A DNA stretch of 64,000 nucleotides from positions 1,960 through 65,959 of the forward strand of contig JACRKF010000033.1 in the NCBI GenBank assembly GCA_016219865.1. Reading direction: 5' to 3'. Below are positions 1 to 64,000 of the stretch, piece after piece. The position numbers were made by a program, and so were the translations under genes. The notes under the pieces were generated by a model. The model saw nothing but the letters and a program-made list of their open reading frames with translations, was not told the origin of the DNA and ran no database searches. The stretch is from Candidatus Woesearchaeota archaeon. GTDB taxonomy: Archaea > Nanobdellota > Nanobdellia > Woesearchaeales > DSVV01. How positions within the stretch are numbered: position 1 is the stretch's first letter; each line of letters starts with the position of its first letter.

Positions 1-2
1 TG

Positions 3-3000
3 ATTGGGCAGGCAGGAGAATTTGATTTCTCAGCCTCGCAATGTTTAAAATCATTAAAAGAAGAACAGATTGAAACAATATTAATCAATCCAAACATTGC
101 TACTATCCAGACTAGCGAAGGTATGGCTGATAGAATTTACTTTTTACCAATCACGCCATATTTTGTTGAGAAAATTATTGAAAAAGAAACTCCTGATGGA
201 ATTCTTCTCAGCTTTGGAGGGCAAACTGCATTAAATTGCGGCTTAGCTTTAGATAAGGCTGGAGTATTTGCAAGATTTGGTGTTAAAGTGCTTGGTACTC
301 CTGTGCAAAGTATCCGTGATACTGAAGATAGAGAATTATTTGTTAATAGGTTAAATGAAATCAATGTAAAGACAGCAAAAAGTTTTGCTGTTAATAACAT
401 AGCAGCAGCATTAAAAGCTGCGCAGCAAATAGGTTATCCTGTTATGTTGCGGGCAGGATTTTCTCTAGGTGGAAAAGGTTCTGGTGTTGTTTATGATGAA
501 ACAGAATTATTTGAAAGAGCGCAAAAAGCTCTTGCAGGTGTTGAACAAATTCTAATTGAAGAATATCTTGGCGGCTGGAAAGAGATTGAATATGAAGTTG
601 TGCGAGATTGCTATGATAACTGTATTACAGTCTGTAATATGGAAAACTTTGATCCAATGGGTATTCATACAGGAGAAAGCATTGTTGTTGCGCCTTCGCA
701 AACGCTTGATAATGCTGAATACCATCTGTTAAGAGAGATTTCTATAAAAGTTATACGCCACATTGGTATTATTGGCGAATGTAATATTCAATATGCATTG
801 CATCCTGAATCAAGAGAATATAGAGTAATTGAAGTAAACGCAAGACTTTCACGTAGTTCTGCTTTAGCTTCTAAAGCAACAGGTTATCCATTAGCATTTG
901 TTGCTGCAAAATTAGCATTAGGTTATTCATTATTAGATATAAGAAATAATATCACTAAAGTAACAACTGCTTGCTTTGAGCCGGCATTGGATTATATTGT
1001 TATCAAGATTCCGCGCTGGGATTTAAAGAAGTTCAAAGAAGTTGACAAAAGAATAGGCAGTGAAATGAAATCTGTTGGTGAAGTGATGGCAATTGGAAGA
1101 AGTTTTGAAGAAACACTTCAAAAAGCTATCCGTATGTTGAATATTCAAGCAGAAGGCTTATGCTGCAATAATAGTGAGTTTAATAATTTCCAGGATATAA
1201 GAAATGCATTAAAATATCCTACAGATACAAGAATCTTTGCAATTGTTGAGTCAATGAAACAAGGAATTGCAGTTGATGAGATTGCGCTTTTGACAGGAAT
1301 TGATAAATTTTTTCTCTATAAGATAAGGAACATTATTGATATGGAAAAAGAATTAAAAGAATTAACTGAAACAGCTTTAACTGAAACAACTTTGATGCAA
1401 TTAACTCCAGAATTATTATTAGAAGCAAAAAAGCTTGGATTTAGCGATAAACAAATTGGAATATTGCTGCATAAAGAAGAGTCAGAGATTCGCGAGCATA
1501 GACTGCAGCATAACATTATGCCATTCATCAAACAAATAGATACTCTGGCTGCTGAATATCCAGCGCAAACCAATTATCTTTATTTAACGTATAATGCTGC
1601 TGAGCATGATATTATATTTAGCTCCGAATTGCAAAATTCTCAGAATAATAATTCCATTATTATGTTAGGCAGCGGAGCATACAGGATAGGTTCAAGTGTT
1701 GAATTTGATTGGTGTTGTGTAAGCTGTGTAAAAGCATTGAAAAAAGCAGGAAAAAAAACAATTATGATCAATTGCAATCCTGAAACAGTCTCAACAGATT
1801 ATGATGAATGTGACAGGCTTTATTTTGAAGAATTAACTTTAGAAACAGTGTTGCAGATTAATTATTTTGAAAAGCCGTTTGGTATTGTAATTTCTATGGG
1901 CGGGCAGATACCAAACAATTTAGCTATGGATCTTCATAAGAACAATATAAAATTATTAGGAACAGATGCAATAGATATTGATTGCGCTGAAAACAGATAT
2001 AGATTTTCAGCATTGCTTGACAGTTTGGAGATTGAACAGCCGCAATGGATTGAGACAGCATCAATTAGTGAAGCTAAAAGATTTGCAGAAGCAGTTGGTT
2101 ATCCAATCTTAATCAGGCCAAGCTATGTATTAAGTGGCGCTGCAATGAATGTATTATATAATGAAGAACTTCTTGATTTTTATCTTCGAGAAGCAGTAGC
2201 ATTAAATCCAAAACATCCTGTTGTGATAACAAAGTTTATTGAACATGCAAAAGAGATTGAGATTGATGCTGTTGCGCAGAGAGGAGAGATTATTATTTTT
2301 GCAATAAGCGAGCATATTGAACATGCAGGAGTGCATTCAGGCGATGCAACAATGGTATTGCCATGCCAAAAGATTTATGTTGAGACATCCAAAAGAATTG
2401 AGGATTATGCGCGCAAGATTGCAAAAGCATTGTCAATAACAGGACCATTTAATATTCAATTTCTTGCTCAGGATAATTATGTCAAAGTGATTGAATGTAA
2501 TCTCAGAGCATCGCGAAGTTTTCCATTTTGTTCAAAAGTAACGAATTATAATTTCGTGGATATTGCTGCAAAAGCAATGCTTAATGAAACAGTAGAACCT
2601 GTTGGAGATGCGGCAAAAAATCTAAATTATGTTGGTGTAAAAGCAGCGCAGTTTTCATTTTCTCGGCTTAAAAATACAGATCCAATTGTTGGAGTAGAAA
2701 TGCGTTCAACTGGAGAAGTAGCATGTTTTGGCAATGATCTTGATGAAGCATTATTAAAATCATTAGTTGCAACTGGATTCTCAATACCGCAAAAAAGCAT
2801 TTTAGTAAGCATTTCTGGAGATAAAAACAGATTCAGGCTGATTAATGAACTGCGAAGATTATATGATAATGGATATTTATTGTATGCAACTGAGCACACT
2901 TCAGCATTTTTGACAGCAAATGGGATTGCAAATTACAGACTTTATAAGATAAAAGATAAGATTGAACCAAATGTTTTAAGTTATCTTCAGCAAAGAAAGA

Positions 3001-3224
3001 TTGATCTTGTTATTAGCATGCAGGATGAAAATAACGGAGAAATAAAGACAGATAGTTTTATTATTCGAAGAACTGCAATTGATTTTTCTGTGCCTTTGAT
3101 TAATAATGTGCAGCTGGCAAAAGCTATTGTTGATGCAATACTTCGGAAAAAGCAAGAAGAATTGCTGCCATTGGCATTAGATGAGTATGTTCCTAAGAGA
3201 ATTTTGCAAAGCAAAATTCTCTAA
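3..3224 (+). CDS. carB: Carbamoyl-phosphate synthase large subunit, 5'-partial (frame continues upstream of the window: IGQAGEFDFSASQ... precedes the first Met)
   Basis: 1033+ aa with two ATP-grasp halves and full CarB-like architecture. Upstream in-frame translation from nt 3 (GQAGEFDYSG-like motif) shows the ORF start lies outside the window. Confidence 0.9.
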   Translation: MGQAGEFDFSASQCLKSLKEEQIETILINPNIATIQTSEGMADRIYFLPITPYFVEKIIEKETPDGILLSFGGQTALNCGLALDKAGVFARFGVKVLGTPVQSIRDTEDRELFVNRLNEINVKTAKSFAVNNIAAALKAAQQIGYPVMLRAGFSLGGKGSGVVYDETELFERAQKALAGVEQILIEEYLGGWKEIEYEVVRDCYDNCITVCNMENFDPMGIHTGESIVVAPSQTLDNAEYHLLREISIKVIRHIGIIGECNIQYALHPESREYRVIEVNARLSRSSALASKATGYPLAFVAAKLALGYSLLDIRNNITKVTTACFEPALDYIVIKIPRWDLKKFKEVDKRIGSEMKSVGEVMAIGRSFEETLQKAIRMLNIQAEGLCCNNSEFNNFQDIRNALKYPTDTRIFAIVESMKQGIAVDEIALLTGIDKFFLYKIRNIIDMEKELKELTETALTETTLMQLTPELLLEAKKLGFSDKQIGILLHKEESEIREHRLQHNIMPFIKQIDTLAAEYPAQTNYLYLTYNAAEHDIIFSSELQNSQNNNSIIMLGSGAYRIGSSVEFDWCCVSCVKALKKAGKKTIMINCNPETVSTDYDECDRLYFEELTLETVLQINYFEKPFGIVISMGGQIPNNLAMDLHKNNIKLLGTDAIDIDCAENRYRFSALLDSLEIEQPQWIETASISEAKRFAEAVGYPILIRPSYVLSGAAMNVLYNEELLDFYLREAVALNPKHPVVITKFIEHAKEIEIDAVAQRGEIIIFAISEHIEHAGVHSGDATMVLPCQKIYVETSKRIEDYARKIAKALSITGPFNIQFLAQDNYVKVIECNLRASRSFPFCSKVTNYNFVDIAAKAMLNETVEPVGDAAKNLNYVGVKAAQFSFSRLKNTDPIVGVEMRSTGEVACFGNDLDEALLKSLVATGFSIPQKSILVSISGDKNRFRLINELRRLYDNGYLLYATEHTSAFLTANGIANYRLYKIKDKIEPNVLSYLQQRKIDLVISMQDENNGEIKTDSFIIRRTAIDFSVPLINNVQLAKAIVDAILRKKQEELLPLALDEYVPKRILQSKIL
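3197..3221. repeat. Perfect palindrome GAGAATTTTGC-AAA-GCAAAATTCTC (copy a), overlapping the last codons and stop of carB
   Basis: Read directly: 11-bp arms, 3-nt loop. Confidence 0.8.
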
Positions 3225-3265
3225 TATAGGCAATTCGGACAGATGGAACTTAGTTAGAGAATTAA

Positions 3266-4671
<1,406 letters not shown>

Positions 4672-4723
4672 TCATAAAACATAGTCATGTAAATGATATA
4701 ATAAACACTAATTTGGTGATAAA

Positions 4724-5698
4724 ATGAATAACAGCAACAACAACAACTATCACAATAATAATAATAATTTCAAGACTTCAATTGCAGGATTTAAATTGCA
4801 AAACTATTTCTTCAATGCATCTGGTCCCAGGTGTATGACTATTGATGAATTAACATCTTTAGGTGAATCACAAAGTAGTGTGATATTATCAAAATCATGC
4901 ACATTGCTTCCAAGAGAAGGAAATCCTGAACCAAGGTATTGTGACTTGCCCCATGGTTCAATAAATTCAATGGGTCTGCCAAATCTTGGTTATCAGAAAT
5001 ATGGTGAATTTGCTCCATTATTAAAGAAATATAACAAACCTTATTTTGTAAGTGTTTCAGGTTTAAGCTTAGCTGATAATATTAAGATTATCTCTGATTT
5101 ATCAGATATTCAGGAGATAGCTGCATTTGAATTAAATCTTTCATGTCCCAATGTTATAGGCAAGCCGCAAGTTGGCTATGATTTTAATCAAACAAGACAA
5201 GTATTAGGTGAAGTCATGAGAATAACTAAAAAGCCATTAGGTGTAAAACTGCCTCCTTATTTTGATTTTGCGCATTTTGAAGAGATGGCAAAGATATTAA
5301 ATAATCATAAAATCTCTTTTGTCAGCTGTATTAATTCATTGGGTAATGGATTATTTATTGATGCTGACAGTGAAAAAGCAGTAATAAAACCAAAAGGTGG
5401 ATTTGGAGGTTTAGGTGGAGAATATGTTAAACCTACTGCATTGGCAAATGTAAGAAAATTTTATGAATTGCTGCGAAAAGATATTGCAATCATCGGCGTC
5501 GGCGGCATTGCAACTGGAAGAGATGCATTTGAATTTTTATTATGTGGAGCAAGCGCAGCGCAAGTTGGAACAGCATATCAGCAGCAAGGAACAGCTGTAT
5601 TTGCGCGGCTTGAGAAAGAATTTGCAGCTTTTTTAGAGAAAAAAGGCTGCCATAGTCTTGATGAAGTGAAAGGAAAATTAAAAACTATAAATAATTAA
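4724..5698 (+). CDS. pyrD: Dihydroorotate dehydrogenase (class 1 type), with an unusual poly-Asn N-terminus
   Basis: NASGP..., GLPN(L)G and SCPN motifs of class 1 DHODH. N-terminus is MNNSNNNNYHNNNNNF. Confidence 0.85.
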   Translation: MNNSNNNNYHNNNNNFKTSIAGFKLQNYFFNASGPRCMTIDELTSLGESQSSVILSKSCTLLPREGNPEPRYCDLPHGSINSMGLPNLGYQKYGEFAPLLKKYNKPYFVSVSGLSLADNIKIISDLSDIQEIAAFELNLSCPNVIGKPQVGYDFNQTRQVLGEVMRITKKPLGVKLPPYFDFAHFEEMAKILNNHKISFVSCINSLGNGLFIDADSEKAVIKPKGGFGGLGGEYVKPTALANVRKFYELLRKDIAIIGVGGIATGRDAFEFLLCGASAAQVGTAYQQQGTAVFARLEKEFAAFLEKKGCHSLDEVKGKLKTINN

Positions 5699-5705
5699 TA
5701 AAAAA

Positions 5706-5719
5706 TGAACGAAGTGAAT
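5706..5719 (+). promoter_or_regulatory. 14-nt element TGAACGAAGTGAAT between ATAAAAAA and TTTTTTAT flanks, 6 nt upstream of the pyrC-pyrE ATG
   Basis: Read directly. An A-tract of TATA-box type lies ~24 nt before the ATG; the flanks are mutually complementary. Confidence 0.4.
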
Positions 5720-5724
5720 TTTTT

Positions 5725-7674
5725 ATGTATGACGCAAGATTATTGTTGGAAAATTGCAATATTGTAAATAAGGACGGAACATTCTCTCAAAAAAACATTT
5801 TTATTGAGGATGGAAAGATTGCAAAAATAGAAAGCAGCGCTTTTGTCAATACTGTCTCTTACAAGACAATTGATTGTGCTGGAAAATTAGTATTGCCTGG
5901 ATTAATTGATTGTCATGTGCATTTTCGTGATCCAGGTTTTCCAGAGAAAGAAGATTTCTTGTCAGGAAGTTCTGCAGCAGCAGCAGGAGGAGTAACTTCA
6001 ATTTTAGAGATGCCAAATACAGCTCCAGCAACATTCACAAGAGCATTGCTTGGGCAAAAGAGACATATTGCAAGCCATAAAAGTCTAGTTAATTATGGAT
6101 TCTATATTGGAGCTGGAAATGATAATCTTGAAGAATTAAATATGGCAGAGAACATTGCTGGAATTAAAATATACATGAATCTTACAACAGGACAATTATT
6201 GATTGATGATGATGCTCATTTAAAAAAGATATTCTCCCTAAATAATAAATTATTTGCAGTGCATGCTGAAGGAGAAACATTTGCAAAAGCATTATCTATG
6301 TTTCACGAAAATAACGAAAATAACTCCTCTAGACTATACTTATGCCATGCTTCTTTGCAATCAGAGATAGAAATAATTAGAAAAGAGAAACTAACTGGGA
6401 AAAAAGTCTATGCTGAAGTCTGTCCTCATCATTTATTGTTCACAAAAGAAAATGATTTAGAAAGATTAAACGGCTATGCTATAATGAAGCCAGCATTAGC
6501 AACAGCAACTGACAGAAACTCTTTATGGGCGGCAATTAACGATGGTGCAATTGATATGCTTGCAACAGATCATGCGCCGCATACACGAGCAGAAAAGAAT
6601 AATAATAAACCTGCATTTGGTGTAATTGGTGTTGAATTATTATTGTCATTGGCATTGACATGGTATCATGAAGGAAGATTAACTCTTAGAAGAATAATGG
6701 AATTATGCTGCGAAAATCCTGCAAGGATTTTCGGAATAAAAAACAAAGGTTTTTTAGCAGAAGGCTATGATGCGGATATTGTTGTTATTGATTTAGACGC
6801 TGAGAAGATTGTTAATGATGAATTATTATTTTCAAAAGCAAAAGGTTCTCCGTACAATGGCATGAAACTTAAAGGATTGCCTGTGATAACAATCGTCAAT
6901 GGAAATATTGTTTTTGCTGATGGTATGATTAATGATTCTTATAGGGGAAAAGAATTAATGTTTGGACAGGGTGAAACTATGGCGCAAGATGATTTAGAAA
7001 GTAATGTTAGTGAATCTGTTGCTGTTGGAGAGGACATTACTGAGAAGGTTGCAGAAATTTTATTGGACACAAAAGCAGTGATTGTTAATGCAGAAAAACC
7101 ATATAAATATGCATCAGGAATATTAAGTCCAATTTATTGTGATAATAGGATTGTATTATCCTATCCAGACAAACGAAAGATGGTAGTTGAAAGTTTTTTA
7201 GCATTAATTGAACGAGAAGATATTCAGTATGATGTTATAGCTGGAGTTGCAACAGCTGGAATTCCTTGGGCAGCAATGATTGCAAACAAACTTGACAAGC
7301 CATTAATCTATGTTCGAACAGAGAAGAAAGAGCATGGCAAGCAGAATGCAATTGAAGGAAACCTTGAGATTGGCCAACGCGTGCTGGTTGTTGAAGATTT
7401 AATTTCTACAGGTGGAAGCAGTTTGCAAGCAGTGCAGCATATCAGAAATGCACAAGGGATTGTTGACCATTGTGTTGCAGTCATGAATTATGAATTTGAA
7501 GAAAGCAGAAATAGATTTAATGAGAATGGCTGTACTTTATTGACATTGACTAACTTTTCAGTGCTTAGTAAAATTGTATTAGATAAGAAATATATAGATC
7601 AAGCTGCTTATGATAAAGTAAAAGAGTGGAATTTAATGCCAAAAGAATGGGGGAAAAAGCATGGGTTTGAATAA
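5725..7674 (+). CDS. pyrC: Fused dihydroorotase (N-terminus) / orotate phosphoribosyltransferase (C-terminus)
   Basis: N-terminal DCHVHFRDPG and ATDHAPH (DHOase metal ligands). C-terminal VLVVEDLISTGGS PRPP-binding motif of PyrE. The two halves are joined by an acidic linker to give a single 649-aa ORF. Confidence 0.85.
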   Translation: MYDARLLLENCNIVNKDGTFSQKNIFIEDGKIAKIESSAFVNTVSYKTIDCAGKLVLPGLIDCHVHFRDPGFPEKEDFLSGSSAAAAGGVTSILEMPNTAPATFTRALLGQKRHIASHKSLVNYGFYIGAGNDNLEELNMAENIAGIKIYMNLTTGQLLIDDDAHLKKIFSLNNKLFAVHAEGETFAKALSMFHENNENNSSRLYLCHASLQSEIEIIRKEKLTGKKVYAEVCPHHLLFTKENDLERLNGYAIMKPALATATDRNSLWAAINDGAIDMLATDHAPHTRAEKNNNKPAFGVIGVELLLSLALTWYHEGRLTLRRIMELCCENPARIFGIKNKGFLAEGYDADIVVIDLDAEKIVNDELLFSKAKGSPYNGMKLKGLPVITIVNGNIVFADGMINDSYRGKELMFGQGETMAQDDLESNVSESVAVGEDITEKVAEILLDTKAVIVNAEKPYKYASGILSPIYCDNRIVLSYPDKRKMVVESFLALIEREDIQYDVIAGVATAGIPWAAMIANKLDKPLIYVRTEKKEHGKQNAIEGNLEIGQRVLVVEDLISTGGSSLQAVQHIRNAQGIVDHCVAVMNYEFEESRNRFNENGCTLLTLTNFSVLSKIVLDKKYIDQAAYDKVKEWNLMPKEWGKKHGFE

Positions 7675-7718
7675 ATATCTTTTTATATCATGCATATTTC
7701 TCTCATTTAGGTGATTAG

Positions 7719-8594
7719 ATGAATAAAGAAGAGTCATACATCGAACAACTAACACAATTAGCGCAACAAAGAAAAAGCATTATCTGCGTTGGATTGGATC
7801 CAGATATTGAAAAAATTCCTTTACAGGGAAATTTAGAGCAAGTTATAACTAAATTCTGCGCAAATATTCTGCAAGCAATGATTGATGAGAATGTAACACC
7901 TGCAATAGTCAAGCCAAATTATGCATTTTATTTTCAGCATGGTTTTGAAGGATTAAAAGCATTGCAGAATATTATTGGATTTTGCCGCCAGAATAATATT
8001 CCTGTAATTTTAGATGCAAAAGTTGGTGATATTAAGAAAACAGCGCAAGCTTATGCAAAAGGAATATTTGGCTGGTTAAATGCAGATGCTGTTACAGTCA
8101 ATGCTTACATGGGATCAGATGTGTTAGCGCCTTTTCTCCCTTATTGTAATAAAGGAAAAGGAATCTATGGTTTATTAAAAACTTCAAATGAAAGTTCTGG
8201 AGAATTGCAGGATTTAGAATTAAAAGACAGCAGAAAAGTATATGAAGCTGCTGCTGGCATTCTTGCAAAAAATTATGTTGATGGGAATTTTCCGATTGGT
8301 TCAATTGGCGGAGTAATTGGAGCTACTTATCCTGCGCAGCTTAAGCAATTGAATGATTATTTTACTTCCAGAAATCTTGTTCTGCCATTATTAATCCCAG
8401 GAGTAGGCGGACAAGGAGGATCTGCTGGAGAAGTTGTTCAAGCGCTAGGCGGAAAGAAAAATAAGAATATTTGGACGCACAGAATCAATGTTTCATCTGG
8501 ATTTACTGAAGCTTATTTAAAATACAAGACAGATGATTATGCTGGCGCAGCTGTCAAAGAATTGAAGAAGTTGAATAAAGAAGTGATATTATGA
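7719..8594 (+). CDS. pyrF: Orotidine-5'-phosphate decarboxylase (long type 2 form)
   Basis: ICVGLDPD and ILDAKVGDI motifs; 291 aa. Confidence 0.85.
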   Translation: MNKEESYIEQLTQLAQQRKSIICVGLDPDIEKIPLQGNLEQVITKFCANILQAMIDENVTPAIVKPNYAFYFQHGFEGLKALQNIIGFCRQNNIPVILDAKVGDIKKTAQAYAKGIFGWLNADAVTVNAYMGSDVLAPFLPYCNKGKGIYGLLKTSNESSGELQDLELKDSRKVYEAAAGILAKNYVDGNFPIGSIGGVIGATYPAQLKQLNDYFTSRNLVLPLLIPGVGGQGGSAGEVVQALGGKKNKNIWTHRINVSSGFTEAYLKYKTDDYAGAAVKELKKLNKEVIL

Positions 8595-8839
8595 AAATAG
8601 GAATTGTCTTAAGCGCAGCTGATCCAGAAATTGTCTGGAATGCTTTACGATTTGGAAATACAGGATTACAATCACAGCATACTGTAAAGATATTCCTAAT
8701 AAATAAAGGAAAGATACTTGCTTGCGGAACTTGTTTAAAATCACGACAAAAAGAAGGAAGTAATATTTGTCCGCTATCAACAATGAAAGATTTATTAAGA
8801 CTGGTTGAAGAATCTGATAAAGTGCTGACATTTGGTTAG
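8591..8839 (+). CDS. DsrE/DsrF(YchN)-like small protein, truncated 82-aa form
   Basis: ATGA overlap with pyrF. MKIGIVLSAADPE...ACGTCLKSR...DKVLTFG matches the DsrE-family pattern (Cys in a CG[TS] motif and a C-terminal D+vitf). Confidence 0.5.
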   Translation: MKIGIVLSAADPEIVWNALRFGNTGLQSQHTVKIFLINKGKILACGTCLKSRQKEGSNICPLSTMKDLLRLVEESDKVLTFG

Positions 8840-8880
8840 TTATTTTTTGGTCTAGATATTAACTAATTTAAGTTTCATCC

Positions 8881-11800
8881 TCATCCCCTGCCATACACCA
8901 AACTGTAACTATTCTTGCTAGGTCTTATCTCATATCCTTCTCCAGGTTCAAAGCAGGCAAAGTTTCCTGACCATAGTCCTGTTGTTGCGCTATATTGCGC
9001 ATATTCATATCTTGCAGATGTTGTGTTGTAATGATAAATTCTATCACCTGTTGCAGGATTTGCAGGAGAAACGAAAATTGCTGAGAAATTGCATTGTTGT
9101 ATTGCAGAGTAATAACCAAACATATTTATTTCAGCAGAGGTTGTATTCCCCGCAGCATTTGTTGAAGCTGCAATCGAAGTTGTATAATTGTTTAATGGAA
9201 CTTCTCCAACTAATGTGATATTATATGCAGTTGCAACAGGAGAAAATGCATAGGATCTTCCATATTCAAATAAAGTAAAATCGCCAAGCCATCCAGAACC
9301 TGTAAAAAACTGTGAAAGCATTGCTGTTTTTGAAGTTGTATTATAAGAATAAATAATATCATTCTCTGAAGCAGAAGTTAAATTAGAAATATTAAGATCA
9401 TTGACAGTAATAGGCAATGAAATAAGATTCAATTGTATTCCCGCAGTTGGATTGCCAGCTGCTGCTTTAATTAATACATTGAATTTTGCAGCAGTAATAT
9501 TTGTTAGATTATAATTTGTGCCATTTGCTGCAGCAACACGATAAAATCTCTTGTCAACATCTCTTGCATCATTATCTATGTAATATAATTGTGCTGCTGC
9601 GCTTATTGTTGCATTTGCTGTCGGAAGCGCTGCAGCAGAGAGATTGAGGACATAGGATGCATTCTCTGAAAAAAATAATTTATACTGAGAAGCATCTTTA
9701 GCTGAATCCCAAGATATATTAATTGAGTTATTTGCAAGCTTTTTGATTGTAAGATTGCCAGGCATAAATGGTTTGACATCTGTTGAATTAAATATTGTTG
9801 TTGTATTTGCTGCTGTTTGATTGATAAAATTAGTTTCATTGCATATAATATTGTAATTATATGTTGCAGCTCCAACAAATGTTCTGTTGTATTCAAACAA
9901 TGCTTTTGTTGCATTATACATCATATTCGCAGTCACATCTGTAAACTGGATGCTGCAATTTGCAGTAGTAATTGGTGTTTTTGAAGTCACATTTGTGTAA
10001 TTTGCAAAAAAGTTTGCTATTTGATTTTCATATGTTGCGCCAAGACGATAAGGCGCAGCATCTTGCGTTGAATCCCAAGTAATTAATGAAGCATTTTCTC
10101 GTGCAGTAATATTAGCTAATCCTATTGTATAAAAAGTAAGATTTGTTGCAGTTGCTGTAATTATTGTGCAGCCATCCGCGGCAGAATTGCAAACAGAACC
10201 ATTTTTCATAGGCACTGGATTTGCATAGCCGGTATTGTATAATGAAAATGTTATGTTGCTATTTAATGTGCTGTGCAGATGTGAATTATTAAACAGGATA
10301 TTATTCCTGCTGATGTTTGCATTTTTATCAAAATCTTGAAATGCAGCAACCGCAAAATCATTAAATATTATTTTCCCATTCGATGTATTCTCAAGAATAA
10401 AGTAGGATGTATTATATAATGATGGAATAACAAGTGGATTTGATGTTATTCCATTAAATGTGTTTATTTGTGGTGAAGCATTTAATCCAGCAGAGATTAC
10501 TAATGAAAATGGCTGTGAACCTTGAGCAATATTATACGCTGAGACATTAACTTGATAACTTCCAGTTTGTGTATTGTTAGTATTAATAATAACCTGCTCA
10601 ACTGTATTTCTATCATCTGAGGACGCATTAAATGGAAATAAAAAGTTATTGCCAAGAAATTGCGTTCCATTTGGTGCTGTTGCAATCAGATTAAGATCAT
10701 TCACTAATGAAATTGCTGCATTTGCTGTTCCTTTGTAATCTGTCCAGACTAAAGTTATTTTTATTGGAGTTGATGCATTAACAACTGTAAAATTGTAAGT
10801 TGAAGATTGACCTGTTGTCAATTCAGTGCTATTATCAATATACACAAGATATCTTGATCCTGATGGAATTAATGTATTAGTCATATTTACTCTGCCCCAT
10901 CCGCTTGTATTGCTTGGAAATCCATAGCTTAGCTCTTGGGCGCCATTAATTAGTGTTGCTTTAAGCAATGCTCCAGAAACATTATTGTAGAATTTGTTGA
11001 GCATGAAATCCTGACGCAACAACACAAGCATGCCTGCTGCAGAAGGTGTTGCCATGCTTGTGCCTGAGCAAGTAGAATAATTGCCATTTGAAGAAAATGC
11101 GGAATTGCAAGATGGACTTCCTGAGCTGATTACAGTTGATTTTGTTGAAACAACATTTGTGCCAATTACAACAACATCTGGTTTTGTCCTGTTATCAGCA
11201 GCTGGTCCAAGACTGCTTGTCGATGAGATTAAAGCAGGATTTCCTGAACTTCTGCTGCTTTGAAGGTTGCCAACAGAAACTGCATTTTTCGCAGTTGCTG
11301 GATAAAATACTGTGTTTGCGCCAGAACCGCCAGAATTTCCTGCTGCAACAATTAATAATGCATCTTTTCTGTTCCACATAAAATCATCAACAGTTACAGC
11401 TAGTGATTCATACGCATTAGTATCGCCGCCATAACTATTGCTATGCACTCTAGCGCCATCTAAATATTGATTATGAAGAATTGTTTTATATGTTGATGTT
11501 GTTCCTAAATAAATTGATCGTGAACCATCATCATCACCTGCTGCATAGAATGAGATATTGGCAGCATATGCCATTCCTTTAAATTGACCAGCAGATAATG
11601 TGCCATTTCCAGCAGCAGATCCTGTTACGTGCGTGCCATGGCCATTTAAATCATTTGGTGAAGAACAACTAGCGCCGCTTAATGCGCAAACTGTATTGTT
11701 AGTTTTAATATTGACAATACGATTATCAAAATCCAGCAAGATATCATTTAATACAGAAAGATTATCAACACCAGTATCTAAACCAGTATCTAGTATGCCA

Positions 11801-12600
11801 ATCACTTGGTTTTTTCCATTAAGATTAAGAAAATTCCATACAGGAACAACCTCATGAGTTTGCGCAACCAAATCATTCAATACATGCACTGGTGAAGGAG
11901 CATCAATAATCTGAACTTCATCAACAGCAGAAATTTGTTGAATATTCTCTTGCGCAGTTTTTATTCGTATTACTTCATTATCAGCAGCTATTATCTCTAA
12001 ACCATTAACCTCTTTTAATTTTTCTGCAACTAATGCTGAATTTCCATCTTCATAAAGATAAAGATCAAGTGTAACTTTATTATTTTTGTCTGGAACAATT
12101 GTTGCAATTGTTTCTGTGTTCAATTTATACTCTGGGTTGTAGTCAATTATTGCTTTTACAAATTCAAATGTTTGTATTTTGTTTAAGTTTACTGTTGGTA
12201 TTTTCACAATAAATGAATTCTGGGGAATATATGAATATATTTTAACATCATATGTTTCCAATGCCTTTTTCCATGAATCTCTAACAGGACCGGCAAATTG
12301 AAGAACATAAAAAGCTTCGCTTTTATAAAAGACTTCCTCGCTGCGCTCGTCGTCTTTTATTTCATTAATAATTAGCGGTTGCTGTTTTTGTTGTTCAGTA
12401 ATTGTCTGCGATTTAAAATAAATATTAGCATCAGCTTTTTTATATTCTTCTGGATGATATTCAGTAAGTGCTGTTTTAACAGCATTATATTGCTTTATTT
12501 CTTGTTTATACGCAAAAGAGAATAAACTAATTATAGTTATAAGTAATAGAACTGCAACTATTGCTGCTAACCCAACTTTTTTCATAATAAAATCATTCAT
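8881..12600 (-). CDS. Secreted subtilisin-like serine protease (peptidase S8) with a very long Asn/Thr/Ser-rich C-terminal stalk
   Basis: N-terminal signal anchor. Catalytic triad motifs VIGILDTGLD (Asp), HGTHVTGSAAG (His), GTSMATPSAAGMLVLL (Ser) and oxyanion AAGNSGG. The ~700 C-terminal residues carry dozens of N-x-S/T sequons. Confidence 0.85.
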   Translation of the reverse strand: MNDFIMKKVGLAAIVAVLLLITIISLFSFAYKQEIKQYNAVKTALTEYHPEEYKKADANIYFKSQTITEQQKQQPLIINEIKDDERSEEVFYKSEAFYVLQFAGPVRDSWKKALETYDVKIYSYIPQNSFIVKIPTVNLNKIQTFEFVKAIIDYNPEYKLNTETIATIVPDKNNKVTLDLYLYEDGNSALVAEKLKEVNGLEIIAADNEVIRIKTAQENIQQISAVDEVQIIDAPSPVHVLNDLVAQTHEVVPVWNFLNLNGKNQVIGILDTGLDTGVDNLSVLNDILLDFDNRIVNIKTNNTVCALSGASCSSPNDLNGHGTHVTGSAAGNGTLSAGQFKGMAYAANISFYAAGDDDGSRSIYLGTTSTYKTILHNQYLDGARVHSNSYGGDTNAYESLAVTVDDFMWNRKDALLIVAAGNSGGSGANTVFYPATAKNAVSVGNLQSSRSSGNPALISSTSSLGPAADNRTKPDVVVIGTNVVSTKSTVISSGSPSCNSAFSSNGNYSTCSGTSMATPSAAGMLVLLRQDFMLNKFYNNVSGALLKATLINGAQELSYGFPSNTSGWGRVNMTNTLIPSGSRYLVYIDNSTELTTGQSSTYNFTVVNASTPIKITLVWTDYKGTANAAISLVNDLNLIATAPNGTQFLGNNFLFPFNASSDDRNTVEQVIINTNNTQTGSYQVNVSAYNIAQGSQPFSLVISAGLNASPQINTFNGITSNPLVIPSLYNTSYFILENTSNGKIIFNDFAVAAFQDFDKNANISRNNILFNNSHLHSTLNSNITFSLYNTGYANPVPMKNGSVCNSAADGCTIITATATNLTFYTIGLANITARENASLITWDSTQDAAPYRLGATYENQIANFFANYTNVTSKTPITTANCSIQFTDVTANMMYNATKALFEYNRTFVGAATYNYNIICNETNFINQTAANTTTIFNSTDVKPFMPGNLTIKKLANNSINISWDSAKDASQYKLFFSENASYVLNLSAAALPTANATISAAAQLYYIDNDARDVDKRFYRVAAANGTNYNLTNITAAKFNVLIKAAAGNPTAGIQLNLISLPITVNDLNISNLTSASENDIIYSYNTTSKTAMLSQFFTGSGWLGDFTLFEYGRSYAFSPVATAYNITLVGEVPLNNYTTSIAASTNAAGNTTSAEINMFGYYSAIQQCNFSAIFVSPANPATGDRIYHYNTTSARYEYAQYSATTGLWSGNFACFEPGEGYEIRPSKNSYSLVYGRG

Positions 12601-12663
12601 TGCATGAATGATTTTATATATTTTCCGTTATGAATCAGCTTTTTTCAAAATATCTAGTATTTG

Positions 12664-12694
12664 CTGAGTGAGCAAAGCGAACTCGCAAATACTA
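12664..12694 (+). promoter_or_regulatory. 31-nt element CTGAGTGA-N7-GAACTCG-N5-ACTA (copy A), 55 nt upstream of the HTH gene
   Basis: Shares 19 fixed positions at identical spacing with copy B. Embedded in the 9-bp inverted repeat AGTATTTGC...GCAAATACT. Confidence 0.35.
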
Positions 12695-12748
12695 AAGAAA
12701 TACTTCCATGTGTAAACATTTATATACTAGTGGAAGCTAAAACTTCCA

Positions 12749-13273
12749 ATGGAAGCAAAACTGTCCATATTGCAGCCTTTTTTCAAAAAGTCAGGGGAAG
12801 CATTCCATATCAGAGAAGTTGCTAAACTTACTGGTATAAACCATACAACTGTCAGAAAATATCTGCAGGAGATGGTTAAAGAGAATATTCTGGCTATAAA
12901 AGAAGATAAACTCTATGATATGTATATAGCATCACATTCTCTTGCATTTCATAATATACAGCTATATTATATATTAGAAAGTGTGCGAAAATCCAAGTTT
13001 CTTGCAGATATTGAAAAAAACGATAAAGATGCTGCAGTTGTCTTATTAAATTCTTTTAAATCTGATGATTCAATAGAACTATGTGTTATCTATCAGAAGA
13101 ATAATGAATATTCAGTGAAAGAATTAGAAAAATATTTTGGCAAGAAAATAGTTATGCACTATCATAATGCAAAGAAATTTCATAGTTATCTAAAGAATGA
13201 TGCATTGTTATTTCAACACATCTTAAATGGCATTGTTATCAAAGGCAAGATTACAGTTGCTGATTTTTTATGA
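12749..13273 (+). CDS. Winged-helix (HTH) domain protein, putative transcriptional regulator
   Basis: N-terminal HIREVAKLTGINHTTVRKYLQEMV helix-turn-helix. It is the first gene of a co-directional six-gene island. Its start codon sits in the palindrome ACTTCCAATGGAAGC. Confidence 0.45.
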   Translation: MEAKLSILQPFFKKSGEAFHIREVAKLTGINHTTVRKYLQEMVKENILAIKEDKLYDMYIASHSLAFHNIQLYYILESVRKSKFLADIEKNDKDAAVVLLNSFKSDDSIELCVIYQKNNEYSVKELEKYFGKKIVMHYHNAKKFHSYLKNDALLFQHILNGIVIKGKITVADFL

Positions 13274-13284
13274 ACGGAGTGAAT
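13271..13284 (+). promoter_or_regulatory. 14-nt element TGAACGGAGTGAAT flanked by TTTTTTA / AAAAAAA, 7 nt upstream of the ATG at 13291
   Basis: Read directly; overlaps the stop codon of the preceding gene. Confidence 0.4.
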
Positions 13285-13290
13285 AAAAAA

Positions 13291-14442
13291 ATGGATAAGA
13301 AAGCAATCAAATTAACAAGCGAGGCATTGATTGAAGCTGTATTGATTACAATTGTAATTATAGCATTTGCTTTCTACATTAGTTCATTAAGAGAAGACAC
13401 ATTAATTGAAAAGACAGCTATTATTAGAGAATTATCAATGCTTGCAAATACAGTGCAGGCAAGCCCTCAAGATGCGCTTGTAATATATAATAAAAACAAT
13501 CTCAACAAATATCATTTTTCATTTAAAGAGAATTATGTGCAGATTAAACAGCAGGATTATGCAACAGTATTATATCCTTATTACACAGATATGATGCTTT
13601 CAATGCTGCTGCTGGATATAGAAAAAAAAGATCAACTTGTATTCTCTAGTTTCAAAGATAGTTTTATAATTTCTCCTGAAACAGTTGTTGGCTTTTCTTC
13701 GCAAAGAGGAGATAGTTTCAATCCAGCTGCTGCATCAGGTGGCATAGTTATTCAAAACAATCAGCAAAAAGATCCGCAATTAGCAGCAAGCTTTGCTAAT
13801 TGTCCGCTTATAAAATCAACAGTTGCATTGCAGACAATTGTCTTAGATTCAGGTAAAGGAGATTATATTGCAATGCCTGATGAGACCCAAGAAGTATTTG
13901 TAAAAGATTTTGGCGTGCAGAATAAAGCTCTTGGTACAAGCGAGCATGAACTTACTATGAAAGCTGTTATTTTATTAGAGACAGCATTAAGATTAAAAGT
14001 TAAGAACACACTCCTCAAAAAAACAAGAACGCAGAATGAAGATGAAAGTTTTTCTTATTCTGAGAGGTTGCAAAGATTTGATGCAGATGACAATCTTGTA
14101 ATAAGCATCCGTATGTATCAGGCGCAAGAGACTGAGAATAAGATTACCTTATATATATTAGCAGGAAAAAATGAATTGCAGAATCAAAAGATTGCATGTT
14201 TATTGATGAACGAATTGCAAGAAAAGTTATCAGGATTAACGCATAAAATTGAGATACGTTATCTTGCAGAAACAGATGATAGTTATCCATTATTAGAAAA
14301 GAACAGCAAAGAAAATGATAATTTAGCTGTTTTATTAGAGCTAGGCAATATTAACAATAAAGATAATGCTTTGTACAGCCAATTAGATGCTGCTGTTGAT
14401 GCGATAGCTGCAGCAGTTGCTGCATATAACAATGATAGATAA
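13291..14442 (+). CDS. Hypothetical membrane-anchored protein (KKA-type N-terminus)
   Basis: Start reassigned from 13270 to the ATG at 13291, because 13271–13284 is the recurrent 14-nt upstream element. N-terminus MDKKAIKLTSEALIEAVLITIVIIAF (basic + TM). Confidence 0.5.
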   Translation: MDKKAIKLTSEALIEAVLITIVIIAFAFYISSLREDTLIEKTAIIRELSMLANTVQASPQDALVIYNKNNLNKYHFSFKENYVQIKQQDYATVLYPYYTDMMLSMLLLDIEKKDQLVFSSFKDSFIISPETVVGFSSQRGDSFNPAAASGGIVIQNNQQKDPQLAASFANCPLIKSTVALQTIVLDSGKGDYIAMPDETQEVFVKDFGVQNKALGTSEHELTMKAVILLETALRLKVKNTLLKKTRTQNEDESFSYSERLQRFDADDNLVISIRMYQAQETENKITLYILAGKNELQNQKIACLLMNELQEKLSGLTHKIEIRYLAETDDSYPLLEKNSKENDNLAVLLELGNINNKDNALYSQLDAAVDAIAAAVAAYNNDR

Positions 14443-14462
14443 GAATAATTAAAGATGAAAAG

Positions 14463-15089
14463 ATGAATAAAAGACAAATGAACCAAAAAATGAATATTTT
14501 TCATGAAAGAAAAGATAGAAAAAAAGCTTTTGCCTATTTTCAGATTATTTTTGCATTTTATAGGATATTTGTATTGATGTTGGTTGTCTTATCTATTGTT
14601 ATGATCACAAAATTATTTATTAAAGTAACATTTGACACGCAAAAAGCAGAGATGGAACTATTTAAAGAACAATTATTATACTCTAAAGATGGTATTTCGT
14701 TGTACGACAGGGAAACCCAGCTATTATCTCCTGGTGTTATTGATTATAATCTTTTAAAGAATAAAGCATTATTTGAAAGCAAATTATTGCAGGGATTTTA
14801 CTTTAAAGACAAACCTCTTATAGCAGCAAAGCTTGAATTTTCTCTTCCATCTAATGCTGATGAAACTAGTACGGATTATGAAGAATTTATTCCAATCTAT
14901 TATCATGAAGATTATTTTAAACAATTATCAGTGCTTGCAAATACAAAGTTTCATGGAGCAGGTGGAGCAAAGATGATCCAAAGAGAAACTCCTGTATTAA
15001 TTAAGAAAATAGTTGTAGAGAATAACATTGCAGTTGAAAAATATATTCCAGCAGATTTAACAATCACAATTGTCAGCTCAAATAGTTAA
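14463..15089 (+). CDS. Hypothetical membrane-anchored protein (KKA-type N-terminus)
   Basis: ...RKKAFAYFQIIFAFYRIFVLMLVVL TM after a basic stretch. Co-directional with its neighbours. Confidence 0.45.
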   Translation: MNKRQMNQKMNIFHERKDRKKAFAYFQIIFAFYRIFVLMLVVLSIVMITKLFIKVTFDTQKAEMELFKEQLLYSKDGISLYDRETQLLSPGVIDYNLLKNKALFESKLLQGFYFKDKPLIAAKLEFSLPSNADETSTDYEEFIPIYYHEDYFKQLSVLANTKFHGAGGAKMIQRETPVLIKKIVVENNIAVEKYIPADLTITIVSSNS

Positions 15090-15114
15090 TTAGAAAGATA
15101 ACAATAAAGAATAG

Positions 15115-15681
15115 ATGATACTTATGAAAAGGAAAAATAAAGAAATATTCTTTGCAAAAAGAATTTTTTGCAAAAAAGCTGCAACACCATCGCAGATATT
15201 AATAGACTTTTGGGCTGCGCTAATCATTGTATTGATTCTGGCAACATTCTTTTTTATTTTATATGTCTCTCAAGGCAATATGGGTGTTGTAATCAAAGCG
15301 CAAGCAGCTGAGTTCGAGACTAATGATGAATTGCTTTATCTTTTGCAGTCTCCTGTCGTTATTGGCAATAAATCAATGAGCTTTTCTGAAGCAATTGCAG
15401 TTTCAGTGCATAAAGATGATTTTGTTGAACTTGAAAAAGCATTTGATCAAATAGGAGTATCAATTAGATTCAATAACTGTATTGACATTACTCTTGAATA
15501 TTCTGGCAAGAAAAAATCAATTCCTGCTGTGAATAATTGTGAAAGATATGCTGAATATGAACACAACACTGAAAAGATCTACATAAGTAAAGCAGAACTG
15601 CCATCTTTAGATGGTGCAATTATCAGTGTTGCTTATTCAATCAGTAAGATAATCCCGGAATATAGATATGGAAATGAATAA
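15115..15681 (+). CDS. Hypothetical membrane-anchored protein (KKA-type N-terminus)
   Basis: ...CKKAATPSQILIDFWAALIIVLILATFFF; 188 aa. Confidence 0.45.
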   Translation: MILMKRKNKEIFFAKRIFCKKAATPSQILIDFWAALIIVLILATFFFILYVSQGNMGVVIKAQAAEFETNDELLYLLQSPVVIGNKSMSFSEAIAVSVHKDDFVELEKAFDQIGVSIRFNNCIDITLEYSGKKKSIPAVNNCERYAEYEHNTEKIYISKAELPSLDGAIISVAYSISKIIPEYRYGNE

Positions 15682-15683
15682 AC

Positions 15684-17864
15684 ATGAAAAAAATAAATAA
15701 AAAATCACAATTGTTTATGATATTGTTAGTTTTTGTTACATTGACGACTGTCATTTCTGTATTCTTAGTGCTTTCAGAGAAAAGAGCAGATGTTAAAAAT
15801 TATTTAGGAGAAGAAAGCATGAATCTTATTAGTGGATATCAAGAAGAGCAGAAATTACTGCATGCAATTCAATTGCAGGCAAGATTTGCATATTATCAAT
15901 CTGTTTACGATCTTGCATTAGCTGGAGGTGCATCAACTGAAGGAGCTGCTGCAAATAACTGCGGTAAATATCGTGGATTTGTAAATTATTACAATGATCC
16001 TGAGTTTCAGCAATGCTTGCCTTTGGATCCAGAGAAAGAATTAATTCTGCTGATGAACAAAGAGATGAAATTTACTGAAACAGGAATTAGTAACAGCGAA
16101 GTTACTTCTGTTTACAGCGCTGAGGTAAAAGATAATTCAGTTATTGGCAAAGCAAATGGCTCAATTGCATATACTTATGACACTGCAAATAAAGTATTAA
16201 ATCTTGGTTCAATTGAAATCAAACAATTATCTCCAGGAGAATACGCGCAATTGCATAATTATGGAACTGCTCCAGGCACTCAAGGAAATAGTGGCGTAAA
16301 AGAATATCCAGTATGCGATAAGACAGAAGATGTAATCATTGATCTTTCTCAAGGCAAAGAAAAGAAACTTGAAGAAATTGGCTTAGGAAAAATATGGGTG
16401 CCAGCGCAAGCATTATGTGGGGGAGAATTTCCAGTTTTTATAATGCTTCATGGTCATGATGCTAATCCTGCGCAGTATTATGTTGGAGAAAGTTCAAAGT
16501 CAAGAATTGATAGCAGTATTAAACAATTAATAGCTGATAAAAAAGTATATCCTGTAATCTTAGCTGCGCCGATTGGACGTGTAAATAAGATTAATGGTGA
16601 TTTAGTTGATCCATGGCCTGCTGACCAGTTTGATATTGCTGATTATATTGCAAAGATTAAAACTGTGTTGCAGCAGCAGAATAATAAACTAACTGCTGGA
16701 AAAGTTGGAATCATTGGGCATAGCGCAGCAAATTGTTATGCAGGTGGTTTAAGAACTGCTGTCAGCAAATATGATTTTTATTTTGTCGGTTCAGCTGATG
16801 GAACCTGCGGTTCAAAAGATGGCGCTGTTGGCAGCAATAATTATGCAAAAACAATCTCTCAAAGAATCAGCAATAAAGATGCAATTTATGTTTTGATGCA
16901 CAGAAATAGTGATTCAGGAGATAAATCATCTGAAACATTTATGGCGGAAAACAGTATTGATGACTCAGCAGATGCAATTGCAAAAGAGAATTATGTTTCT
17001 GTTGTAAAGAAAAATGATAAAGAATATTATCGATATTTGTTGGATCCGCAAAAATATGGACATATGGCAGTTCCAAAATTGATGACAATGGAAGTTTTGC
17101 AGCGATTCTTCACATTAGAAAAAGTTGGAGGATTTGCTCCTTATGCTGCCATATCTCAAGCAGCGCCTAATGGTTGTAAAAGAACAATATTTAATAGAGA
17201 TAGTGAATCAATTGGAACAGTTAATTGTGGTGCATTAAAAAATGCTGTAAGTTTTGCCGCCGAGCGCGAATATTATAAATCTGATCATGATTCTCAGAAA
17301 AGATATGCAACTGTTGAATTAGTTAATTTCATTGAGGATATTGGTTGTGTCTTAACTGCAAAATATGGTTCACAAGGGAAAATTGCTGTAGGACAAACAA
17401 GTTATGAATATGGCGGGAAATTATATCTTCATGGAGACAGCGGAAATGCGCATTCTTCGCATCAAAGTGGAAGAGATGCGGATATTGGATTGTTCTTCAG
17501 AAATGAGAAACAAGAATTGATAAGTAAACAAACTGCAATGGTTGATACAAAGACAAATATTGTAGATTCGCGTTTTGACTTGGACGCTAATTGGTTATTT
17601 GTAAAAGAGTTTGTTAAACATGATCTGGCAGATATCATTATTATTCATGGGGCATTAGAAGATGCGCTTATTGCTTATGCTGAACAACATAATGAGGACA
17701 AACAATTGATTGAAAAAGCAAAACAAATAATGGTTGGTGGATATGGGGAGTTAGGGTATGATCACAGACACCATTATCATATCAGGATTAAATGTCCGCA
17801 TGGAGATAATTTATGTGAAAAGAAATACAATAAATGTGATAATTATATTGCTCAGGCGAAATAA
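15684..17864 (+). CDS. Membrane-anchored multidomain protein with a C-terminal MepA-like (peptidase M74 / LAS-family) murein DD-endopeptidase domain and a central putative alpha/beta-hydrolase-like region
   Basis: C-terminus HGDSGNAHSSHQSGRDADIGLFF and DHRHHYHIRIKCPHGDNLCEKK closely match the MepA zinc-ligand blocks (GGHASHQTGLDVDI; HRAHMHVRLRCP..LEC). The central part has FIMLHGHD and IIGHSAAN, which is esterase-like. N-terminus is MKKINKKSQ + TM. Confidence 0.55.
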   Translation: MKKINKKSQLFMILLVFVTLTTVISVFLVLSEKRADVKNYLGEESMNLISGYQEEQKLLHAIQLQARFAYYQSVYDLALAGGASTEGAAANNCGKYRGFVNYYNDPEFQQCLPLDPEKELILLMNKEMKFTETGISNSEVTSVYSAEVKDNSVIGKANGSIAYTYDTANKVLNLGSIEIKQLSPGEYAQLHNYGTAPGTQGNSGVKEYPVCDKTEDVIIDLSQGKEKKLEEIGLGKIWVPAQALCGGEFPVFIMLHGHDANPAQYYVGESSKSRIDSSIKQLIADKKVYPVILAAPIGRVNKINGDLVDPWPADQFDIADYIAKIKTVLQQQNNKLTAGKVGIIGHSAANCYAGGLRTAVSKYDFYFVGSADGTCGSKDGAVGSNNYAKTISQRISNKDAIYVLMHRNSDSGDKSSETFMAENSIDDSADAIAKENYVSVVKKNDKEYYRYLLDPQKYGHMAVPKLMTMEVLQRFFTLEKVGGFAPYAAISQAAPNGCKRTIFNRDSESIGTVNCGALKNAVSFAAEREYYKSDHDSQKRYATVELVNFIEDIGCVLTAKYGSQGKIAVGQTSYEYGGKLYLHGDSGNAHSSHQSGRDADIGLFFRNEKQELISKQTAMVDTKTNIVDSRFDLDANWLFVKEFVKHDLADIIIIHGALEDALIAYAEQHNEDKQLIEKAKQIMVGGYGELGYDHRHHYHIRIKCPHGDNLCEKKYNKCDNYIAQAK

Positions 17865-17866
17865 AA

Positions 17867-18961
17867 ATGAAAAATAATCATCAAATAAAAAAAATAAGCA
17901 GGCATATGGTCTTAGTGTCAGCCATACTTTTATTTTCCATAGTTATATTTTTATCTCCTGTTGTTTCCGCAGCGCCGCAGTTATTGATCAGCATAGATAA
18001 TGAGAATAATCTTGAAGATTTCCAAGTGATTGCAGACAATGACTATTATGGCGGGAAATATTATCCTTTGCTTACTGAAGAATATGGGGAAGAAATACTG
18101 ATATCGCCTGAGAAGTTTCATTATAGAGTTATACTAGACAATATAGAAATTTCAAAACTAAATGAAAGATTTGCATTAGGATTCAGTCCTAAAACTGCAA
18201 CTATGGAAATCTTTGATGATAAGATATTTGATAATAATAAAGCAATCATCACTAAACAACTTTCATTCTGCAACAACAACAATATTTGTGAACCTTGTGA
18301 AGATTCTGAGTGCAATCTCATGGAATCTTCTTTGACATGCAATGATTGTAAGTCTGGCAGCGCAGATTTTATTTGTGATTTAGTTTATGATGGAATTTGT
18401 GATCCTGATTGCGAGAATAAAGACAAAGATTGCAGTAGTTGTAAAGAAAAAGCAAACGAAGAAGCAAATAATTGTTATGCTTATGCTGAAGAGACTGAAT
18501 GTCTTGAAGAATATAGCGGAGAAACTTGTTTCTTTGGCAAGAGCTGCGCTGAAGGTGATGGCATAGCAATAAAAAATACTTTGTGCTGCCCAAACAGTTA
18601 TTGCATAACTTCTTTTTTTTCAATGAATGAAAAAAAAGAAATTGAAAAGATAAAAGAAAAACAAGATGAAGAAAAAGAGATAAAATTCATGAACCAAGTT
18701 GCAACAAACCAACAGCAATCATTTACAATTTATTTAGTATTTATCATAATATTAATAATTACTATAATATTATTATCTATTTATTTCATTAGAAAAATGT
18801 ATAGGTCAAAGATGCTTGTTATAGAAATCCAGCGATTAAAGAACAGATACAGTTATGCCGAGATTAAAACTTATTTAGAAAAACAAGGATATAAAAAAGA
18901 AGATATTGATTTAGCAATACAGCAGCATTATTTGTATGATAAGAATGTTAAAAATCACTAA
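17867..18961 (+). CDS. Cys-rich surface protein with an N-terminal signal/TM and a C-terminal TM anchor plus cytoplasmic tail
   Basis: N-terminal hydrophobic segment. Dense Cys module CNDCKSGSADFICDLVYDGICDPDCENKDKDCSSC...CCPNSYC. C-terminal TM IYLVFIIILIITIILLSIYFI followed by a basic tail. Confidence 0.5.
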   Translation: MKNNHQIKKISRHMVLVSAILLFSIVIFLSPVVSAAPQLLISIDNENNLEDFQVIADNDYYGGKYYPLLTEEYGEEILISPEKFHYRVILDNIEISKLNERFALGFSPKTATMEIFDDKIFDNNKAIITKQLSFCNNNNICEPCEDSECNLMESSLTCNDCKSGSADFICDLVYDGICDPDCENKDKDCSSCKEKANEEANNCYAYAEETECLEEYSGETCFFGKSCAEGDGIAIKNTLCCPNSYCITSFFSMNEKKEIEKIKEKQDEEKEIKFMNQVATNQQQSFTIYLVFIIILIITIILLSIYFIRKMYRSKMLVIEIQRLKNRYSYAEIKTYLEKQGYKKEDIDLAIQQHYLYDKNVKNH

Positions 18962-19000
18962 TCGTGCTTTTTAACATTTCTTTGAAAAAGGATTGAAAAC

Positions 19001-22000
19001 ATGAACTATGGTTTCGGAGCAAAAACAAGAAAAGTATTGCAGTTTTATTTAGTTTACGCTTTATTCTTATTGTTGAGTGCTGCTTTTGTCACAGCAGACA
19101 ATATTAATTTTGCTATAATTACAGATACAAATGTTGGCATTGGGAGCATTGTATTAGCAGAACAAACTGATGCAGTTGTTAATTCAATTATTCATTCTCC
19201 GCAAAATATTGATTTTGTTATTCATCTTGGCAATATGGTAGCAGGAAGTTCTGCTGCAACAGCTGATGATGCTGAAAAGATGTGGAATGAATACAATCAG
19301 AAAGTTATAAAACAATTGCAGGATAAAAATATAGGACTGCTTTTAATTGCTAATAAACAAGATAAAGCAAATGCTGCATTAGAAAGTAATTATATCAATT
19401 TATTTAACTCTGCAACTCACGATTTTGTCTCTTCAGCAGCTGCAAAAGATAATTATGCATTTGTATACAAGAACAATCTTTTTATTGTTTTGCAGTATGA
19501 CAAAAATATTGACAAAAGCTGGTTAAAAGAACAGTTAGAAAATAATTATCAATCTGTTGACCATGTGTTTGTATTTTATCCAAACGAATTTGTTGCAATT
19601 GCAAAAGAAAAAACAACCTCCTTAGTCTGTAATAATTGCAATGACTTATTTTCTGCGCTTGATGCTTACAGCAATAAATTTGGCAACAAGGTAACATTAT
19701 TTACAGCATCATCTCAAGTTTATTACAAAGGAAATTACAAAGGATATGATATTGTCTCAGTTGGCGCAATTGACGAACCGCATACAATAATTGGAACTAA
19801 TGAACGGCAAAAAGCTGTGTATGCAGTTGTTAAAATAAATGATAAGGATACTGTTATTTATGGTGTTGAAGAGCAATTTGATCATTGGTTTTACGAATGC
19901 AGAAACCTGCCATTGATCCAGCCAGCAGGCTATGACAAATTTAAAGGAATGATTGCAGGATGCCAGCAGATAACAGGAGATAAAAAAACAAATGATATTA
20001 TCCAGTCACCCTGTATTATTCCTCCGCAATTTGAAGGATATGATCAATTTGCAAAAGCAAGAGGATTGATCGTTGAAAGTTTCAATGAAAAACATCCAGA
20101 ATATGATTCAATTATATTAGAAGCATCGCAAAGGTTTAACATGCCATTTGAATTGATTAAAGCAATTGTCATGGAAGAATCAGGTGGAAATCCTTTTCCA
20201 TCAAAACAATCTCTTGGTGGAACAACCTGCAATGAAAATGGATGTTTATGCAATCAACAAGGATTTTGTGGATTGATGGGAACAGGATTAAATTATGTTT
20301 GCTTAACTCCTTCTGAATGCAATAAACAAGCATTTATGGACGGAAACCCTCGTGACCAAATCTTTGCAGGAACCTCAATCCTCCGCAGAATAATAGACAA
20401 AAAACAATGCAAACTTGATAATAAGAATCTGCTTGATGATGTTAATAATCCTCAATATATCATGCATTTATTTGGCTGCTATGGAAAAGGTTCTGCTGAT
20501 AATAAAGAATATTGTGAAAGAGAAAATAAACCATGTGGTTATCCTGTTTTCCTCCGCAGAGCAATGCAAAAAAGTGCTAAACCTCTTGAAAAGATTACTC
20601 CTGCGGATATTGCTGCTGTAACTACAGATGCAAACGCAATAGTTCATAGTTACATAAAATATATTAAATTAAATCTCTGTAAAAATGGAGTCATCAATGA
20701 CCAAATAGCGCATCCAATTATTCAAAGTACTGCAGCGCAAAGCCAATCTGCATTAGCTAAAGTTGGAATTGCTCAAGGTGTTTCAACAGTCTATTATCTA
20801 ACACCTAACTTCAGAGTAAACATGGATAATGCATTCACAGATTATAAAACAATTAGAGAAGCAGCAACGCAATTAGTAACTGAAGTTAATGACTGCAGAA
20901 GTCGTGGCAATACTGTTGAGAATTGTTTTGCTATTAATATTAATAATCAAAAGTATAAAACGCTTGGAATTACAGTTGATAATCAATTATGCAAAGAAAG
21001 TCAGCTGGATAAATTCATCTATGATTCAATTGAGAATATGAAAACATGTTCAAGATTATCATTAAAAAAATGTCAGATGATTATCCCGCAGCAATATCCT
21101 GGAGAGGCAAAGCTTGATGAGAATGCAATTGCATTTGTTTTCTCATCTGTTGATGGCAAAACAATTCTTATTGAGGCATCTGTCAACAATATATTGCATA
21201 CTGCGGATAAAATAACTGGAAGCTTGGCATTATTTGAAGATTTTATAGCGCAGCCGGAGTTTAAAGATATGAAGAATGCAACAATTCTGCTGAAATATGA
21301 TAAATATCAATCTAAACACAATATATTATCATTTAATGATAATCATAATTTTGTTTCAAAAGACAAAATTATTCCTTTTGTTTTCAATCAGGATAATAAA
21401 TTAACTTTCTTTAGTGATAAGTTAGCGCAGCCATATTTTTCTTTTGCTGAAGCGCAGCAGCAGGAAATAGATGACATGCAAAAACTAAAAAAAGGTTTTA
21501 AGTTGTGCTATTTAAGCAAGAATACATTGTATGCAAAAGGTATGTTTGACACTTCTCCTGAAGATATTGCTTATTATGAGAATAATTTGCGTTATCCAAC
21601 AAAATTAAGAGCTCTTGTCTATAGATTTGCATTATTATTTGATGTTTCTCAGGCAATTCCTCATACAGCTATTGCAGCAGCTGACTTGCAGAAAGCAGAG
21701 AAAACTGTGCTTGTAAAGTTTGATAAACCAACTACTCCTGTTAAATATTATACATTATTTTTTTCTAACGAAAAAAATATATTGGAAAAACCTGCAAATG
21801 AGCTTAAAGATAAAGAAAATGTCCAGAAGATTATTCTTGATCCTAGCGCGGCAAAAACAGTAAGCGTCGCAGATTATTCTTTGCTTGGAGATGAAATAGT
21901 TATTGGCAAACTTTATTATAACATTCAGGAGAATATGTATTTCTTAGCAGTTGCAGTTGATAATGAATTAAAGCAATATTATTTTACTATTGCTGCAATG

Positions 22001-22480
22001 AGTGTTAATAATAAAGAACCGAATAATATTGATGCTGATCAAAAGCTAAATGTCATTGAAGGATTTTCAATTGATGATTTGCCTCCAGCATCGCCGGAAA
22101 TTGTTATTATTGAAGGTGCTTCTATTTCAGCAGCAGATATAAATCAAGAAGAGATCGAAAGCAATGTTGCATTAGCTGCGCCTCTTCAAGGAAGCATCGC
22201 AGTTGCTTGGGATAGTGTTGCAGATAATAGTAATCTTAATTATCTTCTTGCTGATTTAGATGGATATTTTGTTGTAATGCATGAGGATAAAGTTAATACT
22301 TCATTAAAGCTTACTAAAGATAATTGCAATACTGCAAATAATTGTCAATTTGTTTCTGCAGTATTGCCAGACAACAAAGATAGATTTGAAACAGTTTTTG
22401 CTGGATTAGATGATGCAAATAATTATATGGTTGTTGTTTATGCTGTTGATACTTCTGGAAATTATTTAGAAATTAAATAA
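19001..22480 (+). CDS. Large secreted protein (1159 aa) with a lytic-transglycosylase (SLT/lysozyme-like) domain
   Basis: N-terminal signal peptide. Residues ~370–470 read EASQRFNMPFELIKAIVMEESGGNP...GFCGLMGTG...DGNPRDQIFAGTSILRRI, which matches the family-1 LT motifs (catalytic E-S, G-L-M-[QG], downstream NP...I..G..IL) around a Cys-rich insertion. Confidence 0.5.
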   Translation: MNYGFGAKTRKVLQFYLVYALFLLLSAAFVTADNINFAIITDTNVGIGSIVLAEQTDAVVNSIIHSPQNIDFVIHLGNMVAGSSAATADDAEKMWNEYNQKVIKQLQDKNIGLLLIANKQDKANAALESNYINLFNSATHDFVSSAAAKDNYAFVYKNNLFIVLQYDKNIDKSWLKEQLENNYQSVDHVFVFYPNEFVAIAKEKTTSLVCNNCNDLFSALDAYSNKFGNKVTLFTASSQVYYKGNYKGYDIVSVGAIDEPHTIIGTNERQKAVYAVVKINDKDTVIYGVEEQFDHWFYECRNLPLIQPAGYDKFKGMIAGCQQITGDKKTNDIIQSPCIIPPQFEGYDQFAKARGLIVESFNEKHPEYDSIILEASQRFNMPFELIKAIVMEESGGNPFPSKQSLGGTTCNENGCLCNQQGFCGLMGTGLNYVCLTPSECNKQAFMDGNPRDQIFAGTSILRRIIDKKQCKLDNKNLLDDVNNPQYIMHLFGCYGKGSADNKEYCERENKPCGYPVFLRRAMQKSAKPLEKITPADIAAVTTDANAIVHSYIKYIKLNLCKNGVINDQIAHPIIQSTAAQSQSALAKVGIAQGVSTVYYLTPNFRVNMDNAFTDYKTIREAATQLVTEVNDCRSRGNTVENCFAININNQKYKTLGITVDNQLCKESQLDKFIYDSIENMKTCSRLSLKKCQMIIPQQYPGEAKLDENAIAFVFSSVDGKTILIEASVNNILHTADKITGSLALFEDFIAQPEFKDMKNATILLKYDKYQSKHNILSFNDNHNFVSKDKIIPFVFNQDNKLTFFSDKLAQPYFSFAEAQQQEIDDMQKLKKGFKLCYLSKNTLYAKGMFDTSPEDIAYYENNLRYPTKLRALVYRFALLFDVSQAIPHTAIAAADLQKAEKTVLVKFDKPTTPVKYYTLFFSNEKNILEKPANELKDKENVQKIILDPSAAKTVSVADYSLLGDEIVIGKLYYNIQENMYFLAVAVDNELKQYYFTIAAMSVNNKEPNNIDADQKLNVIEGFSIDDLPPASPEIVIIEGASISAADINQEEIESNVALAAPLQGSIAVAWDSVADNSNLNYLLADLDGYFVVMHEDKVNTSLKLTKDNCNTANNCQFVSAVLPDNKDRFETVFAGLDDANNYMVVVYAVDTSGNYLEIK

Positions 22481-22958
22481 TAACTGCAAATAATGTAATA
22501 ATTGTCATCAATATAAGCAAGATTATCTCTGCAAGCCCGCCTGTCTTCATAAACCCTTTAATTCTAACAGGTATTGGATACAAAAACATAATGCCTTGAT
22601 GATTTAGTGTATCTAAAACAAGATGTGAAAGATAGCCAATAAAAAACGGCACAATGTAAATAACTGGAATAACTAAAGATAATAAATATGAAAAGAGAAA
22701 TAATGCTAACAATGAATGAAAAAACCCTCTGTGTGTAAAGAGATATCCAACAATCTTAACATGCTTGCCAAGTTTTGAGGTAGTAATATCAATATCTGGA
22801 ATCATTGCAGCAAAGATAATAATCGCAATATACAACTGCGGCTGCAATTGAATATATTGAAAAGTCAGCAAACCAATAAGAAATGCAAATATAAGATGGG
22901 TTTTGAATAACATAAAAAAACATCGCTCCACTAGTTTTTTCTTCAGAGAAATTTCCAA
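22473..22958 (-). CDS. Membrane-bound metal-dependent hydrolase, DUF457/YdjM family
   Basis: Multi-TM protein with PDIDI...HRGFFHS...HLVLD His/Asp motifs typical of the YdjM family. Confidence 0.55.
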   Translation of the reverse strand: MEISLKKKLVERCFFMLFKTHLIFAFLIGLLTFQYIQLQPQLYIAIIIFAAMIPDIDITTSKLGKHVKIVGYLFTHRGFFHSLLALFLFSYLLSLVIPVIYIVPFFIGYLSHLVLDTLNHQGIMFLYPIPVRIKGFMKTGGLAEIILLILMTIITLFAVII

Positions 22959-23015
22959 AATTCAATTTCTGCAATTTTCATACCAAATCCCTTGTTGTCC
23001 GAATTGCCTCGCTAG

Positions 23016-23040
23016 GAGAATTTTGCAAAGCAAAATTCTC
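23016..23040. repeat. Palindrome GAGAATTTTGC-AAA-GCAAAATTCTC (copy b), just 3' of the RPA-like gene
   Basis: Identical 25-mer to copy a. Confidence 0.8.
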
Positions 23041-23047
23041 TTCAGAA

Positions 23048-24109
23048 TCACAAATTAGCTAAAGAGGGTATATTATTTGGTGCATTTGGCGCTGTCTGCA
23101 ATTCTTTCTCTAATTTCTTCATTTCATCTTCAGGATTAATATCTGTGAACACAAAATTGCTTATAAACTCTAGTCTGTCAAACATCATATTCTTTGAAGT
23201 CTTGCCTACTATTTTAATCATTTCGCCAAGCAAGTCATTCTTTATTTTTGCAAATGCTTCAGGAGCTTCTTTGAATATTAGAATCTCTTCTTCTTCTTTC
23301 TTAAGAAGCTTTTTCACTTGATTCTTAAAAAATACTGCCCTAATATTATCTGTGCCGTCATCGAGAAAAACATTAACAACATATGAATAGCCATGTTTTA
23401 CTGCGCCATGTTCATTGCAGACAAATCCTGTTTCTTTTGCTGAAACCTTTTTGCCGCAATTTGGGCATATCTCAAAGAATTTTATATCAAATACCTGCAC
23501 AATTGTTCCGACTAATTCAATATTTGTTTCATTTTCTTTAAGATCATGAATTCTTTTTCTGGTAGAGTCATATTGTTTTTGTTGTTGTGATTGCATTTGT
23601 TGCGATAGTTGAGCAACTGCAACATTTGGCGGATTTAAAAACAGCTTGCTTTTCTCATTGAGATGCAACTCCTTAAAACCATTGCTCTCTTTGATATAGC
23701 CAGATAATATTTTCACAACATCATTTTCCTTCAGAACATCAAAATCTTTTGTAAGAGCATGCCAAAGAACAATCCTTAATTGCCCTGTTTCATCAGCTGC
23801 TAGAAAACTTGCAACCTTGCCTTGTATTTCTCCTTTTTGAAATTCTCTCAATGCATATTTCTTTGCTACACGAGCATTTAATTCAATATTTCTCATTCCT
23901 GCAACAAGATCTTTTATTTTCATTGCCCCTGATGCCTGCACTAATCGTATACCCAAATCATTTGCAACAATATGCGCAGCGCCTTCTTCTGAGATTAATC
24001 CTGCTAATTGCGTCATTTTTTGCTTTATTTTTTCATGAATTTCATCATCTGAAAGCTGAGACTTTTCTTTAATCTTTTCAATTATTGTTTGTAAAGGCAT
24101 TGATGTCAT
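23048..24109 (-). CDS. RPA-like single-stranded-DNA-binding protein (OB fold + C-terminal zinc ribbon)
   Basis: N-terminal LISEEGAAHIVANDLGI helix typical of euryarchaeal RPA. OB-fold block NARVAKKYALREFQKGEIQGKVASFLAADETGQLRIVLW. C-terminal CPNCGKKV...CNEHG. Confidence 0.55.
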   Translation of the reverse strand: MTSMPLQTIIEKIKEKSQLSDDEIHEKIKQKMTQLAGLISEEGAAHIVANDLGIRLVQASGAMKIKDLVAGMRNIELNARVAKKYALREFQKGEIQGKVASFLAADETGQLRIVLWHALTKDFDVLKENDVVKILSGYIKESNGFKELHLNEKSKLFLNPPNVAVAQLSQQMQSQQQKQYDSTRKRIHDLKENETNIELVGTIVQVFDIKFFEICPNCGKKVSAKETGFVCNEHGAVKHGYSYVVNVFLDDGTDNIRAVFFKNQVKKLLKKEEEEILIFKEAPEAFAKIKNDLLGEMIKIVGKTSKNMMFDRLEFISNFVFTDINPEDEMKKLEKELQTAPNAPNNIPSLANL

Positions 24110-24235
24110 AGTAAACCACTTTTTAATCTGTTTTTATTCAATTATATAATACTAGAATTCTTGGAATGTTTATATAGTTTATTGATTTGCTCCTTCAATC
24201 TCTGCTTTCACATACTGCATTATTTGTCTGATGAG

Positions 24236-24260
24236 GAGAATTTTGCTTTGCAAAATTCTC
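24236..24260. repeat. Palindrome GAGAATTTTGC-TTT-GCAAAATTCTC (copy c, opposite loop orientation), just 3' of the 24262..24732 gene
   Basis: Same arms, loop TTT. Confidence 0.8.
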
Positions 24261-24261
24261 T

Positions 24262-24732
24262 TTACTTAACAAGATAATATTTTTTTCTAACAAAAATATA
24301 CGCAATTGATCCATAGATTAAAATCATAATTAATTGTGTTATTATAAAAAGAGTTGCTATTTGTTCAATTGAAAGAAAAGCAGAGAATGACTCTAAATAA
24401 TACTGTTTTACATTGAATATAACTTCATTTTGTAATATATAATAGCTAATCAATGAAATTGCTGTATTTATTCCAAGAGCAATACACATATAATTTGCAA
24501 GATAAGCTAGTTTATCTTTTTGTAACACTAAATATATTGAAATCAACAATAATGCTGTTAAAACAGAGATAATTGCTGTAGCTGTATATCCTTTAAAGAA
24601 TACAACTCCGGCAAGAATAAAAAACGGTGTTTTTAAGAGATTAAGAAAGATTATGATTGTAGCCAAAAGTAAAAGTATCAGTAATTTTATCTCTTTTGGA
24701 ATTTCATTATTAGAGCTGAATGGTTTCATCAT
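24262..24732 (-). CDS. Hypothetical 4-TM membrane protein
   Basis: Four predicted TM helices. 4-nt overlap with the upstream gene suggests an operon. Confidence 0.4.
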   Translation of the reverse strand: MMKPFSSNNEIPKEIKLLILLLLATIIIFLNLLKTPFFILAGVVFFKGYTATAIISVLTALLLISIYLVLQKDKLAYLANYMCIALGINTAISLISYYILQNEVIFNVKQYYLESFSAFLSIEQIATLFIITQLIMILIYGSIAYIFVRKKYYLVK

Positions 24733-25292
24733 ATAATGCTGTATTTATCCTGCTCTTTTTTAATCTTTTGCTCTTCGATGAGTTTTTCAAGAAAAAACAT
24801 TATTTGGCTTTCTGGAACTCCTAAAGCAAGTTCTAGTTCTTCTATTGTTTTTGAGCCATTGCGAAGCTCTATTTTGATAAAATTTCTTAGAAGAATTGTA
24901 AGATTCTTTTTAAACAATTCATTCTCAACTTTATATTTCTTATAGAGCATATCTAATGTATGTAATTTTGTGAGAATTTCATTAAAGAAACTAGTTGCAT
25001 CACGTGCTTGGAAAGCAAGTTCTTCTGGTTCAACAACTTCAATAGAAGCAGGCATGTAATCATAGCAGAACCAGATCAATTTGTCTAATTTCTCAACTTT
25101 CAATTCAAGTTCAACAAAAGTTGAGTATAAATCTTCCTTAAGCATAGGTTCTTCATATTTTTCTGAAACTACTGTAATTTCCTTTTCAGTTTTTAGCCTA
25201 TCAACATAACCATGTAATGTTTCCATTAAATGTTCTTTAGGATTGCCTAACATTTCAATAATAGCTCTTGCAACAATAGTCTGTTTTGCCAT
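24729..25292 (-). CDS. Hypothetical cytoplasmic protein
   Basis: 187-aa ORF with coding-like composition; no recognisable motif. Confidence 0.4.
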   Translation of the reverse strand: MAKQTIVARAIIEMLGNPKEHLMETLHGYVDRLKTEKEITVVSEKYEEPMLKEDLYSTFVELELKVEKLDKLIWFCYDYMPASIEVVEPEELAFQARDATSFFNEILTKLHTLDMLYKKYKVENELFKKNLTILLRNFIKIELRNGSKTIEELELALGVPESQIMFFLEKLIEEQKIKKEQDKYSII

Positions 25293-25347
25293 AGCTGTGA
25301 AGAATTAGGATTTATTTAAAAATGTTTAGTATTATTGATTGGGATTT

Positions 25348-26343
25348 TTATTTACATATCTTATAGAAGATTATAATGATAATTATAAATAACAACAAGA
25401 CATAAGGAATTACTTTAGCTATCTTCATTGTTTTTGATTGATAAATTATACTATTGTTTTTGTTGCTAATGTTTTCTTGTATTGACTGATAATCATTCAC
25501 AGATGATTTAGAAAGATTATTATTAATTGGTATAATTAGTTTTTCTTTCTTCTGCATCATCTTTGGTTCTTTGATTATTTCATTTGCATATTGTTGTATA
25601 TTATCATTGTTCAGCAATGGTTGTTCAATCTCTATCTCTTTTACTTGAATAATCTGTTTATTATCCTTAAGTTTACTAAATGTTGTTTTTGTTGCTGATT
25701 TCTGGCTCTTCTTTGCTGCTTTGCTTGTTACTTCTTTTGTTTTCTTGTTATTTTTTGGTCTTGTTATTTTCTTTTCTTTGATATTTTTGATAGAATTACT
25801 ATCAATTGCTTGATTATCTTCAATTTCAGTTAATGCTATATCCTTGTTTATCACAATCGGAATTGATGCAGTATTGCCGCAGCCTGTTATTACAAATAAA
25901 TAATTTGTTTGATTTGACTTTTGTTTAATATCATCATATAAAACTGAGATATTAAGTATCTGATAAGCAACTATATTTCTTCCGCGAATATGGATAGTTT
26001 GCTTTTTAGTAATTATTTTCTTATCTAAATCAGCAATATAATAATAATAGGCATATTTAGTTGTATTAACTTTAGTAATTATTACATCTGCTGTAAACTT
26101 ACATTCACTAGAACTATTGTATAATTTGCATGTTTGCAGCTCTTTATTATTTATTTCTATGCTTGAAGCAAAATTATTCAATCCTATATTCGTTCCATTA
26201 GTATTATTAACCTCATTGCTTTCATTGCTATTAATGTCATTACTCTCTAAATCCTCAGCTTTTGCAAGACTTGATAATAAGACTATGCTTAAAACAATAA
26301 CCAGGATAAACCCTATTTTTAACAGTGCTTTTGACTTTATCAT
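25348..26343 (-). CDS. Secreted Asn-rich surface protein with a C-terminal TM anchor
   Basis: N-terminal signal (MIKSKALLKIGFILVIVLSIVLL). N-rich body with many sequons. C-terminal VIPYVLLLFIIIIIIFYKICK anchor. Confidence 0.5.
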   Translation of the reverse strand: MIKSKALLKIGFILVIVLSIVLLSSLAKAEDLESNDINSNESNEVNNTNGTNIGLNNFASSIEINNKELQTCKLYNSSSECKFTADVIITKVNTTKYAYYYYIADLDKKIITKKQTIHIRGRNIVAYQILNISVLYDDIKQKSNQTNYLFVITGCGNTASIPIVINKDIALTEIEDNQAIDSNSIKNIKEKKITRPKNNKKTKEVTSKAAKKSQKSATKTTFSKLKDNKQIIQVKEIEIEQPLLNNDNIQQYANEIIKEPKMMQKKEKLIIPINNNLSKSSVNDYQSIQENISNKNNSIIYQSKTMKIAKVIPYVLLLFIIIIIIFYKICK

Positions 26344-26446
26344 AGATTAATTATTGTTTTTTTCTTAAAAAGCTTTGTGGAGAAAAACTGAGAAGATTTC
26401 TGAATTTTCTGAAGAAATCTTTGAAAATAATGAAAAAAATAATGAT

Positions 26447-26899
26447 TTATTCCAATTCTTTGTATTTTCCTTTGTATTTATCGAAATAAATTGGGTGTGT
26501 TTCTATAAATTGTCTAAATCCTGGTGGTAATTGTTCATCTTTTTCAAGATCTTTGCAGATAATTGGCGTGCCATCGAGATATTTTTTATTATTGATCCAT
26601 ATTAAAGTGCTGTTGTATAAAGAATTTTCATTATTTAGCTCAGGCTTTACAAGCCAGCCTCCTGTTTCAAGATTTCTTTTAAATATTGCAAAATCAGAAT
26701 AGATATATTCTCCACTATCTGGTGGTGGGTTATAAAAATAAATAAAACCATCCTTAATATATTGTACTTTCTTGCCAATAATATCACATTGCCTTAGAGA
26801 TGATGGTAATTGTGTAGTTTGTGTAGAAATATATTTATATCCTATAACTGATACAACGATAATTGCAATAAGCAATATTACAACAAGTATTTTCTTCAT
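26447..26899 (-). CDS. Small secreted/anchored hypothetical protein
   Basis: N-terminal TM MKKILVVILLIAIIVVSVIGY; 150 aa. Confidence 0.45.
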   Translation of the reverse strand: MKKILVVILLIAIIVVSVIGYKYISTQTTQLPSSLRQCDIIGKKVQYIKDGFIYFYNPPPDSGEYIYSDFAIFKRNLETGGWLVKPELNNENSLYNSTLIWINNKKYLDGTPIICKDLEKDEQLPPGFRQFIETHPIYFDKYKGKYKELE

Positions 26900-26959
26900 A
26901 TTATGCGCCTGGAATGACAGGATTATTGCTTATTTTATAAAGATTATGGAACTAAGATA

Positions 26960-27109
26960 TTATTCCTCTATTCCTAAGCATTTTACTATTTCATGCTTGC
27001 ATTTATTGCATTGAGTTACAAAATATTCTACATCACCTGAAAAACGAGAGCCTTTATTCTCAAGTATTCCTTCGCATTTAGGGCATTTCTTTTTCATTTC
27101 TAGTTCCAT
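26960..27109 (-). CDS. 49-aa zinc-ribbon protein (below the ORF-track size cutoff)
   Basis: Manual translation gives MELEMKKKCPKCEGILENKGSRFSGDVEYFVTQCNKCKHEIVKCLGIEE, with two CxxC pairs (CPKC...CNKC). Confidence 0.4.
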   Translation of the reverse strand: MELEMKKKCPKCEGILENKGSRFSGDVEYFVTQCNKCKHEIVKCLGIEE

Positions 27110-27217
27110 AAGAAATTCGGAATCATTGTGTATTAATAAATATTTTGAATTGTGTCGTATTAGAACGACAACTATATATATAATAACTTCTCAAAATAAG
27201 AATTGGTTAATAAAAAA

Positions 27218-27231
27218 TGAACGGAGTGAAT
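27218..27231 (+). promoter_or_regulatory. 14-nt element TGAACGGAGTGAAT between ATAAAAAA and TTTTTAT, 6 nt upstream of the antiporter ATG
   Basis: Read directly. Confidence 0.4.
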
Positions 27232-27236
27232 TTTTT

Positions 27237-28454
27237 ATGAGCACTTTAATAATTATCTTACTTTGCCTATTCCTGGCATATATCTTTTCTAATATTTGCA
27301 GGCATCTTAATGTTCCGCGAGTAATTGGGCAGATTGCAGTTGGATTATTGCTTGGCATACCTGTTATAAAAATAATGTTGTTTGATAATACTTCACTTTC
27401 AATGATTGAAAGCTTAGCGCAAATTGGGATTATTCTGTTATTCTTCTTTATTGGATTAGAGATTGATACAAGCATTTTTAAGAGGGATTTTAAGGAAGCT
27501 AGTTATATCTCATTATTTAATACAACATTGCCATTATTGCTTGGTTTTATAGTATGTAAGTTTTTGCTAGGTTTTTCTGTAACTGCTAGTTTAGTTATAG
27601 CTATATCATTATCTGTCAGCGCGCAAAGTGTCAGTATTGATTTCCTTGAAGAGTTAAGATTAATAAAAACAAGAATAGGAAATCTTATCATTACAGGTGG
27701 AGCTGTAGATGATATTTTCGAGTTGTTATTGATTAGCATTGTTTTTTTGTTTATTGAAGGAACAACTTCACAATATGGGTTTCTGAAATTAATTGTTGAA
27801 TTATTTATATTTACGATAATTATTCTTATTTTTAAGATCTATGTTATACCAATGATTCTTCATTCTGCTGAAAGTGAGAAATCAACAGCAACATTATTCA
27901 TGGGTGCATTGATTATTGTATTATTAATGGCAGCATTAGCTGAGTTTCTTCATGTTGGCGCATTAGTTGGAGCATTGTTTGCCGGATTAACTGTGAGAAA
28001 AATATTATTAGATGGAGATAATAAAAAGCCATGGGAAGAGCATTTGATCTCCAATACAATCCACATTATTGCATTTGGTTTTCTTGTACCCATGTTTTTT
28101 ATCTGGATTGGCTTAACAACAGATATTCCTGCAATTATTGATAATATAGGATTGGCAGGAATATTCTTTGCAATTGCCTGCATTGGAACAATTGGTGGTA
28201 CAATCTTAGGTGTAATGCGAGCGCAAGGAAGCTTTAATGAAGGTTTATTGATAGGAATTGGATTAAATCCAAAAGGAGATGTTGAATTGGTTTTAGCTGC
28301 ATTTGCGCTTCAGGCAGGAATAATCTCAAAAGGTGTGTTTTCAGCATTAGTATTAATGGCAATTGCAACAACATTGTTTAGCCCAATATTATTCCGATAT
28401 ATCATTACTAAGGAGCATATTTTGAAGAAGATTAAAGCTGGAGTTAGGTTATGA
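27237..28454 (+). CDS. Cation:proton antiporter (CPA/Na+-H+ exchanger family)
   Basis: About 12 TM segments with the FFFIGLEID motif. Start reassigned from the track start 27126 to ATG 27237 (MSTLIIILL), because 27218–27231 is the recurrent upstream element. Confidence 0.75.
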   Translation: MSTLIIILLCLFLAYIFSNICRHLNVPRVIGQIAVGLLLGIPVIKIMLFDNTSLSMIESLAQIGIILLFFFIGLEIDTSIFKRDFKEASYISLFNTTLPLLLGFIVCKFLLGFSVTASLVIAISLSVSAQSVSIDFLEELRLIKTRIGNLIITGGAVDDIFELLLISIVFLFIEGTTSQYGFLKLIVELFIFTIIILIFKIYVIPMILHSAESEKSTATLFMGALIIVLLMAALAEFLHVGALVGALFAGLTVRKILLDGDNKKPWEEHLISNTIHIIAFGFLVPMFFIWIGLTTDIPAIIDNIGLAGIFFAIACIGTIGGTILGVMRAQGSFNEGLLIGIGLNPKGDVELVLAAFALQAGIISKGVFSALVLMAIATTLFSPILFRYIITKEHILKKIKAGVRL

Positions 28455-28518
28455 GGTTATAAAAAACTCGTTTTACTAAATCATAATCTTTATATATATG
28501 TATATGTATATATTTCTT

Positions 28519-28731
28519 ATGTCGCAAATTATAAGTATATCAGATGATGTATATACTACATTAAAGAAAATGAAAGGGAAGAATAGTTATTCTGAAGTAA
28601 TCAGGATACTATTGCATACAAAGACAAATAAAGAAAAGATTTTAGGATGTTTTGGAAAAGGAGGAGTGGATTCCGAGAAAGTAAAAGAGCTCGATAATCT
28701 TTGGAAGAAATGGTCAGAAAAATATGCTTAG
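28519..28731 (+). CDS. vapB: VapB-type antitoxin (PIN-associated)
   Basis: MSQIISISDDVYTTLKKMKGKNSYSEVIRILL is the typical small antitoxin found upstream of an overlapping PIN gene. Confidence 0.55.
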   Translation: MSQIISISDDVYTTLKKMKGKNSYSEVIRILLHTKTNKEKILGCFGKGGVDSEKVKELDNLWKKWSEKYA

Positions 28732-29093
28732 ATTCAGATGTACTGATCTCTATCATGAATAACGATCTGAGAGTAAAAACTATATTTCAGTCGTTAGATT
28801 CACATTTCTATACAACTTCAATTAATTCATTTGAAATATGGTATGGTAGAAAAGATTCTGAGAATATATCTGAGTTATTGCAATCACTAATTAAATTAGA
28901 GCTGGATGACCATTCAGCAAGGATTGCTGCAGATATTCTCAGAGAATTAAGGAGAAAAGGCGAATTAATTGATGTAAAGGATTTGTTTATTGCTTCCATC
29001 TGTATTAAAAATAATCTAGAATTATTTACATTCAATAAAAAACATTTTGAACGATTACAGAAATACGGATTACAATTACCTAATTTTGAATAA
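28710..29093 (+). CDS. vapC: PIN-domain ribonuclease toxin VapC
   Basis: CLDSDVLI N-terminal acidic motif and FIASICIKNNLELFTFNKKHF C-terminal PIN motifs. Overlaps the antitoxin 3' end. Confidence 0.65.
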   Translation: MVRKICLDSDVLISIMNNDLRVKTIFQSLDSHFYTTSINSFEIWYGRKDSENISELLQSLIKLELDDHSARIAADILRELRRKGELIDVKDLFIASICIKNNLELFTFNKKHFERLQKYGLQLPNFE

Positions 29094-29107
29094 AAAAGGT
29101 TATAACA

Positions 29108-29662
29108 ATGCAGATACCAAAAGAAGCAAAAAAAGTATTTTCCGGCTATATCTTTAATATTTGGCACTGGCAGCAAGAGATGTTTGATGGTAGTTTTGAA
29201 ACATTTGAAATGATTGAGCGAAGAGCAGTTGTTGATATAATTGCAACAGTTGGCAATAAGATAATTACATTAGAGCAAGAACAACCTGCTAGAAAAAAGT
29301 ATCCTGCATTGCCTGGCGGAATGATTGACAAGGGTGAATTGCCAATCAACAGCGCAAAAAGAGAGTTGCGTGAAGAAACAGGATATAATTGTAAAAATAT
29401 AGAGCTTCTTGATGAGGATACTGGCAAAGGAAAACAATATTTTCATCAATCAATCTTTCTGGCAAAAGATTGTATCAAAGAAGGAATGCAGCATCTTGAT
29501 AAAGGAGAAAAGATAACTGTCAAACTTGTTTCTTATGATGAATTTTTGCAGCTTTGCAGAGATCCTCAGTTTGCTGCGCCGTATAAATTAATTTTTAAGA
29601 TGTATGAGTGTTTATTGGATAGAAATAAGAAAGAAGATTTTAGGAAGAAGATATTTGGTTGA
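29108..29662 (+). CDS. Nudix hydrolase
   Basis: Nudix box GGMIDKGELPINSAKRELREETGY. Confidence 0.8.
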   Translation: MQIPKEAKKVFSGYIFNIWHWQQEMFDGSFETFEMIERRAVVDIIATVGNKIITLEQEQPARKKYPALPGGMIDKGELPINSAKRELREETGYNCKNIELLDEDTGKGKQYFHQSIFLAKDCIKEGMQHLDKGEKITVKLVSYDEFLQLCRDPQFAAPYKLIFKMYECLLDRNKKEDFRKKIFG

Positions 29663-30046
29663 TTATGCTTTCATCTCACATAATACTTCTGATTCTAATA
29701 AAGGTGTTGTAACTTTCGTCATAATTATTTCTTCTTTCTGAATTCTTTTGTTTCTTAACAAAAGAGAGAAATGTAATTTAAGATTAATAGTGTTGTCTTC
29801 AACTTTTATAATGAACTCCCATTTGCTGAGACTGTTAAATGCATTCTTAGACAACCTAAATAGTTTTGATGCGTCAAATATCTGAATTCCTGTAATATAT
29901 CCTTCTTTATCAATATCTAACACAAAATTATTTAATTCAAGCGATTTCTTATAATCCCTCTCTTTGATCTTAAAAAAAAGAATATCATTAGATAAATCAT
30001 AGGCAGATTCTCCCTTTCCACGCGCATCTAGTTTTTTTAAGCTCAT
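29663..30046 (-). CDS. DUF2283-like small protein (putative antitoxin partner)
   Basis: YDLSNDILFFKIKE...GYITGIQIFDASKL resembles the DUF2283 Y-D-x-E-x-D-x-L-Y-I fold. Lies immediately downstream of a DUF4258-like ORF. Confidence 0.4.
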   Translation of the reverse strand: MSLKKLDARGKGESAYDLSNDILFFKIKERDYKKSLELNNFVLDIDKEGYITGIQIFDASKLFRLSKNAFNSLSKWEFIIKVEDNTINLKLHFSLLLRNKRIQKEEIIMTKVTTPLLESEVLCEMKA

Positions 30047-30047
30047 T

Positions 30048-30362
30048 TTATATCCTTGGTAAATGTTCTGTTATGAAAAAAGTAATAATTTCAATACATT
30101 CTGTCTTGACTGATATAATCATTCTGATATATCCATAATTTCTTTTGTAAAATACAGCGTAATTCTTGTTTTCCTGGATTCCTATTAAATGAGGGCTTTC
30201 TTTAGTTAAAAGATAAATAAGATAGTCTTCCTTATATATTTTTCTTTGCATCTCGCTAAGACGATATAAGGCATGCGGGGAAATGACAATATTATTTTTA
30301 TATTTACTTATTAAATAACCCCATTCTTCTTTTGATATTATCTCTATAATCTTCGTTGCCAT
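30048..30362 (-). CDS. DUF4258-like small protein (putative toxin partner)
   Basis: ISPHALYRLSEMQRKIYKEDYL matches the DUF4258 F-S-x-H-A-x-x-R-x-x-E-R motif. 1-nt spacing from the DUF2283-like ORF. Confidence 0.4.
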   Translation of the reverse strand: MATKIIEIISKEEWGYLISKYKNNIVISPHALYRLSEMQRKIYKEDYLIYLLTKESPHLIGIQENKNYAVFYKRNYGYIRMIISVKTECIEIITFFITEHLPRI

Positions 30363-30498
30363 GTATACATTTAACAGTTTAACAGAAACTTATTAATAAG
30401 ATTATACACCCAAAGAGCGAAATAATCTCTTAATTTTAGAGAAATAATACAGAAAATTTGAAAAACTTTCTGAAAAAACGATTATTTCTAGAAATTCT

Positions 30499-30600
30499 TC
30501 AACTTTTCTGAAAATCCAATGATAATGAATTAACACAATGCCGTATGTTTTTCTTTGTCAGATGTTCACCTTCAAACACATGACCAAGATGAGCATTACC
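30499..30600 (-). pseudogene. msrB: C-terminal relic of methionine-R-sulfoxide reductase MsrB (33 codons, no start codon)
   Basis: Minus-strand translation (R)[33 protein letters not shown] carries the MsrB signatures HLGHVF and R[YH]C[IV]NS. An in-frame stop lies immediately upstream, and no N-terminal part is present. Confidence 0.45.
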
Positions 30601-30741
30601 TCTTTAATTTACTTTAATAAGGATATAAATTATCGCCGATAAATTTAATATAATAACATAATTAGAAAAAGAAAATTAAAAAAGACAAATACTTTATCGA
30701 ACTTTTTGAAATAATTATCCATCTTTTATTCACTAATATGA

Positions 30742-31311
30742 CTAAAACTCCACTTTAACATCTTGCTTGTCAGCTTCTGAAACTTTGAACATCTCTTTTT
30801 TCTGCAAAGCCATCATTCTTGCTACAATCATGTCAGGAAATGATTCAATCCTAATATTAAAGTTATTTGTGCTGTCATTGTAATATTCTCTTCTATCAGC
30901 TAATTCATTTTCAATGCCTGAGATTCTGCCTTGCAACTGGATAAAATTTTCATTTGCTTTTAAGTTTGGATAATTTTCTGCAACTGCAAACAATGATTTT
31001 AATGCTCCAGACAAAACACCGTCAGCTGCTGCTTTTTGTGAAGTTGTTGTTGCATTTAGGAAAGCTGTTCTTGCTTTGACAATGTTCTCAAGCAATGTCT
31101 TTTCATGCTTCATATAACCTTTAACTGAAGCAATTAACTTAGGAAGTTCATCACTTCTTTGTTTTAAAAGAACATCGATATTTGCAAATGCTTTTTCAAT
31201 ATTATTCTTTAATGTTACTAACCCATTGTAAATTCCAACTAAATATGCAATAAATCCAATTACAAAGAGGATTACTGCTACTAAGATTATAATTGTTAAT
31301 CCGACTGCCAT
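30742..31311 (-). CDS. lemA: LemA family membrane protein
   Basis: N-terminal TM followed by YNGLVTLKNNIEKAFANIDVLLKQRSDELPKLIASVKGYMKHEKTLLE, the canonical LemA block. Confidence 0.8.
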   Translation of the reverse strand: MAVGLTIIILVAVILFVIGFIAYLVGIYNGLVTLKNNIEKAFANIDVLLKQRSDELPKLIASVKGYMKHEKTLLENIVKARTAFLNATTTSQKAAADGVLSGALKSLFAVAENYPNLKANENFIQLQGRISGIENELADRREYYNDSTNNFNIRIESFPDMIVARMMALQKKEMFKVSEADKQDVKVEF

Positions 31312-31370
31312 ATTGACTGTACCTCCATATTATTTATTATGATAGTTTCTATTGTAGTATATATAATTTT

Positions 31371-32189
31371 CTAAAACATTCCAATATAAAACAACACATA
31401 AGTCAAACAAGCTAATGCTAAAACAGCTCCACCTATAATGCCGCCAAACACAGACCATTTCATTGATGACAATACTGCTTTTTCATCTTTGTCAGAGATG
31501 TAGTAGGTTGCATTATTTCCTTTTTGAATCATAATGCCTTCTTCATTGAATCTAGCTGTGCCTTCTTTAATAAATGGATTCTTTCCAGCAGTGCCTAGAA
31601 TATATAATTTATCGCCTGGCGCAATATAATATTCACGATAACGCATTGTTAGATTTCCACCAAACCATCCTTCAAATGAAACTTTATTTGCTTTTAAAAA
31701 ATTCAATACATTTGCTGGCGGGTCTTTGCCAAAACTAGAGTTATATTCTGTGTCAACTGGAATATCCAACTCTGCTTTTTCTGTATCAACTAAAACACTG
31801 CCTGTCTTGTCTTTGACTAACAAATATTTTCCAGCAGTACCTTCTTTAACAGTTACCCAATATGAGCTTCTTCTGCTTCGCACGTATTTTTCTACAGTAT
31901 ATTTGTAAAAAAGACATTCTTTTTGAGAAAATGGTGATTTTAATATTTCTTTTGGAACAGCTTGACCGAAATTAGTTACCTTGCTTTTTAACAATTCTTG
32001 ATAAGGAAGAACAACAGCATAAACTTCAACCAACCCAATTGCTAATGAACGAATATTAGATGTAGGCATATTTTCAATTGTGCGTTTTAGTTTCAGTTTC
32101 TTAAAACCTTTATAGAAAAACCATAAGCCTCCGAAAAATCCAACTATTGAATAAACAAATAGTTTTGCTGCTCCTTCACCAGATGCCAT
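31371..32189 (-). CDS. Two-TM membrane protein downstream of LemA (possible GIDE-like domain protein)
   Basis: N- and C-terminal TM helices flank a ~200-aa soluble domain. LemA adjacency is typical for GIDE/TPM-type partners. No motif confirmation. Confidence 0.3.
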   Translation of the reverse strand: MASGEGAAKLFVYSIVGFFGGLWFFYKGFKKLKLKRTIENMPTSNIRSLAIGLVEVYAVVLPYQELLKSKVTNFGQAVPKEILKSPFSQKECLFYKYTVEKYVRSRRSSYWVTVKEGTAGKYLLVKDKTGSVLVDTEKAELDIPVDTEYNSSFGKDPPANVLNFLKANKVSFEGWFGGNLTMRYREYYIAPGDKLYILGTAGKNPFIKEGTARFNEEGIMIQKGNNATYYISDKDEKAVLSSMKWSVFGGIIGGAVLALACLTYVLFYIGMF

Positions 32190-32260
32190 AGTGATTCTAA
32201 ATAGTGCAACTATTTAAAATTAATGATAAATTTATAAACAATCATTAGTTCCTTTAACAT

Positions 32261-32836
32261 ATGATAATCGGCATTACTGGATATATAGGCGCAGGAAAAA
32301 CTACTGCTGCAACATTCTGTAAAGAATTAGGTTACAGCATTGTTGATTGCGACAGCATTGGTCATGAGATTCTTGAGAAAGATACTGAAATCCAGCATAA
32401 ATTAATTGGAAGATATGGCAATAAGATAATTGGAAGAGATTTAAAGATTAATCGGGAAATATTAGCAGAACTTATTTTTAATAATCAAGAAAACATTGAC
32501 GAATTAAATAAGATAATACATCCAAAATTAAAAGCAATTGTATACCAATTGCTCGATAAAGCAGCGCAAGAAAATAAAAAAGTGATTGTTGAAGCTGCTA
32601 TACTAAAAGAACTTGAATTAGACACAAAAGTTGATAAGATTATTATCATTAAATCTGAGATTAGCATAATCTATGAGCGATTAAAGAAAAGATATTCGCA
32701 AAAACAAGTTGTTAATATCATGAACAAGCAATTGCTTCCTAAAAAGTATGATTATTTAATCTTAAATAATGAAAGCATTGAAGAATTAAAAAGACGTGTT
32801 GTTGAGATTGTAAATAAGCTGTCAAAATTCTCTTAA
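32261..32836 (+). CDS. coaE: Dephospho-CoA kinase (bacterial-type CoaE family)
   Basis: P-loop GITGYIGAGKTT, DCDSIGHEIL, and IIHPKLKAIV (the THPxI motif). Confidence 0.65.
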   Translation: MIIGITGYIGAGKTTAATFCKELGYSIVDCDSIGHEILEKDTEIQHKLIGRYGNKIIGRDLKINREILAELIFNNQENIDELNKIIHPKLKAIVYQLLDKAAQENKKVIVEAAILKELELDTKVDKIIIIKSEISIIYERLKKRYSQKQVVNIMNKQLLPKKYDYLILNNESIEELKRRVVEIVNKLSKFS

Positions 32837-32837
32837 T

Positions 32838-35054
32838 TTATTCTATTTTAACGCACAATCTATCGATGCCTATATCAACAAAGCTTAGCATTTGATTTGT
32901 TGTGTAACTTATTGATTTTCCTGAGAAACCAATTGGTTTTCCATCTTTTAATATACAAACAAATATATTCTCAAATATTGGCAGATTATTGAATGAACCT
33001 GATTTTACTTCTGCATTATTTACATTTAATTGTAGTTTACCATCTGCATTAATTATTACATTTGATCCTTGAAAGAATGGATATGCTAGTTGTTGTTTGC
33101 AATTTGTTTGCTTTTTTATCTTTGTCATATCAAGATCATTTAAGTTAATTACTAAATGTATTGCTGAAGTTGTTTTATAATTTAAATCATAATTATATAG
33201 GTGAAGCAGATCTAAATGAATTGATTCAGGTTCAAGGATGTACAGTTCATTATTGTAATAATAATATGCGTACTGATTATAATCTATTGATGGTTCAAGT
33301 ATAGTTGATGGTGTATCAGTCATATCGCTAAAAAGCAATACTCTGCTGCCATCTTCATCTTCTTTGATAACCCTAAGATAATTATGAGCAACTGTTGAGA
33401 GTTCTTGATTTTCTTGATTATCTGTTGATCCTTGACAATCAGATTTATCATATGCATTTCCAGAGTTACATATATTTGATGATTTTCGTTGAGCTTCAAC
33501 TTCTTCTGGAGTTTTATAATAACATTTTCCATAATCGATTACAGTTTTAAAGTTGTTTCCTGTTGTTGTATCTTGTGTTGCTTCTTGTATTAAAGAATAT
33601 TCGCCAAAATTACTTGCATCAGCTGCTTCATCGCATTTTTTGATTGTATCCGCAATAGTATCAGGTTCCATCTTCTTATTTGTTGCATCAATTTTATGAT
33701 TGTTAATCTGCAATAGAATTCCAAAATCCAATGTAATCTCCTGTGATGATTTATCATTTAGATTAATCTTTTTATTTTTTGTTTCTCTTTCTGATAGGAT
33801 TATTGATTTTGCATTTTCAGCTTGTTTGTATTGATCAGAACTTCTCTCAGCTATGTCTGACTTAGGAATGACATATAATTCATCATTAAATAACTCTAAG
33901 TCTGCTGCATTAGTTGAGATTAAATCAAAATGTGTTTTGGGTTCATTATTATCTATGAATAACAACTCTTTCTGCTGTCCAAGACGAACAATCCTCAAAT
34001 AATATTGTTGAACTGTTTCTGGACATTTTCCTGTTTCAATTCTCCTAGTCATACCGTCTGCGCCAACAAATTCCTTTTTCAGATTGCCATTCTTATTAAG
34101 ATTAGAGATATCATCGCATGACTCAATAAGATTTTCTTTCACCTCAATAAATGGTGTATCAAGATTTATCTTTTCACCAAGGTTTGTTTCATCAAGATTG
34201 CCTTGCGCATCAAAATAATATCTGTAAATTGCTTTTTGTTGCGCTATTGCTGGAAGAAAATCAATGCGTTGATTATTATAAGCTCCTTGTTTTAACAGTT
34301 TAAAATAATCAGTTGGATTTGTCTTAGCTATTGTTTCTTCTCTGCAAGCATCATATATTTTTTGGAGTTCTGCAAAGTTCTTATCGATTATAGGCATGAA
34401 TCCTGGAGAAGTGCAGCACATTGGATCATTAACATTGCAGTTATTTGAGCAGAATGTTATTTCATCATTCAATTTTACAATCTTTAATGGATAAACTTTA
34501 TCAAAACTTTTTATATAAACGCAGTCATAAGTCTTTGTGCTGTCATACTGTTTTATGTCAGATACATATTTCTGCATAAACAATGGATCCATTTTTGAAA
34601 AGAATTGATATCTTGTCTGTGTTGCTTTTTTTGTAATTGGTTTGCATTCAATTATTTCATTGCATAATCCAATAGCGCTTGATTTGCATAAACAAAGACA
34701 GTCGCTTGTCTTGCATTCTTGTGGAAGTTCTTTATCAAACATTCTGATATTCTTGCCTTCTTTATTATCGCCTTTTACTTCTTCAACAAATTCGCATAAT
34801 TCTGGAGTTGTATCGATTATCGCATAATCACTGTCTAATTTAAACGGTCTTTCTATTGGTTTATTATCAGCCATAATATCCAGAGTTGCTAACAGGCTAT
34901 GAAAACTTTCTTTTGCAGCTTGTTCAGTTGAATCATGAAAAAAGAGTTGATAGATTCCAACTGCAAGAATTAAAAGAACAATGAAAGCTGCTGCTACTAA
35001 CACAGCTTCTGCTACTGTTTCTAATGTCATCATCTCAGCTTTTTTATGGCGCAT
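32838..35054 (-). CDS. Large Cys-rich extracellular protein with a pilin-like N-terminus
   Basis: MRHKKAEMMTLETVAEAVLVAAAFIVLLILAVG (KKAE + TM), then 700 aa rich in Cys with no recognisable catalytic motif. Confidence 0.5.
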   Translation of the reverse strand: MRHKKAEMMTLETVAEAVLVAAAFIVLLILAVGIYQLFFHDSTEQAAKESFHSLLATLDIMADNKPIERPFKLDSDYAIIDTTPELCEFVEEVKGDNKEGKNIRMFDKELPQECKTSDCLCLCKSSAIGLCNEIIECKPITKKATQTRYQFFSKMDPLFMQKYVSDIKQYDSTKTYDCVYIKSFDKVYPLKIVKLNDEITFCSNNCNVNDPMCCTSPGFMPIIDKNFAELQKIYDACREETIAKTNPTDYFKLLKQGAYNNQRIDFLPAIAQQKAIYRYYFDAQGNLDETNLGEKINLDTPFIEVKENLIESCDDISNLNKNGNLKKEFVGADGMTRRIETGKCPETVQQYYLRIVRLGQQKELLFIDNNEPKTHFDLISTNAADLELFNDELYVIPKSDIAERSSDQYKQAENAKSIILSERETKNKKINLNDKSSQEITLDFGILLQINNHKIDATNKKMEPDTIADTIKKCDEAADASNFGEYSLIQEATQDTTTGNNFKTVIDYGKCYYKTPEEVEAQRKSSNICNSGNAYDKSDCQGSTDNQENQELSTVAHNYLRVIKEDEDGSRVLLFSDMTDTPSTILEPSIDYNQYAYYYYNNELYILEPESIHLDLLHLYNYDLNYKTTSAIHLVINLNDLDMTKIKKQTNCKQQLAYPFFQGSNVIINADGKLQLNVNNAEVKSGSFNNLPIFENIFVCILKDGKPIGFSGKSISYTTNQMLSFVDIGIDRLCVKIE

Positions 35055-35310
35055 TTAGATCACAATCTTGCTCTTGTCCAGATTCATCTTTGTACTTGCC
35101 ATTATCTGCTAATCCATCACCGTCGCTATCATCAGGAGAATTTGCTGGAACTAAGCAATCTTGCTGCGAAGTTGTTTTTTCCTTTATATTTGTCAGTGAT
35201 TTCATAAAATCCTTAACAGAACCTGAAGAAATCATAATCAGTAAGAATCCAAACACTAATGAAACAATCATTATTACAAGCCAAAATGGCATTTCTGCTT
35301 TTTTATCCAT
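35044..35310 (-). CDS. Small pilin-like protein with a C-terminal Asp-rich calcium-binding-like motif
   Basis: Real start taken as MDKKAEMPFWLVIMIVSLVF (track start 35358 is a TTG). C-terminus DDSDGDGLADNGKYKDESGQEQDCD resembles a TSP3-type DxDxDG repeat. Confidence 0.45.
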   Translation of the reverse strand: MDKKAEMPFWLVIMIVSLVFGFLLIMISSGSVKDFMKSLTNIKEKTTSQQDCLVPANSPDDSDGDGLADNGKYKDESGQEQDCDLNAP

Positions 35311-35365
35311 AAAAAACATCCTCCCTTTAGTAGTCATTACTCCTATGTTAAAAAACAATAAAAAA

Positions 35366-35379
35366 TGAACGAAGTGAAT
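35366..35379 (+). promoter_or_regulatory. 14-nt element TGAACGAAGTGAAT inside the 9-bp inverted repeat CAATAAAAA...TTTTTATTG, with no downstream plus-strand gene
   Basis: 27-mer nearly identical to the 5701–5727 copy. Lies inverted ~56 nt upstream of the minus-strand gene starting at 35310. Confidence 0.35.
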
Positions 35380-35391
35380 TTTTATTGTTTT

Positions 35392-35856
35392 TTAGTTATT
35401 TAAACAACATACTTCTCCTTTATTGTCGCAATTAGTATATAATACATAATTAATTTTTCCATCTGTTGATTTGCAGCTTTCTTTTTTTATGCAGCTTCCT
35501 TGTTGTGATTCACAAGCAAGATAGCAGCATACTTGTTCACTTGCTGAGTTATCTGTAGTTGTGCTATCAGAACCATCTGCAGATTTTAACGGATTTGTTT
35601 TTCCGCAGGATAATGCTAATGTTTGTCCTTTTTGATCACTGCATTCTGTTGAAGACATGCATTTGCCTTGTTTTGACTCGCAATCATTAAGGCTGTATCG
35701 AAATAGAGATGATTGTTTGCCAAATATAAATAACAATACAAAAAGAACTACTAATGCAAGTATTACAATCACAACTGTATTTATTGCTAAATCTGCTTTC
35801 TTATTTTTTTGGTTCATAGTTTCAACTCTTTTTTTACTATTGTATTTATTAATCAC
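35392..35856 (-). CDS. Small Cys-rich secreted protein with a duplicated CES-QG-C module
   Basis: N-terminal ...MNQKNKKADLAINTVVIVILALVVLFVL. Two copies of the module CESKQGKC...C...VCC / CESQQGSC...C...VCC. Confidence 0.45.
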   Translation of the reverse strand: MINKYNSKKRVETMNQKNKKADLAINTVVIVILALVVLFVLLFIFGKQSSLFRYSLNDCESKQGKCMSSTECSDQKGQTLALSCGKTNPLKSADGSDSTTTDNSASEQVCCYLACESQQGSCIKKESCKSTDGKINYVLYTNCDNKGEVCCLNN

Positions 35857-35901
35857 TTGTTTATTCTCATAGCTGCATTTTCTTTTTCAGCAATTACTGA
35901 T

Positions 35902-36462
35902 TCATTTTTTCTCTTCTTGTATTTTTGCCATATAATAAACTGCATCTAAATAAATAGAGCTATCTTTCGCATTTTCAATCAAGTAGTTTGCTTTCTCTTC
36001 TGCATGAACAAAGTCTTTATTTTTAAAATATAGTTGGAGCAGCACATGTGTTATTTCTTCCTTTAAATTATCATCATCTTCAATAATTAATAACTTCTCT
36101 CTTATTTCAATAACTTTTTCAATATTTAGATTATTTTCTCTGTCATATAACTGCAAGAATCTTTCTAATATCTCTTTATTTTTAACTGCATTATTAGATT
36201 GTGCAATGAATTCATAACACACAACATAAGCGCTATCTATATCTGAACTTTTTTTTTCTTGTCCAGAAAGGTAAGTTCTGCAATCAATTTCCAATATATC
36301 AACCTTTTGCTGTTGATTAAGCAGTTTTTGTTCTTCTGTAAACTTTATGAATGATATTTTATCAATAAATTCTTTACCCATGCTGTATAATGCTTTAGGG
36401 AAGACAGTAATAAATATCAGAAAGAATATTGCAACCAATAAAGCAACCAATTTCCAATTCAT
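35902..36462 (-). CDS. Pilin-like N-terminus membrane protein
   Basis: Probable start MNWKLVALLVAIFFLIFITVF preceded by KNKKKAD (track start 36507). C-terminal helical region. Confidence 0.4.
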   Translation of the reverse strand: MNWKLVALLVAIFFLIFITVFPKALYSMGKEFIDKISFIKFTEEQKLLNQQQKVDILEIDCRTYLSGQEKKSSDIDSAYVVCYEFIAQSNNAVKNKEILERFLQLYDRENNLNIEKVIEIREKLLIIEDDDNLKEEITHVLLQLYFKNKDFVHAEEKANYLIENAKDSSIYLDAVYYMAKIQEEKK

Positions 36463-36481
36463 ATCCGCTTTTTTTTTATTT

Positions 36482-36613
36482 TTAGAAAAGATTTGCAATA
36501 AATTCACCTAATTTTCCTTTTGAAAGATATATTAAAGCTATGATTACAACTAGCATGATTAATGCGAAAATCATCATGACTATCCTAAATTCCATCTCTG
36601 CTTCTTTTTTCAT
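36482..36613 (-). CDS. 43-aa single-TM micro-protein (not in the ORF track)
   Basis: Manual translation gives MKKEAEMEFRIVMMIFALIMLVVIIALIYLSKGKLGEFIANLF. Preceded by TGAGGAGATTTTTTATTATG. Confidence 0.4.
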   Translation of the reverse strand: MKKEAEMEFRIVMMIFALIMLVVIIALIYLSKGKLGEFIANLF

Positions 36614-36627
36614 AATAAAAAATCTCC

Positions 36628-37527
36628 TCATTTCTTATTTTGTTCTTCTATTTTCAACTTTGTTTGTTGTTCTGCAGGAAGTTCATTGCAGTTTAAACCT
36701 TGCAATGCTTGTTCTGAATAAGGCCATAATACTGTTGCAGCGCTCCAGTCAGCAGCTTTGTCGTTTCCTGCTGCATAACCTATTGCCCCGCCAGCAATTG
36801 TGCCAAGCAATGCATATCCTGTTGCTGCAAAAACACCAACACCAGGAATTAAGATTGTTGATGCGCCAACAACAGTGCCTGCCCCTATGCCAGCCGGAGT
36901 AGACCACATTTTATTGACATAACCTTTTTTTGCATATAGCAATAGTACTGCATAGTTTCCTTTTGTAATTATACTATCTTCTGTGCTTTGCTGAGTTTTA
37001 ATAGTTTGTGTTTCTTCAGCTGTTGTATATGGAGAAATATATTTCTTATAATTTTGTTTGCCTAAAAAAGGCGGAATAGGATTTGATTCAAGAAATTGAA
37101 GAAAACCTTTAATCTCTATATTTGCAGCAGAGCCTTCAAAAGAAACCAATGAGCAAACAACGCAATAATTCTTTTCTTCATTAAACAAAACATCAAACAG
37201 ATCTTTTTTGCCCTCACCAAATTTAAACCAGCAATATGCCATTTGATTTGCTAACTTCTTCTGAATAAGAGTTGGATCTTTTTCTGCAATAACTATTTTC
37301 TGTGTTGGACAATCTAATCCTGTGCCAGCTATATCTTCTTGTTTGAATTGAATGCCTTTTATTTTTGTTTGTGACTGAATATCAACTGACTGTCTGCATG
37401 ATTCAATTGATTTAAATTCCTTTTGTTTTTGATGAACTGGAATCAGCCATAGCAATAATACTATTAAAGTAACGATTATTATAGCTATACTCGCCATTGC
37501 ATTAAACTCATTTGCTTTTTTATTCAT
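36628..37527 (-). CDS. Pilin-like surface protein, paralogue of 37555..38322
   Basis: Start MNKKANEFNAMASIAIIIVTLIV (track start 37536 is the ATG embedded in the SD-like GGAGCGATG). Shares the DCP...M..CW.KFGE...Y.NVCV.C block with its upstream neighbour. Gly-rich C-terminal TM region. Confidence 0.5.
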   Translation of the reverse strand: MNKKANEFNAMASIAIIIVTLIVLLLWLIPVHQKQKEFKSIESCRQSVDIQSQTKIKGIQFKQEDIAGTGLDCPTQKIVIAEKDPTLIQKKLANQMAYCWFKFGEGKKDLFDVLFNEEKNYCVVCSLVSFEGSAANIEIKGFLQFLESNPIPPFLGKQNYKKYISPYTTAEETQTIKTQQSTEDSIITKGNYAVLLLYAKKGYVNKMWSTPAGIGAGTVVGASTILIPGVGVFAATGYALLGTIAGGAIGYAAGNDKAADWSAATVLWPYSEQALQGLNCNELPAEQQTKLKIEEQNKK

Positions 37528-37554
37528 AAAAAACATCGCTCCGCTCGTTTCTTA

Positions 37555-38322
37555 TCAACCATACATTACCTCACATCTGAGCATATTCTGATTATCTAAC
37601 AGTTGTTCTTCATCAAGTATTGAGAGACGAAATTCATCATCATCAGTGTTTGAAACAGGAGTTGGCTTATAATCCACAATATTATGATAAATTAGATAGT
37701 ATGTTTTTCCAGCTGCAATTTGTGATGAATAGAACCAAAATAGATCCAACTGACCATTCTTAGTGAAGTAAGAGTAGTAATTTTGATCGCTAAAAGGCAG
37801 AGTTGCTTTTGATAAATAAGTTGTAAACGCAGTTCCTAATTCAATTGGTTGTATAGCTTGTGTGCTATCAATCTGAAATTGCGCGCAAAATACACATACA
37901 TTTTTGTAGCTTGCTTTATTTCTATCAAATACACTTCCGCCTGCTTCTCCAAAGTTTTTCCAGCAGATTCTCATTCTTTCTGCTAACACAGGATAAACTA
38001 CTTGTGAGTTTAATGCTTTATATGAATCAACAATTGTCTTTCTATTGCCGTCTGCTATAGCTATTGGTGTTTTTTTCTGATCTATTTCAAGATGATCTCC
38101 ATAGAAATTAATATATGTTCTTGGGCAATCAATTGGAACAGGAGATGAATCACCTGATATTCCAATTTTCGTTGCTTTATGCACTGCTGCAGTTGCTGCG
38201 CATTTTTCATCTTTTTCCTTTGAAATTAATTTTGCTAGCAATGGAGCTTCTATTGAGAGAAATATTATTAAAGAAACAACTAATATAATTATAGCATTAA
38301 TTCTGGAAATACCTCTTTTCAT
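37555..38322 (-). CDS. Pilin-like surface protein, paralogue of 36628..37527
   Basis: MKRGISRINAIIILVVSLIIFL (K-R-G followed by a hydrophobic stretch, resembling a class III signal). Shared DCPRTY...RICWKNFGEAGG...YKNVCVFC block. Confidence 0.5.
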   Translation of the reverse strand: MKRGISRINAIIILVVSLIIFLSIEAPLLAKLISKEKDEKCAATAAVHKATKIGISGDSSPVPIDCPRTYINFYGDHLEIDQKKTPIAIADGNRKTIVDSYKALNSQVVYPVLAERMRICWKNFGEAGGSVFDRNKASYKNVCVFCAQFQIDSTQAIQPIELGTAFTTYLSKATLPFSDQNYYSYFTKNGQLDLFWFYSSQIAAGKTYYLIYHNIVDYKPTPVSNTDDDEFRLSILDEEQLLDNQNMLRCEVMYG

Positions 38323-38349
38323 TATAAAAACTCCTCCAAGTCGTTTTTA

Positions 38350-38451
38350 TTATAAACGCAATAGTCTTAAAATACCATAAACTATAGTAATTAAAATAAT
38401 TAATACTGCCATATATATAATTATTCTAACTAATGATGCTTTCTTATTCAT
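38350..38451 (-). CDS. 33-aa single-TM micro-protein (not in the ORF track)
   Basis: Manual translation gives MNKKASLVRIIIYMAVLIILITIVYGILRLLRL. Preceded by the 14-nt element (TGAACGAAGTGAGT) + TTTTTTATG. Confidence 0.35.
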   Translation of the reverse strand: MNKKASLVRIIIYMAVLIILITIVYGILRLLRL

Positions 38452-38456
38452 AAAAA

Positions 38457-38470
38457 ACTCACTTCGTTCA
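38457..38470 (-). promoter_or_regulatory. 14-nt element TGAACGAAGTGAGT (minus strand), 6 nt upstream of the 33-aa micro-ORF
   Basis: Read directly on the reverse complement. Confidence 0.35.
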
Positions 38471-38511
38471 ATTCTTATTCTTTAGAAGCAGAGGTATTTA
38501 AATGTAGTGTA

Positions 38512-38537
38512 GAGAATTTTGCTAAAGCAAAATTCTC
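38512..38537. repeat. Palindrome GAGAATTTTGC-TAAA-GCAAAATTCTC (copy d), between the divergent pilin-like island and the glycosylation cluster
   Basis: Same arms, 4-nt loop. Confidence 0.8.
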
Positions 38538-38574
38538 ATTAACTTTATAAAACCATAAGCATTCTTTTTTTCCT

Positions 38575-39573
38575 ATGGAGAATAACTTTTGGAAAGGTAA
38601 GAAAGTATTAGTCACAGGAGGTTCAGGATTTATTGGTAGCTATGTTGTTGAGCTTTTGCTTGAAAAAGGAGCAATTGTCAGCATTACTTCTTTTAAGACA
38701 AGAGGTAATAATGATGAAGACAGAAATATTGCTCAATTCAAAGATAAGATCCAGATTTTTGAAATTAACCTGCTTAATATAGATAGTTGTAAAGAGATAA
38801 CAAAAGGACAGGATATTGTGCTTAATCTAGCTGCAAGAGTTGGTGGAATTGAATTAAACAGCAAACATCCAAGTATTATGTTTAAAGATAATCTTCTTAT
38901 GTTTATGAATGTTTTAGAAGCAGCAAGAATTAACAATGTTCAGAGATTTTTAACAGTAAGCAGTGCTTGTGTTTATCCTCAATTATGCGCAATTCCTATT
39001 CCTGAAGAAGAAGGATTTAAAGATACTCCTGCGCAAACAAATGAAGGATATGGCTGGGCAAAAAGGATGCAGGAGTTTTTGTCAAAATGTTATGCAAAAG
39101 AATACAATATGAACATTGCAATAGTCAGACCATCAAATGCATATGGTCCAAAGGATAATTTTGATGCTGCAACATCTCATGTTATTCCAGCGCTTATCCG
39201 CAGAATTCTCAATGGAGAAAATCCATTAGTTGTTTGGGGCAGTGGAAATCAAACTCGATCATTCTTATATGCAACTGATTTTGCGCGTGGTTTATTAGAG
39301 ATTGCTGAGAAACATGCTGTGTGTGATGCATTAAATCTTGGCGATGAACGAGAAGTGACAATTAAAGAATTAGTTTCAATAATTTTAAAGCTCTGCAATA
39401 AAGAGAATGAGATTAAAGTTGTATTTGACACCTCAAAACCAGAAGGGCAGCCAAGGAGATGCAGTGATGTTTCAAAAGCAAGCAAAATGATAAACTATAA
39501 AACAGAGGTAAGCCTTGAAGAAGGAATACGGGGTACGATAGAATGGTACAAAAAAGAACTGCTGCGCAAGTAA
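38575..39573 (+). CDS. NAD-dependent epimerase/dehydratase (extended SDR)
   Basis: VLVTGGSGFIGSYV Rossmann motif; YxxxK catalytic region; 332 aa. Confidence 0.8.
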   Translation: MENNFWKGKKVLVTGGSGFIGSYVVELLLEKGAIVSITSFKTRGNNDEDRNIAQFKDKIQIFEINLLNIDSCKEITKGQDIVLNLAARVGGIELNSKHPSIMFKDNLLMFMNVLEAARINNVQRFLTVSSACVYPQLCAIPIPEEEGFKDTPAQTNEGYGWAKRMQEFLSKCYAKEYNMNIAIVRPSNAYGPKDNFDAATSHVIPALIRRILNGENPLVVWGSGNQTRSFLYATDFARGLLEIAEKHAVCDALNLGDEREVTIKELVSIILKLCNKENEIKVVFDTSKPEGQPRRCSDVSKASKMINYKTEVSLEEGIRGTIEWYKKELLRK

Positions 39574-40349
39574 AAAATAATTTGAAAAGCTCAAAAAAAC
39601 AGAATAACAAACAGAATGAAAAAAAGTACGATGCAACCTTATTTATACTTACAAAAAATGAGATAAAAGGATTAACTGCATTATTTCAAAAGATTCCAAT
39701 TACTAGATTTGCTGAAGTTATTGCAATCGATGCGCAATCAACTGATGGCAGCAAAGAATTCCTGCTCAAGAAAGGATTGCGGGTTATCACCCAGAAAAAA
39801 ATGGGGCGAGCTGAAGCATTCCGTATTGGTTGCGCAGTTGCAGCATATGAAAATGTTATATTTTTCTCTCCTGACGGCAATGAAGATCCAGCTGATATAG
39901 TTAAGCTTGCTTATTGGTTAGAGCAAGGATATGATATGTCAGTTGGAAGCAGATTTATGAAAGGAGGCAGAAGCGATGATGATGATGTTTGGCTTCCTAT
40001 TAGGGGCTTAGGTAATAAAGGATTTACATTAGCAGCAGATATTCTCTGGGGAGGACATTTAACTGATTCAATTAATGGTTTTCGCGGCGTAAAAAAAAGC
40101 AAATTATGGAAATTAAATCCTGACAGCGAAGGATTTGGCATTGAGTTTCAGATTTCTATCAGAGCATTGAAATTAAGATACAAGATTAAAGAAATACCAA
40201 CGTATGAAGGCGACAGAATTGGCGGTCAAAGCACAGCAAGAACATTTGCAACAGGATGGTACTTCATTAAATTGTTATTGGGGGAATTGTTTATCGGAAA
40301 ATCATTCTTGCGATGGACGCAGATTAAGAATAAATATAAGTTATCGTAA
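39543..40349 (+). CDS. Family-2 glycosyltransferase (dolichyl-phosphate sugar transferase-like)
   Basis: DAQSTDGS, FSPDGNEDP, GSRF and TDSINGFR motifs. The only in-frame ATG (39543) overlaps the preceding gene by 31 nt, so the start is uncertain. Confidence 0.7.
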   Translation: MVQKRTAAQVKNNLKSSKKQNNKQNEKKYDATLFILTKNEIKGLTALFQKIPITRFAEVIAIDAQSTDGSKEFLLKKGLRVITQKKMGRAEAFRIGCAVAAYENVIFFSPDGNEDPADIVKLAYWLEQGYDMSVGSRFMKGGRSDDDDVWLPIRGLGNKGFTLAADILWGGHLTDSINGFRGVKKSKLWKLNPDSEGFGIEFQISIRALKLRYKIKEIPTYEGDRIGGQSTARTFATGWYFIKLLLGELFIGKSFLRWTQIKNKYKLS

Positions 40350-40383
40350 TTAATTTTATTCGTAGTCAAGAATGTGTATTTTT

Positions 40384-40415
40384 CTGAGTGACCTAAGTGA
40401 ACTCGAAGAATACTA
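40384..40415 (+). promoter_or_regulatory. 32-nt element CTGAGTGA-N7-GAACTCG-N6-ACTA (copy B), 36 nt upstream of the GT4 gene
   Basis: See copy A. Confidence 0.35.
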
Positions 40416-40450
40416 TACTTTTTTAAACCCTTGCTCTTTATTCTTGTTCT

Positions 40451-41641
40451 ATGAAAGTCGCGCGTGTAATTGAAACCTTTTTACCAAACATTACAGGACC
40501 AGTTAATCAGGCGTATAAGATTTCGCTGGAATTAGAAAAAAGAAATATTAATTCTCCTGTTTTTACTACTTATTATAATGTAAAAAATGTTCCTGATGAA
40601 GAATTTATTGACTTAGTTTCTGTAAAAAGATTGCCATATGCTAGAATAATGCAATATTGCATAAGTCCTGGAATTAAAAAAGCATTAGAAGAAAGCAATA
40701 CAAAAAAGAAGATTGATATAATTCATGCGCACACTTATAGAAGCTATCAAACAGAACAAGGCTATCAATTTGCGAAAAAGCACAAGATTCCGTTTGTGTT
40801 AAGCGCCCATGGAAGTTTGCTTGGCTATGATAAATATCTCAAGAATAAACTTGTGAAGATGCCATATCTTATCTATGATTCATTAAAAAAGAAATTGCCT
40901 GCAATTAATGCAGATGCTGTTATTGTGAATTCTCAATTAGAATATGATGATGCAATTAAATTTGGTATAGACAAAAAAAAGATACATGTAATTCCTGTTG
41001 GGATTGATACTTTGTTGTATGAAAAGAAAAACAAAGATCCAAACTTTGTTTTAAAGAAAAACAAAAACGGAATATCACTCTTATTTGTAGCTCGTATCTC
41101 TCGCAATAGAAATCTTGAACTCTTGATTCATGCTCTCCATTTTATTAAGAAAAAAAATCTTAACAAAAAGTGTAAACTTTTTGTTATTGGGAAAGAGATA
41201 GTCAACAGCGATACAGACAAACGCGGATATGTTGCTGAACTTAAGCAATTAGCGCAAAAACTTGGAGTTTCTGATATGATTCAATTTGTTGGCGAAAAAA
41301 CAGGAAAAGAACTTATTGATTTATATCTTAATGCTGATATTTTTGTTTATACTTCACTATATGAAAATTTTGGTCAGCCTCTCTTAGAAGCAGCAGCAGC
41401 AGGATTGCCAATCATCTCTCCAAGAATTGGAATTGCCAGAGAGATTATAAAAGATGGAGAAACAGGTTACTTTGTAGAGTATGATGCCAAAGATGTTAGT
41501 GATAAAATAGCATTGTTGTTTGATAAAAATGAAAGAGAAATTTTTGGAAAAAGATTGCAAACAATTGTTAAGAAAAAATATGCGTGGAGTAAGATAATTA
41601 ATGAATACTGCAAATTATATCGCTCATTAACAAAAAAGTAA
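40451..41641 (+). CDS. Family-4 (GT-B) glycosyltransferase
   Basis: C-terminal E-x7-E region ENFGQPLLEAAAAGLPIISPRIGIAREII. Confidence 0.8.
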   Translation: MKVARVIETFLPNITGPVNQAYKISLELEKRNINSPVFTTYYNVKNVPDEEFIDLVSVKRLPYARIMQYCISPGIKKALEESNTKKKIDIIHAHTYRSYQTEQGYQFAKKHKIPFVLSAHGSLLGYDKYLKNKLVKMPYLIYDSLKKKLPAINADAVIVNSQLEYDDAIKFGIDKKKIHVIPVGIDTLLYEKKNKDPNFVLKKNKNGISLLFVARISRNRNLELLIHALHFIKKKNLNKKCKLFVIGKEIVNSDTDKRGYVAELKQLAQKLGVSDMIQFVGEKTGKELIDLYLNADIFVYTSLYENFGQPLLEAAAAGLPIISPRIGIAREIIKDGETGYFVEYDAKDVSDKIALLFDKNEREIFGKRLQTIVKKKYAWSKIINEYCKLYRSLTKK

Positions 41642-41644
41642 TCC

Positions 41645-43282
41645 ATGATAAATACTATTAATACCATGACAATACGTAATATCATAAAGAATATTGAACG
41701 CAAAGACATATGCATAGCAATAGCGTTCTTTCTTCTTGCATTTGTTGTTCGCTTGCCTGCAATCCATTATCCTTTAAGCGGAGATAGTGTTGTTTATACT
41801 CAGCTCACTCAAAGCATCTATGAAACTGGATCATATGCAATTGATGGAAAAATTCACACACAATATCCATTTTTGTTTCCTTTAGTAAGCGCAATCTTCA
41901 TGTTCTTTGGCAACCCTGTGCTTGCAATTAAGATCTCTGCATTTTTTTGGGCAAGCCATGTTGTTGTTATTATTTACTTAATGGGCTTACGATTTGTTGA
42001 GAGGAAATTTGCCATTGCTGCTGCATTATTGACTTTATTCAACCCTTGGTTCTTTTATTTCACAACAACATTGCCATTATCTGAAGCGTTTACTACATTG
42101 CTTGTTTTACTTGCTTATTTCTGCTATGATTTTGAAGATAATGGAAATACAAATTATCTATCTGCTTTTTTCTTTGGACTTGCAATTCTTTCACGATATA
42201 CAGCAGGTATATTTGCATTGCCATTTCTCATTGCAAAATGCGTAGTAATTATAAAAGAAATAGCAAAAGCAAAAAAAGACAAACTTCTTTTTAGCAAAAA
42301 GCTGCTCTCCGGCATATTATCCCCTATGCTCTTTATACTCTTTGTATTAGTTCCTTCTATTCTCTGGTTTTCCTTTACAATTATGCAGGCAAATGATATC
42401 AGCGCCCATGGTTACATTGGTCCTTTGCTCACACAAAGCAGTTTGTCATTAAAGAATGTGATATATAATAGCTTTTTAGCGCTGATAATAGTGCCTTTAT
42501 TATTACTCTCAGGAATGATTATCTTTTTTGCATACGGACTTTTCCAATTAAAAACTGCTGACTTGCTGCAAAAAAAGAACAACCTGCTTTGGAAATATCT
42601 TCTGATTAGCTTCTTCAGTATGCTCTTGTTTGGAATCTTCTGGTTTAGCATATTTTCACCCTATTTCCCTTACATCTGGGAGAAATTACGGTTCTTTGTT
42701 AGTTTTATTCCATTGCTCACATTATTTTCAATGATTAGCTTTAGTGAGTTATTACAACGAAATATTGCTTATAGAAAATTACTCCTTTGTTGCTTAACAC
42801 TCTTTTTTATTCTTTCTTTTATCTGCGCCTTTTTTATCACTTTTGGTTTTTTTAAGGAGAACGTTGACGCTTTTTTGCCTTCACGAGAAATATTTACCCA
42901 AAAAGCATATCACCAAAGCAAAGCAATTGCTGCAATAAATGCAGAGAGTAATTCATATAATTCTGCAGTTCAGCAGCAGGATTCATCAAAAGATGTGATT
43001 GTGATTCTCTCTGAACAAAGCATCAGAGATAAGGAACAGAAACAGTTTAGTTATTTTTTTGATGCCAAGAATGTCGAAATCATGAATAAAAAAGCAGAGA
43101 TTATTATGGTAAAAGGAGATAAAAATAAACTATTGCAACAACCGCTTATCTACGCAGAATATTCTTTAGAAGAAACAAAGCAGATACTTGCTGCTGCAAA
43201 TATTTCTTGTGCAACAATAGCAAAGATAGCTGAATATGGCAGAATAAATACAATTGGAGCTTATAGGTGCAGTGTTTCATAA
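41645..43282 (+). CDS. Polytopic GT-C-type membrane glycosyltransferase (ArnT/PMT-like)
   Basis: About 12 TM helices. The first-loop D-S-V-V-Y motif (GDSVVYTQLTQSIYETGSY) is typical of the GT39/GT83 family. Confidence 0.5.
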   Translation: MINTINTMTIRNIIKNIERKDICIAIAFFLLAFVVRLPAIHYPLSGDSVVYTQLTQSIYETGSYAIDGKIHTQYPFLFPLVSAIFMFFGNPVLAIKISAFFWASHVVVIIYLMGLRFVERKFAIAAALLTLFNPWFFYFTTTLPLSEAFTTLLVLLAYFCYDFEDNGNTNYLSAFFFGLAILSRYTAGIFALPFLIAKCVVIIKEIAKAKKDKLLFSKKLLSGILSPMLFILFVLVPSILWFSFTIMQANDISAHGYIGPLLTQSSLSLKNVIYNSFLALIIVPLLLLSGMIIFFAYGLFQLKTADLLQKKNNLLWKYLLISFFSMLLFGIFWFSIFSPYFPYIWEKLRFFVSFIPLLTLFSMISFSELLQRNIAYRKLLLCCLTLFFILSFICAFFITFGFFKENVDAFLPSREIFTQKAYHQSKAIAAINAESNSYNSAVQQQDSSKDVIVILSEQSIRDKEQKQFSYFFDAKNVEIMNKKAEIIMVKGDKNKLLQQPLIYAEYSLEETKQILAAANISCATIAKIAEYGRINTIGAYRCSVS

Positions 43283-43330
43283 CGGCATAGTTACACAAAA
43301 AATATAAAGCGAGAGATAAATCTTCATTCA

Positions 43331-43921
43331 ATGAAACATGTTAATCGCATACGAATAAAACATGATGTGGATAAATGTGTAGGAAATAAGAATTGTCTGC
43401 TTTACGCTTCAAATTATTTCTCTTTTTCGAAACAGAAAGCGCATCTGCAGGATAATTACAAAAAAGCAAATGCTGAATATAAAGATATTACTGTCAGCCA
43501 TGTTGAACTCAACAAACTGATAAAAGCTGCATATTCATGTCCAGTTAATGTTATAAGTATTTATGATCTAAAGAAAAATAAAGTTATTGTTGACAATTCA
43601 ATTCATTCAGAATCAGCTCTGGATATTGTTGCAGAAAAACAAACCAGTCATGAGATGATATTTGATAAGACAGGATATTTTCTTGTGAAAGTAAATCAAG
43701 AACTAAAACAGATAGAAGTGGGATTATGCAGAAAAAGGAATATTGTTGCAGTAAAGATAATAGGCAAGACACCTGAAGATATTTATAAAACAATAATTAA
43801 ACATAAATTATTATCGCGATTTGATCATGCTGCATATCTTGGAAGAGAACTGCAAAAAGCATATATTGCTCTGCAACAAAATTTGGATTATGTTCAAGAT
43901 GATGAATTAAAATTCTTTTAA
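43331..43921 (+). CDS. Ferredoxin-like Fe-S domain protein with a C-terminal domain of unknown function
   Basis: DKCVGNKNC...CPVNVISI resembles a single-cluster ferredoxin motif. C-terminal 100 aa are unassigned. Confidence 0.35.
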   Translation: MKHVNRIRIKHDVDKCVGNKNCLLYASNYFSFSKQKAHLQDNYKKANAEYKDITVSHVELNKLIKAAYSCPVNVISIYDLKKNKVIVDNSIHSESALDIVAEKQTSHEMIFDKTGYFLVKVNQELKQIEVGLCRKRNIVAVKIIGKTPEDIYKTIIKHKLLSRFDHAAYLGRELQKAYIALQQNLDYVQDDELKFF

Positions 43922-43963
43922 CGAAAGCTTTTAAAAGGAACCTTTATTCTCAAACAATACGGC

Positions 43964-43977
43964 ATTCACTTCGTTCA
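43964..43977 (-). promoter_or_regulatory. 14-nt element TGAACGAAGTGAAT (minus strand) as the loop of a GC stem TACGGC...GCCGTA, 26 nt upstream of the plus-strand oxidoreductase gene
   Basis: Read directly. Inverted relative to the downstream gene. Confidence 0.35.
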
Positions 43978-44002
43978 GCCGTACGTATGGTGTTGTATTT
44001 TC

Positions 44003-45031
44003 ATGGTAAACATAGCAGTAATTGGAACAGGTACTTGGGGAAAAAACCACGTAAGAGTTCTCAGCGAATTAGGGGAAGTTAATCTAGTAAAGATCTGTGA
44101 TATGAATGAAAAGTCTTTGCTGCCATTGCAAAAAACATTTCATGTAAGCGCTACAACTGACTATAAAGAAATTCTCAATGACAAGACTATCCAAACTGTA
44201 AATATTTGCACTCCTGCTTCTATGCATTATTCTGTTGTAAAAGAAATGCTTCTTGCTGGAAAAGATGTGCTTGTTGAAAAGCCTTTAACTCTTGACATTG
44301 CGCAATCAGAAGAGCTTGCAAAGATAGCAAAAGACAATAACAGGATATTGATGGTTGGCCATATTTTCAGATTTAATGCTGGAGTAAATAAATTAAAAGA
44401 TGAAATCAAAAAAGGAACATTCGGAAAAATACGATTTATGTACGGAGCAAGGATGGGTTTAATGACACCAAGGGTTGATTGCGGAGTTATTGCTGATTTT
44501 GCGCTTCATGATATTGATACTTTTTGTTATCTGCTGGATGAAATGCCAACAGAAATCACTTGTGTTGGGCAATCATATAAAGATTCTGGAAATCAATCTG
44601 CTCAACAACAATCACAACAATCATTTGAAGATGTTGGATTTATAACATTAAGATTTAATTCAAATATTATTGCAAATGTTGGAGTAAGTTGGTTAACTCC
44701 AAAAAAAGTAAGAGAATTATGGGTTGTTGGCGAGAAGAAAAGCGCTTATCTAGATTATTTAACACAAGAATTGACTATATTTGACAAAGGAATTGTGCCG
44801 CAGTACAATTCCTTTGGAGAATTCAGTTTAATCACTAAACAAGATGGTGATGATATAAAGCCATTTGTTCCTGTGCGAGAGCCTTTGAAAGATGAATTGC
44901 TTCATTTCATTGATTGCATTAACACAAGAAAACAGCCAATTGTTAATGGAGAAATAGGAACGCAAATGGTTAAGATAATCAATAAAGCATATCAAGCATT
45001 AAAAGAAAAGAAAACAATCTCTATAAATTAG
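44003..45031 (+). CDS. Gfo/Idh/MocA family NAD(P)-dependent sugar(-nucleotide) oxidoreductase
   Basis: IAVIGTGTWGKNH Rossmann motif and the EKPL catalytic motif. Confidence 0.8.
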   Translation: MVNIAVIGTGTWGKNHVRVLSELGEVNLVKICDMNEKSLLPLQKTFHVSATTDYKEILNDKTIQTVNICTPASMHYSVVKEMLLAGKDVLVEKPLTLDIAQSEELAKIAKDNNRILMVGHIFRFNAGVNKLKDEIKKGTFGKIRFMYGARMGLMTPRVDCGVIADFALHDIDTFCYLLDEMPTEITCVGQSYKDSGNQSAQQQSQQSFEDVGFITLRFNSNIIANVGVSWLTPKKVRELWVVGEKKSAYLDYLTQELTIFDKGIVPQYNSFGEFSLITKQDGDDIKPFVPVREPLKDELLHFIDCINTRKQPIVNGEIGTQMVKIINKAYQALKEKKTISIN

Positions 45032-45076
45032 TTTTTATCACGTTAGTTTTTAATAACAATATTTAAGAGGACAAAG

Positions 45077-45823
45077 ATGTACAAGAAAAATAAGATTGCA
45101 GTTGTTGTTCCAGCATATAATGAACAAGGAAAGATAGAAAAAGTTATTTCTGATATTAAAAATAAATCTTCAATAGTTGACAAGATTATTGTTGTCAATG
45201 ATGGCAGCAAAGATAATACAATGAAAGAAGCAAAGCAAGCAGGAGCATTTGTAATAACACATGCTGTGAATCAAGGTGCAGGAGCTGCAATTAGAACAGG
45301 ATATAATTATGCGCTGCAGAAAAATTTTGATATTCTAGTAACAATGGGCGGAGATGATCAAGATGATCCTGCATATATTGAAAGACTTGTTTCAGAGATT
45401 GTAGATAAGGGATATGATTTTGTGCAGGGTTCTAGGTATAAAGTAAAAGGATTGGTATTAAAACAGCCATTGTTTAGAAGAATAACAACAACATGTTATT
45501 CATTATTATTTACACTTGCAGCTGGAAGGTCTGTTACTGATGGCTCAAATGGATTTCGCGCATTTCGGACTGATATTTTAAAAAAAGTTAACATAAATTA
45601 TTCAAGTATGAACAGATATGAGATGGAACCTTATTTGTTGTTAAAAACAATCAGGAAAGGTTTTCGTTATAAAGAAATTGGCGTGCCAAAATATTGGCCA
45701 AAAGGAAAAAGTTACAGCAAAATGATACCATTCAAAAGCTGGTGGAGTATATTGCGTCCAATAGTTTATTCATTGCTGGGATTTAATATTGAAAAAAGAT
45801 TTAGGAAGCTGTCAAATAGCTGA
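45077..45823 (+). CDS. Family-2 glycosyltransferase
   Basis: VVVPAYNEQ...VVNDGSKDNT...GSRY motifs. Confidence 0.8.
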   Translation: MYKKNKIAVVVPAYNEQGKIEKVISDIKNKSSIVDKIIVVNDGSKDNTMKEAKQAGAFVITHAVNQGAGAAIRTGYNYALQKNFDILVTMGGDDQDDPAYIERLVSEIVDKGYDFVQGSRYKVKGLVLKQPLFRRITTTCYSLLFTLAAGRSVTDGSNGFRAFRTDILKKVNINYSSMNRYEMEPYLLLKTIRKGFRYKEIGVPKYWPKGKSYSKMIPFKSWWSILRPIVYSLLGFNIEKRFRKLSNS

Positions 45824-45877
45824 TTTATTTAGCAAATATTAAATACCTAAAGTTCTCTAATAATAATTGGTGATCAA

Positions 45878-46000
45878 ATGTCTGGAAAAAAAGATGTTAC
45901 TGATTTGAAAGCTATCGATGTTAAATACAAAGAATTAGCAAAGAAAAACCATCCTGATATGGCTGGAGGAAATACAGAAACATTCAAAAAAGTTTCTTGA
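45878..46000 (+). CDS. 40-aa J-domain fragment (HPD motif); possible gene remnant or mini J-protein
   Basis: Manual translation gives MSGKKDVTDLKAIDVKYKELAKKNHPDMAGGNTETFKKVS*. Preceded by the SD-like GGTGATC. Not in the ORF track. Confidence 0.3.
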   Translation: MSGKKDVTDLKAIDVKYKELAKKNHPDMAGGNTETFKKVS

Positions 46001-46008
46001 CATTAACT

Positions 46009-46281
46009 ATGCTATACTATAAAGACTTAAGAAAAACTATTTCAACATTAATAGTTACAGGAGTTCTATATGTTGGAGCAATTAGTAGCTTAGATTATTC
46101 AGCAAGAGAATATAGGACACACTTGCAAAGAATGGAAAACGATTCTGCATACAAAGCTCAAGTCTTGAATCAAAGAAAACAAGAAAAAAAGGAAATAAGA
46201 GAACTTAATCAGAAACTTGTAGATGCTTGGAGAGATAAACACAAAATTCCTGGTTTAGAACAGTTAGTAAATTATTTTTAG
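46009..46281 (+). CDS. Hypothetical small single-TM protein
   Basis: MLYYKDLRKTISTLIVTGVLYVGAISS TM followed by a charged tail. The track start 45997 is a TTG. Confidence 0.3.
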   Translation: MLYYKDLRKTISTLIVTGVLYVGAISSLDYSAREYRTHLQRMENDSAYKAQVLNQRKQEKKEIRELNQKLVDAWRDKHKIPGLEQLVNYF

Positions 46282-46300
46282 AGAACTTTGCAAAATTCTT
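46281..46300. repeat. Degenerate/truncated copy of the palindrome (GAGAACTTTGCAAAATTCTT)
   Basis: Left arm has one mismatch; the central GCAAA is deleted. Confidence 0.35.
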
Positions 46301-46370
46301 TTATGCAATCTCCTGACCAAGTTCCCTATTATCATAATTGCCTAACTGATAAATTTTTCCGCAGAAAAAT

Positions 46371-47414
46371 TTATAAAACTTCTTTCTTAACTCTTTCCAG
46401 AAAAGTCTGCCAATCTTTTATCTTAACACAAACGCCGCAAGCATGTGTATGTCCTCCGCCATATCCCTGCAATCCCTCAAGGGATTTATGAATAATTGTA
46501 GGAAGATCATAATTCGCTCCTCGCATGCTGCACTTCATTTCCCCTGATTTTTCTCTGCAGATTAAAATAGCTTTGCCAGGATTTTTAAAAAGAAGTTCAT
46601 TTGACAAGTCTGAAGTAAAACTTGTTTTCATCTCGCTATATTTATACAGCAAAAGATTGCCGGCAATTTGAGCGCTTTTTGTATTTTCCAGTGTTTCTAC
46701 ATACTCTTTGTTAATTGTCTCAAATTTTTGATAAACAAACTTGCCCTGCGCAGTTGTTTGTTTCAATACTTCATCAAAATGTTCTATTCTTGTAAGAATT
46801 TTTATGCATTTTTTAGCATCATCTGATTTTCCCTTGAGAATAAAAGAAAACACACGCGACAACCCGCCTATCTTTGTAGTAAACAATGCTTCATCTACTT
46901 TTGTAACATTACTTGGCAGCATCTCAGGATACTTATTAGAGAACTCTCCAGCAAACTCAGGAAAGAACCAATCAGATAAACATCCAACAACAGCTATCCA
47001 TTGATCTTGCTGCGCTATTTGATAACACCAATAATTTGTAGGTCTATTATCAGCATCATTATAATTGCGAGGATTTAAGTAATAAACACCAGTATTCTTC
47101 TGCGGCTCATGATGATCTATCCAAAGTATCTTTTGCACGCCTTGCTGTAATGCGCCATCAATAAATGCTTGCTCAACAATAGGCATATCTAATATAAAAA
47201 TCTTATCAGGTCCATATTCTTGCACCTGTTTAAGATATTTCTTATCAACATTTGGACTGCTTTTGACAAAAATACCTTTTCCACGCAATATCTTTCGATA
47301 GAGCAATAAGAACGACGTTAACCCATCAGGATCATCATCAAACAGAAACAATGGATTTTTACTAGTTTCTAGCTCTTTACGGATATAATCAATATCTTCA
47401 ATTAAACTTGGCAT
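46371..47414 (-). CDS. DHH/DHHA1-family phosphoesterase (NrnA/RecJ-like nuclease)
   Basis: FLFDDDPDG (motif I), IDHHEP (DHH), GGGHTHACG (DHHA1). Confidence 0.75.
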   Translation of the reverse strand: MPSLIEDIDYIRKELETSKNPLFLFDDDPDGLTSFLLLYRKILRGKGIFVKSSPNVDKKYLKQVQEYGPDKIFILDMPIVEQAFIDGALQQGVQKILWIDHHEPQKNTGVYYLNPRNYNDADNRPTNYWCYQIAQQDQWIAVVGCLSDWFFPEFAGEFSNKYPEMLPSNVTKVDEALFTTKIGGLSRVFSFILKGKSDDAKKCIKILTRIEHFDEVLKQTTAQGKFVYQKFETINKEYVETLENTKSAQIAGNLLLYKYSEMKTSFTSDLSNELLFKNPGKAILICREKSGEMKCSMRGANYDLPTIIHKSLEGLQGYGGGHTHACGVCVKIKDWQTFLERVKKEVL

Positions 47415-47494
47415 AGTTCCTAGAAAATAATTGATAATTTATAAGTTTAATTGTTTTAAATAACTTTTTATTAAATGAAACACTTCTTTTATAC

Positions 47495-48766
47495 ATGAAT
47501 ATTGACTACATCAAAGACAAAGGCAGAACATTGCATTTCCCAGCATTAGATCCAAAAAAAATAAAACTGCAATCACAAGAAGAATTCAACAAAAAAGCAA
47601 AGCAAGATTACTTTGGCGCTTCACCAAACATTTTTGTCGGCAGATTTGGCTATCCGGATATAAACGTAGGCATTCTAAACACAGAAGAGTACAAAAACAA
47701 TGACGAACCTTTGTTATGGAGCAAAGAAAACTATACAATTCCAAAAATAATTGATCTTAGAACGCAGCTGATTAATGCGCAATTCAAAACAAACATTAAA
47801 TCAATAAATACAATAAATAATACTTCCAATAATAACAACAAATTTTTAGAACTCTCGCAGGAACTTTCTCTTTCACAGAAACCAGTGGATATTGAGATAA
47901 ACCTTTCAAAAAAGCCAAACTTCAATCTTACACTCAACAAAGAAGAAGCTCCTCATGGCTGTAATATTGAATTAAAAAAAGCGCAGATCACACAAAATGT
48001 AAGAGTGCCAACAAAAGTTGACAAAATTGTTTCCGACACAGATGTAAAAGCAGCAACTGCATTGCAAGAATTATATACTGACGGCTTCGATGAGCATTAC
48101 CTGACAAAAATAGTCAGCACTGGAAGTCTTGGAGTAAAAACACAGAGAAAATTAGTTCCGACGAGATGGAGTATTACACTAACCGACGACACAATTGGAA
48201 AGACATTAATCAAACAAATAAGAGATTATTCGCAACTTGATTGCTATCAAGCATATTTTGGAGGGCATCTTGGAAATTATTATTTAGTTCTATTCTTTCC
48301 AAACGAATGGCAGTATGAATTATTTGAAACAATCATCTCAGAAAAAACATCATTCGCAACAGATTATGAGAATTATTACGGCAGAAAAGAATATGCTTCT
48401 TCAACAGTTGGCGGCTATTATGCAGCAAGGCTTGCAATTCTTGAAAAACTGCAACAAACAAGAAAACAAGCAAGCATATTAGCTCTGCGTTTTGTTGATC
48501 CCAATGAATACATTGCTCCTCTTGGAGTTTGGGTTGTACGAGAAGCAACACGAAAAGCAATGACAGCGCAACCGATTGAATTTGAAGATAAGCAGACAAT
48601 GATAAGTTACACATTGGCATTTATCAAAAAAAGATTCAAGTATGATTGCAGTTTGCAATTAAAGCAAAGCATTTTGTTGGACAATCTAAAAAAGCAAAAG
48701 AAATTATTTGATTTTGAATTACTGAACAAAAACTTTATATATCACTTAAATATAATAGTTATATAG
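47495..48766 (+). CDS. Conserved hypothetical protein, possibly Nre-family (archaeal DNA-repair-associated)
   Basis: 423 aa with blocks FVGRFGYPDINVGIL and VPTRWSITLTDD that are reminiscent of Nre/DUF650-651 proteins. Divergent from the DHH nuclease gene. Assignment by recollection only. Confidence 0.3.
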   Translation: MNIDYIKDKGRTLHFPALDPKKIKLQSQEEFNKKAKQDYFGASPNIFVGRFGYPDINVGILNTEEYKNNDEPLLWSKENYTIPKIIDLRTQLINAQFKTNIKSINTINNTSNNNNKFLELSQELSLSQKPVDIEINLSKKPNFNLTLNKEEAPHGCNIELKKAQITQNVRVPTKVDKIVSDTDVKAATALQELYTDGFDEHYLTKIVSTGSLGVKTQRKLVPTRWSITLTDDTIGKTLIKQIRDYSQLDCYQAYFGGHLGNYYLVLFFPNEWQYELFETIISEKTSFATDYENYYGRKEYASSTVGGYYAARLAILEKLQQTRKQASILALRFVDPNEYIAPLGVWVVREATRKAMTAQPIEFEDKQTMISYTLAFIKKRFKYDCSLQLKQSILLDNLKKQKKLFDFELLNKNFIYHLNIIVI

Positions 48767-48794
48767 TAAACATAATAATATAACTGGTGATATA

Positions 48795-49016
48795 ATGCTA
48801 ATTTGTAAAACAAGGAAATGGGGTTCTTCATTGGGGATAATAGTCCCTAAAAAAGCTGCTGAGAGATTGCACCTTTATGAAAATCAAGAAGTAATTATAG
48901 AGATACAACCAAAAGATAATGTTTTAAAAGACCTCTTCGGATATGCAAAAGGAAGAATAAGAAGAAATACAGATGAAATAATTGCAGATGCAAGAAAAGA
49001 ATTAGGTGTTGATTAG
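48795..49016 (+). CDS. AbrB/MazE-type (SpoVT-AbrB) antitoxin
   Basis: KTRKWGSSLGIIVPKKAAERLHL is the swapped-hairpin AbrB motif. Stop TAG abuts the next ATG. Confidence 0.6.
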   Translation: MLICKTRKWGSSLGIIVPKKAAERLHLYENQEVIIEIQPKDNVLKDLFGYAKGRIRRNTDEIIADARKELGVD

Positions 49017-49379
49017 ATGTATTGTTTAGACACATATGCCTTATGGGAGATACAATTTGCGAATGAGAAATTTGTTAAGTTCCTGAAAGAAGACTTTGTC
49101 ATCACAGAATGGACGTTGATAGAATTCTATAAAACACTATTAAGAGAATATAATCAACAAACAGCAGATTATTGGTCCAGACGATTATTACCTCATTGTA
49201 AAAATATTTCAATTGAGATAGCATTGAAATCTGTTTTATACCAGCATGAAAACAAAAAAGAAAATATGTCGTTATTTGATTGCATTGGATATATTTATTC
49301 ACAAGAAAACAACCTTGTTTTTGTAACAGGAGATAAAGCTTTTAGGAACAGAGCAAAAGTATTATTTATACAAAAATAA
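49017..49379 (+). CDS. PIN-domain toxin (VapC-like)
   Basis: LDTYAL N-terminal acidic motif; C-terminal FVTGDKAF PIN motif. Confidence 0.55.
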   Translation: MYCLDTYALWEIQFANEKFVKFLKEDFVITEWTLIEFYKTLLREYNQQTADYWSRRLLPHCKNISIEIALKSVLYQHENKKENMSLFDCIGYIYSQENNLVFVTGDKAFRNRAKVLFIQK

Positions 49380-49383
49380 AGAA

Positions 49384-50556
49384 TCATGATCGAACAAACT
49401 TCCCATTCTCAACCTTCTTCAAGAAGAATTCATACCACACATCACCATTTTCATCAAATGACAGCTTGCCAAACAATGAAGGGATCTGCTGAAAACTCAA
49501 CAACCTTTGCTTGACACAAACATTATTAGCGCACTCTTTGCTGGCAAACAACAATAATCGCAATGCTTCATAACCTTCTGCAGAATATGCAGTTGGGATC
49601 TTATTATGCCTCATCTTGTAATTCGCAGCAAATTGTTCAAGTAAAATATTCTTCTGACCTGATTGATTTTGTGAAACAAAATCAATTACAAAATCAATCG
49701 GATAAGTATAAATTAATCCTTCTGCTGCATCTCCTGCAATTGCCAGCAATTCATCGCTTTCAACTGCTCGCGTTGCATAAACAGGCATATTCATCTGCAA
49801 TTCTTTCATTTGTTTAATGATATAAGCAGTTGTTTTTGTATCTCCTGCAATAAAAAGCGCTTCAGGATTTGTATCTTTTATTTTCACCAATACTGCTCGA
49901 AAATCAGTATCCTTTGCCCCATATGCTTCTTCAGCAACTATACTGCCGCCAAAAGAACTAAATGCTCCAACAAATCCTTTTTTGTGACCTAACCCCATAT
50001 CATTATTGATATGCATAACTGCAACTTTTTGATATTTATCTATAATCGATTTTGCTAATATTGTATCTTCAACCTCAGCTCGAGCAGTAACACGAAAAGA
50101 ATAATCATTGCTGCTTGTATAAGATGGAGTTGATGAAAACATCGCCATCTGTACTATCTCATCTTGTTCAGCTAATGGTTTTAATGCTAAGCTCACAGGA
50201 CTCATCCCAGTAATAAGCAATGAGATATTATTTGAACGAAGTTTTTGATATGCTGTCACAGCTAATTTCTGATCTCCCTGATGATCCTCAAAATAAAGTT
50301 CGACAGGAAAATTTACATTGCCATTTTTATCTTGCTTTTGAAATTCTTCAAACGCCAACAAAATTCCTTGTTGACTTTCAATGCCATAGCTTGCAAAATT
50401 ACCAGATAATGGCAAAATAATGCCAACACGCAACGGTTGATTATCTTGATTTTGGACAGCGCATCCTTGAAGAACAAGAACTAAGAAAATAACAAAGATT
50501 GATAATAATAGTTTATGTTTAATGCTCTGTTTATTACCTGATTGCACCTGCACCAT
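49384..50556 (-). CDS. Branched-chain amino-acid-type ABC substrate-binding lipoprotein (LivJ/PBP type I), orphan
   Basis: Signal + lipobox LVLQGC. GIILPLSGNFASYGIESQQGILLAFEE matches the Leu/Ile/Val-binding family. No permease or ATPase genes adjacent. Confidence 0.7.
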   Translation of the reverse strand: MVQVQSGNKQSIKHKLLLSIFVIFLVLVLQGCAVQNQDNQPLRVGIILPLSGNFASYGIESQQGILLAFEEFQKQDKNGNVNFPVELYFEDHQGDQKLAVTAYQKLRSNNISLLITGMSPVSLALKPLAEQDEIVQMAMFSSTPSYTSSNDYSFRVTARAEVEDTILAKSIIDKYQKVAVMHINNDMGLGHKKGFVGAFSSFGGSIVAEEAYGAKDTDFRAVLVKIKDTNPEALFIAGDTKTTAYIIKQMKELQMNMPVYATRAVESDELLAIAGDAAEGLIYTYPIDFVIDFVSQNQSGQKNILLEQFAANYKMRHNKIPTAYSAEGYEALRLLLFASKECANNVCVKQRLLSFQQIPSLFGKLSFDENGDVWYEFFLKKVENGKFVRS

Positions 50557-50671
50557 AGTTTAAACTTAACCCCAGCTACACTCAGAATGATGAATTTTTT
50601 AAGTATAAATATTATTGTTGTAATACCATATAACAACATTTATATAACAGATATTCTAAATATAAAAATTG

Positions 50672-50685
50672 TGAACGAAGTGAAC
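50672..50685 (+). promoter_or_regulatory. 14-nt element TGAACGAAGTGAAC inside the perfect 10-bp inverted repeat ATAAAAATTG...CAATTTTTAT, abutting the TrmB-regulator ATG
   Basis: Read directly. The 3' arm overlaps the first two nucleotides of the start codon. Confidence 0.4.
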
Positions 50686-50692
50686 AATTTTT

Positions 50693-51433
50693 ATGGATAC
50701 GCAAACAACATTACGCGAACTTGGATTAGCAGGAAATGAAGCGCGAGTTTATCTTGCATTATTAGATTTAGGTTCAAGTTTAGCTGGAGAAATAACAAAA
50801 AAGTCAGGAGTAAACAGAACAAATGTATATGACGCATTAGAAAAATTGATTGAAAAAGGATTAGCATCATATGTTATTTCCACAAACAGGAAATATTTCG
50901 AAGCAGCTCCCCCAACTAAATTCATCTCATTTCTAGACGATAAGAAGAAAGAAATAGAAAGAAAGAAACAGCTTGTGCAGCAATTGCTGCCAGAGCTCGA
51001 AGTTAGAAGAAAATTATCTAAAGAACCGCAAGAAGCAACAATCTACAAAGGAAAACAAGGATTAAAATCAATCGCAGAAGATGTGTTAAATCAAAAACAA
51101 ACAATGTTTGTTTTTGGCGCAGAAGGAAAATTTAGTGCAATGTTTACCCATTATGCTGAACAATGGCATATGCGAAGAGGAAAGTTAAAGATTCCATTAA
51201 AAATGATATTCAACGAAAAAGTAAGAGAAACAAAAACAAAAGCAAACTTTCCATTAGCAGAGCTTCGCTTCATAACACGAGATGAGACACCCGCAACAAC
51301 ATGGATCTATGGCAATACAGTTGCAATCATTGTCTGGAGCATACAGCCATTAGCAACAGTCATCAGAAGCAAAGAAGTAGCAGATTCCTATAAAATATTT
51401 TTTGATGGAATGTGGAATAATGCGAAGGAATAA
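50693..51433 (+). CDS. TrmB-family transcriptional regulator
   Basis: LRELGLAGNEARVYLALLDLGSSLAGEITKKSGVNRTNVYDALEKL TrmB HTH. Its own upstream region carries the 14-nt element inside a 10-bp inverted repeat. Confidence 0.8.
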   Translation: MDTQTTLRELGLAGNEARVYLALLDLGSSLAGEITKKSGVNRTNVYDALEKLIEKGLASYVISTNRKYFEAAPPTKFISFLDDKKKEIERKKQLVQQLLPELEVRRKLSKEPQEATIYKGKQGLKSIAEDVLNQKQTMFVFGAEGKFSAMFTHYAEQWHMRRGKLKIPLKMIFNEKVRETKTKANFPLAELRFITRDETPATTWIYGNTVAIIVWSIQPLATVIRSKEVADSYKIFFDGMWNNAKE

Positions 51434-51515
51434 AATCTCTCAATCATAGTCCAAAACTTGATCTATGTATTCTTAATAATTGTTTTCTTCGCAATTACTC
51501 TTGCCAGAAATACTA

Positions 51516-52838
51516 TTATAAATAAGTATTAACTTCCCAGTCAGTTACAGCTATTCTGAATTCTTCGCATTCTTTTTCTTTTGCATATAAATAATTTCCA
51601 AAAAGTTTGTCCCCTAACAATTCTTTCATTAAATCGCTTTTCTTGAAAATCTTTAATGCATCACTCAAGCTTTCAGGCAAAGTTTCTATTCCTATCTTTT
51701 CAAGCTCTTCTTTTGATTGTTCAAATATGTTTTCTTCATATGAAGGCATTAAACTTTTCTTTTTTTTTATACCCTCTAATCCCACTTTAAGCAAAGCTGC
51801 AAATGCTAAATAAGGCGATGCGCTTGGATCAGGACATCGTATCTCTGCTCTCACAGAACTTTCTCTCCCTTTTGTGTAATGTGGTATCCTTATCAGAGCA
51901 GATCTGTTTTTTCCTCCCCAGCAGATATAAACAGGAGCTTCATATCCTGAAACCAATCGTTTATATGAGTTCACAGTTGGGTTTAATATTGCTGACATTT
52001 CTTTTATGCAAGATAATTGCCCTGCAATAAAACTTTTTGCCAATGGTGATAATTTGTATTTATCTTCTTCGTTGTAAAACAAAGGCTTTCCATCTAGATC
52101 AAATAAACTAAAATGAATATGCATGCCGCTTCCTGGTTTTTTAAACAAAGGTTTTGGCATAAATGACGCAATTAACCCATACTTATGCGCAACCATTTTA
52201 ATTATTTTTTTCAATGTAATTACTCTTTCTGCTGTAACTAATGCATCATCGTATCGAAACCCTATTTCATGCTGTCCATGCCCAACTTCATGATGCGCTC
52301 TTTCTGAATGTATTCCATAAGCTTTAAGTTTCAGCATTACTTCTTTTCTAATCTCGCTCCCTATATCGCCTGTTGGACTATCAAAATAACTTCCATCATC
52401 AGAATCAGGAATTGCAATCTTTCCATCTGCTGTCTTTTTGAAAAAATAGAATTCAACCTCTGGACCTACCTTAAAAACATAGCCTTCTTTTTTTGCCTCT
52501 TCAATAACCTTTTTTAATACAGTACGTGGTGTTCCTGCAAATAATTCACCATTTGAAGTATAAACATCGCAGAAAAAACGAGCAGTTTTTACTTCTTTAT
52601 CATCGGGAATAATTGCAAATGTGCTTAAATCAGGCTTAAGATACATATCGCTTTCTTTAATTCTTGTAAAACCTTTGATTGATGAACCATCAAACCATAA
52701 CCCTTTTTCAACAGCATCTTTCAAACATTCAATAGGGATTTCAATTGACTTTAACACGCCAAATATATCAGTAAACTCCATTTCAATAAATTTAACATTT
52801 TCTTTTGCTATTATTTCATGTATCTCTTTAATTTCCAT
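51516..52838 (-). CDS. glnA: Glutamine synthetase type I
   Basis: 440 aa with FDGSSI and GSGMHIHFSL motifs. SD-like GGTGGA at -12. Confidence 0.9.
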   Translation of the reverse strand: MEIKEIHEIIAKENVKFIEMEFTDIFGVLKSIEIPIECLKDAVEKGLWFDGSSIKGFTRIKESDMYLKPDLSTFAIIPDDKEVKTARFFCDVYTSNGELFAGTPRTVLKKVIEEAKKEGYVFKVGPEVEFYFFKKTADGKIAIPDSDDGSYFDSPTGDIGSEIRKEVMLKLKAYGIHSERAHHEVGHGQHEIGFRYDDALVTAERVITLKKIIKMVAHKYGLIASFMPKPLFKKPGSGMHIHFSLFDLDGKPLFYNEEDKYKLSPLAKSFIAGQLSCIKEMSAILNPTVNSYKRLVSGYEAPVYICWGGKNRSALIRIPHYTKGRESSVRAEIRCPDPSASPYLAFAALLKVGLEGIKKKKSLMPSYEENIFEQSKEELEKIGIETLPESLSDALKIFKKSDLMKELLGDKLFGNYLYAKEKECEEFRIAVTDWEVNTYL

Positions 52839-53065
52839 ATTTCCACCATCTGTTCAATTTTAATATCTATACAGTTATAATTCTAATCCTAACACAATTA
52901 TTTAATCAATTCAGATAGTAAGTGTTAGCGTTATATTAAGTTATTTTAAGATTTAGTTAACAATTGCTGACTATAATAACAAAAAACTTTATAAATATAA
53001 AGTATTTGTTATATTATAATTAGAAAAACAAACAAACGTTAAGCAGAAAAAGTTGAGTGAGAAAA

Positions 53066-53512
53066 ATGATGATAGATGAGATTGATAAGAAGATATTGAA
53101 TGTAGTAATTGGAAATGCCAGACTTTCATTAAGAGAGATAGCTAAACAAATTGGATATTCAGTAGTTACAGTAATGAACAGGATGAAACGATTAGAAAAA
53201 GAAAAAATAATTAAAGAATACATAGCGCATATTGATTATGAAAAATTAGGATATGATGTGAATATAATCATTAAGATCAGAGTTTCAAAAGGCAAATTAT
53301 TTGAAGTTGAGAAAAAGATAGCCATAGACCAACATGTTTCTGCAGTATATGACATAACTGGAGATTTTGATTCTATTGTAATAGCAAAATTCAAGACAAG
53401 AAAAGCTTTAGACATATTCCTAAAAAAGATTCAGACCTATGAATTTGTTGAAAGAACAGAAACAATCTTGATATTAAATACAATCAAAGAAAAATATAAT
53501 CTATTATTATAG
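53066..53512 (+). CDS. Lrp/AsnC-family transcriptional regulator
   Basis: IDKKILNVVIGNARLSLREIAKQIGYSVVTVMNRMKRLEKEKII HTH + RAM domain. Divergent from glnA. The track start 53057 is a GTG. Confidence 0.8.
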   Translation: MMIDEIDKKILNVVIGNARLSLREIAKQIGYSVVTVMNRMKRLEKEKIIKEYIAHIDYEKLGYDVNIIIKIRVSKGKLFEVEKKIAIDQHVSAVYDITGDFDSIVIAKFKTRKALDIFLKKIQTYEFVERTETILILNTIKEKYNLLL

Positions 53513-53524
53513 ACAATAATAAAA

Positions 53525-54319
53525 TCAGTATACATTCATCACTTTCCTAAGAATCAAACTAAACGCTATTGACAACAGCACATAGCTTCCCAGCCAGCCA
53601 AAATTCTTAATCCAAGGTATCCAACCAAGAATAAATATATCTTTGTGCGGCTTAATCATTTCATTATTTGTTGTTATGCTCAACAAACCTTCTTTGCCAA
53701 CCTTTTGTTCAGGTAATGCATAAGTCCTATCTTTAATATTTTCAACAATTATAACTTGCTGTTTGTATTCTTTATCTTTATACTTATAACGCAAAGTATA
53801 ATCTCCAACTTGACCGTTATAGACAAATTTGGCGCTTTTATCTAACACTGTTTGATTATCGCTGTTTAACAAAAGCAAAGAAGTATTAGAACTGCTATTA
53901 TCTCCACCCAAATATTGCACAATCCCACTGCTGTCATCAAATGCAAATGCAACGCTAAACTCAGTATCTTTCACAATTGGCAAATATCCCATATGCGCAT
54001 TAAGCCATGAAAAGATAAGAATGATTGGAATAAATGTGATTAATGTTGGCTTTAATGACTGCATAAAATATTTCATATTTGTTTCCATTGCTTTTTTCTG
54101 CACAGCCATCATCTGCTTAGGATTATCTTTTAATGTTTTCATTTCATTCTGCAGTTCTTTAATCTCCTCTTTCATTGTTTTCATAAGATTTTGATCAGTA
54201 AGATATTTGTATGCTATTGTCATCAATAATGAAAGAACTAATGAAATGATAGTAATAGCTAGAAAAGGGTGTAATCGTAACACAGGAAAAAAGATCGGAT
54301 TAAATATTGAATCTAACAT
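53525..54319 (-). CDS. Archaeal YidC/Oxa1-like insertase (DUF106/EMC3 family) with a ~120-aa C-terminal extension
   Basis: Lies immediately downstream of secY. TM1 + coiled coil (KEEIKELQNEMKTLKDNPKQMMAVQKKAME) + KPTLITFIPIILIFSW. Start reassigned to MLDSIF (the track start is the ATG inside GTGAGGAGATTTTTTATG). Confidence 0.5.
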   Translation of the reverse strand: MLDSIFNPIFFPVLRLHPFLAITIISLVLSLLMTIAYKYLTDQNLMKTMKEEIKELQNEMKTLKDNPKQMMAVQKKAMETNMKYFMQSLKPTLITFIPIILIFSWLNAHMGYLPIVKDTEFSVAFAFDDSSGIVQYLGGDNSSSNTSLLLLNSDNQTVLDKSAKFVYNGQVGDYTLRYKYKDKEYKQQVIIVENIKDRTYALPEQKVGKEGLLSITTNNEMIKPHKDIFILGWIPWIKNFGWLGSYVLLSIAFSLILRKVMNVY

Positions 54320-54391
54320 AAAAAATCTCCTCACTTTGTTCGTCGATTTTTTAAAATAATAAGTTATTCATGAGCAAAGCGATTGAATAAC

Positions 54392-55822
54392 TTATCCACC
54401 CATAACTTTTTTCAGCATTGGATGCATATCCATCATATGCTGCTTTGCAATATCTTCATATAGACGATAAATGATCATAACTGTTAATAACAATGAAGTT
54501 CCATTGACTAATGATCCAAGCAAATCAGCAAATCCAGCTAAAAATCCAATAGTTAAACCACCCATGATTGTCAGTGGCGTTATGTATCTGCTTAAGATTC
54601 TTTCAAGAATTCTTTCATCTCTTCTAAATCCAGGAATTTGCAATCCTGAACTTAATAATTGTTTTGCCTGTGATCTTGCATCCATTCCTGAAGTTTGCAC
54701 CCAGAAATAAGAAAATATAACAGATCCGATTATTAGCACAAGAAGATATACTAACGCTTGTATATACGGCCTAAATCCAATATCAAGTCCGCCTTGTGTA
54801 ATAATCATCCCAAGTAACCCTCTTCTGCCGCCTGGAATCGAAAGCCATGCAACAACTCCTGAAACAGCATTGCCTGACGCATCAACTGTTCCTAATAAAG
54901 GTCTGCCCCAATTTTGCAATAATCTCGCCCATAATTGCAGATTTGCTAATAATGCAGAGATTAAGATTACAGGAATGTTGCTTGTATAAATAAAACTCAA
55001 TGGCCATCTTATTCCATGCCCTCTAACTCTTCCAAATGATAATGGAATTTCAACTTTCATTGCTTGTGAATAAACTGCAATTGCGAAAATAACAAATGTT
55101 GATAATAATGCAGTTATTGCTAACGCTGCAGTTTGCAAATCCCCTGCAAAAAATGCTTGGAACAACTGCGGCACTGCTCCAGTTGCATAACTTATTTCAG
55201 TAGTTCCTCCTACAGCAGGTAACCATGAAAATGCTTGAACAAATAATGATTTTGATACTCCTGCAGCAATAAACAAGGATAATCCTGAACCAAATCCCCA
55301 TTTGCTGACAATCTCGTCCATAAACAAAATCAATAATCCGCCAATTGTTAATTGAAGGATAAGCATTAATTGCAATGATGCATAAACAGGAGTTCCTATT
55401 TTATCAGCGTTTGGCGCTAATCCTCCCATATAAACATAAACTGCTGCTTCAAATATAATAAAGAGAATTGCCAATAATTTTTGGATTCCTTGAAACTTTT
55501 TCTTATCATCAGTACTTTGGAGATTAAAGCTGATTAATCCTGAACCATTTAACAACTGCATAACAATAGATGCTGTAACAATTGGTCCAATACCTAATGA
55601 GATAATGCTTCCAAAAGAAGCTCCAAGGATTAATGATAAGAATTCAAACTGCGCTAATGCATTCTCTCCTAACCCAAAAAGAGGAACTGCTCCAAGCACG
55701 AAAAACAGAACAAGAATCAACATAGTCCATTTTAACTTTTCTTTAAAACCTAGTTTTCGTTGTGTTGGTCCTGAAACTTCAGGCAAATTATAGATTAACG
55801 TTTTCCATAAAGACATAAACAA
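54392..55822 (-). CDS. secY: Preprotein translocase subunit SecY
   Basis: 476 aa, 10 TM, characteristic SecY blocks; lies at the end of the ribosomal protein operon. Confidence 0.93.
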   Translation of the reverse strand: MFMSLWKTLIYNLPEVSGPTQRKLGFKEKLKWTMLILVLFFVLGAVPLFGLGENALAQFEFLSLILGASFGSIISLGIGPIVTASIVMQLLNGSGLISFNLQSTDDKKKFQGIQKLLAILFIIFEAAVYVYMGGLAPNADKIGTPVYASLQLMLILQLTIGGLLILFMDEIVSKWGFGSGLSLFIAAGVSKSLFVQAFSWLPAVGGTTEISYATGAVPQLFQAFFAGDLQTAALAITALLSTFVIFAIAVYSQAMKVEIPLSFGRVRGHGIRWPLSFIYTSNIPVILISALLANLQLWARLLQNWGRPLLGTVDASGNAVSGVVAWLSIPGGRRGLLGMIITQGGLDIGFRPYIQALVYLLVLIIGSVIFSYFWVQTSGMDARSQAKQLLSSGLQIPGFRRDERILERILSRYITPLTIMGGLTIGFLAGFADLLGSLVNGTSLLLTVMIIYRLYEDIAKQHMMDMHPMLKKVMGG

Positions 55823-55871
55823 TACCCCTTATTTAAATAAAAATAATAATTTGCTTTAACTATATATAAAT

Positions 55872-56366
55872 TTATTCTTCTGTTTCAGCATTGTCAGCAT
55901 TATCTGCTGCTGCTTCAGTAGTTGCTTCAGCCAACATAACTTTTCCGCCAGCAGCTTCTATCTTTTCAATTGCTTGTTCTGATGCTGCAGCAACTGTAAT
56001 CATAAAAGAATGTGTAGCTTTGCCTGTTCCAAGTAATTTGTCAACTCCCCATGAAGATAAATCAACAGTGTATATATTTTTCGCAACAGTTATTTTCTGT
56101 TCTGCAATGTATCTGTCTAATCTTTCTTCAATATCGCGGATATTAAGAGTTTTTTGTTCATTTCTTGTTACATTAACAAAACCATATTTGCCAAAGTAAT
56201 CTTTATTTTTCCAAATGCTTGGTTTTTTTGAATCTGCTCTTTTTCCAGATCCAGCTCTTCCTTTCCCGCCTTTATTTCCTGAACCTCGATGCTTTTTCAT
56301 TGCGCCATAACCATGAGTATGTGAACCTCGATGCCGTGACATTTTTCCGCGTTTTCTCATAACCAT
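55872..56366 (-). CDS. rpl15: 50S ribosomal protein uL15 with an acidic C-terminal tail
   Basis: MVMRKRGKMSRHRGSHTHGYGAMKKHRGSGNKGG. Start set at the ATG preceded by GTGAGGAGATATTTT (the track start is a GTG). Confidence 0.85.
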   Translation of the reverse strand: MVMRKRGKMSRHRGSHTHGYGAMKKHRGSGNKGGKGRAGSGKRADSKKPSIWKNKDYFGKYGFVNVTRNEQKTLNIRDIEERLDRYIAEQKITVAKNIYTVDLSSWGVDKLLGTGKATHSFMITVAAASEQAIEKIEAAGGKVMLAEATTEAAADNADNAETEE

Positions 56367-56396
56367 AAAATATCTCCTCACTTAAATATACAATAA

Positions 56397-56810
56397 TTAA
56401 ATCATCCGCGCTAATAAATCTTTTATTTCGTCTTTTCTATCTCCTAATGCTCCTGAATTAGCATAAGGCACTTTTACACCTTTTCTTCCATATCCCTTTA
56501 ATGGAGGGTGTAATCGAAAGAATTTTTTTATTCCGCCTTTCTTTACATCTTTTTCTGCTCGTTTTTCAACAAGCTGCAAATATAATGCATGATTAATTGT
56601 GCCAAAAGTAATGTAATCTTTTGCATTTTGCAGCATTCCTCGAATGCTAGGCGTATCTTTATAGATACTGCAATAATTTTTTTTATGAAGATTTAACATT
56701 TGTAATGTATCTTTAATATAAGCAGGTACTCTAACTAATCCGCGAATTCGCACTGCTGCAACTAATTGATCTTGTTCAGTAAATTTATTGTTCTGCTTCT
56801 GCGCCATTTT
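56397..56810 (-). CDS. rpl30: 50S ribosomal protein uL30
   Basis: VAAVRIRGLVRVPAYIKDTLQMLNL. Start probably MAQKQ; overlaps the 3' end of rps5. Confidence 0.8.
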   Translation of the reverse strand, partial: KMAQKQNNKFTEQDQLVAAVRIRGLVRVPAYIKDTLQMLNLHKKNYCSIYKDTPSIRGMLQNAKDYITFGTINHALYLQLVEKRAEKDVKKGGIKKFFRLHPPLKGYGRKGVKVPYANSGALGDRKDEIKDLLARMI

Positions 56811-57693
56811 GTACACTTCCCTCTGCAATTGCTAAACTTTCATAATCAACAGGTGATATTTTTGTAGTTGATAACTTTCGCAATGCATCAAAGCATGCTA
56901 GAATCATATTCATTTTTGTTGATCTATGCCCTAATGATTTTGCCCAAATATTCTTAATTCCCGCTAATTTTAATACTTTCTGACATTCTTTTTCTACGCA
57001 TAATCCTGTGCCTTTTGGCGCTGGCATTAATTTTAATATAACTGATCCGCATTTTCCAGTAACTGCAAAAGGAATTGAATGCGCTTCTTTGCTTTTATCC
57101 TGCCAGCTTCCATTTCCTCTTTTTATTTTGATTATATTTAATTTTGCTTCTCTGATTGCTTTTTCTCTTGCAGGAACAGTTTCTTTTGCTTTTCCGTACC
57201 CTAATCCAATAAATCCATCTTTATTTCCAACAATTGCAAAAGTAGAGAATTTTGGTTTATTTCCTTCTTTTGTTTTCTTTTGTGTTTGACGAAACACTCT
57301 TCTCTGACCGCCGCCAAATTTACCTTTTGCTTGGCCAATCATTAACAAATCTGTTTCGAGATTTTTAAGTAGAAAATCAACTATTTCTGGTTCCATTATG
57401 CGGATTCCAGAATTTAATATTTCATCAATTGCAGTAATTTCTCCATTCTTGACTTTCTTGCCAAGGTCTGTCTTAGGCTTCCATGCTGAAGCATCAAATT
57501 CAGTCTTAGTTTTTCCTTTTTCAACAGCTTCCTCAACTTTCTTGACAGCTTCTTCAGTTAACGCTTCAATTTCTGCAGTTTCAGGATGTGCAACAATAGG
57601 TTCTTCTATTGCAACATCTTTGATAATATCTTTCATTGTTTCTTCTTCTGCTGTTTTTTGTTCAGGTTGCTGTTCTTCTTGTTTTTGTTTCAT
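56785..57693 (-). CDS. rps5: 30S ribosomal protein uS5 with a ~70-aa acidic N-terminal extension
   Basis: GGGQRRVFRQTQ...FAIVGNKDGFIGLGYGKAKE core. N-terminus Glu/Lys-rich. Confidence 0.85.
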   Translation of the reverse strand: MKQKQEEQQPEQKTAEEETMKDIIKDVAIEEPIVAHPETAEIEALTEEAVKKVEEAVEKGKTKTEFDASAWKPKTDLGKKVKNGEITAIDEILNSGIRIMEPEIVDFLLKNLETDLLMIGQAKGKFGGGQRRVFRQTQKKTKEGNKPKFSTFAIVGNKDGFIGLGYGKAKETVPAREKAIREAKLNIIKIKRGNGSWQDKSKEAHSIPFAVTGKCGSVILKLMPAPKGTGLCVEKECQKVLKLAGIKNIWAKSLGHRSTKMNMILACFDALRKLSTTKISPVDYESLAIAEGSVQNGAEAEQ

Positions 57694-57700
57694 AGTATGA

Positions 57701-58261
57701 TCATCCCAGTATCTTTTTCTTCACTTCAGCAAATATTGTGGAAATCGTTCCAGCATTTAATTGCTGTTGTTTATACGCATGAAATTGTTGTTCATTTTTA
57801 TTCTGAGCAAAATAAGTTGCAATATGTTTTCCTTGGATTCTGTCATCGCTTGGCAAGATTTCTTTGCTTACTGGCACAGATAATCCAGCATCTAATAATC
57901 CTTTTACTACTGCATAAATCTTGCTTCCTTTTATTGAAGTATGCAATCCAATATCAGCAATTGCATGTGTTATTCCTTGTTCTTTTGCTTTTTTTCCAAG
58001 AGATAATCCCGCAAGATAACATGCAGGTAAATTATTTTTTTTAAATTTCCACCCATATTGTTCTAATACACAGCTATTTACAGTTGCAAGTATTGCATCT
58101 CCTTTTTCATTAAACTTTGCTAATTGCACAACTACATTATTAGTTGATAAACGAATAATTATTCTAGGTGTTTTGCCCAATAATAGCTTTAATCGCTTAT
58201 GATAATTAGTTCTTCCTTCTCTTCTTCTTCTTTTCTGCACAACTCGTATTTGTTTTGTCAT
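57701..58261 (-). CDS. rpl18: 50S ribosomal protein uL18
   Basis: RRRREGRTNYHKRLKLL archaeal L18/eukaryotic L5 signature. Confidence 0.85.
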   Translation of the reverse strand: MTKQIRVVQKRRRREGRTNYHKRLKLLLGKTPRIIIRLSTNNVVVQLAKFNEKGDAILATVNSCVLEQYGWKFKKNNLPACYLAGLSLGKKAKEQGITHAIADIGLHTSIKGSKIYAVVKGLLDAGLSVPVSKEILPSDDRIQGKHIATYFAQNKNEQQFHAYKQQQLNAGTISTIFAEVKKKILG

Positions 58262-58280
58262 AGTCCATCAGTTCTTTAAA

Positions 58281-58754
58281 TTAGTTAGTTACATTCTGTT
58301 TTACATGTGGTTCCATTAATTTATGTTCATTAACATATAATTTAATGTGTTTTAAACTTCTGAAAAAACCGCCTTTTGCTTTCATGTATAACATATGGTA
58401 GTTTGTTGTTGTAATATATTTTTTATCACGCAATGTTTTCAGATAAGCGCGTAATAATCTTACTCTATGTTTCCATTCAAGTTTTTGTGGATTACGGGCA
58501 TTTTTACTTCCTTTTCTGCTGCCAAACCCTTTTTGCAAACCTTTTCTTCTTTGCAAATGTCTTTTTTTAGCTCTTCCTCTTGAAACTCCTTGAATATTTT
58601 CTTTCCATATTGCATAATCTTTAGCGAGTGAGATGATATCTTTCTTAGTGATTGCTTCTTTAATTTCATCTAATCTTTCTGCATCAAATCTTACTCTATA
58701 AGGTGAACAATTCAATACTTTTCCTGCAAGCATTTTTTTCTTTCGTAAATCCAT
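58281..58754 (-). CDS. rpl19e: 50S ribosomal protein eL19
   Basis: AGKVLNCSPYRVRFD...RRKGL archaeal/eukaryote-specific L19e. Confidence 0.85.
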   Translation of the reverse strand: MDLRKKKMLAGKVLNCSPYRVRFDAERLDEIKEAITKKDIISLAKDYAIWKENIQGVSRGRAKKRHLQRRKGLQKGFGSRKGSKNARNPQKLEWKHRVRLLRAYLKTLRDKKYITTTNYHMLYMKAKGGFFRSLKHIKLYVNEHKLMEPHVKQNVTN

Positions 58755-58764
58755 TGTATGTGCC

Positions 58765-59376
58765 TCATTGCTGTGGTTGTATTAACAATTTTTCTGCTTC
58801 TTTGTTTTCAGCTTCTTTCTTCTCTTCTGCGCTTAATTCTTGCTCTTTTTGAGCTGATTTTTCATCTGCTATCTTTTCAATGCCTTTTTTTTCAGCTTTC
58901 TTTTCTTCTTCTTTCTTTTTTTCTTCTTTCTGCTGAACAATTTGTTTTTTCTTGCTAAGACGATCAATAAATTCTTGTTGCAATTTATTTTTATGAGCTT
59001 CTGCATCTTTAACAAACAACACGCGTAATCCTTTTTTTACTGCTTCTGCCAATATTAACATGCGCTTTTTATTTCCAACAGCGCCAGCAATGATTATAGC
59101 ATCCTTAGTCTTATCCAAATTTGCTAAAGCAGCAGGTGTTGAAACATTATGCATTGCATATCCTTCTCTGCTGAGCCCGCTCACAGCTGCAGGGGACTTG
59201 AATCCTGGTGATACTTTTTTAGCATTGCCCTTTTTATTGATACGAAGCTTGCTATGTAATCCTCTAGGGCTTCTCCAAGTATCTGGTAACCTTTTTCGTT
59301 TATATGCATCTTGCCTTATAAACGCTGGTTTTTTTCTCTTCATTTTATTTCTTTGTTCTAATAATGATTTATCCAT
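58765..59376 (-). CDS. rpl32e: 50S ribosomal protein eL32 with a Lys/Glu-rich C-terminal tail
   Basis: MDKSLLEQRNKMKRKKPAFIRQDAYKRKRL. Start placed at the ATG with AGGTG at -11 (track start 59406). Confidence 0.8.
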   Translation of the reverse strand: MDKSLLEQRNKMKRKKPAFIRQDAYKRKRLPDTWRSPRGLHSKLRINKKGNAKKVSPGFKSPAAVSGLSREGYAMHNVSTPAALANLDKTKDAIIIAGAVGNKKRMLILAEAVKKGLRVLFVKDAEAHKNKLQQEFIDRLSKKKQIVQQKEEKKKEEEKKAEKKGIEKIADEKSAQKEQELSAEEKKEAENKEAEKLLIQPQQ

Positions 59377-59433
59377 AATTATAACACCTTTATGATATTT
59401 ATGCATTTTATATGCGCATTTTATGCAGTTTAT

Positions 59434-59979
59434 TTATTGAGGTTTCTCGGTAATATAAATACCTTGTTGAAACACACGTTTATCAAATCCTGTTCTGCTT
59501 GCTAATCTTTCAACTGCTGCAGCAGTCATTCCTACTGCTTCAATATCATTACCTTCCACAGTAATAACTTCACCATCAATTTTAACACTAACTCCTTTAG
59601 TTAAAGATAATATTCGCGGCTTTTTCTCACCAATAAAATTCTTTACAATTACTTGATTATTAGTTACTGCGACATTCATTGGAAAGTGACCTGAACAAAT
59701 TTTTAATTTATAAACGTAATTTTTTTGCGCGCCTTCTATCATATTTTTAAGATGTGACTTAAAAGTGCCTAACATCATTTTCTCAGCTTTTGCCATAACA
59801 AGCACTGAAAAGTTAACAACAGATTTATCAACAGATATATTGATTCTTTTGCTTGATAATTTCCTCTGCAATTCTCCATTCTTTCCTTTTACAATAAGAG
59901 TTCCATCATGATATGTAACAGTTATTCCTTCTGGAACTTCCAATTGTTCTGTATATGCTTTAAGTTTCATGTTGTTCAC
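59434..59979 (-). CDS. rpl6: 50S ribosomal protein uL6
   Basis: PEGITVTYHDGTLIVKGKNGEL two-domain L6. Confidence 0.85.
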   Translation of the reverse strand: MNNMKLKAYTEQLEVPEGITVTYHDGTLIVKGKNGELQRKLSSKRINISVDKSVVNFSVLVMAKAEKMMLGTFKSHLKNMIEGAQKNYVYKLKICSGHFPMNVAVTNNQVIVKNFIGEKKPRILSLTKGVSVKIDGEVITVEGNDIEAVGMTAAAVERLASRTGFDKRVFQQGIYITEKPQ

Positions 59980-60010
59980 GATTTATTAAATCTATAACTA
60001 AAATAATTTT

Positions 60011-60038
60011 GCAGAGCAAAATTATTTTAATAACAATA
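60011..60038. repeat. Variant palindrome AAATAATTTTGC-AGA-GCAAAATTATTT (copy e), between rpl6 and rps8
   Basis: Shares the core TTTTGC-N3-GCAAAA with AATTAT arms in place of GAGAAT. Confidence 0.6.
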
Positions 60039-60431
60039 TGCCACAAGCCTTCCGCCTGTGCGTTGTTCTTTTGCAGTTTCATGCACAACTAATCCTCGCG
60101 GTGTTGAAACTAATAATATTCCGAAATTTCTTGCTGGAAGAAATCTCTTCTCAAATTTCTCATAATTATCAACTTTCACTGAAAATCGTGGTTTAATAAC
60201 ATTGCATTTATTGATTCTGCCATTTAGTTTGATTGTTAAAAGATTTCCTTTATTGTCAACTGTTTCTTGATAATCTTCAATATATCCTTTTTCTTTCAAA
60301 AGACGAAGATTCTCTTTCATAAAAGCTGACGCAGGTCTTATAATGCATTCTTTTTTTCCAATCTTTTCGCTATTTAAGATATTGGAATACATGTTTGCTA
60401 ACGGATCATTGAATGTCATAGTTTCCACCAT
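60027..60431 (-). CDS. rps8: 30S ribosomal protein uS8
   Basis: DPLANMYSNILNSEKIGKKECIIRPAS. Confidence 0.85.
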   Translation of the reverse strand: MVETMTFNDPLANMYSNILNSEKIGKKECIIRPASAFMKENLRLLKEKGYIEDYQETVDNKGNLLTIKLNGRINKCNVIKPRFSVKVDNYEKFEKRFLPARNFGILLVSTPRGLVVHETAKEQRTGGRLVAYCY

Positions 60432-60440
60432 ATAATATTT

Positions 60441-60671
60441 TTAACTATATTTTTTAAAACCTATTTTTGTTGCGACTTCTCGAAAACAATGTCTGCAATA
60501 GTGCAGATTATATTTGCTGATATGTGCTCCATGCTGCCCGCATCTTCTGCATTTTCTCAATGAAAGCCCTGTTGTTCTCTTCTTAGGTGAGTTGTGCTTC
60601 AGATATTTCTTTAGTTTTACAGGCTTAGTTCGAAGCTGTTTCAATGGTTTTCGATAATCGCTATATGTCAT
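60441..60671 (-). CDS. rps14: 30S ribosomal protein uS14 (zinc-binding type)
   Basis: CRRCGQHGAHISKYNLHYCRHCF. Start set at MTYSD, preceded by GAGGATTAGGGGG (track start 60707). Confidence 0.8.
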   Translation of the reverse strand: MTYSDYRKPLKQLRTKPVKLKKYLKHNSPKKRTTGLSLRKCRRCGQHGAHISKYNLHYCRHCFREVATKIGFKKYS

Positions 60672-60681
60672 AAATATCCCC

Positions 60682-61194
60682 CTAATCCTCTTCAACTGAA
60701 ATTCCATATTTTGCTTTCATGAATTCAATTGATTCTTGTGGTTTAATTACATGTTTAAGTGAAACTTTGCGTTGTAATAATCTTCTTTTCTTTACTCTAT
60801 ATCCAGGACGTTCTAATGTTGCGCAAACCTGCAATCCCATTAAACCTAATTCCGGCAGGTACTTAACTAATGGAATTTCAATATATTCATGAACACCAAA
60901 AGATACATTGCCTTGATGATCAAAATGATTATTGCTTAGTTTATTATTTTTTGCTTTTAACATTCTGCCAAGCAATTCTTCAGCAGCTGCTCCTCTTAGA
61001 GTCAACTTGCATCCGATTGGCAATCCTGGCCTTAACCCCCATGTGGGAATTCTTTTATTAGTAAATGTTTTAATAGGATCTACTCCAGTGATATGCTTAA
61101 TTAATTTGAGTCCTTTTTCTAATACTGCTTGATCTTTTCCTGCTCCGACATTAAGCGTTATTTTCTCGATCTTTATATTTTTCATAACATTCAT
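60682..61194 (-). CDS. rpl5: 50S ribosomal protein uL5
   Basis: IEKITLNVGAGKDQ...GLPIGCKLTLRG. Confidence 0.85.
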   Translation of the reverse strand: MNVMKNIKIEKITLNVGAGKDQAVLEKGLKLIKHITGVDPIKTFTNKRIPTWGLRPGLPIGCKLTLRGAAAEELLGRMLKAKNNKLSNNHFDHQGNVSFGVHEYIEIPLVKYLPELGLMGLQVCATLERPGYRVKKRRLLQRKVSLKHVIKPQESIEFMKAKYGISVEED

Positions 61195-61208
61195 TGTGAT
61201 TACCTTTT

Positions 61209-61919
61209 TTATTTATGCGCTGTAACAACTGGTTGTTTTTTTCCAACCAACAATGCATAACTTTTTAATGTCTGGATTTTTTTATTTTCTGGTGTAACCA
61301 ATACAAGTGTATTATCAGCGATTGATTCTATTGCGCCATATGCTCCTATATTTCTTCCATCGATGATACAAACATAATTTCCAACATCACATTTGAAAAC
61401 ATCTGATATTTTTTTATCAACATAATTGTAAACAACAGTGTCGCCTGCACAAATTGTTTTGTTAATATCATCTTTTTGTTGTAATAATGCGCAAGTGCCA
61501 TCTAATAATGTAATTTGTAATTTTCCTTTAGCTATCATATTTTTTGCAACAACCATAAGTGGTTTTATTGCTTTTTCAGTTTCAGGAATTTCTACTGCAG
61601 TTAAAACACCATCATTTGCTAAAACAACACGATAATATTTTTTTAGTGCTTCTATTCCTACAACATCAAATAATCCTACACCATACTTTAATTCATCTAC
61701 GCGTTTATTATCAACTGTAACTTTTTGAGTATGAAGTATTTCTCTTACTTCTGCTGAAGTTCTGCCTACTTTCATAACATCACGAAGTAAAAGTAATAAT
61801 GGCAATGACAATGCTTGTTTATGCCCTGAAGGAAATGGACATACAATATACTTTCCGTCATTTCTTTTCAGATTCCATGTTACTGGTGCTGTTAATCTTT
61901 TAATGTGTCTTTTAACCAT
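61209..61919 (-). CDS. rps4e: 30S ribosomal protein eS4
   Basis: MVKRHIKRLTAPVTWNLKRNDGKYIV is archaeal/eukaryote-specific S4e. Confidence 0.85.
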   Translation of the reverse strand: MVKRHIKRLTAPVTWNLKRNDGKYIVCPFPSGHKQALSLPLLLLLRDVMKVGRTSAEVREILHTQKVTVDNKRVDELKYGVGLFDVVGIEALKKYYRVVLANDGVLTAVEIPETEKAIKPLMVVAKNMIAKGKLQITLLDGTCALLQQKDDINKTICAGDTVVYNYVDKKISDVFKCDVGNYVCIIDGRNIGAYGAIESIADNTLVLVTPENKKIQTLKSYALLVGKKQPVVTAHK

Positions 61920-61937
61920 AATATTCCCCTGTGCTTT

Positions 61938-62384
61938 CTAAGCTTCTTTTACTTGTTTTTCATCTTTTCTTGATTCATTTTTATTTTCATTCTTGTTTTC
62001 TTTTCTTAATGATTGTAAATATGCTGCTCTTTGCTTATCATCTGTATACAATGATATGATCTGCACTTTTGAAGCATCAAAAGGATAATATGATTTTGTG
62101 CCATCTTTTCTTGTTCTGTCAGTTTTTTCTACAGTAACAAAACTATTTTTTACATTGACAGTTAAAATTTTGCCAACTGCGCCTTTATAATTTCCACGCA
62201 TAATTTTAACTTTATCTCCTGTTCTTACACGTAAGTTTCTAATTCCGTATTCTTTTCGCAGCTCTTTTGAAAGATGCGAATGTAAAAATTTGCCAAGGAT
62301 ATGAAGTGGAGCATTATATCTATACTTTCTTTGTTTTCGCACTTGTGTGCTTGATTTCCAAAGCGCTGAAAATTTTTGTTTCAT
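61938..62384 (-). CDS. rpl24: 50S ribosomal protein uL24 with a Lys/Glu/Asn-rich C-terminal tail
   Basis: KOW motif VRTGDKVKIMRGNYKGAVGKI. Confidence 0.85.
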   Translation of the reverse strand: MKQKFSALWKSSTQVRKQRKYRYNAPLHILGKFLHSHLSKELRKEYGIRNLRVRTGDKVKIMRGNYKGAVGKILTVNVKNSFVTVEKTDRTRKDGTKSYYPFDASKVQIISLYTDDKQRAAYLQSLRKENKNENKNESRKDEKQVKEA

Positions 62385-62405
62385 AAATAATTACCTCTAA
62401 AAAAA

Positions 62406-62807
62406 TCAAACAATAATACTTGCTAACTTAGCTACACTTGGCCATCTTTCACATGCTTCTTTTGCAATTGGCCCTTTTAACATTGTTCCTTGAGGATTAC
62501 CCTTGTCATCCTTCAATACAACAGCAGCATTATCTTCAAATTTAACTCTCATGCCATCTGGCCTTCTAAATTCTTTTCTTTGCCTTACAATAACTGCAAA
62601 TACAACTTTCTTTCTCATATCAGGCTTTCCTTTTTTTACAGCAGCCATTACTAAATCTCCAATACCAGCTGTAGGATATCTTCCTTTGACAGTTTTTTGT
62701 CCAAAAACACTGACTATTTTTACAATTTTTGCGCCGCTGTTATCACAAGTATCGACATAACTGCCGTGCTGCAATGACTTTGGTATTTTTGATTTTAATG
62801 CTAACAT
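62406..62807 (-). CDS. rpl14: 50S ribosomal protein uL14
   Basis: YVDTCDNSGAKIVKIVSV. Confidence 0.88.
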   Translation of the reverse strand: MLALKSKIPKSLQHGSYVDTCDNSGAKIVKIVSVFGQKTVKGRYPTAGIGDLVMAAVKKGKPDMRKKVVFAVIVRQRKEFRRPDGMRVKFEDNAAVVLKDDKGNPQGTMLKGPIAKEACERWPSVAKLASIIV

Positions 62808-62828
62808 TATTGCACCTTTTGTTAATTA

Positions 62829-63170
62829 TTATTTATTTAATACTTCGATTATAACGAAGTTTTTTGTTTTGCTTAATTTTCTTGTTTCCATTATCTTGAC
62901 TTTATCATTTTCTTTAACACCTAAACATAATGGATTATGCGACATGATGCGAGTGTATCTTCTTTCATAACGCTCATACTTTGGAATTAATACTCTTCTT
63001 TCAAATGATACAAGAGCATTTTTTTGTAATCTTATTCGCACAACAGTGCCTACAAATGTTCTTCCATGTAGTTTTAATTCTCCATGAAACGGACATTTCT
63101 TGTCATTCTGACATTGTTGTGAAGGCATTTTTACTGCAATACCAACATTTTTTTCTTTTGCATTATTCAT
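62829..63170 (-). CDS. rps17: 30S ribosomal protein uS17
   Basis: CPFHGELKLHGRTFVGTVV...LCLGVKENDKVKIMETRKLSKTKNFVI. Confidence 0.85.
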   Translation of the reverse strand: MNNAKEKNVGIAVKMPSQQCQNDKKCPFHGELKLHGRTFVGTVVRIRLQKNALVSFERRVLIPKYERYERRYTRIMSHNPLCLGVKENDKVKIMETRKLSKTKNFVIIEVLNK

Positions 63171-63243
63171 TGTGATTTCACCAAACTCATTTCAAGTTGA
63201 TTTTTGATAATTTATATCTTTGTTTTTTTATATTTTTTATAAC

Positions 63244-63537
63244 TTATATTTTAATCTTGATCCGATCCTCGCTTCTTTTTGCAAGCAATAATCCATCAAC
63301 TTTTATTTTTTTGCTGCCAAAATTCGCAACAAAATAAACATCTTTTTTGATTATTTTTTTATATCTGCCAACTTTTCTTTGATAATCTTTTTTATCATCT
63401 TCTTTTAAAGCAAATGTATTTTTTGTTTCATCGACAATAACGCCTTGTGATAATTGTTTATCATTTTTCTTGGAAAATACAGCAACTTTCTTGCCGATAT
63501 ATTCTCCAGCAACTATCTGTTTTTTAAGTGTTACCAT
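63244..63537 (-). CDS. rnp1: RNase P protein component 1 (Rpp29/Pop4, Sm-like)
   Basis: GVIVDETKNTFALKEDDKK...VDGLLLAKRSEDRIKIK. Canonical archaeal position between SUI1/rpl29 and rps17. Confidence 0.65.
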   Translation of the reverse strand: MVTLKKQIVAGEYIGKKVAVFSKKNDKQLSQGVIVDETKNTFALKEDDKKDYQRKVGRYKKIIKKDVYFVANFGSKKIKVDGLLLAKRSEDRIKIKI

Positions 63538-63554
63538 TTCTGATCAAGTTTTCT

Positions 63555-63863
63555 TTACTTAACTTCTATTTTCTCAGGCGGAAACCCCAGCATTACCAAA
63601 GCTTCTCTCATATTTGATTTATGATCGCCTTGTAATTCAACTTTGCCGTCTTTAAATGTTCCGCCGCAGGCAAATTTTGATTTAAGCTTTTTTGTAATTT
63701 CTTTGATATCGATTTGTTTAATATCAATACCCTTGATTACTGTATAATATTTATTGAATTTCTTTTTTTCAATCATTACAATTATTTTCTGTGATTCTTT
63801 TGCAATACTTTCACAGACGCATAATTCTTTAGGTAATCCGCATATTGAGCAGATTTCACTCAT
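63555..63863 (-). CDS. Translation initiation factor SUI1/aIF1
   Basis: FACGGTFKDGKVELQGDHKSNMREALVMLGFPPEKIEV. Confidence 0.8.
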   Translation of the reverse strand: MSEICSICGLPKELCVCESIAKESQKIIVMIEKKKFNKYYTVIKGIDIKQIDIKEITKKLKSKFACGGTFKDGKVELQGDHKSNMREALVMLGFPPEKIEVK

Positions 63864-64000
63864 TCTTTGTACCTTCCTTTTTAGTGTTTAATTCATTTTT
63901 TCTTTGATGCAGTAAAGTAAGTATCCTTGCAATTGCTTTTTTAGTTTGCCCTATTTTAGCGCGATTTTTAACTTGAGATCCTTTTGCTGCTTCAGTTTTA
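63856..64000 (-). CDS. rpl29: 50S ribosomal protein uL29, 3' part only (continues beyond the window end)
   Basis: Minus-strand translation gives ...KTEAAKGSQVKNRAKIGQTKKAIARILTLLHQRKNEL...*, the L29 C-terminal IARILT motif. Its stop overlaps the SUI1 start (ATGAGTGA). Confidence 0.6.
   Translation of the reverse strand, partial: KTEAAKGSQVKNRAKIGQTKKAIARILTLLHQRKNELNTKKEGTKNE

Follow-up and report, generated by a model that had tools for sequence, protein, structure and literature searches.

A recurrent tandem G·A mini-hairpin at gene boundaries of a Woesearchaeota genome and its possible spread as a REP/MITE-like element

REP/REPIN sequences (RAYT, IS200-like Y1 HUH) are short imperfect palindromes that occur in many copies in intergenic spacers at gene ends, in both orientations, with genome-specific expansion and occasional inverted doublets. 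These traits are shared by a repeat family found in the window, by which we mean the whole 64-kb stretch of DNA analyzed here, where one inverted doublet spans 54319-54395. The family also matches REPs as imperfect palindromes of 20-40 nt with many intergenic copies; its elements are about 27-46 nt long. However, REPs conserve the stem and a 5′ GTAG/CGTC tag and leave the loop free, whereas the window element has an invariant apex, varying arms, and no tag. Of all copies, only those in the CPR contig L154 bear a tag; the window contains no RAYT gene, and the identical apex crosses domains, unlike REPs.

MITE-like repeats (Correia/NEMIS, ERIC, RUP, BOX) are likewise small non-autonomous repeats beside genes, at sites not conserved in relatives, and can provide a promoter, a processing site, or structure close to an RBS. 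They measure at least 100-150 bp, with terminal inverted repeats and TSDs, whereas the window element, at about 30 nt, amounts to little more than a single hairpin and has no established TSD. Rolling-circle/HUH origin hairpins (such as the CRESS-virus nonanucleotide stem-loop) and integron attC sites share with it the logic of a conserved apex or structure on a free stem sequence, and they act as folded single-stranded DNA, as the window element may. The latter has no linked Rep or integrase gene and is unrelated to known nick sites and attC R/L boxes. Structured SD leaders and RNA thermometers share the A/U-rich hairpin, the purine-rich SD-like sequence, a 3′ arm reaching the AUG, and a spacing of 7-9 nt, but thermometers are conserved with their gene, whereas the window sites are non-orthologous, part of the copies lie antisense or outside transcripts, and phages and regions behind tRNAs contain the exact core as well.

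The window comes from a MAG of a Woesearchaeota (DPANN) archaeon. The motif TGAACGRAGTGAAY matched exactly at six positions (5706, 13271, 27218, 35366, and 50672 on the plus strand and 43964 on the minus strand), against an expected count of 0.00 from 100 dinucleotide-preserving shuffles of the window. A seventh copy at 38457(−) carries a single mismatch (A13 to G), and two more matches with two mismatches each are within chance range. Complementary flanks bracket all seven copies, and the flanked repeat reported in the preliminary description is real. All seven of its copies were recovered, but the family is larger, with at least three further members whose variant apexes lie at 12669-12681(+), 54371-54383(+), and 54330-54342(−). 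The family CM gave 10 matches with E < 1e-3 in the window, all of them intergenic or at gene ends, in both orientations and with overlap of a gene 3′ end. The apex is conserved and the outer arms vary by locus, as had been stated, but the stems are less varied than claimed, the arms ATAAAAAA/TTTTTTAT being common to copies 1, 3, 4, and 5.

An ATG follows 5-7 nt past the end of five motif copies (5725, 13291, 27237, 38451(−), and 50693). Copy 1 (5698..5726, plus strand, ATAAAAAA-TGAACGAAGTGAA-TTTTTTAT, 41.4 bits) occupies the entire 26-nt pyrD|pyrC-pyrE spacer, and its final AT already belongs to the start codon at 5725. Copy 2 (13264..13290, plus strand, TTTTTTA-TGAACGGAGTGAA-TAAAAAA, 34 bits) gives the upstream ORF 12749-13273 its stop codon, which is the TGA of the core, together with a non-conserved C-terminus, and the following gene begins with its ATG at 13291. 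Copy 3 (27210..27238, plus strand, ATAAAAAA-TGAACGGAGTGAA-TTTTTTAT, 38.9 bits), found too in the independent Logan contig L131, is immediately 5′ of the Na+/H+ exchanger gene starting at 27237, and copy 7 (50662..50694, plus strand, ATAAAAATTG-TGAACGAAGTGAA-CAATTTTTAT, 40.6 bits, z −3.2) immediately 5′ of the TrmB-family gene starting at 50693. The decayed copy 5 (38449..38479, minus strand), which has the A13 to G change and an imperfect left arm, lies 5 nt upstream of ATG 38451 of a 33-aa hydrophobic micro-ORF. In copy 4 (35349..35394, plus strand, z −3.2) the core is central in a 16-bp A/T palindrome, TAAAAAACAATAAAAA...TTTTTATTGTTTTTTA, between two minus-strand genes and antisense to both, and overlaps the stop of ORF 35392-35856(−). 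Copy 6 (43956..43986, minus strand, 26.1 bits), with GC arms TACGGC/GCCGTA and T14 bulged, is antisense and 20 nt upstream of ATG 44003, the native GGTG SD of that gene being kept intact.

Among the variants, C1 (12655..12694, plus strand, 31.9 bits) has the apex TGAGCAAAGCGAA, with G4-C10 for A4-U10 and a 10+3 bp stem, and sits in a divergent spacer upstream of both promoters. C2 (54359..54395, plus strand, apex TGAGCAAAGCGAT, 12-bp stem, 35.3 bits) is an antisense copy that overlaps the secY(−) stop and forms, with variant D inverted next to it, a REPIN-like doublet. Variant D (54319..54353, minus strand, 33.1 bits) has the apex CGAACAAAGTGAG, with C1-G13 for U1-A13, and the arms AAAAAATC/GATTTTTT; it is sense-oriented, and its T-run adjoins the ATG at 54319. 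A candidate relative E at 38324..38350 on the minus strand (ATAAAAAC-GACTTGGAGGA-GTTTTTAT) scored 15.7 bits with an E of 0.37, which leaves its membership uncertain; it carries a canonical GGAGG at the apex and precedes the ATG at 38322.

The conserved part had been taken for an open 14-nt loop, which it is not. The core folds on itself through U1-A13, tandem G·A/A·G (2/12 and 3/11), A4-U10, and C5-G9, so that the real loop is the triplet G-R-A, of which only the middle base varies. Position 14 (T/C) pairs with the base preceding the core; this is an a-T pair in most copies, while copy 7 has g-C. Covariation was significant, with 80.8% of cells paired, a score reached by 0 of 500 shuffles and higher than that of slid controls, which bears out the earlier view of a structured element that is not merely an SD. 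Pair 4/10 was AU in 10 cases and GC in 3, pair 5/9 CG in 12 and UA in 1, and pair 1/13 UA in 10 and CG in 1; the variant apexes, in the window and elsewhere, show compensatory change of both inner pairs. The pattern GA-NN-NNN-N′N′-GA with arms of at least 5 bp occurred 112 times in 1.88 Mb of loci versus 2 in reversed-sequence controls, and the pattern occurred 8 times in the window versus 0.07 in shuffles. The conserved part is thus a self-folding mini-hairpin with an N1-N13 pair, tandem sheared-type G·A/A·G, two Watson-Crick pairs, and a purine triloop. Compensatory change between apex types shows long-term selection on the fold, which is compatible with a functional RNA too. The window had no Rfam 15 match at the gathering threshold, and related loci matched only tRNAs and unrelated RNAs.

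Tandem G·A pairs next to UGA...GUGA occur in the U4 non-canonical stem-loop and box C′/D′, and the hammerhead has U7-G8-A9/G12-A13-A14. K-turns and K-loops (L7Ae) share with the element UGA...GUGA and the G·A/A·G flanking a short helix and loop, but a K-turn has a 3-nt bulge that the element lacks, and a K-loop is open while the 2-bp helix of the element covaries (4/10 AU to GC, 5/9 CG to UA), forming a triloop; a K-turn/K-loop identity was therefore rejected. Compared with the hammerhead helix II closure, the element lacks CUGA and helices I/III. In DNA, T-GA-A on both strands is the pyrimidine-GA-purine context that stabilizes sheared G·A pairs, and the C-GAA-G of the apex resembles the very stable d(GCGAAGC) mini-hairpin.

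The core is not confined to archaea and recurs in unrelated contexts. In CPR bacteria the identical 13-mer forms the tips of hairpins that follow tRNA genes, where the hairpin separates a tRNA from a structured, tRNA-like RNA downstream of it, and a 22-nt pattern gave nine bacterial MAG matches. The exact core occurred in 107 metagenome stretches, 25 of which had arms of at least 6 bp versus 1.75 expected, and also in viral contigs. In L154, a PF01797 Y1 (IS200-type) transposase gene is flanked and interrupted by GTAG-tagged REP hairpins whose loop is the core. The REPs of three RAYT homologues did not contain the core, which is thus not tied to that enzyme family.

Within the Woesearchaeota, the family CM found 10 matches in the 64-kb window versus 2 in 106 kb of five relatives (E < 1e-3). 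The pyrD|pyrC spacer of relatives lacks the element, being TTTGGGGTAACTCA in L251 and containing a different hairpin in L252/L253, and the copy-2 junction is empty in L252, which has a copy at a different, non-orthologous site. The element is absent from the orthologous TrmB, pyrD|pyrC, and copy-2 sites of relatives, and its expansion in this genome appears to be lineage-specific.

With confidence just short of even, we favor a REP/MITE-like element that spread at the DNA level and whose purine-rich apex (GGAG/GAAG-UGA) may serve as an SD leader, so that sense copies survive before start codons. The empty orthologous sites, both orientations, about 10 copies in 64 kb, and the cross-domain identical apex support such a spread, in which a trans-acting enzyme encoded outside the window would probably recognize the element as a single-stranded hairpin. 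We infer mobility rather than observe it, since there is no transposase, integrase, HUH, or RAYT gene in the 64-kb window and no polymorphic filled/empty site was seen within a single population. Against this reading, the apex is conserved while the arms vary, which is unlike classical REPs and MITEs, and there is neither a GTAG/CGTC tag nor a clear target-site duplication. The four copies with ATAAAAAA/TTTTTTAT are flanked by AT...AT, which is either a 2-bp TSD or part of the palindrome, and the arms of the other copies differ. The 3′ arm is also set tightly on the AT of the ATG in four copies, which could equally reflect a dedicated function or a target preference.

The persistence of insertions would then be filtered by selection. 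Most first genes in the window appear leaderless, with a TATA box 19-26 nt before the ATG, and motif-bearing genes have 21-32 nt extra in this layout. An insertion between TATA and ATG would make a leader, tolerated only if it contained a ribosome-binding sequence. The sense apex would supply GGAG/GAAG-UGA 7-9 nt before the ATG, which could explain why sense copies accumulate right before start codons, where they would act as SD-bearing leader or intercistronic hairpins; antisense copies would be retained only where they follow a stop codon or leave a native SD intact downstream. GGAG or GUGA (4-5 nt) stands 7-9 nt before the ATG in five copies, the 16S gene being outside the window, and the earlier remark that the core is SD-like holds for this purine-rich sequence, at a usable spacing. 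However, only 4-5 bp are complementary, a modest number, and the distance to the ATG exceeds by 3-4 nt that of native SDs, which are GGTGAT-like and about 4 nt before the ATG. Three copies are antisense, and inverted copies speak against a role as nothing but an RBS, as had been pointed out.

A wider form of the mobile-element reading is possible but doubtful. Here the tandem-GA mini-hairpin (N-GA-NN-triloop-N′N′-GA-N′) would be the cis signature of an undescribed hairpin-based mobile or recombination system common to DPANN archaea, CPR bacteria, and their viruses, which would sit at the tips of existing palindromes or build palindromes by flank copying, pile up small structured units at the 3′ ends of tRNAs, and reshape translation initiation in genomes of the leaderless type.

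We consider it unlikely that the element is a dedicated cis-acting RNA hairpin of 5′ leaders and intercistronic regions, bound by a trans factor reading the tandem G·A, such as an L7Ae-type protein (K-loop UGA-N5-GUGA) or another RNA-binding protein, and controlling translation initiation, mRNA processing, or stability. The maintained fold fits such a role, as do the seven of eleven family members (D and candidate E counted) that are sense with a 3′ arm ending at the start codon, and the CPR hairpin between tRNA and tRNA-like RNA resembles a processing site. The D′-box-like UGA and C′-box-like GUGA match the archaeal K-loop in order and spacing, but the closed 2-bp helix and the missing bulge speak against an open K-loop or a K-turn. 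Moreover, local transcription runs opposite to three strong copies, another lies upstream of both divergent promoters, the sites are not conserved among relatives, and the linked genes are unrelated in function, as had been noted before. The predicted starts of copies 5 and 7, judged from the conserved TATA, fall at the core and would place the left arm outside the mRNA.

A transcription boundary element is improbable. Its T5-T6 run would terminate upstream archaeal transcription, the mirror A-run would serve the opposite strand, and the left arm, rich in A/T, would be a TATA-like box from which leaderless transcription restarts at the ATG. In copies 1, 3, 4, and 5 the core is followed by a T-run of at least 5, and the left arm, ATAAAAAA or ATATAAAA, is found some 25 nt ahead of the ATG (for the TrmB gene, ATATAAAA at 25 nt). 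Copy 4 and the second L161 copy resemble terminator hairpins after stop codons, and tRNA genes precede many bacterial copies. However, most copies precede start codons, and the arms are not always A/T, being GAA/TTC or GC in copy 6, L161 copy 2, and viral copies. A terminator has no need of a 13-nt invariant apex, the ancestral upstream TATA is retained at copies 5 and 7, and in L129 the element sits downstream of a −10 box and ahead of the ATG.

The copy before the TrmB-family gene had suggested an autoregulon, and a site between TATA and ATG is typical of archaeal repressors. The motif was not found upstream of four Woesearchaeota TrmB orthologues (65-77% aa identity) nor in about 80 kb of their flanks. 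Common to them is another palindrome, TTGTTGT-N11-12-ACAACAA, with a TATA box after it that stands 21-24 nt from the ATG. Its counterpart in the window, TGTTGTAATACCATATAACAACA with the TATA box TTTATATA (50616..50646, plus strand), is outside the hairpin element and likely the real TrmB operator and promoter, the hairpin adding roughly 21-25 nt between TATA and ATG. A TrmB control site was therefore rejected, and a duplex operator of this or another transcription factor that defines a regulon is very improbable: no dyad-symmetric duplex site of the motif is conserved upstream of orthologous targets (TGTTGT-N11-ACAACA is conserved instead), the strictly conserved G·A/A·G at 2/12 and 3/11 break the dyad symmetry that a dimeric factor needs, the element is found in bacteria and viruses, and the linked genes are disparate. 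Individual copies may act as a promoter-proximal operator or RBS-sequestering switch, as originally proposed, but nothing was found in support of a regulon.

A sequencing, assembly, or adapter artefact is scarcely credible: every match is in a metagenome assembly (9 of 9 genome-collection matches are MAGs) and the reverse complement of the core shares about 10 nt with a nanopore adapter, but at 10 sites the gene context continues without a break to either side of the copy, the independent Logan assembly of a short-read run reproduces copies, apex variants with compensatory changes exist, and the contig names (k141, NODE_) indicate short-read assemblers.

A second palindromic repeat family, unrelated to the first, was observed in the same window, which indicates that this genome accumulates such repeats.

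The core TGAACGRAGTGAAY was present in six exact copies in the window, compared with 0.00 expected from dinucleotide-preserving shuffles, and a seventh copy at 38457(-) differed by one mismatch, in agreement with the seven copies counted in the preliminary description. The complementary flanks reported there were likewise confirmed at every copy by reading the surrounding 80 nt, and two of the copies were independently reproduced in Logan assemblies of a short-read run. In five copies, the end of the core was separated from an ATG by 5-7 nt. Downstream of copy 1 (5706+; ATG 5725) lies a pyrC-pyrE fusion, downstream of copy 3 (27218+; ATG 27237) a Na+/H+ exchanger gene, downstream of copy 5 (38457-; ATG 38451(-)) a hydrophobic micro-ORF of 33 aa, and downstream of copy 7 (50672+; ATG 50693) a TrmB-family gene. 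Copy 2 (13271+) precedes the ATG at 13291, and the TGA of its core is the stop codon of the preceding ORF. The copies at 35366(+) and 43964(-) are antisense to the surrounding genes.

All strong sense copies in the window abut an ATG and place an SD-like GGAG/GAAG-UGA 7-9 nt upstream of it. The antisense copies at 35366 and 54371 are located after stop codons, the antisense copy at 43964 lies 20 nt upstream of the ATG of a gene whose own GGTG is untouched, and the variant copy at 12669 is situated upstream of both divergent promoters. The distribution of copies in the window thus looks filtered by selection. The micro-ORF of copy 5 (38350-38451, minus strand; MNKKASLVRIIIYMAVLIILITIVYGILRLLRL) is bordered on one side by this copy and on the other by a further A/U-armed hairpin tipped with GGAGG, which precedes the gene at 37555-38322.

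The preliminary description had regarded the core as a loop within co-varying stems. A structured, covarying hairpin was indeed found, but the supposed 14-nt loop itself folds into a hairpin. RNA folding gave the pairs U1-A13, A4-U10, and C5-G9, with G2/A3 facing G11/A12 as a tandem G.A/A.G 2x2 loop, and the apex is closed by the triloop G6-R7-A8, the middle of which, R7, is the sole variable position. Position 14 pairs with the base preceding the core, giving a-T in most copies but g-C in copy 7. Family members with altered apices were added by a structural scan together with a census of hairpins, comprising TGAGCAAAGCGA(A/T) at 12669(+) and 54371(+), in which G4-C10 replaces A4-U10, and CGAACAAAGTGAG at 54330-54342(-), directly before an ATG, in which C1-G13 replaces U1-A13. 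Outside the window, the apex TGAGTGAAACGAA, with both inner pairs changed (G4-C10, U5-A9), was present in the Woesearchaeota relative L251 and, beside the standard type, in the viral contigs L053 and L082.

Among 13 aligned members, 80.8% of the cells were paired, and the covariation score was reached by 0 of 500 shuffles, while slid controls scored below the true register. The inner pairs of these members were AU in 10 and GC in 3, and CG in 12 and UA in 1. For the pattern GA-NN-NNN-N'N'-GA within arms of at least 5 bp, the 1.88 Mb of fetched DNA gave 112 occurrences and the reversed controls 2, and the window gave 8 versus 0.07 in shuffles. Because of this covariation and the excess of the pattern over shuffled and reversed controls, selection acts on the apex fold, be it formed by RNA or by single-stranded DNA. 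T-GA-A on both strands and C-GAA-G as closure are contexts that confer unusual stability in DNA on sheared G.A pairs and GNA mini-hairpins. Written as a DNA oligonucleotide, the apex hairpin is d(TGAACGAAGTGAA), and its T-GA-A context and C-GAA-G closure would be compatible with a single-stranded-DNA intermediate.

The window is archaeal, encoding S4e, L32e, archaeal S17, and SecY at a GC content of about 32%, and its TrmB protein is identical to NCBI HZA96_04185 (Candidatus Woesearchaeota, DPANN, MAG), encoded on a 189,767-bp contig. The element upstream of this gene had been taken as a hint of an autoregulated TrmB regulon, with the element as operator, which the orthologous loci contradict. 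In four other Woesearchaeota with TrmB orthologues of 65-77% amino acid identity, the motif was missing upstream of all four genes and in about 80 kb of flanks, and each gene was instead preceded by TTGTTGT-N11-12-ACAACAA, a TATA box, and 21-24 nt leading to the ATG. The window retains a TTGTTGT-type palindrome, unique in the window, and the TATA box at 50616-50646, with a TATA-to-ATG distance of 46 nt in which the hairpin is the extra sequence. Including the window, this palindrome stands immediately before the TATA box in five Woesearchaeota (the others being L132, L133, L134/135, and L137), and it is the likely autoregulatory operator of the TrmB-family gene.

At other syntenic junctions, the element was likewise missing from the relatives. 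In L251, the closest relative, with a PyrC/E 79% identical, the pyrD|pyrC spacer is TTTGGGGTAACTCA. In L252 (9915-9942, equivalent to 5324-5351 of L253), the same junction carries a different perfect hairpin, ATTTTGTGCAA-TGAATA-TTGCACAAAAT, and therefore one spacer hosts different palindromes across genomes. The junction of copy 2 is empty in L252, where the preceding protein has a different C-terminus, and the one standard copy of L252 occupies a non-orthologous site upstream of a promoter. With the covariance model of the family, the window (64 kb) yielded 10 members at E<1e-3, whereas five relatives, over 106 kb, yielded just 2. Since the orthologous sites are empty and the model counts so uneven, the comparison shows that the element has expanded in one lineage and turns over between sites, and that it does not mark a conserved cis-regulatory site.

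The same apex was also found far outside the Woesearchaeota. The 22-nt pattern A5-core-T4 matched nine unrelated bacterial MAGs, several with further complementary flanks, against an expectation that we estimate at roughly 0.03-0.4; no Woesearchaeota genome was matched in this collection of representatives, which does not include the source genome. A 19-nt pattern matched 107 metagenome stretches with GC contents of 25-62%, 25 of which had arms of at least 6 bp (1.75 expected), the longest being 14 bp. About 10% of the viral matches to the core plus TT had complementary flanks of at least 4 bp. As in the window, copies stood directly before start codons in two further fetched loci, L129 and L161, and the second copy of L161 forms the tip of a GC-stem/T-run hairpin following a stop codon. 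A gapped-pattern search for empty sites in viral contigs returned only filled ones, and the phage hairpin region had no blastn match in annotated phages. In a non-coding region of the two viral contigs (L082, reverse strand, ~11700-12550; L053, 6800-7100), iteron-like words TTCTACAAGTGCTTATAAG and TTCTATAGAA interleave with adjacent apex-type pairs (..GUAGUGAAACGAA.. then ..UGAACGAAGUGAA..); this arrangement is possibly an origin, or else a regulatory array.

Taken together, these results point to a selfish or mobile palindrome acting at the DNA level, because the copies are highly identical and occur in both orientations, orthologous sites lack the element while one relative carries its copy elsewhere, one copy overlaps a gene end, a single genome shows expansion, and the element is found in unrelated lineages and within other repeat families. 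In the window, a TATA-like box is positioned 19-26 nt ahead of the ATG in at least nine genes, a leaderless-type layout, whereas the SDs of operon-internal genes are GGTGAT-like, with a spacing of about 4 nt to the ATG. Insertion between the TATA box and the ATG of a leaderless-type promoter would create a leader. This leader would need a ribosome-binding sequence of its own, which the sense orientation alone would supply; we infer this step. The arms could belong to the inserted unit, as four copies share the arms ATAAAAAA/TTTTTTAT, they may be pre-existing palindromes with the core landed at the center (copy 4 at 35366 and a REP loop in the bacterial locus L154), or they may have been copied from a flank. 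No transposase, integrase, or HUH gene was found within the 64-kb window.

A dedicated protein-bound RNA hairpin controlling translation or processing is possible, and both the covarying fold and the placement at start codons would suit it, but as a general explanation it is opposed by the site turnover and by the antisense and untranscribed copies. A terminator/promoter boundary element would account for the A/T arms, but leaves the invariant apex and the GC-armed copies unexplained. An artefact is very unlikely; the resemblance to a nanopore adapter was dismissed, because the assemblies were built from short reads and the gene context is intact. The element also failed tests for K-turn/K-loop, hammerhead, and Rfam membership: the bulge of a K-turn is absent, the inner pairs covary as they would not in an open K-loop, and the hammerhead likeness is confined to the helix-II closure. 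A CsrA site would fit the G variant alone, and archaea to our knowledge lack CsrA. Spacing and symmetry are wrong for cre/LacI-type or TGM operators, and, despite a resemblance to 5S rRNA (GAAGUGAAACG) and to the sarcin-ricin loop, the element folds differently. Rfam searches of the window and related loci at gathering and permissive thresholds returned nothing but tRNAs, a full-text literature search for the motif strings only unrelated primers, and the literature on REP/RAYT, DPANN repeats, and tandem-GA hairpins yielded no description of the element.

The element behaves like REPs or small MITEs, but its logic is inverted, with the apex conserved and the stems free, and it lacks their tags and crosses domains. 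It is regarded here as a variant of interspersed palindromic repeats. L154 has a PF01797 Y1 transposase gene that is both flanked and interrupted by GTAG-tagged REP hairpins, and the loop of these hairpins is formed by the core. The core is not a RAYT-family signature, because tblastn of this transposase against all fetched DNA matched L154 alone and three homologous RAYT loci have REPs with plain short loops that lack the core. The IS200-like gene itself (7605-8267, on a Patescibacteria-type contig) contains an in-frame insertion of its own REP-like element. In several database homologues, an excess length of about 40 aa over the others suggests that this insertion is present there too.

At least 23 of 112 hits to the core lie within 12 nt after the 3' end of a same-strand tRNA, where the hairpin is a spacer between the tRNA and a unit of 115-145 nt. 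This unit draws on acceptor and T-arm sequences of the tRNA itself: it begins with the tRNA's own 5'-acceptor strand and continues with a conserved hairpin GAGCAGGCAAACUGCUUUGCCUGCG, an anti-T-arm segment GGAAUCGAAA, and one or two further hairpins, and at its end the tRNA 3' end is repeated, often with CCA. The unit has a strong fold (z -5 to -10), follows tRNA genes for Gly, Arg, Leu, and Val in CPR-type bacterial contigs (L199 1255-1500, L201 2732-2990, L220 4146-4400; also L146, L194, L238, L226, L166, L176, L171, and others), and matched no Rfam family. A group I intron or PBS-like reading was rejected, as neither a splice-site G.U nor an Rfam signal was found, and no conserved neighboring gene was found around the tRNA-linked copies. 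The unit may represent a tRNA-like RNA, or else an integrated element in miniature, and the result points to a possible uncharacterized family of tRNA-like RNAs that follow the tRNA genes of CPR bacteria. In AT-rich, archaeal-looking contigs (L185, minus strand, ~11480-12140; also L244, L144, L180, and L191), tandem units of ~110 nt follow the tRNA, each ending in a tRNA 3'-end repeat (direct repeat, e.g., GTGGGGCTA). Two unit types alternate, one of which carries the hairpin, and the units resemble mini-insertions stacked up where a tRNA serves as attachment site.

That the element marks an undescribed hairpin-based mobile system common to DPANN, CPR, and their viruses is a speculative proposal, to which we give a minor but real probability. 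If the reading of the element as a selfish or mobile palindrome is right, there would be interspersed repeats that form a class by virtue of an apex that is conserved and folds on itself, rather than by conserved stems. This class would be shared letter for letter among ultra-small archaea, ultra-small bacteria, and viruses of like habitats, and would thereby mark genetic exchange among these episymbionts. A selfish hairpin that turns leaderless genes into leadered, SD-dependent ones would also offer a route to a changed mode of translation initiation. In practical terms, the results caution against taking such repeats for regulons and provide a compact structural pattern and a model for their annotation.

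Two further features of the window were observed. The pyrC-pyrE fusion (dihydroorotase-orotate phosphoribosyltransferase, 5725-7674) is set in a carB-pyrB-pyrI-pyrD-pyrCE-pyrF cluster and is conserved in a small Woesearchaeota clade (L251, L252), while most other search matches were unfused proteins of ~400 aa. A second palindromic family unrelated to the element, GAGAATTTTGC-N3-4-GCAAAATTCTC, has four exact copies versus 0 expected (3197-3221, 23016-23040, 24236-24260, and 38512-38537) and a variant at 59999-60029. Of 253 fetched loci, only the contig from the same genome contained this family. With its conserved stem and free loop, it could represent a terminator, or else a REP-like repeat of the classical kind; the copies lie mostly at or after gene 3' ends, one of them inside the last codons of carB.

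Follow-up and report, generated by a model that had tools for sequence, protein, structure and literature searches.

CAD and UMPS are the textbook gene fusions among the multi-enzyme proteins of pyrimidine synthesis. An earlier note on the locus described here listed these two as the known fusions, which is correct but incomplete, as bifunctional PyrF-PyrE proteins of bacteria are also catalogued (NF004034). Full-text literature searches found no paper describing a fusion of dihydroorotase (DHOase) to orotate phosphoribosyltransferase (OPRT), and the only fusion mentioned in the Undinarchaeota paper is priS-priL. The DHOase-OPRT protein found in the window, i.e. the whole 64-kb stretch of DNA that was analysed, is a modest variation on known multi-enzyme pyrimidine proteins that has apparently gone undescribed.

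The reading frame begins with ATG and runs without an internal stop, and its product is 100% identical to MBI5392998.1, an NCBI protein from a Candidatus Woesearchaeota archaeon. Pfam detects Amidohydro_1 at aa 55-396 (1.7e-29) and Pribosyltran at aa 485-578 (1.3e-13). The protein passes the family cut-off of TIGR00857 (pyrC_multi, dihydroorotase; 293.1 bits against 279.05), with DHOase equivalogs as the top NCBIfam matches and allantoinase and hydantoinase ranking below them, while the C-terminal part alone (aa 426-649) passes that of TIGR00336 (pyrE; 141.1 bits against 106.8). The signature motifs lie at aa 62-71 (DCHVHFRDPG), aa 281-286 (TDHAPH) and aa 553-565 (VLVVEDLISTGGS). A complete DHOase and a complete OPRT are therefore confirmed to be fused in one real polypeptide of 649 aa, as the earlier note had proposed. 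GC content is even across the gene (0.32-0.37) and gives no hint of a chimeric join; a chimeric assembly was rejected on this ground and on that of the conserved synteny described below.

The fusion gene is embedded in a pyrimidine operon ordered carB-pyrB-pyrI-pyrD-pyrC::pyrE-pyrF (Table 1). The assignment of pyrD, correctly placed upstream as a separate gene by the earlier note, is supported by Pfam DHO_dh (2.9e-77) and NF002702, 'dihydroorotate oxidase' (443 bits against a cut-off of 301). An N-terminal truncation of carB, suggested by the ORF list, was rejected: frame 3 stays open back to base 3, its translation corresponds to the carB N-terminus at a related locus (L007), and the gene simply runs off the start of the window. 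Neither the ORF list nor Pfam revealed a second pyrC or pyrE in the operon, and scanning the window for Rfam families and tRNAs gave no matches.

Table 1. Positions of the fusion gene, its parts and the neighbouring pyrimidine genes in the window
Feature	Position	Strand	Remarks
carB (carbamoyl-phosphate synthase large chain)	1..3224	+	cut by window start
pyrB and pyrI (aspartate carbamoyltransferase catalytic and regulatory chains)	3281..4671	+	Pfam OTCace_N/OTCace, PyrI/PyrI_C
pyrD, class 1A dihydroorotate dehydrogenase (step 4)	4724..5698	+	separate gene, 26 nt upstream of the fusion
pyrC::pyrE fusion gene	5725..7674	+	single ORF, 649 aa plus stop
dihydroorotase domain (aa 1-413)	5725..6963	+	CAD-like or archaeal type, carboxylated-Lys position
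linker (aa 414-436)	6964..7032	+	acidic, variable, predicted disordered
internal GGTGA-N4-ATG (Met420)	6970..6981	+	candidate relic of ancestral pyrE ribosome-binding site and start codon
orotate phosphoribosyltransferase domain (aa 437-649)	7033..7671	+	TIGR00336, solved-OPRT matches, motifs
pyrF, OMP decarboxylase (step 6)	7719..8594	+	TIGR02127, 215 bits against a cut-off of 110.6; directly downstream

Three readings of this arrangement had been offered at the outset: a sequencing frameshift, substrate channelling and a lineage marker. Under the first of these, pyrC and pyrE would be separate genes from which a sequencing or assembly indel had removed the intervening stop, and a single such indel could indeed join them, given that the two genes overlap in unfused relatives. 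The search for the same fusion in relatives, which the earlier note had called for, nevertheless recovered full-length matches in two Woesearchaeota MAGs and same-order fusions at 79, 75, 63 and 54% identity, drawn from NCBI, JGI and Logan assemblies. The number of sequence lineages with this architecture thereby reaches at least five (54-100% identity), and that of assemblies, generated by different pipelines, at least nine. The linkers differ in length and sequence among the five fusions while the frame is always kept, and the linker in the window contributes 23 extra in-frame codons, which a one-base slip would not yield. One assembly, of the species represented by P0002, does carry a frameshift that splits the gene into 389-aa and 269-aa products, which indicates that the gene is open to disruption or mis-assembly, but this lies inside the DHOase domain and away from the junction. 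Because the junction recurs in frame across independent assemblies of diverged lineages, the artefact was rejected as exceedingly improbable.

The lineage-marker reading, by contrast, is borne out. The five fusions are monophyletic, with a bootstrap value of 99, on a distance-based tree of DHOase domains. Synteny at L007 is identical, reading carA-NUDIX-NUDIX-carB-pyrB-pyrI-pyrD-pyrC::pyrE-pyrF followed by an S8 peptidase, and the fusion is likewise preceded by pyrD at L018; every same-order fusion locus examined has a class 1A pyrD upstream. This supports the fusion being a shared derived character that marks a small subclade of Woesearchaeota. A metagenome scan with alignment A1, which used generic N-terminal DHOase patterns only, returned distant stand-alone DHOases and no new fusion. 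Searches with OPRT alone and with the junction profile A3, which omitted the known full-length fusions, apparently through a length filter, added a fragment (P0149), a 293-aa protein (P0392), tandem OPRTs and OPRT-OMPDC proteins. P0392 is possibly another fragment.

Both catalytic signatures had been described as complete, and residue-level comparison upholds this. The DHOase domain aligns end to end with that of human CAD (aa 54-402, 6e-59), and the binuclear-metal ligand set, comprising the HxH pair, the bridging carboxylated Lys, two further His and the Asp of DHAPH, is present and aligns with the CAD motifs. Residues H64, H66, R68, N98, K148, H180, C207, H208, E231, D282 and H286 do not vary among the fusions and are found in 50-61 of 61 stand-alone relatives; for the metal ligands (H64, H66, K148, H180, H208 and D282), as well as R68, N98 and H286, the counts are 5/5 and 61/61. 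The AF2 model has a pLDDT of 93.7, exceeding 90 in the DHOase domain, and Foldseek matches that domain to solved DHOases with TMt of 0.85-0.92 (0.85 for 2gwn and 7uof), and to CAD DHOase with TMt of 0.91-0.94 (rmsd 1.6 at TMt 0.91). The OPRT domain matches the solved OPRTs 3dez, 3m3h and 2aee with E-values of 3e-46 to 3e-43, and shares with them the PRPP-binding residues (E557, D558, T562-S565) and the catalytic flexible loop RTEKKEHGKQ (R531, K535, H537, G538, K539); SPIYCDNR is also conserved.

Both halves are hence probably enzymatically active, the first converting carbamoyl-aspartate to dihydroorotate and the second orotate and PRPP to OMP. The pathway does offer precedents for the alternative that one of the halves has lost catalysis and acts instead as a scaffold or regulator: yeast Ura2 contains an inactive DHOase-like domain, PyrC' is a partner of Pseudomonas ATCase, and PyrR is a sensor with a PRT fold. 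Two features of the OPRT domain could be read in the same way. The position that we take, by motif, to be equivalent to Lys26 of Salmonella OPRT is occupied by Leu467, and the domain scores below the NF001729 equivalog cut-off (190 bits against 245). However, Leu is the majority residue at this position among the closest stand-alone OPRTs (43/61, including pyrE of L014 and L015), so it reflects the lineage and not a degeneration of the fused copy, and the L014 and L015 pyrE genes, the sole copies in their operons, also fall below NF001729. The domain also passes TIGR00336, as noted above, and the operon has no other pyrC or pyrE. Among the fusions, dN/dS is 0.11-0.18 in the DHOase domain, 0.07-0.15 in the OPRT domain and 0.6-1.7 in the linker, values that are rough because dS is near saturation (1.2-2.0). 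Both enzyme domains, but not the linker, are under purifying selection. With values near 0.1 in both halves and the metal, substrate and PRPP-binding residues and loop all conserved, a dead domain is very unlikely and was rejected.

The linker itself (QGETMAQDDLESNVSESVAVGED) contains seven acidic and no basic residues among its 23, matching its original description as acidic, and pLDDT falls below 50 at aa 419-435, predicting disorder. Its origin can be approached through unfused relatives in the Woesearchaeota, in which pyrC and pyrE sit side by side, with an overlap of 4-23 nt. The unfused pyrC ends ...GKEVEFG*, and the counterpart of this sequence, GKELMFG, sits just ahead of the linker in the window. 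As the two genes are adjacent and overlapping in these relatives, loss of the pyrC stop codon most likely explains how they came to share one frame.

The reading preferred here, held with high though not complete confidence, is accordingly that of a bifunctional DHOase-OPRT of single origin, produced by stop loss in pyrC, held together by a flexible acidic linker and securing 1:1 co-expression. Within it, the single origin, the ancestral adjacency of the genes, the anatomy, the conservation and the selection are established by the analysis; the mechanism and its benefit are proposed as follows. The fusion arose once, in the ancestor of the small Woesearchaeota clade, from an operon in which pyrC and pyrE were overlapping neighbours. 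Loss of the pyrC stop would have brought both into one frame, after which the linker probably drifted in length and sequence. The result would ensure equal production of the two enzymes. Stand-alone members of both families are homodimers, and the long linker should permit both dimer interfaces to form. Step 4 would be supplied by the separate class 1A dihydroorotate dehydrogenase (DHODH) encoded just upstream.

The linker also includes a possible trace of the ancestral arrangement. The GGTGA-N4-ATG at Met420 is possibly a relic of the ribosome-binding site and start codon of the ancestral pyrE, and the motif occurs nine times in the window against 1.1 expected. If the site were still used, the gene would have a dual output, consisting of the full-length fusion and free OPRT initiated at the putative internal start. 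Its core and spacing are identical to those ahead of pyrB, pyrD and pyrF, and L007 retains it (GGTGAaaatATG), at 63% protein identity, within an otherwise unconserved linker. Against this, it has been lost in L006 and L018, and three of the nine occurrences, that at Met420 among them, are in-frame codings of G-E-x-M, which implies that the motif can arise from coding alone. Dual output is regarded as unlikely.

Related uncultured lineages contain pyrimidine fusions of other architectures. These include a 1007-aa DHOase-DHODH(1A)-OPRT protein in pathway order, present on seven contigs (P0008); an OPRT-DHOase of reversed order (P0006); DHOase-OPRT'(-OMPDC) proteins (P0007 and P0121); DHOase-DHODH-PyrK; and, in one relative, OPRT-DHOase paired with DHODH(1A)-OMPDC, the two being encoded by overlapping genes. 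These are independent fusion events: the DHOase domains of P0008, P0006, P0007 and P0121 fall outside the clade of the window fusion on the tree. They could be 'Rosetta stone' traces of a metabolon, in which the DHOase-OPRT protein associates with the class 1A DHODH dimer and possibly also with OMPDC, dihydroorotate and orotate passing between adjacent active sites. All examined OPRT/DHOase fusion loci that have a pyrD encode the class 1A enzyme, while the unfused relatives have class 1B with PyrK, although this correlation is based on a handful of loci and one fusion locus (L012) has no pyrD nearby. Human cells have been reported to possess a pyrimidinosome, or pyrimidine-synthesis metabolon, through which flux is channelled (PMC12508449).

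There are several reasons to be cautious about this extension. Fusion partners track operon adjacency (C by E, D by F) rather than pathway order, an arrangement more in keeping with co-expression or complex assembly than with direct channelling, and neutral stop loss in compact overlapping operons predicts the same pattern without any channelling. Steps 3 and 5 have no intermediate in common, and the predicted disorder of the linker, together with a pTM of 0.73, provides no evidence of a fixed geometry between the domains. A physical complex with PyrD, or substrate channelling, is speculative. That DHOase, class 1A DHODH, OPRT and OMPDC form one complex in Woesearchaeota and neighbouring uncultured lineages, as a prokaryotic counterpart of the pyrimidinosome, is a doubtful proposition, albeit one with some chance of being correct. 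For the fusion in the window, channelling is neither shown nor needed, as the steps joined are non-consecutive and the genes joined are simply neighbours in the operon, which overlap in relatives lacking the fusion. Were the complex real, the independent fusions (C-E, E-C, C-D-E, D-F and C-E'-F) would represent evolutionary snapshots of it, and natural single-chain scaffolds on which the channelling of dihydroorotate and orotate could be studied.

The biological weight of the fusion is moderate, as it is most simply explained by the loss of a stop codon between overlapping operon neighbours. It has a more practical consequence for annotation. The NCBI name of the fusion protein is 'orotate phosphoribosyltransferase' only, and in one MAG just a 276-aa C-terminal product is annotated. 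Name-based pathway reconstruction may therefore score pyrC as missing, and these DPANN archaea, with their small and reduced genomes, could be wrongly called pyrimidine auxotrophs. The fusion, the triple DHOase-DHODH-OPRT protein and the other architectures also represent natural constructs with which to ask whether the late pyrimidine enzymes of prokaryotes associate physically.

In comparison with described systems, the fusion resembles animal CAD in placing DHOase within a multi-enzyme pyrimidine polypeptide, and the DHOase motifs are alike: both His of HVH, the carboxylated-Lys position (AGIKIYMN against AGLKLYLN), the Cys-His pair and DHAPH. However, CAD joins the consecutive steps 1-2-3, whereas here DHOase is joined to step 5, with carB, pyrB and pyrI each encoded on their own. 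In animal and plant UMP synthase (OPRT-OMPDC) and in the bacterial PyrF-PyrE, OPRT likewise forms part of a bifunctional pyrimidine polypeptide, and the OPRT domain of the window fusion has weaker matches to the UMPS structures 3qw4 and 2wns and to NF004034. By contrast, the partner here is DHOase, no OMPdecase domain is present in the protein, pyrF is a separate gene, and the chain links two non-consecutive steps, unlike the textbook fusions. The other proteins with DHOase and OPRT on one chain within a pyr operon (P0008, P0006, P0007 and P0121) differ in domain order, inserted domains or OPRT subfamily. Also similar are the stand-alone PyrC and PyrE of L014, L015, L016 and L017, encoded at the same operon position and in the same order, pyrC then pyrE, but as two overlapping genes and, in L014-L016, alongside a class 1B pyrD with pyrK rather than class 1A. 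Identity to the most similar stand-alone enzymes is approximately 46-51% for the DHOase domain and approximately 45-58% for the OPRT domain.

The pyrC::pyrE gene is a single open reading frame of 649 codons, with no internal stops and an even GC content along its whole length. Pfam places an amidohydrolase domain at residues 55-396 of the product and a phosphoribosyltransferase domain at residues 485-578. By the NCBIfam models, the N-terminal 415 residues are a dihydroorotase (DHOase; TIGR00857, 293 bits, cut-off 279), with 300-410 bits to several DHOase equivalogs, while the C-terminal 224 residues, taken by themselves, exceed the threshold of the orotate phosphoribosyltransferase (OPRT) model TIGR00336 (pyrE; 141 bits, cut-off 106.8). 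The arrangement proposed in the earlier note, a pyrC-pyrE fusion with a separate upstream pyrD, is thereby confirmed in full; the three catalytic motifs it named were located at residues 62-71, 281-286 and 553-565, and the linker it called acidic, QGETMAQDDLESNVSESVAVGED (residues 414-436), contains seven acidic residues and none that is basic. The fusion sits inside a complete de novo pyrimidine operon. The PyrD encoded there has an asparagine-rich N-terminus (MNNSNNNNYHNNNNNF). Downstream, an 82-aa ORF overlapping the pyrF stop (ATGA) has a match restricted to the C-terminal part of DsrE/DsrF (PF02635, 1.1e-05), and could be a truncated gene or encode a small DsrE-like protein. A 1239-aa ORF then lies convergent to the operon; a large S8 peptidase gene (PF00082) at the same position in three loci of relatives (L007, L012 and L017) suggests, by synteny, that this is its counterpart.

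Features of the window and of related loci (L) and proteins (P); OPRT' is a different OPRT subfamily, and identities are to the window fusion
Feature	Position	Size or identity	Description
carB			extends beyond window start
pyrB	window 3281-4198
pyrI	window 4195-4671
pyrD	window 4724-5698		class 1A; NF002702 'dihydroorotate oxidase', 443 bits
pyrC::pyrE	window 5725-7674 (+)	649 aa	DHOase-OPRT
GGTGA-N4-ATG	window 6970-6981		Met420, linker
pyrF	window 7719-8594
ORF	window 8591-8839	82 aa
ORF	window 8881-12600 (-)	1239 aa
P0002		79%	DHOase-OPRT; two NCBI MAGs (RIFCSPHIGHO2_02_FULL_32_12, UBA10200), four Logan/ENA contigs
P0003		75%	DHOase-OPRT; JGI
P0004		63%	DHOase-OPRT; two JGI samples
P0005		54%	DHOase-OPRT; Logan
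Fused ORF of UBA10200	L005 (DUGA01000023.1) 7439-9442
NUDIX pair	L007 1187-2260		between carA and carB
P0006		647 aa	OPRT-DHOase (reversed), then overlapping DHODH(1A)-OMPDC gene, 592 aa
Two bifunctional genes	L009 3855-7569		also L010, L011
P0008	L001 8001-11024	1007 aa	DHOase-DHODH(1A)-OPRT; also L002-L004
P0007		639 aa	DHOase-OPRT'; adjoins OPRT-like-OMPDC gene
DHOase-OPRT' locus	L012 4605-7956
P0121		1079 aa	DHOase-OPRT'-OMPDC
P0134		968 aa	DHOase-DHODH(1B)-PyrK
P0166		778 aa	DHOase-DHODH
Tandem OPRT-OPRT	L014 9193-10521		in pyrE slot

An identical copy of the window protein (100%) exists at NCBI as MBI5392998.1, encoded on a 190-kb contig of a Candidatus Woesearchaeota archaeon MAG. Searching relatives for the same fusion retrieved further full-length proteins that share this domain order, at four lower levels of identity (P0002-P0005), as well as a partial protein across the DHOase/OPRT junction (P0149, ~41% identity). 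In the alignment of the same-order fusions both domains are well conserved, and the linker varies in sequence and in length (~12 to ~30 residues), always keeping the frame. A one-off indel cannot explain such a junction, which rules out the sequencing frameshift that the earlier note had entertained; the fusion is real and conserved. One assembly of the P0002 species (105-kb contig) does carry a frameshift, located inside the DHOase domain (after SPYNW) and not at the junction, leaving two separate products of 389 and 269 aa.

Neighbour joining of 58 DHOase domain sequences over 399 columns, with 100 bootstraps, gives a tree that groups the five same-order fusions with 99% support and places the other multi-domain proteins (P0006, P0008, P0007, P0121, P0134 and P0166) elsewhere. 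The same-order clade is the product of one fusion event, and the other proteins of separate events. Synteny agrees with the tree: L007 has the order carA-NUDIX-NUDIX-carB-pyrB-pyrI-pyrD-[CE]-pyrF, [CE] being the fusion, followed by the convergent S8 peptidase gene, and a convergent gene, putatively for the same peptidase, also follows pyrF in the window. The pyrD-[CE] order of L018 is likewise in agreement with a single clade. Given this clade and the shared synteny, the fusion marks a lineage, as had been suggested. The NUDIX hydrolase gene pair of L007, together with a 610-aa NUDIX-DHOase fusion found elsewhere (P0250), suggests that an association of NUDIX with these pyr operons recurs.

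The origin of the fusion is straightforward. Three unfused relatives (L014, L015 and L016) have the operon pyrB-pyrI-pyrD(1B)-pyrK-pyrC-pyrE-pyrF, and a fourth (L017) has pyrB-pyrI-pyrC-pyrE-OMPdecase, without pyrD. In all four, pyrC adjoins and overlaps pyrE; the overlap is shortest in L016 (4 nt, ATGA), longer in L015 and L017 (8 nt each) and longest in L014 (23 nt). The ancestral pyrC C-terminus, GKEVEFG before the stop, corresponds to GKELMFG at residues 408-414 of the window protein, and the ancestral pyrE start, MKEEIAGILL, to ITEKVAEILL from residue 437. The simplest route would be loss of the pyrC stop, bringing the two frames into register, after which the linker would drift and expand. 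A GGTGA-N4-ATG at Met420, with the core and spacing found before pyrB, pyrD and pyrF, is kept in L007 and absent from L006 and L018. The site could be left over from the pyrE start or could still serve as an internal start for OPRT; either way it is only a lead, because three of the nine such sites in the window, this one included, are in-frame G-E-x-M codings. The type of dihydroorotate dehydrogenase (DHODH) appears to have been swapped in the fusion clade, as the window pyrD is class 1A, whereas the unfused Woesearchaeota relatives have class 1B with pyrK.

Both halves are ordinary members of their families. The DHOase domain aligns end to end with that of human CAD (6e-59), and with archaeal and bacterial DHOases. 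Its metal-ligand and substrate positions (H64, H66, R68, N98, K148, H180, C207-H208, E231, D282 and H286, with K148 assigned as the carboxylated lysine by motif comparison with CAD) are all invariant across the five fusions, and invariant or nearly so among 61 stand-alone relatives. The OPRT domain matches solved Firmicutes OPRTs with E-values of 3e-46 to 3e-43, and keeps the PRPP motif and catalytic flexible loop. The one departure from family expectation in either half is Leu467, at what we take to be the equivalent of Salmonella OPRT Lys26. Leucine is found there in 43 of the 61 closest stand-alone OPRTs, including the sole pyrE of unfused L014 and L015, which makes it a lineage trait. By the Nei-Gojobori method, comparison with the 79% and 63% relatives yields a dN/dS of 0.11-0.18 for DHOase, 0.07-0.15 for OPRT and 0.6-1.7 for the linker, values that are indicative only because dS is near saturation. 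An AlphaFold2 model (127-sequence alignment) has a mean pLDDT of 93.7 and a pTM of 0.73, with pLDDT below 50 only at residues 419-435. Foldseek retrieves DHOases and related cyclic amidohydrolases (TMt up to 0.94); among the matches listed, none exceeds ~485 alignment columns, hence none spans both domains. To judge from its sequence, the fusion is probably active.

DHOase and OPRT rarely share a chain: among the best 150 matches of a HMMER search, exhaustive over 1.84 billion cluster representatives, the combination occurs only in P0004, P0008, P0121 and the fragment P0149. The matches include a fair number of tandem OPRT-OPRT proteins, ~420-450 aa long (P0142, P0148, P0388-P0394), and one of these fills the pyrE slot of the otherwise unfused operon of L014. 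P0009, the closest relative of P0007, is unfused, and no pyrD lies within locus L012, where a DHOase-OPRT' fusion stands beside an OPRT-like-OMPDC gene. In L009 the genes for OPRT-DHOase and DHODH(1A)-OMP decarboxylase overlap by 8 nt, and the two bifunctional proteins cover four late steps, neither joining consecutive ones. P0008, present on seven contigs from JGI, NCBI (GCA_964527395.1) and Logan, belongs to an operon pyrB-pyrI-[CDE]-pyrF-carA-carB, with steps 3-4-5 in pathway order. That order, the pairing of E-C with D-F in L009 and the link between OPRT/DHOase fusions and class 1A DHODH would all fit fusions that trace a physical complex of the late pyrimidine enzymes; however, the sample is small, and we regard such a complex as unlikely. 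Furthermore, the partners are operon neighbours in every fusion found, exactly as expected if stop codons are lost, neutrally or with mild benefit, in operons that are compact and overlapping. The best supported reading is a bifunctional enzyme whose chief effect would be that steps 3 and 5 are obligatorily co-expressed at 1:1 and co-localised, with step 4 falling to the separate class 1A DHODH. Since DHOase and OPRT share no intermediate, direct channelling between their active sites would not be expected.

A full-text literature search found no description of a DHOase-OPRT fusion. The window sequence is public, named only "orotate phosphoribosyltransferase", and annotation of the fusion is inconsistent (P0480, P0482-P0484): for UBA10200 the annotated product is no more than a 276-aa OPRT that starts at an internal Met, although the fused ORF is intact. 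The importance of the fusion lies mainly in how the small, reduced genomes of DPANN archaea are annotated and their pathways inferred, and in its membership of a group of natural fusions through which complex formation by late pyrimidine enzymes becomes testable. Multifunctional polypeptides of this pathway are an already known class, of which the DHOase-OPRT combination is a new variant: CAD joins steps 1-2-3 and UMPS or PyrF-PyrE steps 5-6, whereas the window fusion joins steps 3 and 5.

Follow-up and report, generated by a model that had tools for sequence, protein, structure and literature searches.

Giant extracellular proteins with an SLT domain have been noted repeatedly in Woesearchaeota and Pacearchaeota (PMC8204110, PMC9723730, PMC10936187), with the first observations attributed, in the citations of PMC8204110 and PMC9723730, to Rinke 2013 and Castelle 2015. 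They include the giant 'murein-like lytic transglycosylase' fam00969 (Castelle et al. 2021, PMC8204110) and GH23 proteins (Vigneron et al. 2022, PMC9723730), and an attack on bacterial walls has been proposed for them in both studies. That archaeal peptidoglycan hydrolases (PGHs) can kill bacteria has been shown experimentally, and Woldo and Danwoldo of Halogranum salarium are secreted, modular, bacteria-killing examples (Strock et al. 2025, PMC12352652); the same study points to the particular prominence of PGH homologues in Nanoarchaeota (PMC12352652). The protein referred to here as P8 is like the published giant SLT proteins in being Woesearchaeal and longer than 1000 residues and in having both a signal peptide and a domain of the SLT/GH23 type.

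P8 is encoded in the window analysed here, a 64-kb stretch of DNA from a Candidatus Woesearchaeota MAG. Its archaeal origin, proposed in an earlier note on this DNA, is borne out by Pfam matches to Ribosomal_L19e, L32e, S4e, SUI1, SecY and RPA-like proteins. GC content is 0.27-0.36 across the window, with no step at the cluster; the window also encodes a lipoprotein-type solute-binding protein (Peripla_BP_6). The reading-frame positions and lengths given in that note for the S8, HTH, P6 and P8 genes were exact (Table 1). Its description of the cluster as an island was not, and we rejected a genomic island: composition is uniform, mobility genes are absent, and in at least 13 lineages the cluster occupies one locus, before RPA (often also YdjM), with gene order kept. 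The operon has a fixed place in the core genome and is inherited vertically.

Table 1. Features of the S8/operon region (window coordinates).
Feature	Coordinates	Strand	Basis
S8 subtilase, 1239 aa, catalytic domain residues 262-569 (nt 10894-11817)	8881..12600	-	PF00082, triad motifs
Divergent S8/operon control region	12601..12748	.	TATA element and palindrome, compared across lineages
wHTH regulator, 174 aa, operon gene 1	12749..13273	+	Weak Pfam HTH matches; positional homologues in L002, L004, L007
P3, 390 aa: KKA and TM helix, juxtamembrane module, degenerate Amidase_3	13270..14442	+	Pfam, orthologues, alignment
P4, 208 aa, small bitopic membrane protein, RKKA and TM	14463..15089	+	TM helix, conserved N-terminus, local HMM
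P5, 188 aa, small bitopic membrane protein, CKKA and TM	15115..15681	+	TM helix, metagenome loci
P6, 726 aa: KKS and TM, N-terminal module, esterase-like domain, Peptidase_M74	15684..17864	+	Pfam, NCBIfam, PDB, Foldseek
P7, 364 aa: Sec signal peptide, Cys/Asp-rich ectodomain, C-terminal TM, short cytoplasmic tail	17867..18961	+	Cys motif, fusions
P8, 1159 aa: Sec signal peptide, Metallophos-like, GH23/SLT, middle domain, FN3-like end	19001..22480	+	Family profile, orthologues, Foldseek

Region 12749-22480 is a tight operon of seven genes, the regulator followed by P3 to P8, with intergenic gaps of -4 to 39 nt and a 4-nt overlap between the stop of the regulator gene and the start of P3. The HTH gene does head the murein-enzyme genes, as had been proposed, and its homologues take the same position in three other lineages; its Pfam matches are weak (Mnd1 HTH at 26 bits, HTH_IclR and HTH_24). 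In the control region, TTTATATA boxes lie at 12613-12620 and 12719-12726, and three lineages share an unchanged TATA element. The second box ends 22 nt before the ATG of the regulator gene, which suggests that the operon mRNA is leaderless. At the centre, a perfect palindrome, TAGTATTTGC-N20-GCAAATACTA (12655-12694), is kept with co-varying arms in L002 (TGTATTTTTC-N20-GAAAAATACA) and L004 (TTATTATTTCC-N20-GGAAATAATAA) and is a probable operator.

The S8 subtilase, correctly described as diverging from the cluster, matches Peptidase_S8 (PF00082) over residues 262-569 with 139 bits (E 2.6e-40), carries the triad motifs DTG, HGTH and GTSMA, and is strongly enriched in N-glycosylation sequons (52 seen against 24.5 expected). 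Its adjacency to the cell-wall enzymes is real, but the conservation of the system does not extend to it: L007 and L009 lack S8 upstream of the operon, L012 has it elsewhere, and by this comparison it is an operon neighbour in this clade only. There, the palindrome region is common to both, and S8 may possibly be co-regulated with the operon.

The M74 peptidase claimed for P6 is well supported. Peptidase_M74 (PF03411) matches residues 509-715 (nt 17208-17828) with 64.8 bits (cut-off 25, E 1.2e-17) over 196 of 240 profile positions, and the PDB entries of MepA (1tzp/1u10) are matched at E 5.7e-5, in an alignment that places HSSHQSGRDAD and HRHHYH on the motifs of MepA. The zinc motifs HxxH...D.D and HxxHxH are intact (H590, H593, D598, D600, H694, H697, H699), and M74 residues are invariant in an alignment of three orthologues. 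P6 thereby resembles the exported Escherichia coli MepA (MEROPS M74, LAS fold, PDB 1TZP/1U10) in its zinc and catalytic His/Asp motifs, and NCBI already names it 'penicillin-insensitive murein endopeptidase'; it is not a MepA orthologue, however, because it scores 69.8 bits against the NCBIfam equivalog PRK09429, whose cut-off is 272. In contrast to MepA, its M74 domain forms the C-terminal part of a 726-residue anchored protein, after a scaffold module and an esterase-like domain, in an organism without murein. The N-terminal module (residues 1-125) is common to proteins of L007 and L009 that bear other catalytic domains. P6 probably also bears an esterase domain: residues ~236-410 (nt 16389-16913) form an α/β-hydrolase, esterase-like core with HG 256-257, GHS347AA, D372 and H406, and Foldseek matches this region, on a low-confidence model, to CE1/feruloyl esterases (E down to 2.9e-5).

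For P8, the earlier assignment of an SLT domain proved right by way of its relatives. No SLT is found in the full-length protein by Pfam, NCBIfam or PDB phmmer, and the excised region reaches 15.8 bits (E 0.01), under the Pfam cut-off of 21.3, which is passed by a 35%-identical orthologue (23.7 bits) and by further family members (22.0, 25.1, 33.7 and 62 bits). With a profile of 15 family sequences, 16 of the 18 PDB matches are GH23 enzymes, the best being MltC (E 0.0017). The ES motif keeps its Glu throughout the family, which also has the GLMQ and AYNxG motifs, replaced in the window copy by GLMG and CYGKG. Foldseek's top matches for a poor model of the region are all MltF, MltE or MltC; the evidence from fold is weak because the two structure models made, both of low confidence, have pLDDT values of only 48 and 36. 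Judged on its relatives rather than on the window sequence alone, P8 has a divergent GH23/SLT domain at residues ~365-500 (nt 20093-20500), with the catalytic E393-S394 at nt 20177-20182. Before it lies a Metallophos-like domain (residues 35-285, nt 19103-19855), degenerate in having lost its metal ligands; after it come a family-specific middle domain common to family members (~575-720, nt 20723-21160) and a C-terminal region that is beta-rich, resembles FN3 and gives a weak fn3 match. The family is like the family 1 bacterial lytic transglycosylases (Slt70, MltC, MltE/EmtA, MltF; GH23) in its Glu-Ser, GLMQ and AYNxG motifs, but is set apart from bacterial GH23 as a distinct subfamily by an insert rich in Cys (C.CN..GYCGLMQ, with other Cys also conserved). 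Its SLT relatives amount to 17 representatives among 1.84 billion proteins, mostly giant DPANN proteins; named members are almost all DPANN, one of six being labelled a KSB1 bacterium.

P7, which has no Pfam family, carries the motif FCNxNxxCExCE...CDLxxDxxCDPDCxxxDxDC, whose Cys pattern is invariant across five lineages; metagenomes yield at least 219 relatives. In L004 it forms an in-frame fusion with the P8 orthologue, and in L026 and L062 with giant enzymes; these fusions support a physical partnership with the giant enzyme, and P7 is probably the membrane partner or anchor of P8.

In P3, the C-terminal Amidase_3 domain (residues ~215-384, nt 13912-14421) stays under the Pfam cut-off (23 bits, E 9e-5, cut-off 27) and is also found in the positional orthologues of L007, L009 and L012. 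In the alignment, both zinc-binding histidines are gone (H to K and H to R) and both Glu are retained; the N-terminal juxtamembrane module is conserved. P4 and P5 match no Pfam or NCBIfam family and recur at equal operon positions in 10 (P4, by a local HMM) and 7 (P5) metagenome loci. Where the earlier note counted four small KKA-anchored proteins, the pattern is real for P3, P4 and P5, and KK[G/A/S] followed by a hydrophobic helix is conserved in orthologues, and the fourth is P6 itself, with KKS. Apart from the regulator, each of the six operon proteins carries a TM helix or a signal peptide at its N-terminus. Their N-glycosylation sequons are depleted (4 seen against ~23 expected in P3-P8; 2 against 10.4 in P8), while other window proteins are at expectation and S8 is enriched; this operon-specific depletion fits exported proteins selected to remain unglycosylated.

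The anchors admit a tentative refinement, to which we give rather less than an even chance: P3-P6 might be type IV pilin-like subunits that bear class III signal peptides cut after KK[G/A/S], forming a short pilus or bindosome-like fibre that displays hydrolase domains. [K/R][K/R][G/A/S] stands directly before the hydrophobic helix in all four proteins in three close lineages, RRG, KRG or KKG occupies most equivalent positions in L007 and L009 (in g4 of these lineages, about ten polar residues separate motif and helix), and six more consecutive window genes (32838-38322) share this N-terminal style. On the other hand, no N-terminus matches a Pfam pilin or Class_IIIsignal family even at E<=10, no gene for a prepilin peptidase, an assembly ATPase or a platform protein was recognised in the window, profile-profile comparison finds no relatedness among P3N, P4, P5 and P6N, and Lys-rich flanks are expected before any signal anchor under the positive-inside rule. 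Most P3-P6 sites presumably also fall outside the stricter FlaFind-type pattern.

Between lineages, homology of the scaffold is detectable gene by gene, and the comparison presents constant scaffold proteins alongside catalytic slots filled with differing murein-specific domains. The slots hold almost exclusively families assigned to murein: Amidase_3, Amidase_2, M74, M15_4, NlpC/P60+YkuD, PF11860 muramidase, GH25, GH73 glucosaminidase, SLT, 3D, CE4 deacetylase, GDSL esterase, beta-lactamase/PBP-like and Metallophos+NAGPA. The content of the giant protein is likewise interchangeable, SLT being replaced by GH25, CE4, M15 or PBP-like domains in some lineages. Such exchange among murein-specific domains argues for bacterial murein as the target. 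The novelty suggested earlier holds in part: giant Woesearchaeota SLT proteins are published and P6 had its name, but neither the operon nor its cassette logic was found described in the literature.

We consider it probable that the operon products are anchored in the membrane, face outward and, as an enzyme set, degrade bacterial murein at the Woesearchaeotal cell surface; the dedicated, exported M74 and SLT-type set envisaged in the earlier note is strengthened by these comparative data. The GH23/SLT domain of P8, with E393 as general acid, would cut MurNAc-GlcNAc bonds and produce 1,6-anhydro-MurNAc ends; P6 would cut D-Ala-mDAP-type cross-links with its M74 LAS zinc peptidase, and its probable esterase domain may strip O-acetyl groups that block transglycosylases. 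The pseudo-enzymes, P3 Amidase_3 and the N-terminal Metallophos of P8, probably bind wall polymers or hold the assembly, whose conserved scaffold would comprise P4 and P5, the modules at the N-termini of P3 and P6, and P7, paired with the giant enzyme. Acting jointly on contact, these proteins would open a local hole in the bacterial sacculus, through which an ultrasmall, biosynthetically poor archaeon could reach the membrane of a bacterial host or prey, or muropeptides. If true, this is an archaeal surface apparatus for attack or feeding on bacteria. Against it stand the degeneracy of two murein-type domains in this genome (P3 Amidase_3 and P8 Metallophos) and the fixed position and vertical inheritance of the locus, which would equally suit a housekeeping envelope function; we know of no Woesearchaeon with a demonstrated bacterial partner.

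The same enzymology would also serve scavenging, in which surface enzymes digest free peptidoglycan debris (necromass) without specific contact with live bacteria, and amino sugars and amino acids are taken up by a biosynthetically poor archaeon. Scavenging of cell components has been inferred for DPANN (PMC9723730, PMC10936187), and the window has its Peripla_BP_6 protein. We nevertheless regard this as unlikely: all components are membrane-anchored rather than freely secreted, limiting their reach to material touching the cell, genes for a muropeptide permease, anhydro-MurNAc kinase and NagA/NagB-type enzymes are absent in and beside the operon in all lineages examined, and rapid exchange of catalytic cassettes resembles adaptation to particular target walls. 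A role as autolysins, remodelling a murein-like envelope polymer of the archaeon itself for growth or division, is very unlikely, even with a core-genomic, vertically inherited locus beside RPA, a regulator of its own, and relatives that carry bacterial wall synthesis and maturation domains (YkuD L,D-transpeptidase, beta-lactamase/PBP-like, CE4 deacetylase, PGA_cap). To our knowledge murein occurs in no archaeon, we found no report of its synthesis in Woesearchaeota, mur, mraY and PBP-type synthesis genes are absent from the 64-kb window, and housekeeping enzymes would hardly switch bond specificity among close relatives or decay to pseudo-enzymes. The pseudomurein of methanogen hosts (Methanobacteriales or Methanopyrales), also raised earlier, is a scarcely credible target, even though known DPANN hosts are archaeal and a Woesearchaeota-methanogen syntrophy has been proposed, because every catalytic family found across the operon family is specific for MurNAc or D-amino-acid chemistry (SLT, GH25, GH73, PF11860, Amidase_2/3, M74, M15 and YkuD act on MurNAc beta-1,4, MurNAc-L-Ala amide or D-amino-acid peptide bonds), whereas pseudomurein contains N-acetyltalosaminuronic acid with beta-1,3 links, and its amino acids are all of the L form; the operon family yielded no pseudomurein endoisopeptidase-type domain, and archaeal PGHs are mostly inactive on pseudomurein according to Strock et al. 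(PMC12352652).

As a set of exported, probably murein-degrading enzymes, the operon is like Woldo and Danwoldo, archaeal and murein-specific enzymes read as anti-bacterial weapons. Those are single, soluble, Tat-secreted proteins with a catalytic and a PG-binding domain, whereas the operon is multi-gene and membrane-anchored, uses Sec-type signals and a dedicated scaffold, and lacks any recognisable PG-binding domain. A combination of several bond specificities and an exchange of catalytic modules are also seen in polymorphic effector loci and in the murein-hydrolase arsenals of bacterial predators and episymbionts. The operon is like them in its several bond specificities and in the swapping of modules on a constant delivery or anchor module, and a comparison with Vampirococcus has been drawn before (PMC9723730). 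It differs in that its bearer is archaeal and in having no secretion-system or immunity genes, none of which would be needed, as the producer lacks murein. The published reading of the giant SLT proteins, binding or degrading bacterial walls, is the same as ours; in contrast to those single proteins, P8 is the product of the last gene of a seven-gene operon, together with an M74 peptidase, a pseudo-amidase, a scaffold and a regulator.

The region is organised as seven tightly packed plus-strand genes, with -4 to 39 nt between neighbours, which encode an HTH protein and six further proteins that we call P3 to P8, among them the M74 protein P6, the Cys-rich membrane protein P7 (364 aa) and the giant SLT protein P8. 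A gene for an S8 subtilase diverges from them, and all of these open reading frames were recovered as the earlier note had delimited them. The assignment of the contig to an archaeon is borne out by Pfam, which places eL19, eL32, eS4, uL30, uS5, uL6, SecY and SUI1 at 54-64 kb of the window, the gene of an RPA-like protein immediately after the cluster, and genes of pyrimidine synthesis upstream of it. As the GC content ranges from 0.27 to 0.36 across the window without a break at the cluster, and archaeal markers flank the cluster on both sides, a bacterial or chimeric contig is ruled out. The upstream pyrimidine block contains a fused dihydroorotase-orotate phosphoribosyltransferase ORF, a fusion that is also called in the related locus L004 (Amidohydro_1 and Pribosyltran). 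Scans of the window for tRNAs and with Rfam gave no matches.

Features of the window referred to in the text, in order of position
Feature	Position (nt)	Strand	Description
Dihydroorotase-orotate phosphoribosyltransferase	5725-7674		Fused ORF, 649 aa
S8 protein	8881-12600	-	ORF, 1239 aa
S8/HTH palindrome	12655-12694		Probable operator
HTH gene	12749-13273	+	ORF, first of the seven packed genes
P3	13270-14442	+	ORF
P4	14463-15089	+	ORF
P5	15115-15681	+	ORF
P6	15684-17864	+	ORF
P7	17867-18961	+	ORF
P8	19001-22480	+	ORF
Second cluster	32838-38322	-	Six consecutive genes
Glycan-synthesis block	38575-45823		Genes for an epimerase, glycosyltransferases and an oxidoreductase

The same gene order is kept in a second Woesearchaeon (GCA_018303075.1) at 68-73% identity, in a lineage from groundwater at 35-50% identity, which has P7 and P8 merged in a single ORF of 1428 aa, in the much more distant Woesearchaeota loci L007 and L009, which were found via SLT relatives, and in about ten more metagenomic lineages collected by a P7 scan and annotated with local HMMs. 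The common order is HTH, P3-type, P4, P5, P6-type, P7 and giant protein, with RPA immediately after the operon in at least 13 lineages, often together with YdjM. The locus had been described as an island, a label that we drop, since the GC content is even, integrase and transposase genes are absent and the position before RPA is fixed; with the same order and neighbours across lineages, the operon is a vertically inherited locus. A viral or mobile origin is likewise ruled out, since neither the M74 nor the SLT domain matched any phage and P7 has no relatives in IMG/VR.

What is shared across these loci is a scaffold, with gene-by-gene homology of the HTH protein, the N-terminal module of P3, P4, P5, the N-terminal module of P6, P7 and the middle domain of P8. 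The catalytic content of the slots varies by lineage. The P3 slot holds Amidase_3, Amidase_3 with M15_4, or Amidase_2, and the P6 slot holds an esterase-like domain with M74 (in the window), Amidase_3 with M74, PGA_cap with M74, M74 alone, NlpC/P60 with YkuD, or a PF11860 muramidase. The giant slot is the most diverse, with 1) SLT alone, Metallophos+NAGPA+SLT, or Amidase_3+NAGPA+GH73 glucosaminidase+NlpC/P60+SLT-like, 2) Metallophos+GDSL+M15_4, Metallophos+M15_4, or a 3D domain, and 3) a CE4 polysaccharide deacetylase, a beta-lactamase/PBP-like domain with C39_2, or a GH25 lysozyme. Nearly all of these families target MurNAc-containing glycan, the MurNAc-L-Ala bond or D-amino-acid peptide bonds, and the combination of Metallophos and NAGPA would be suited to phosphodiester-linked wall polymers. 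The best argument at hand that the operon would act as one functional unit, with bacterial murein as its target, is the exchange of murein-specific cassettes on a constant scaffold. Pseudomurein, which had been raised as another possible substrate, is an unlikely one given this specificity of the cassettes, and the proposal of a dedicated apparatus against bacterial walls is strengthened by the same pattern across lineages.

Within the scaffold, P7 combines a Sec signal peptide, an ectodomain with an invariant Cys/Asp-rich motif, a C-terminal transmembrane helix and a short cytoplasmic tail; neither its ectodomain nor the C-terminal parts of P8, when excised, matched any Pfam family. In three lineages, a single reading frame joins a P7-type Cys-rich membrane module to the giant enzyme that follows it (L004 12307-16593, L026 9944-13780, L062 9974-12547), which indicates that P7 and the giant enzyme are predicted physical partners. 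L022/L023 have tandem duplicates in which a P7-type gene alternates with a P6N-type one. The P7 motif (CDLxxDxxCDPDC...) is widespread in metagenomes, with at least 219 matches, and outside the operon it often occurs in stand-alone proteins of 240-290 aa (loci L027-L089). One 406-kb contig (L028-L032) carries four identical copies of it about 109 kb apart, a pattern suggestive of either a large repeat or an artefact of assembly.

The M74 assignment of P6 stands. Residues 509-715 match Peptidase_M74 (PF03411) at 64.8 bits, against a curated cut-off of 25 (E 1.2e-17), and the sequence of the E. coli MepA crystal structure aligns with P6 (E 5.7e-5) such that HSSHQSGRDAD and HRHHYH fall on the zinc and catalytic motifs of MepA. 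Both LAS motifs, H-x-x-H-x(4)-D-x-D and H-x-x-H-x-H, are present, and H590, H593, D598, D600, H694, H697 and H699 are invariant across three P6 orthologues, including those at 68% and 50% identity; from the published MepA structure, we take these residues to be ligands. NCBI names the protein 'penicillin-insensitive murein endopeptidase', and equivalence to MepA itself is rejected, as the PRK09429 model (NCBIfam) gives 69.8 bits where its cut-off is 272, so that P6 is, by its sequence, a member of the M74 family without MepA orthology. Its middle region gave no Pfam match when excised, but HG(256-257), GHS347AA, D372 and H406, candidates for an oxyanion motif and a Ser-Asp-His triad, are conserved there in all P6 orthologues. 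An AlphaFold2 model of P6 from a 3-sequence alignment (pLDDT 35.6 overall, 50-73 in the core) matches only alpha/beta-hydrolase esterases in Foldseek, with CE1/feruloyl esterases down to E 2.9e-5; given the low pLDDT, we count the Foldseek searches with this model and with that of the P8 SLT region as weak concordant evidence only. The middle region is likely, though not certain, to be an esterase. A GTDB genome scan with P6 patterns from this clade-specific domain returned one species representative only.

The lytic-transglycosylase domain of P8 is more divergent. In full-length P8, SLT was detected by none of the libraries searched, and residues 335-575, when excised, match PF01464 at 15.8 bits (E 0.01), below the cut-off of 21.3. 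The equivalent region of the L004 orthologue (35% identity) scores 23.7 bits, above the cut-off, and Pfam finds SLT in further relatives or operon members, namely P0011 (22.0 bits), L013 (25.1), P0013 (33.7) and L023 (62), to which residues 352-717 of P8 are homologous with E-values of 1e-19 to 3e-28. The earlier claim of an SLT domain thus holds by way of the orthologues, the subfamily and the catalytic Glu, with the window protein itself staying below the Pfam threshold. Among 1.84 billion representatives, searched exhaustively with HMMER, there are only 17 relatives of the P8 SLT region, and the source names on six of them point to DPANN or archaeal MAGs in five cases and carry a KSB1 bacterium label in one. 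In an alignment of 15 sequences, the Glu of the catalytic E-S motif (E393-S394 in P8) is invariant and is accompanied by GYCGLMQ, which follows a Cys-rich insert, and by DQIFxG and (A/G)YNxG; family 1 lytic transglycosylases have these three blocks as their signature motifs. A profile of three sequences found nothing useful in the PDB, and only that of the 15 succeeded: 16 of its 18 PDB matches are GH23 proteins, with MltC best (E 0.0017), followed by Slt35, EmtA and goose-type lysozymes, and they are aligned at the catalytic Glu (the MltC Glu region). The AlphaFold2 model of the region (2-sequence alignment, pLDDT 47.8) is, like that of P6, too poor for superposition; as weak evidence for a lysozyme-like alpha-helical fold, its best 40 Foldseek matches in the PDB are all to MltF, MltE or MltC (E at least 0.045, TM about 0.3).

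We conclude that the P8 domain is a true but divergent GH23 domain, from a subfamily whose members known to date are mainly those of DPANN archaea. Activity of the window copy is plausible but not assured, as it has GLMG and CYGKG in place of the GYCGLMQ and (A/G)YN(A/G)G of the family consensus. Among the relatives of the P8 region is P0007, a protein of 1633 aa with Metallophos, NAGPA, GH73 and C39_2 domains under the NCBI label 'candidate division KSB1 bacterium', so that either its contig was binned wrongly or bacteria do have a relative of this kind; its identity bears on the origin of an otherwise DPANN-restricted SLT subfamily.

Two further domains of the operon appear to have decayed. 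P3 scores 23 bits against Amidase_3, below the cut-off of 27, and Amidase_3 is clearly recognised in its positional orthologues from more distantly related operons. The link between the two was established through these orthologues and a MAFFT alignment; a local HMM of P3 did not match the real Amidase_3 domains of family members, and a P3 profile found nothing useful in the PDB. Because both zinc histidines are replaced in the three close orthologues of the window clade (H to K, H to R), with both Glu kept and all four residues retained in L007 (g2), P3 is a probable pseudo-amidase, predicted to be inactive. The N-terminus of P8 has no Pfam match, either full-length or excised, and residues 35-285 are homologous to the true Metallophos domains of P0007, P0008 and P0010. 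The Metallophos motifs D-x-H, GD, GNH[DE], H and GHxH now read DTN, GN, NKQD, F/Y and SSQ, and nearly all metal ligands are lost in the three close orthologues (GD to GN, GNHD to NKQD, H to F/Y, GHNH to SSSQ). P4 and P5 are small bitopic membrane proteins for which no family was detected.

The neighbouring subtilase is a Peptidase_S8 (PF00082, 139 bits) with a complete triad (DTG271, HGTH321, GTSMA513) on the divergent strand, as proposed, but its place beside the operon is confined to closer relatives, S8 being missing from the equivalent position in distant operons. The box TTTATATA occurs twice in the S8/HTH intergenic region, and a perfect palindrome, TAGTATTTGC-N20-GCAAATACTA, lies centrally between the divergent TATA boxes of the two genes, with counterparts at L002 3632-3671 and L004 6512-6553. 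The palindrome is perfect in these three lineages (10-12 nt, spacer of 18-20 nt), its two arms having changed in a compensatory manner, and it is probably an operator; that the region is shared suggests that S8 is co-regulated with the operon in the window clade.

The adjacent exported proteins show opposite biases in N-glycosylation sequons. The S8 protease is enriched (52 observed against 24.5 expected, z +6.6) and the operon proteins are depleted, with 4 against about 23 for P3-P8 together and 2 against 10.4 for P8 alone; the 26 other proteins of the window have 55 against 62.6. Depletion was found in every lineage tested (L002, L004, L007, L009), where giant proteins have 0-2 sequons against 7-12 expected, as in L007 (0 against 12.0) and L009 (0 against 7.0), and cytoplasmic controls are at expectation. 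This fits selection against glycosylation of the operon proteins as exported proteins, for which passage through a murein mesh and interference of glycans with catalysis are candidate reasons. The window also encodes a block with an NAD-dependent epimerase, a GT2, a GT4, a PMT_2-type glycosyltransferase, a GFO/IDH/MocA oxidoreductase and a second GT2. Its probable role is the synthesis of surface glycans or N-glycans, which is consistent with heavy glycosylation of proteins like the S8 protease.

P3 to P6 all have a conserved KK[G/A/S] directly before a hydrophobic helix. Class III (prepilin-type) signal peptides look similar, which raises the hypothesis of a pilin-like display, for which the bindosome-style display of non-pilin proteins offers a precedent (10.64898/2026.04.22.720090). 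Against it, ten N-termini gave no pilin or Class_IIIsignal match in Pfam, the window contains no prepilin peptidase, assembly ATPase or other assembly gene, and the scaffold modules show no mutual relatedness by hhalign. A second cluster in the window encodes six proteins of 738, 104, 154, 201, 302 and 255 aa, each starting with [K/R]K[A/G] and a hydrophobic helix (for example HKKA followed by EMMTLETVAEAVLV, compared with KKA followed by IKLTSEALIEAVLI in P3). Several of the six are rich in Cys, and Pfam assigns a family to none of them; those of 738, 302 and 255 aa have zero sequons (6.8 expected for the first); the cluster may be a pilin-like or adhesion locus.

Taken together, the operon would encode an outward-facing, membrane-anchored assembly that degrades murein. 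The GH23 domain of P8 would cut glycan strands and the M74 domain of P6 peptide cross-links, while the esterase-like domain of P6 may strip O-acetyl groups that block lytic transglycosylases; in the relative P0013, SLT is combined with a GDSL esterase. The pseudo-enzymes and scaffold proteins would bind and organise the assembly, and the HTH protein would be its regulator. The most likely purpose is to breach a bacterial wall on contact, be it that of a host or that of prey. Scavenging of wall debris, to which the same enzymes could be put, is the main alternative, and remodelling by the archaeon of its own wall is unlikely. Beyond contact breach as such, we raise tentatively, as possible rather than probable, that Woesearchaeota possess a chromosomally fixed murein-breaching machine, in which a regulated, possibly pilin-like scaffold and a Cys-rich partner carry N-glycan-free, swappable cassettes tuned to the wall chemotype of the host or prey. 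If this is true, archaeal episymbiosis or predation on bacteria would have its first molecularly defined apparatus, and the machine would double as a genomic marker from which to predict the DPANN that target bacteria and the wall types concerned.

It is not settled whether DPANN archaea live on bacteria in addition to archaea, and the question has hitherto rested on one recurring annotation, the giant SLT gene. This gene now takes its place in an operon that is itself conserved, in which the scaffold is constant and the murein-specific modules are exchangeable. The hypothesis is directly testable, with defined domains, a regulator and a probable operator, and it predicts that the repertoire of cassettes follows the wall chemistry of the bacteria that co-occur. 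The operon is also a source of divergent peptidoglycan hydrolases, and P7 with the scaffold beside RPA provides a marker locus for finding such archaea in metagenomes. In the searchable literature outside subscription journals, we found no description of the operon, its conserved scaffold including the P7 family, an archaeal M74 component, cassette exchange, pseudo-enzyme decay or sequon depletion. The general idea of archaeal wall-attacking enzymes is not new, since giant extracellular SLT proteins were remarked on in Woesearchaeota and Pacearchaeota in 2013-2015 and again later (PMC8204110, PMC9723730, PMC10936187), always as single genes, and since Strock et al. found archaeal peptidoglycan hydrolases to be widespread (in 5% of genomes, with Nanoarchaeota standing out) and able to kill bacteria (PMC12352652). 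P8 is a candidate member of fam00969, the family of giant DPANN SLT proteins of Castelle et al. (2021), whose described properties (large, extracellular, SLT-bearing, from Woesearchaeota and Pacearchaeota) it fits in every respect.
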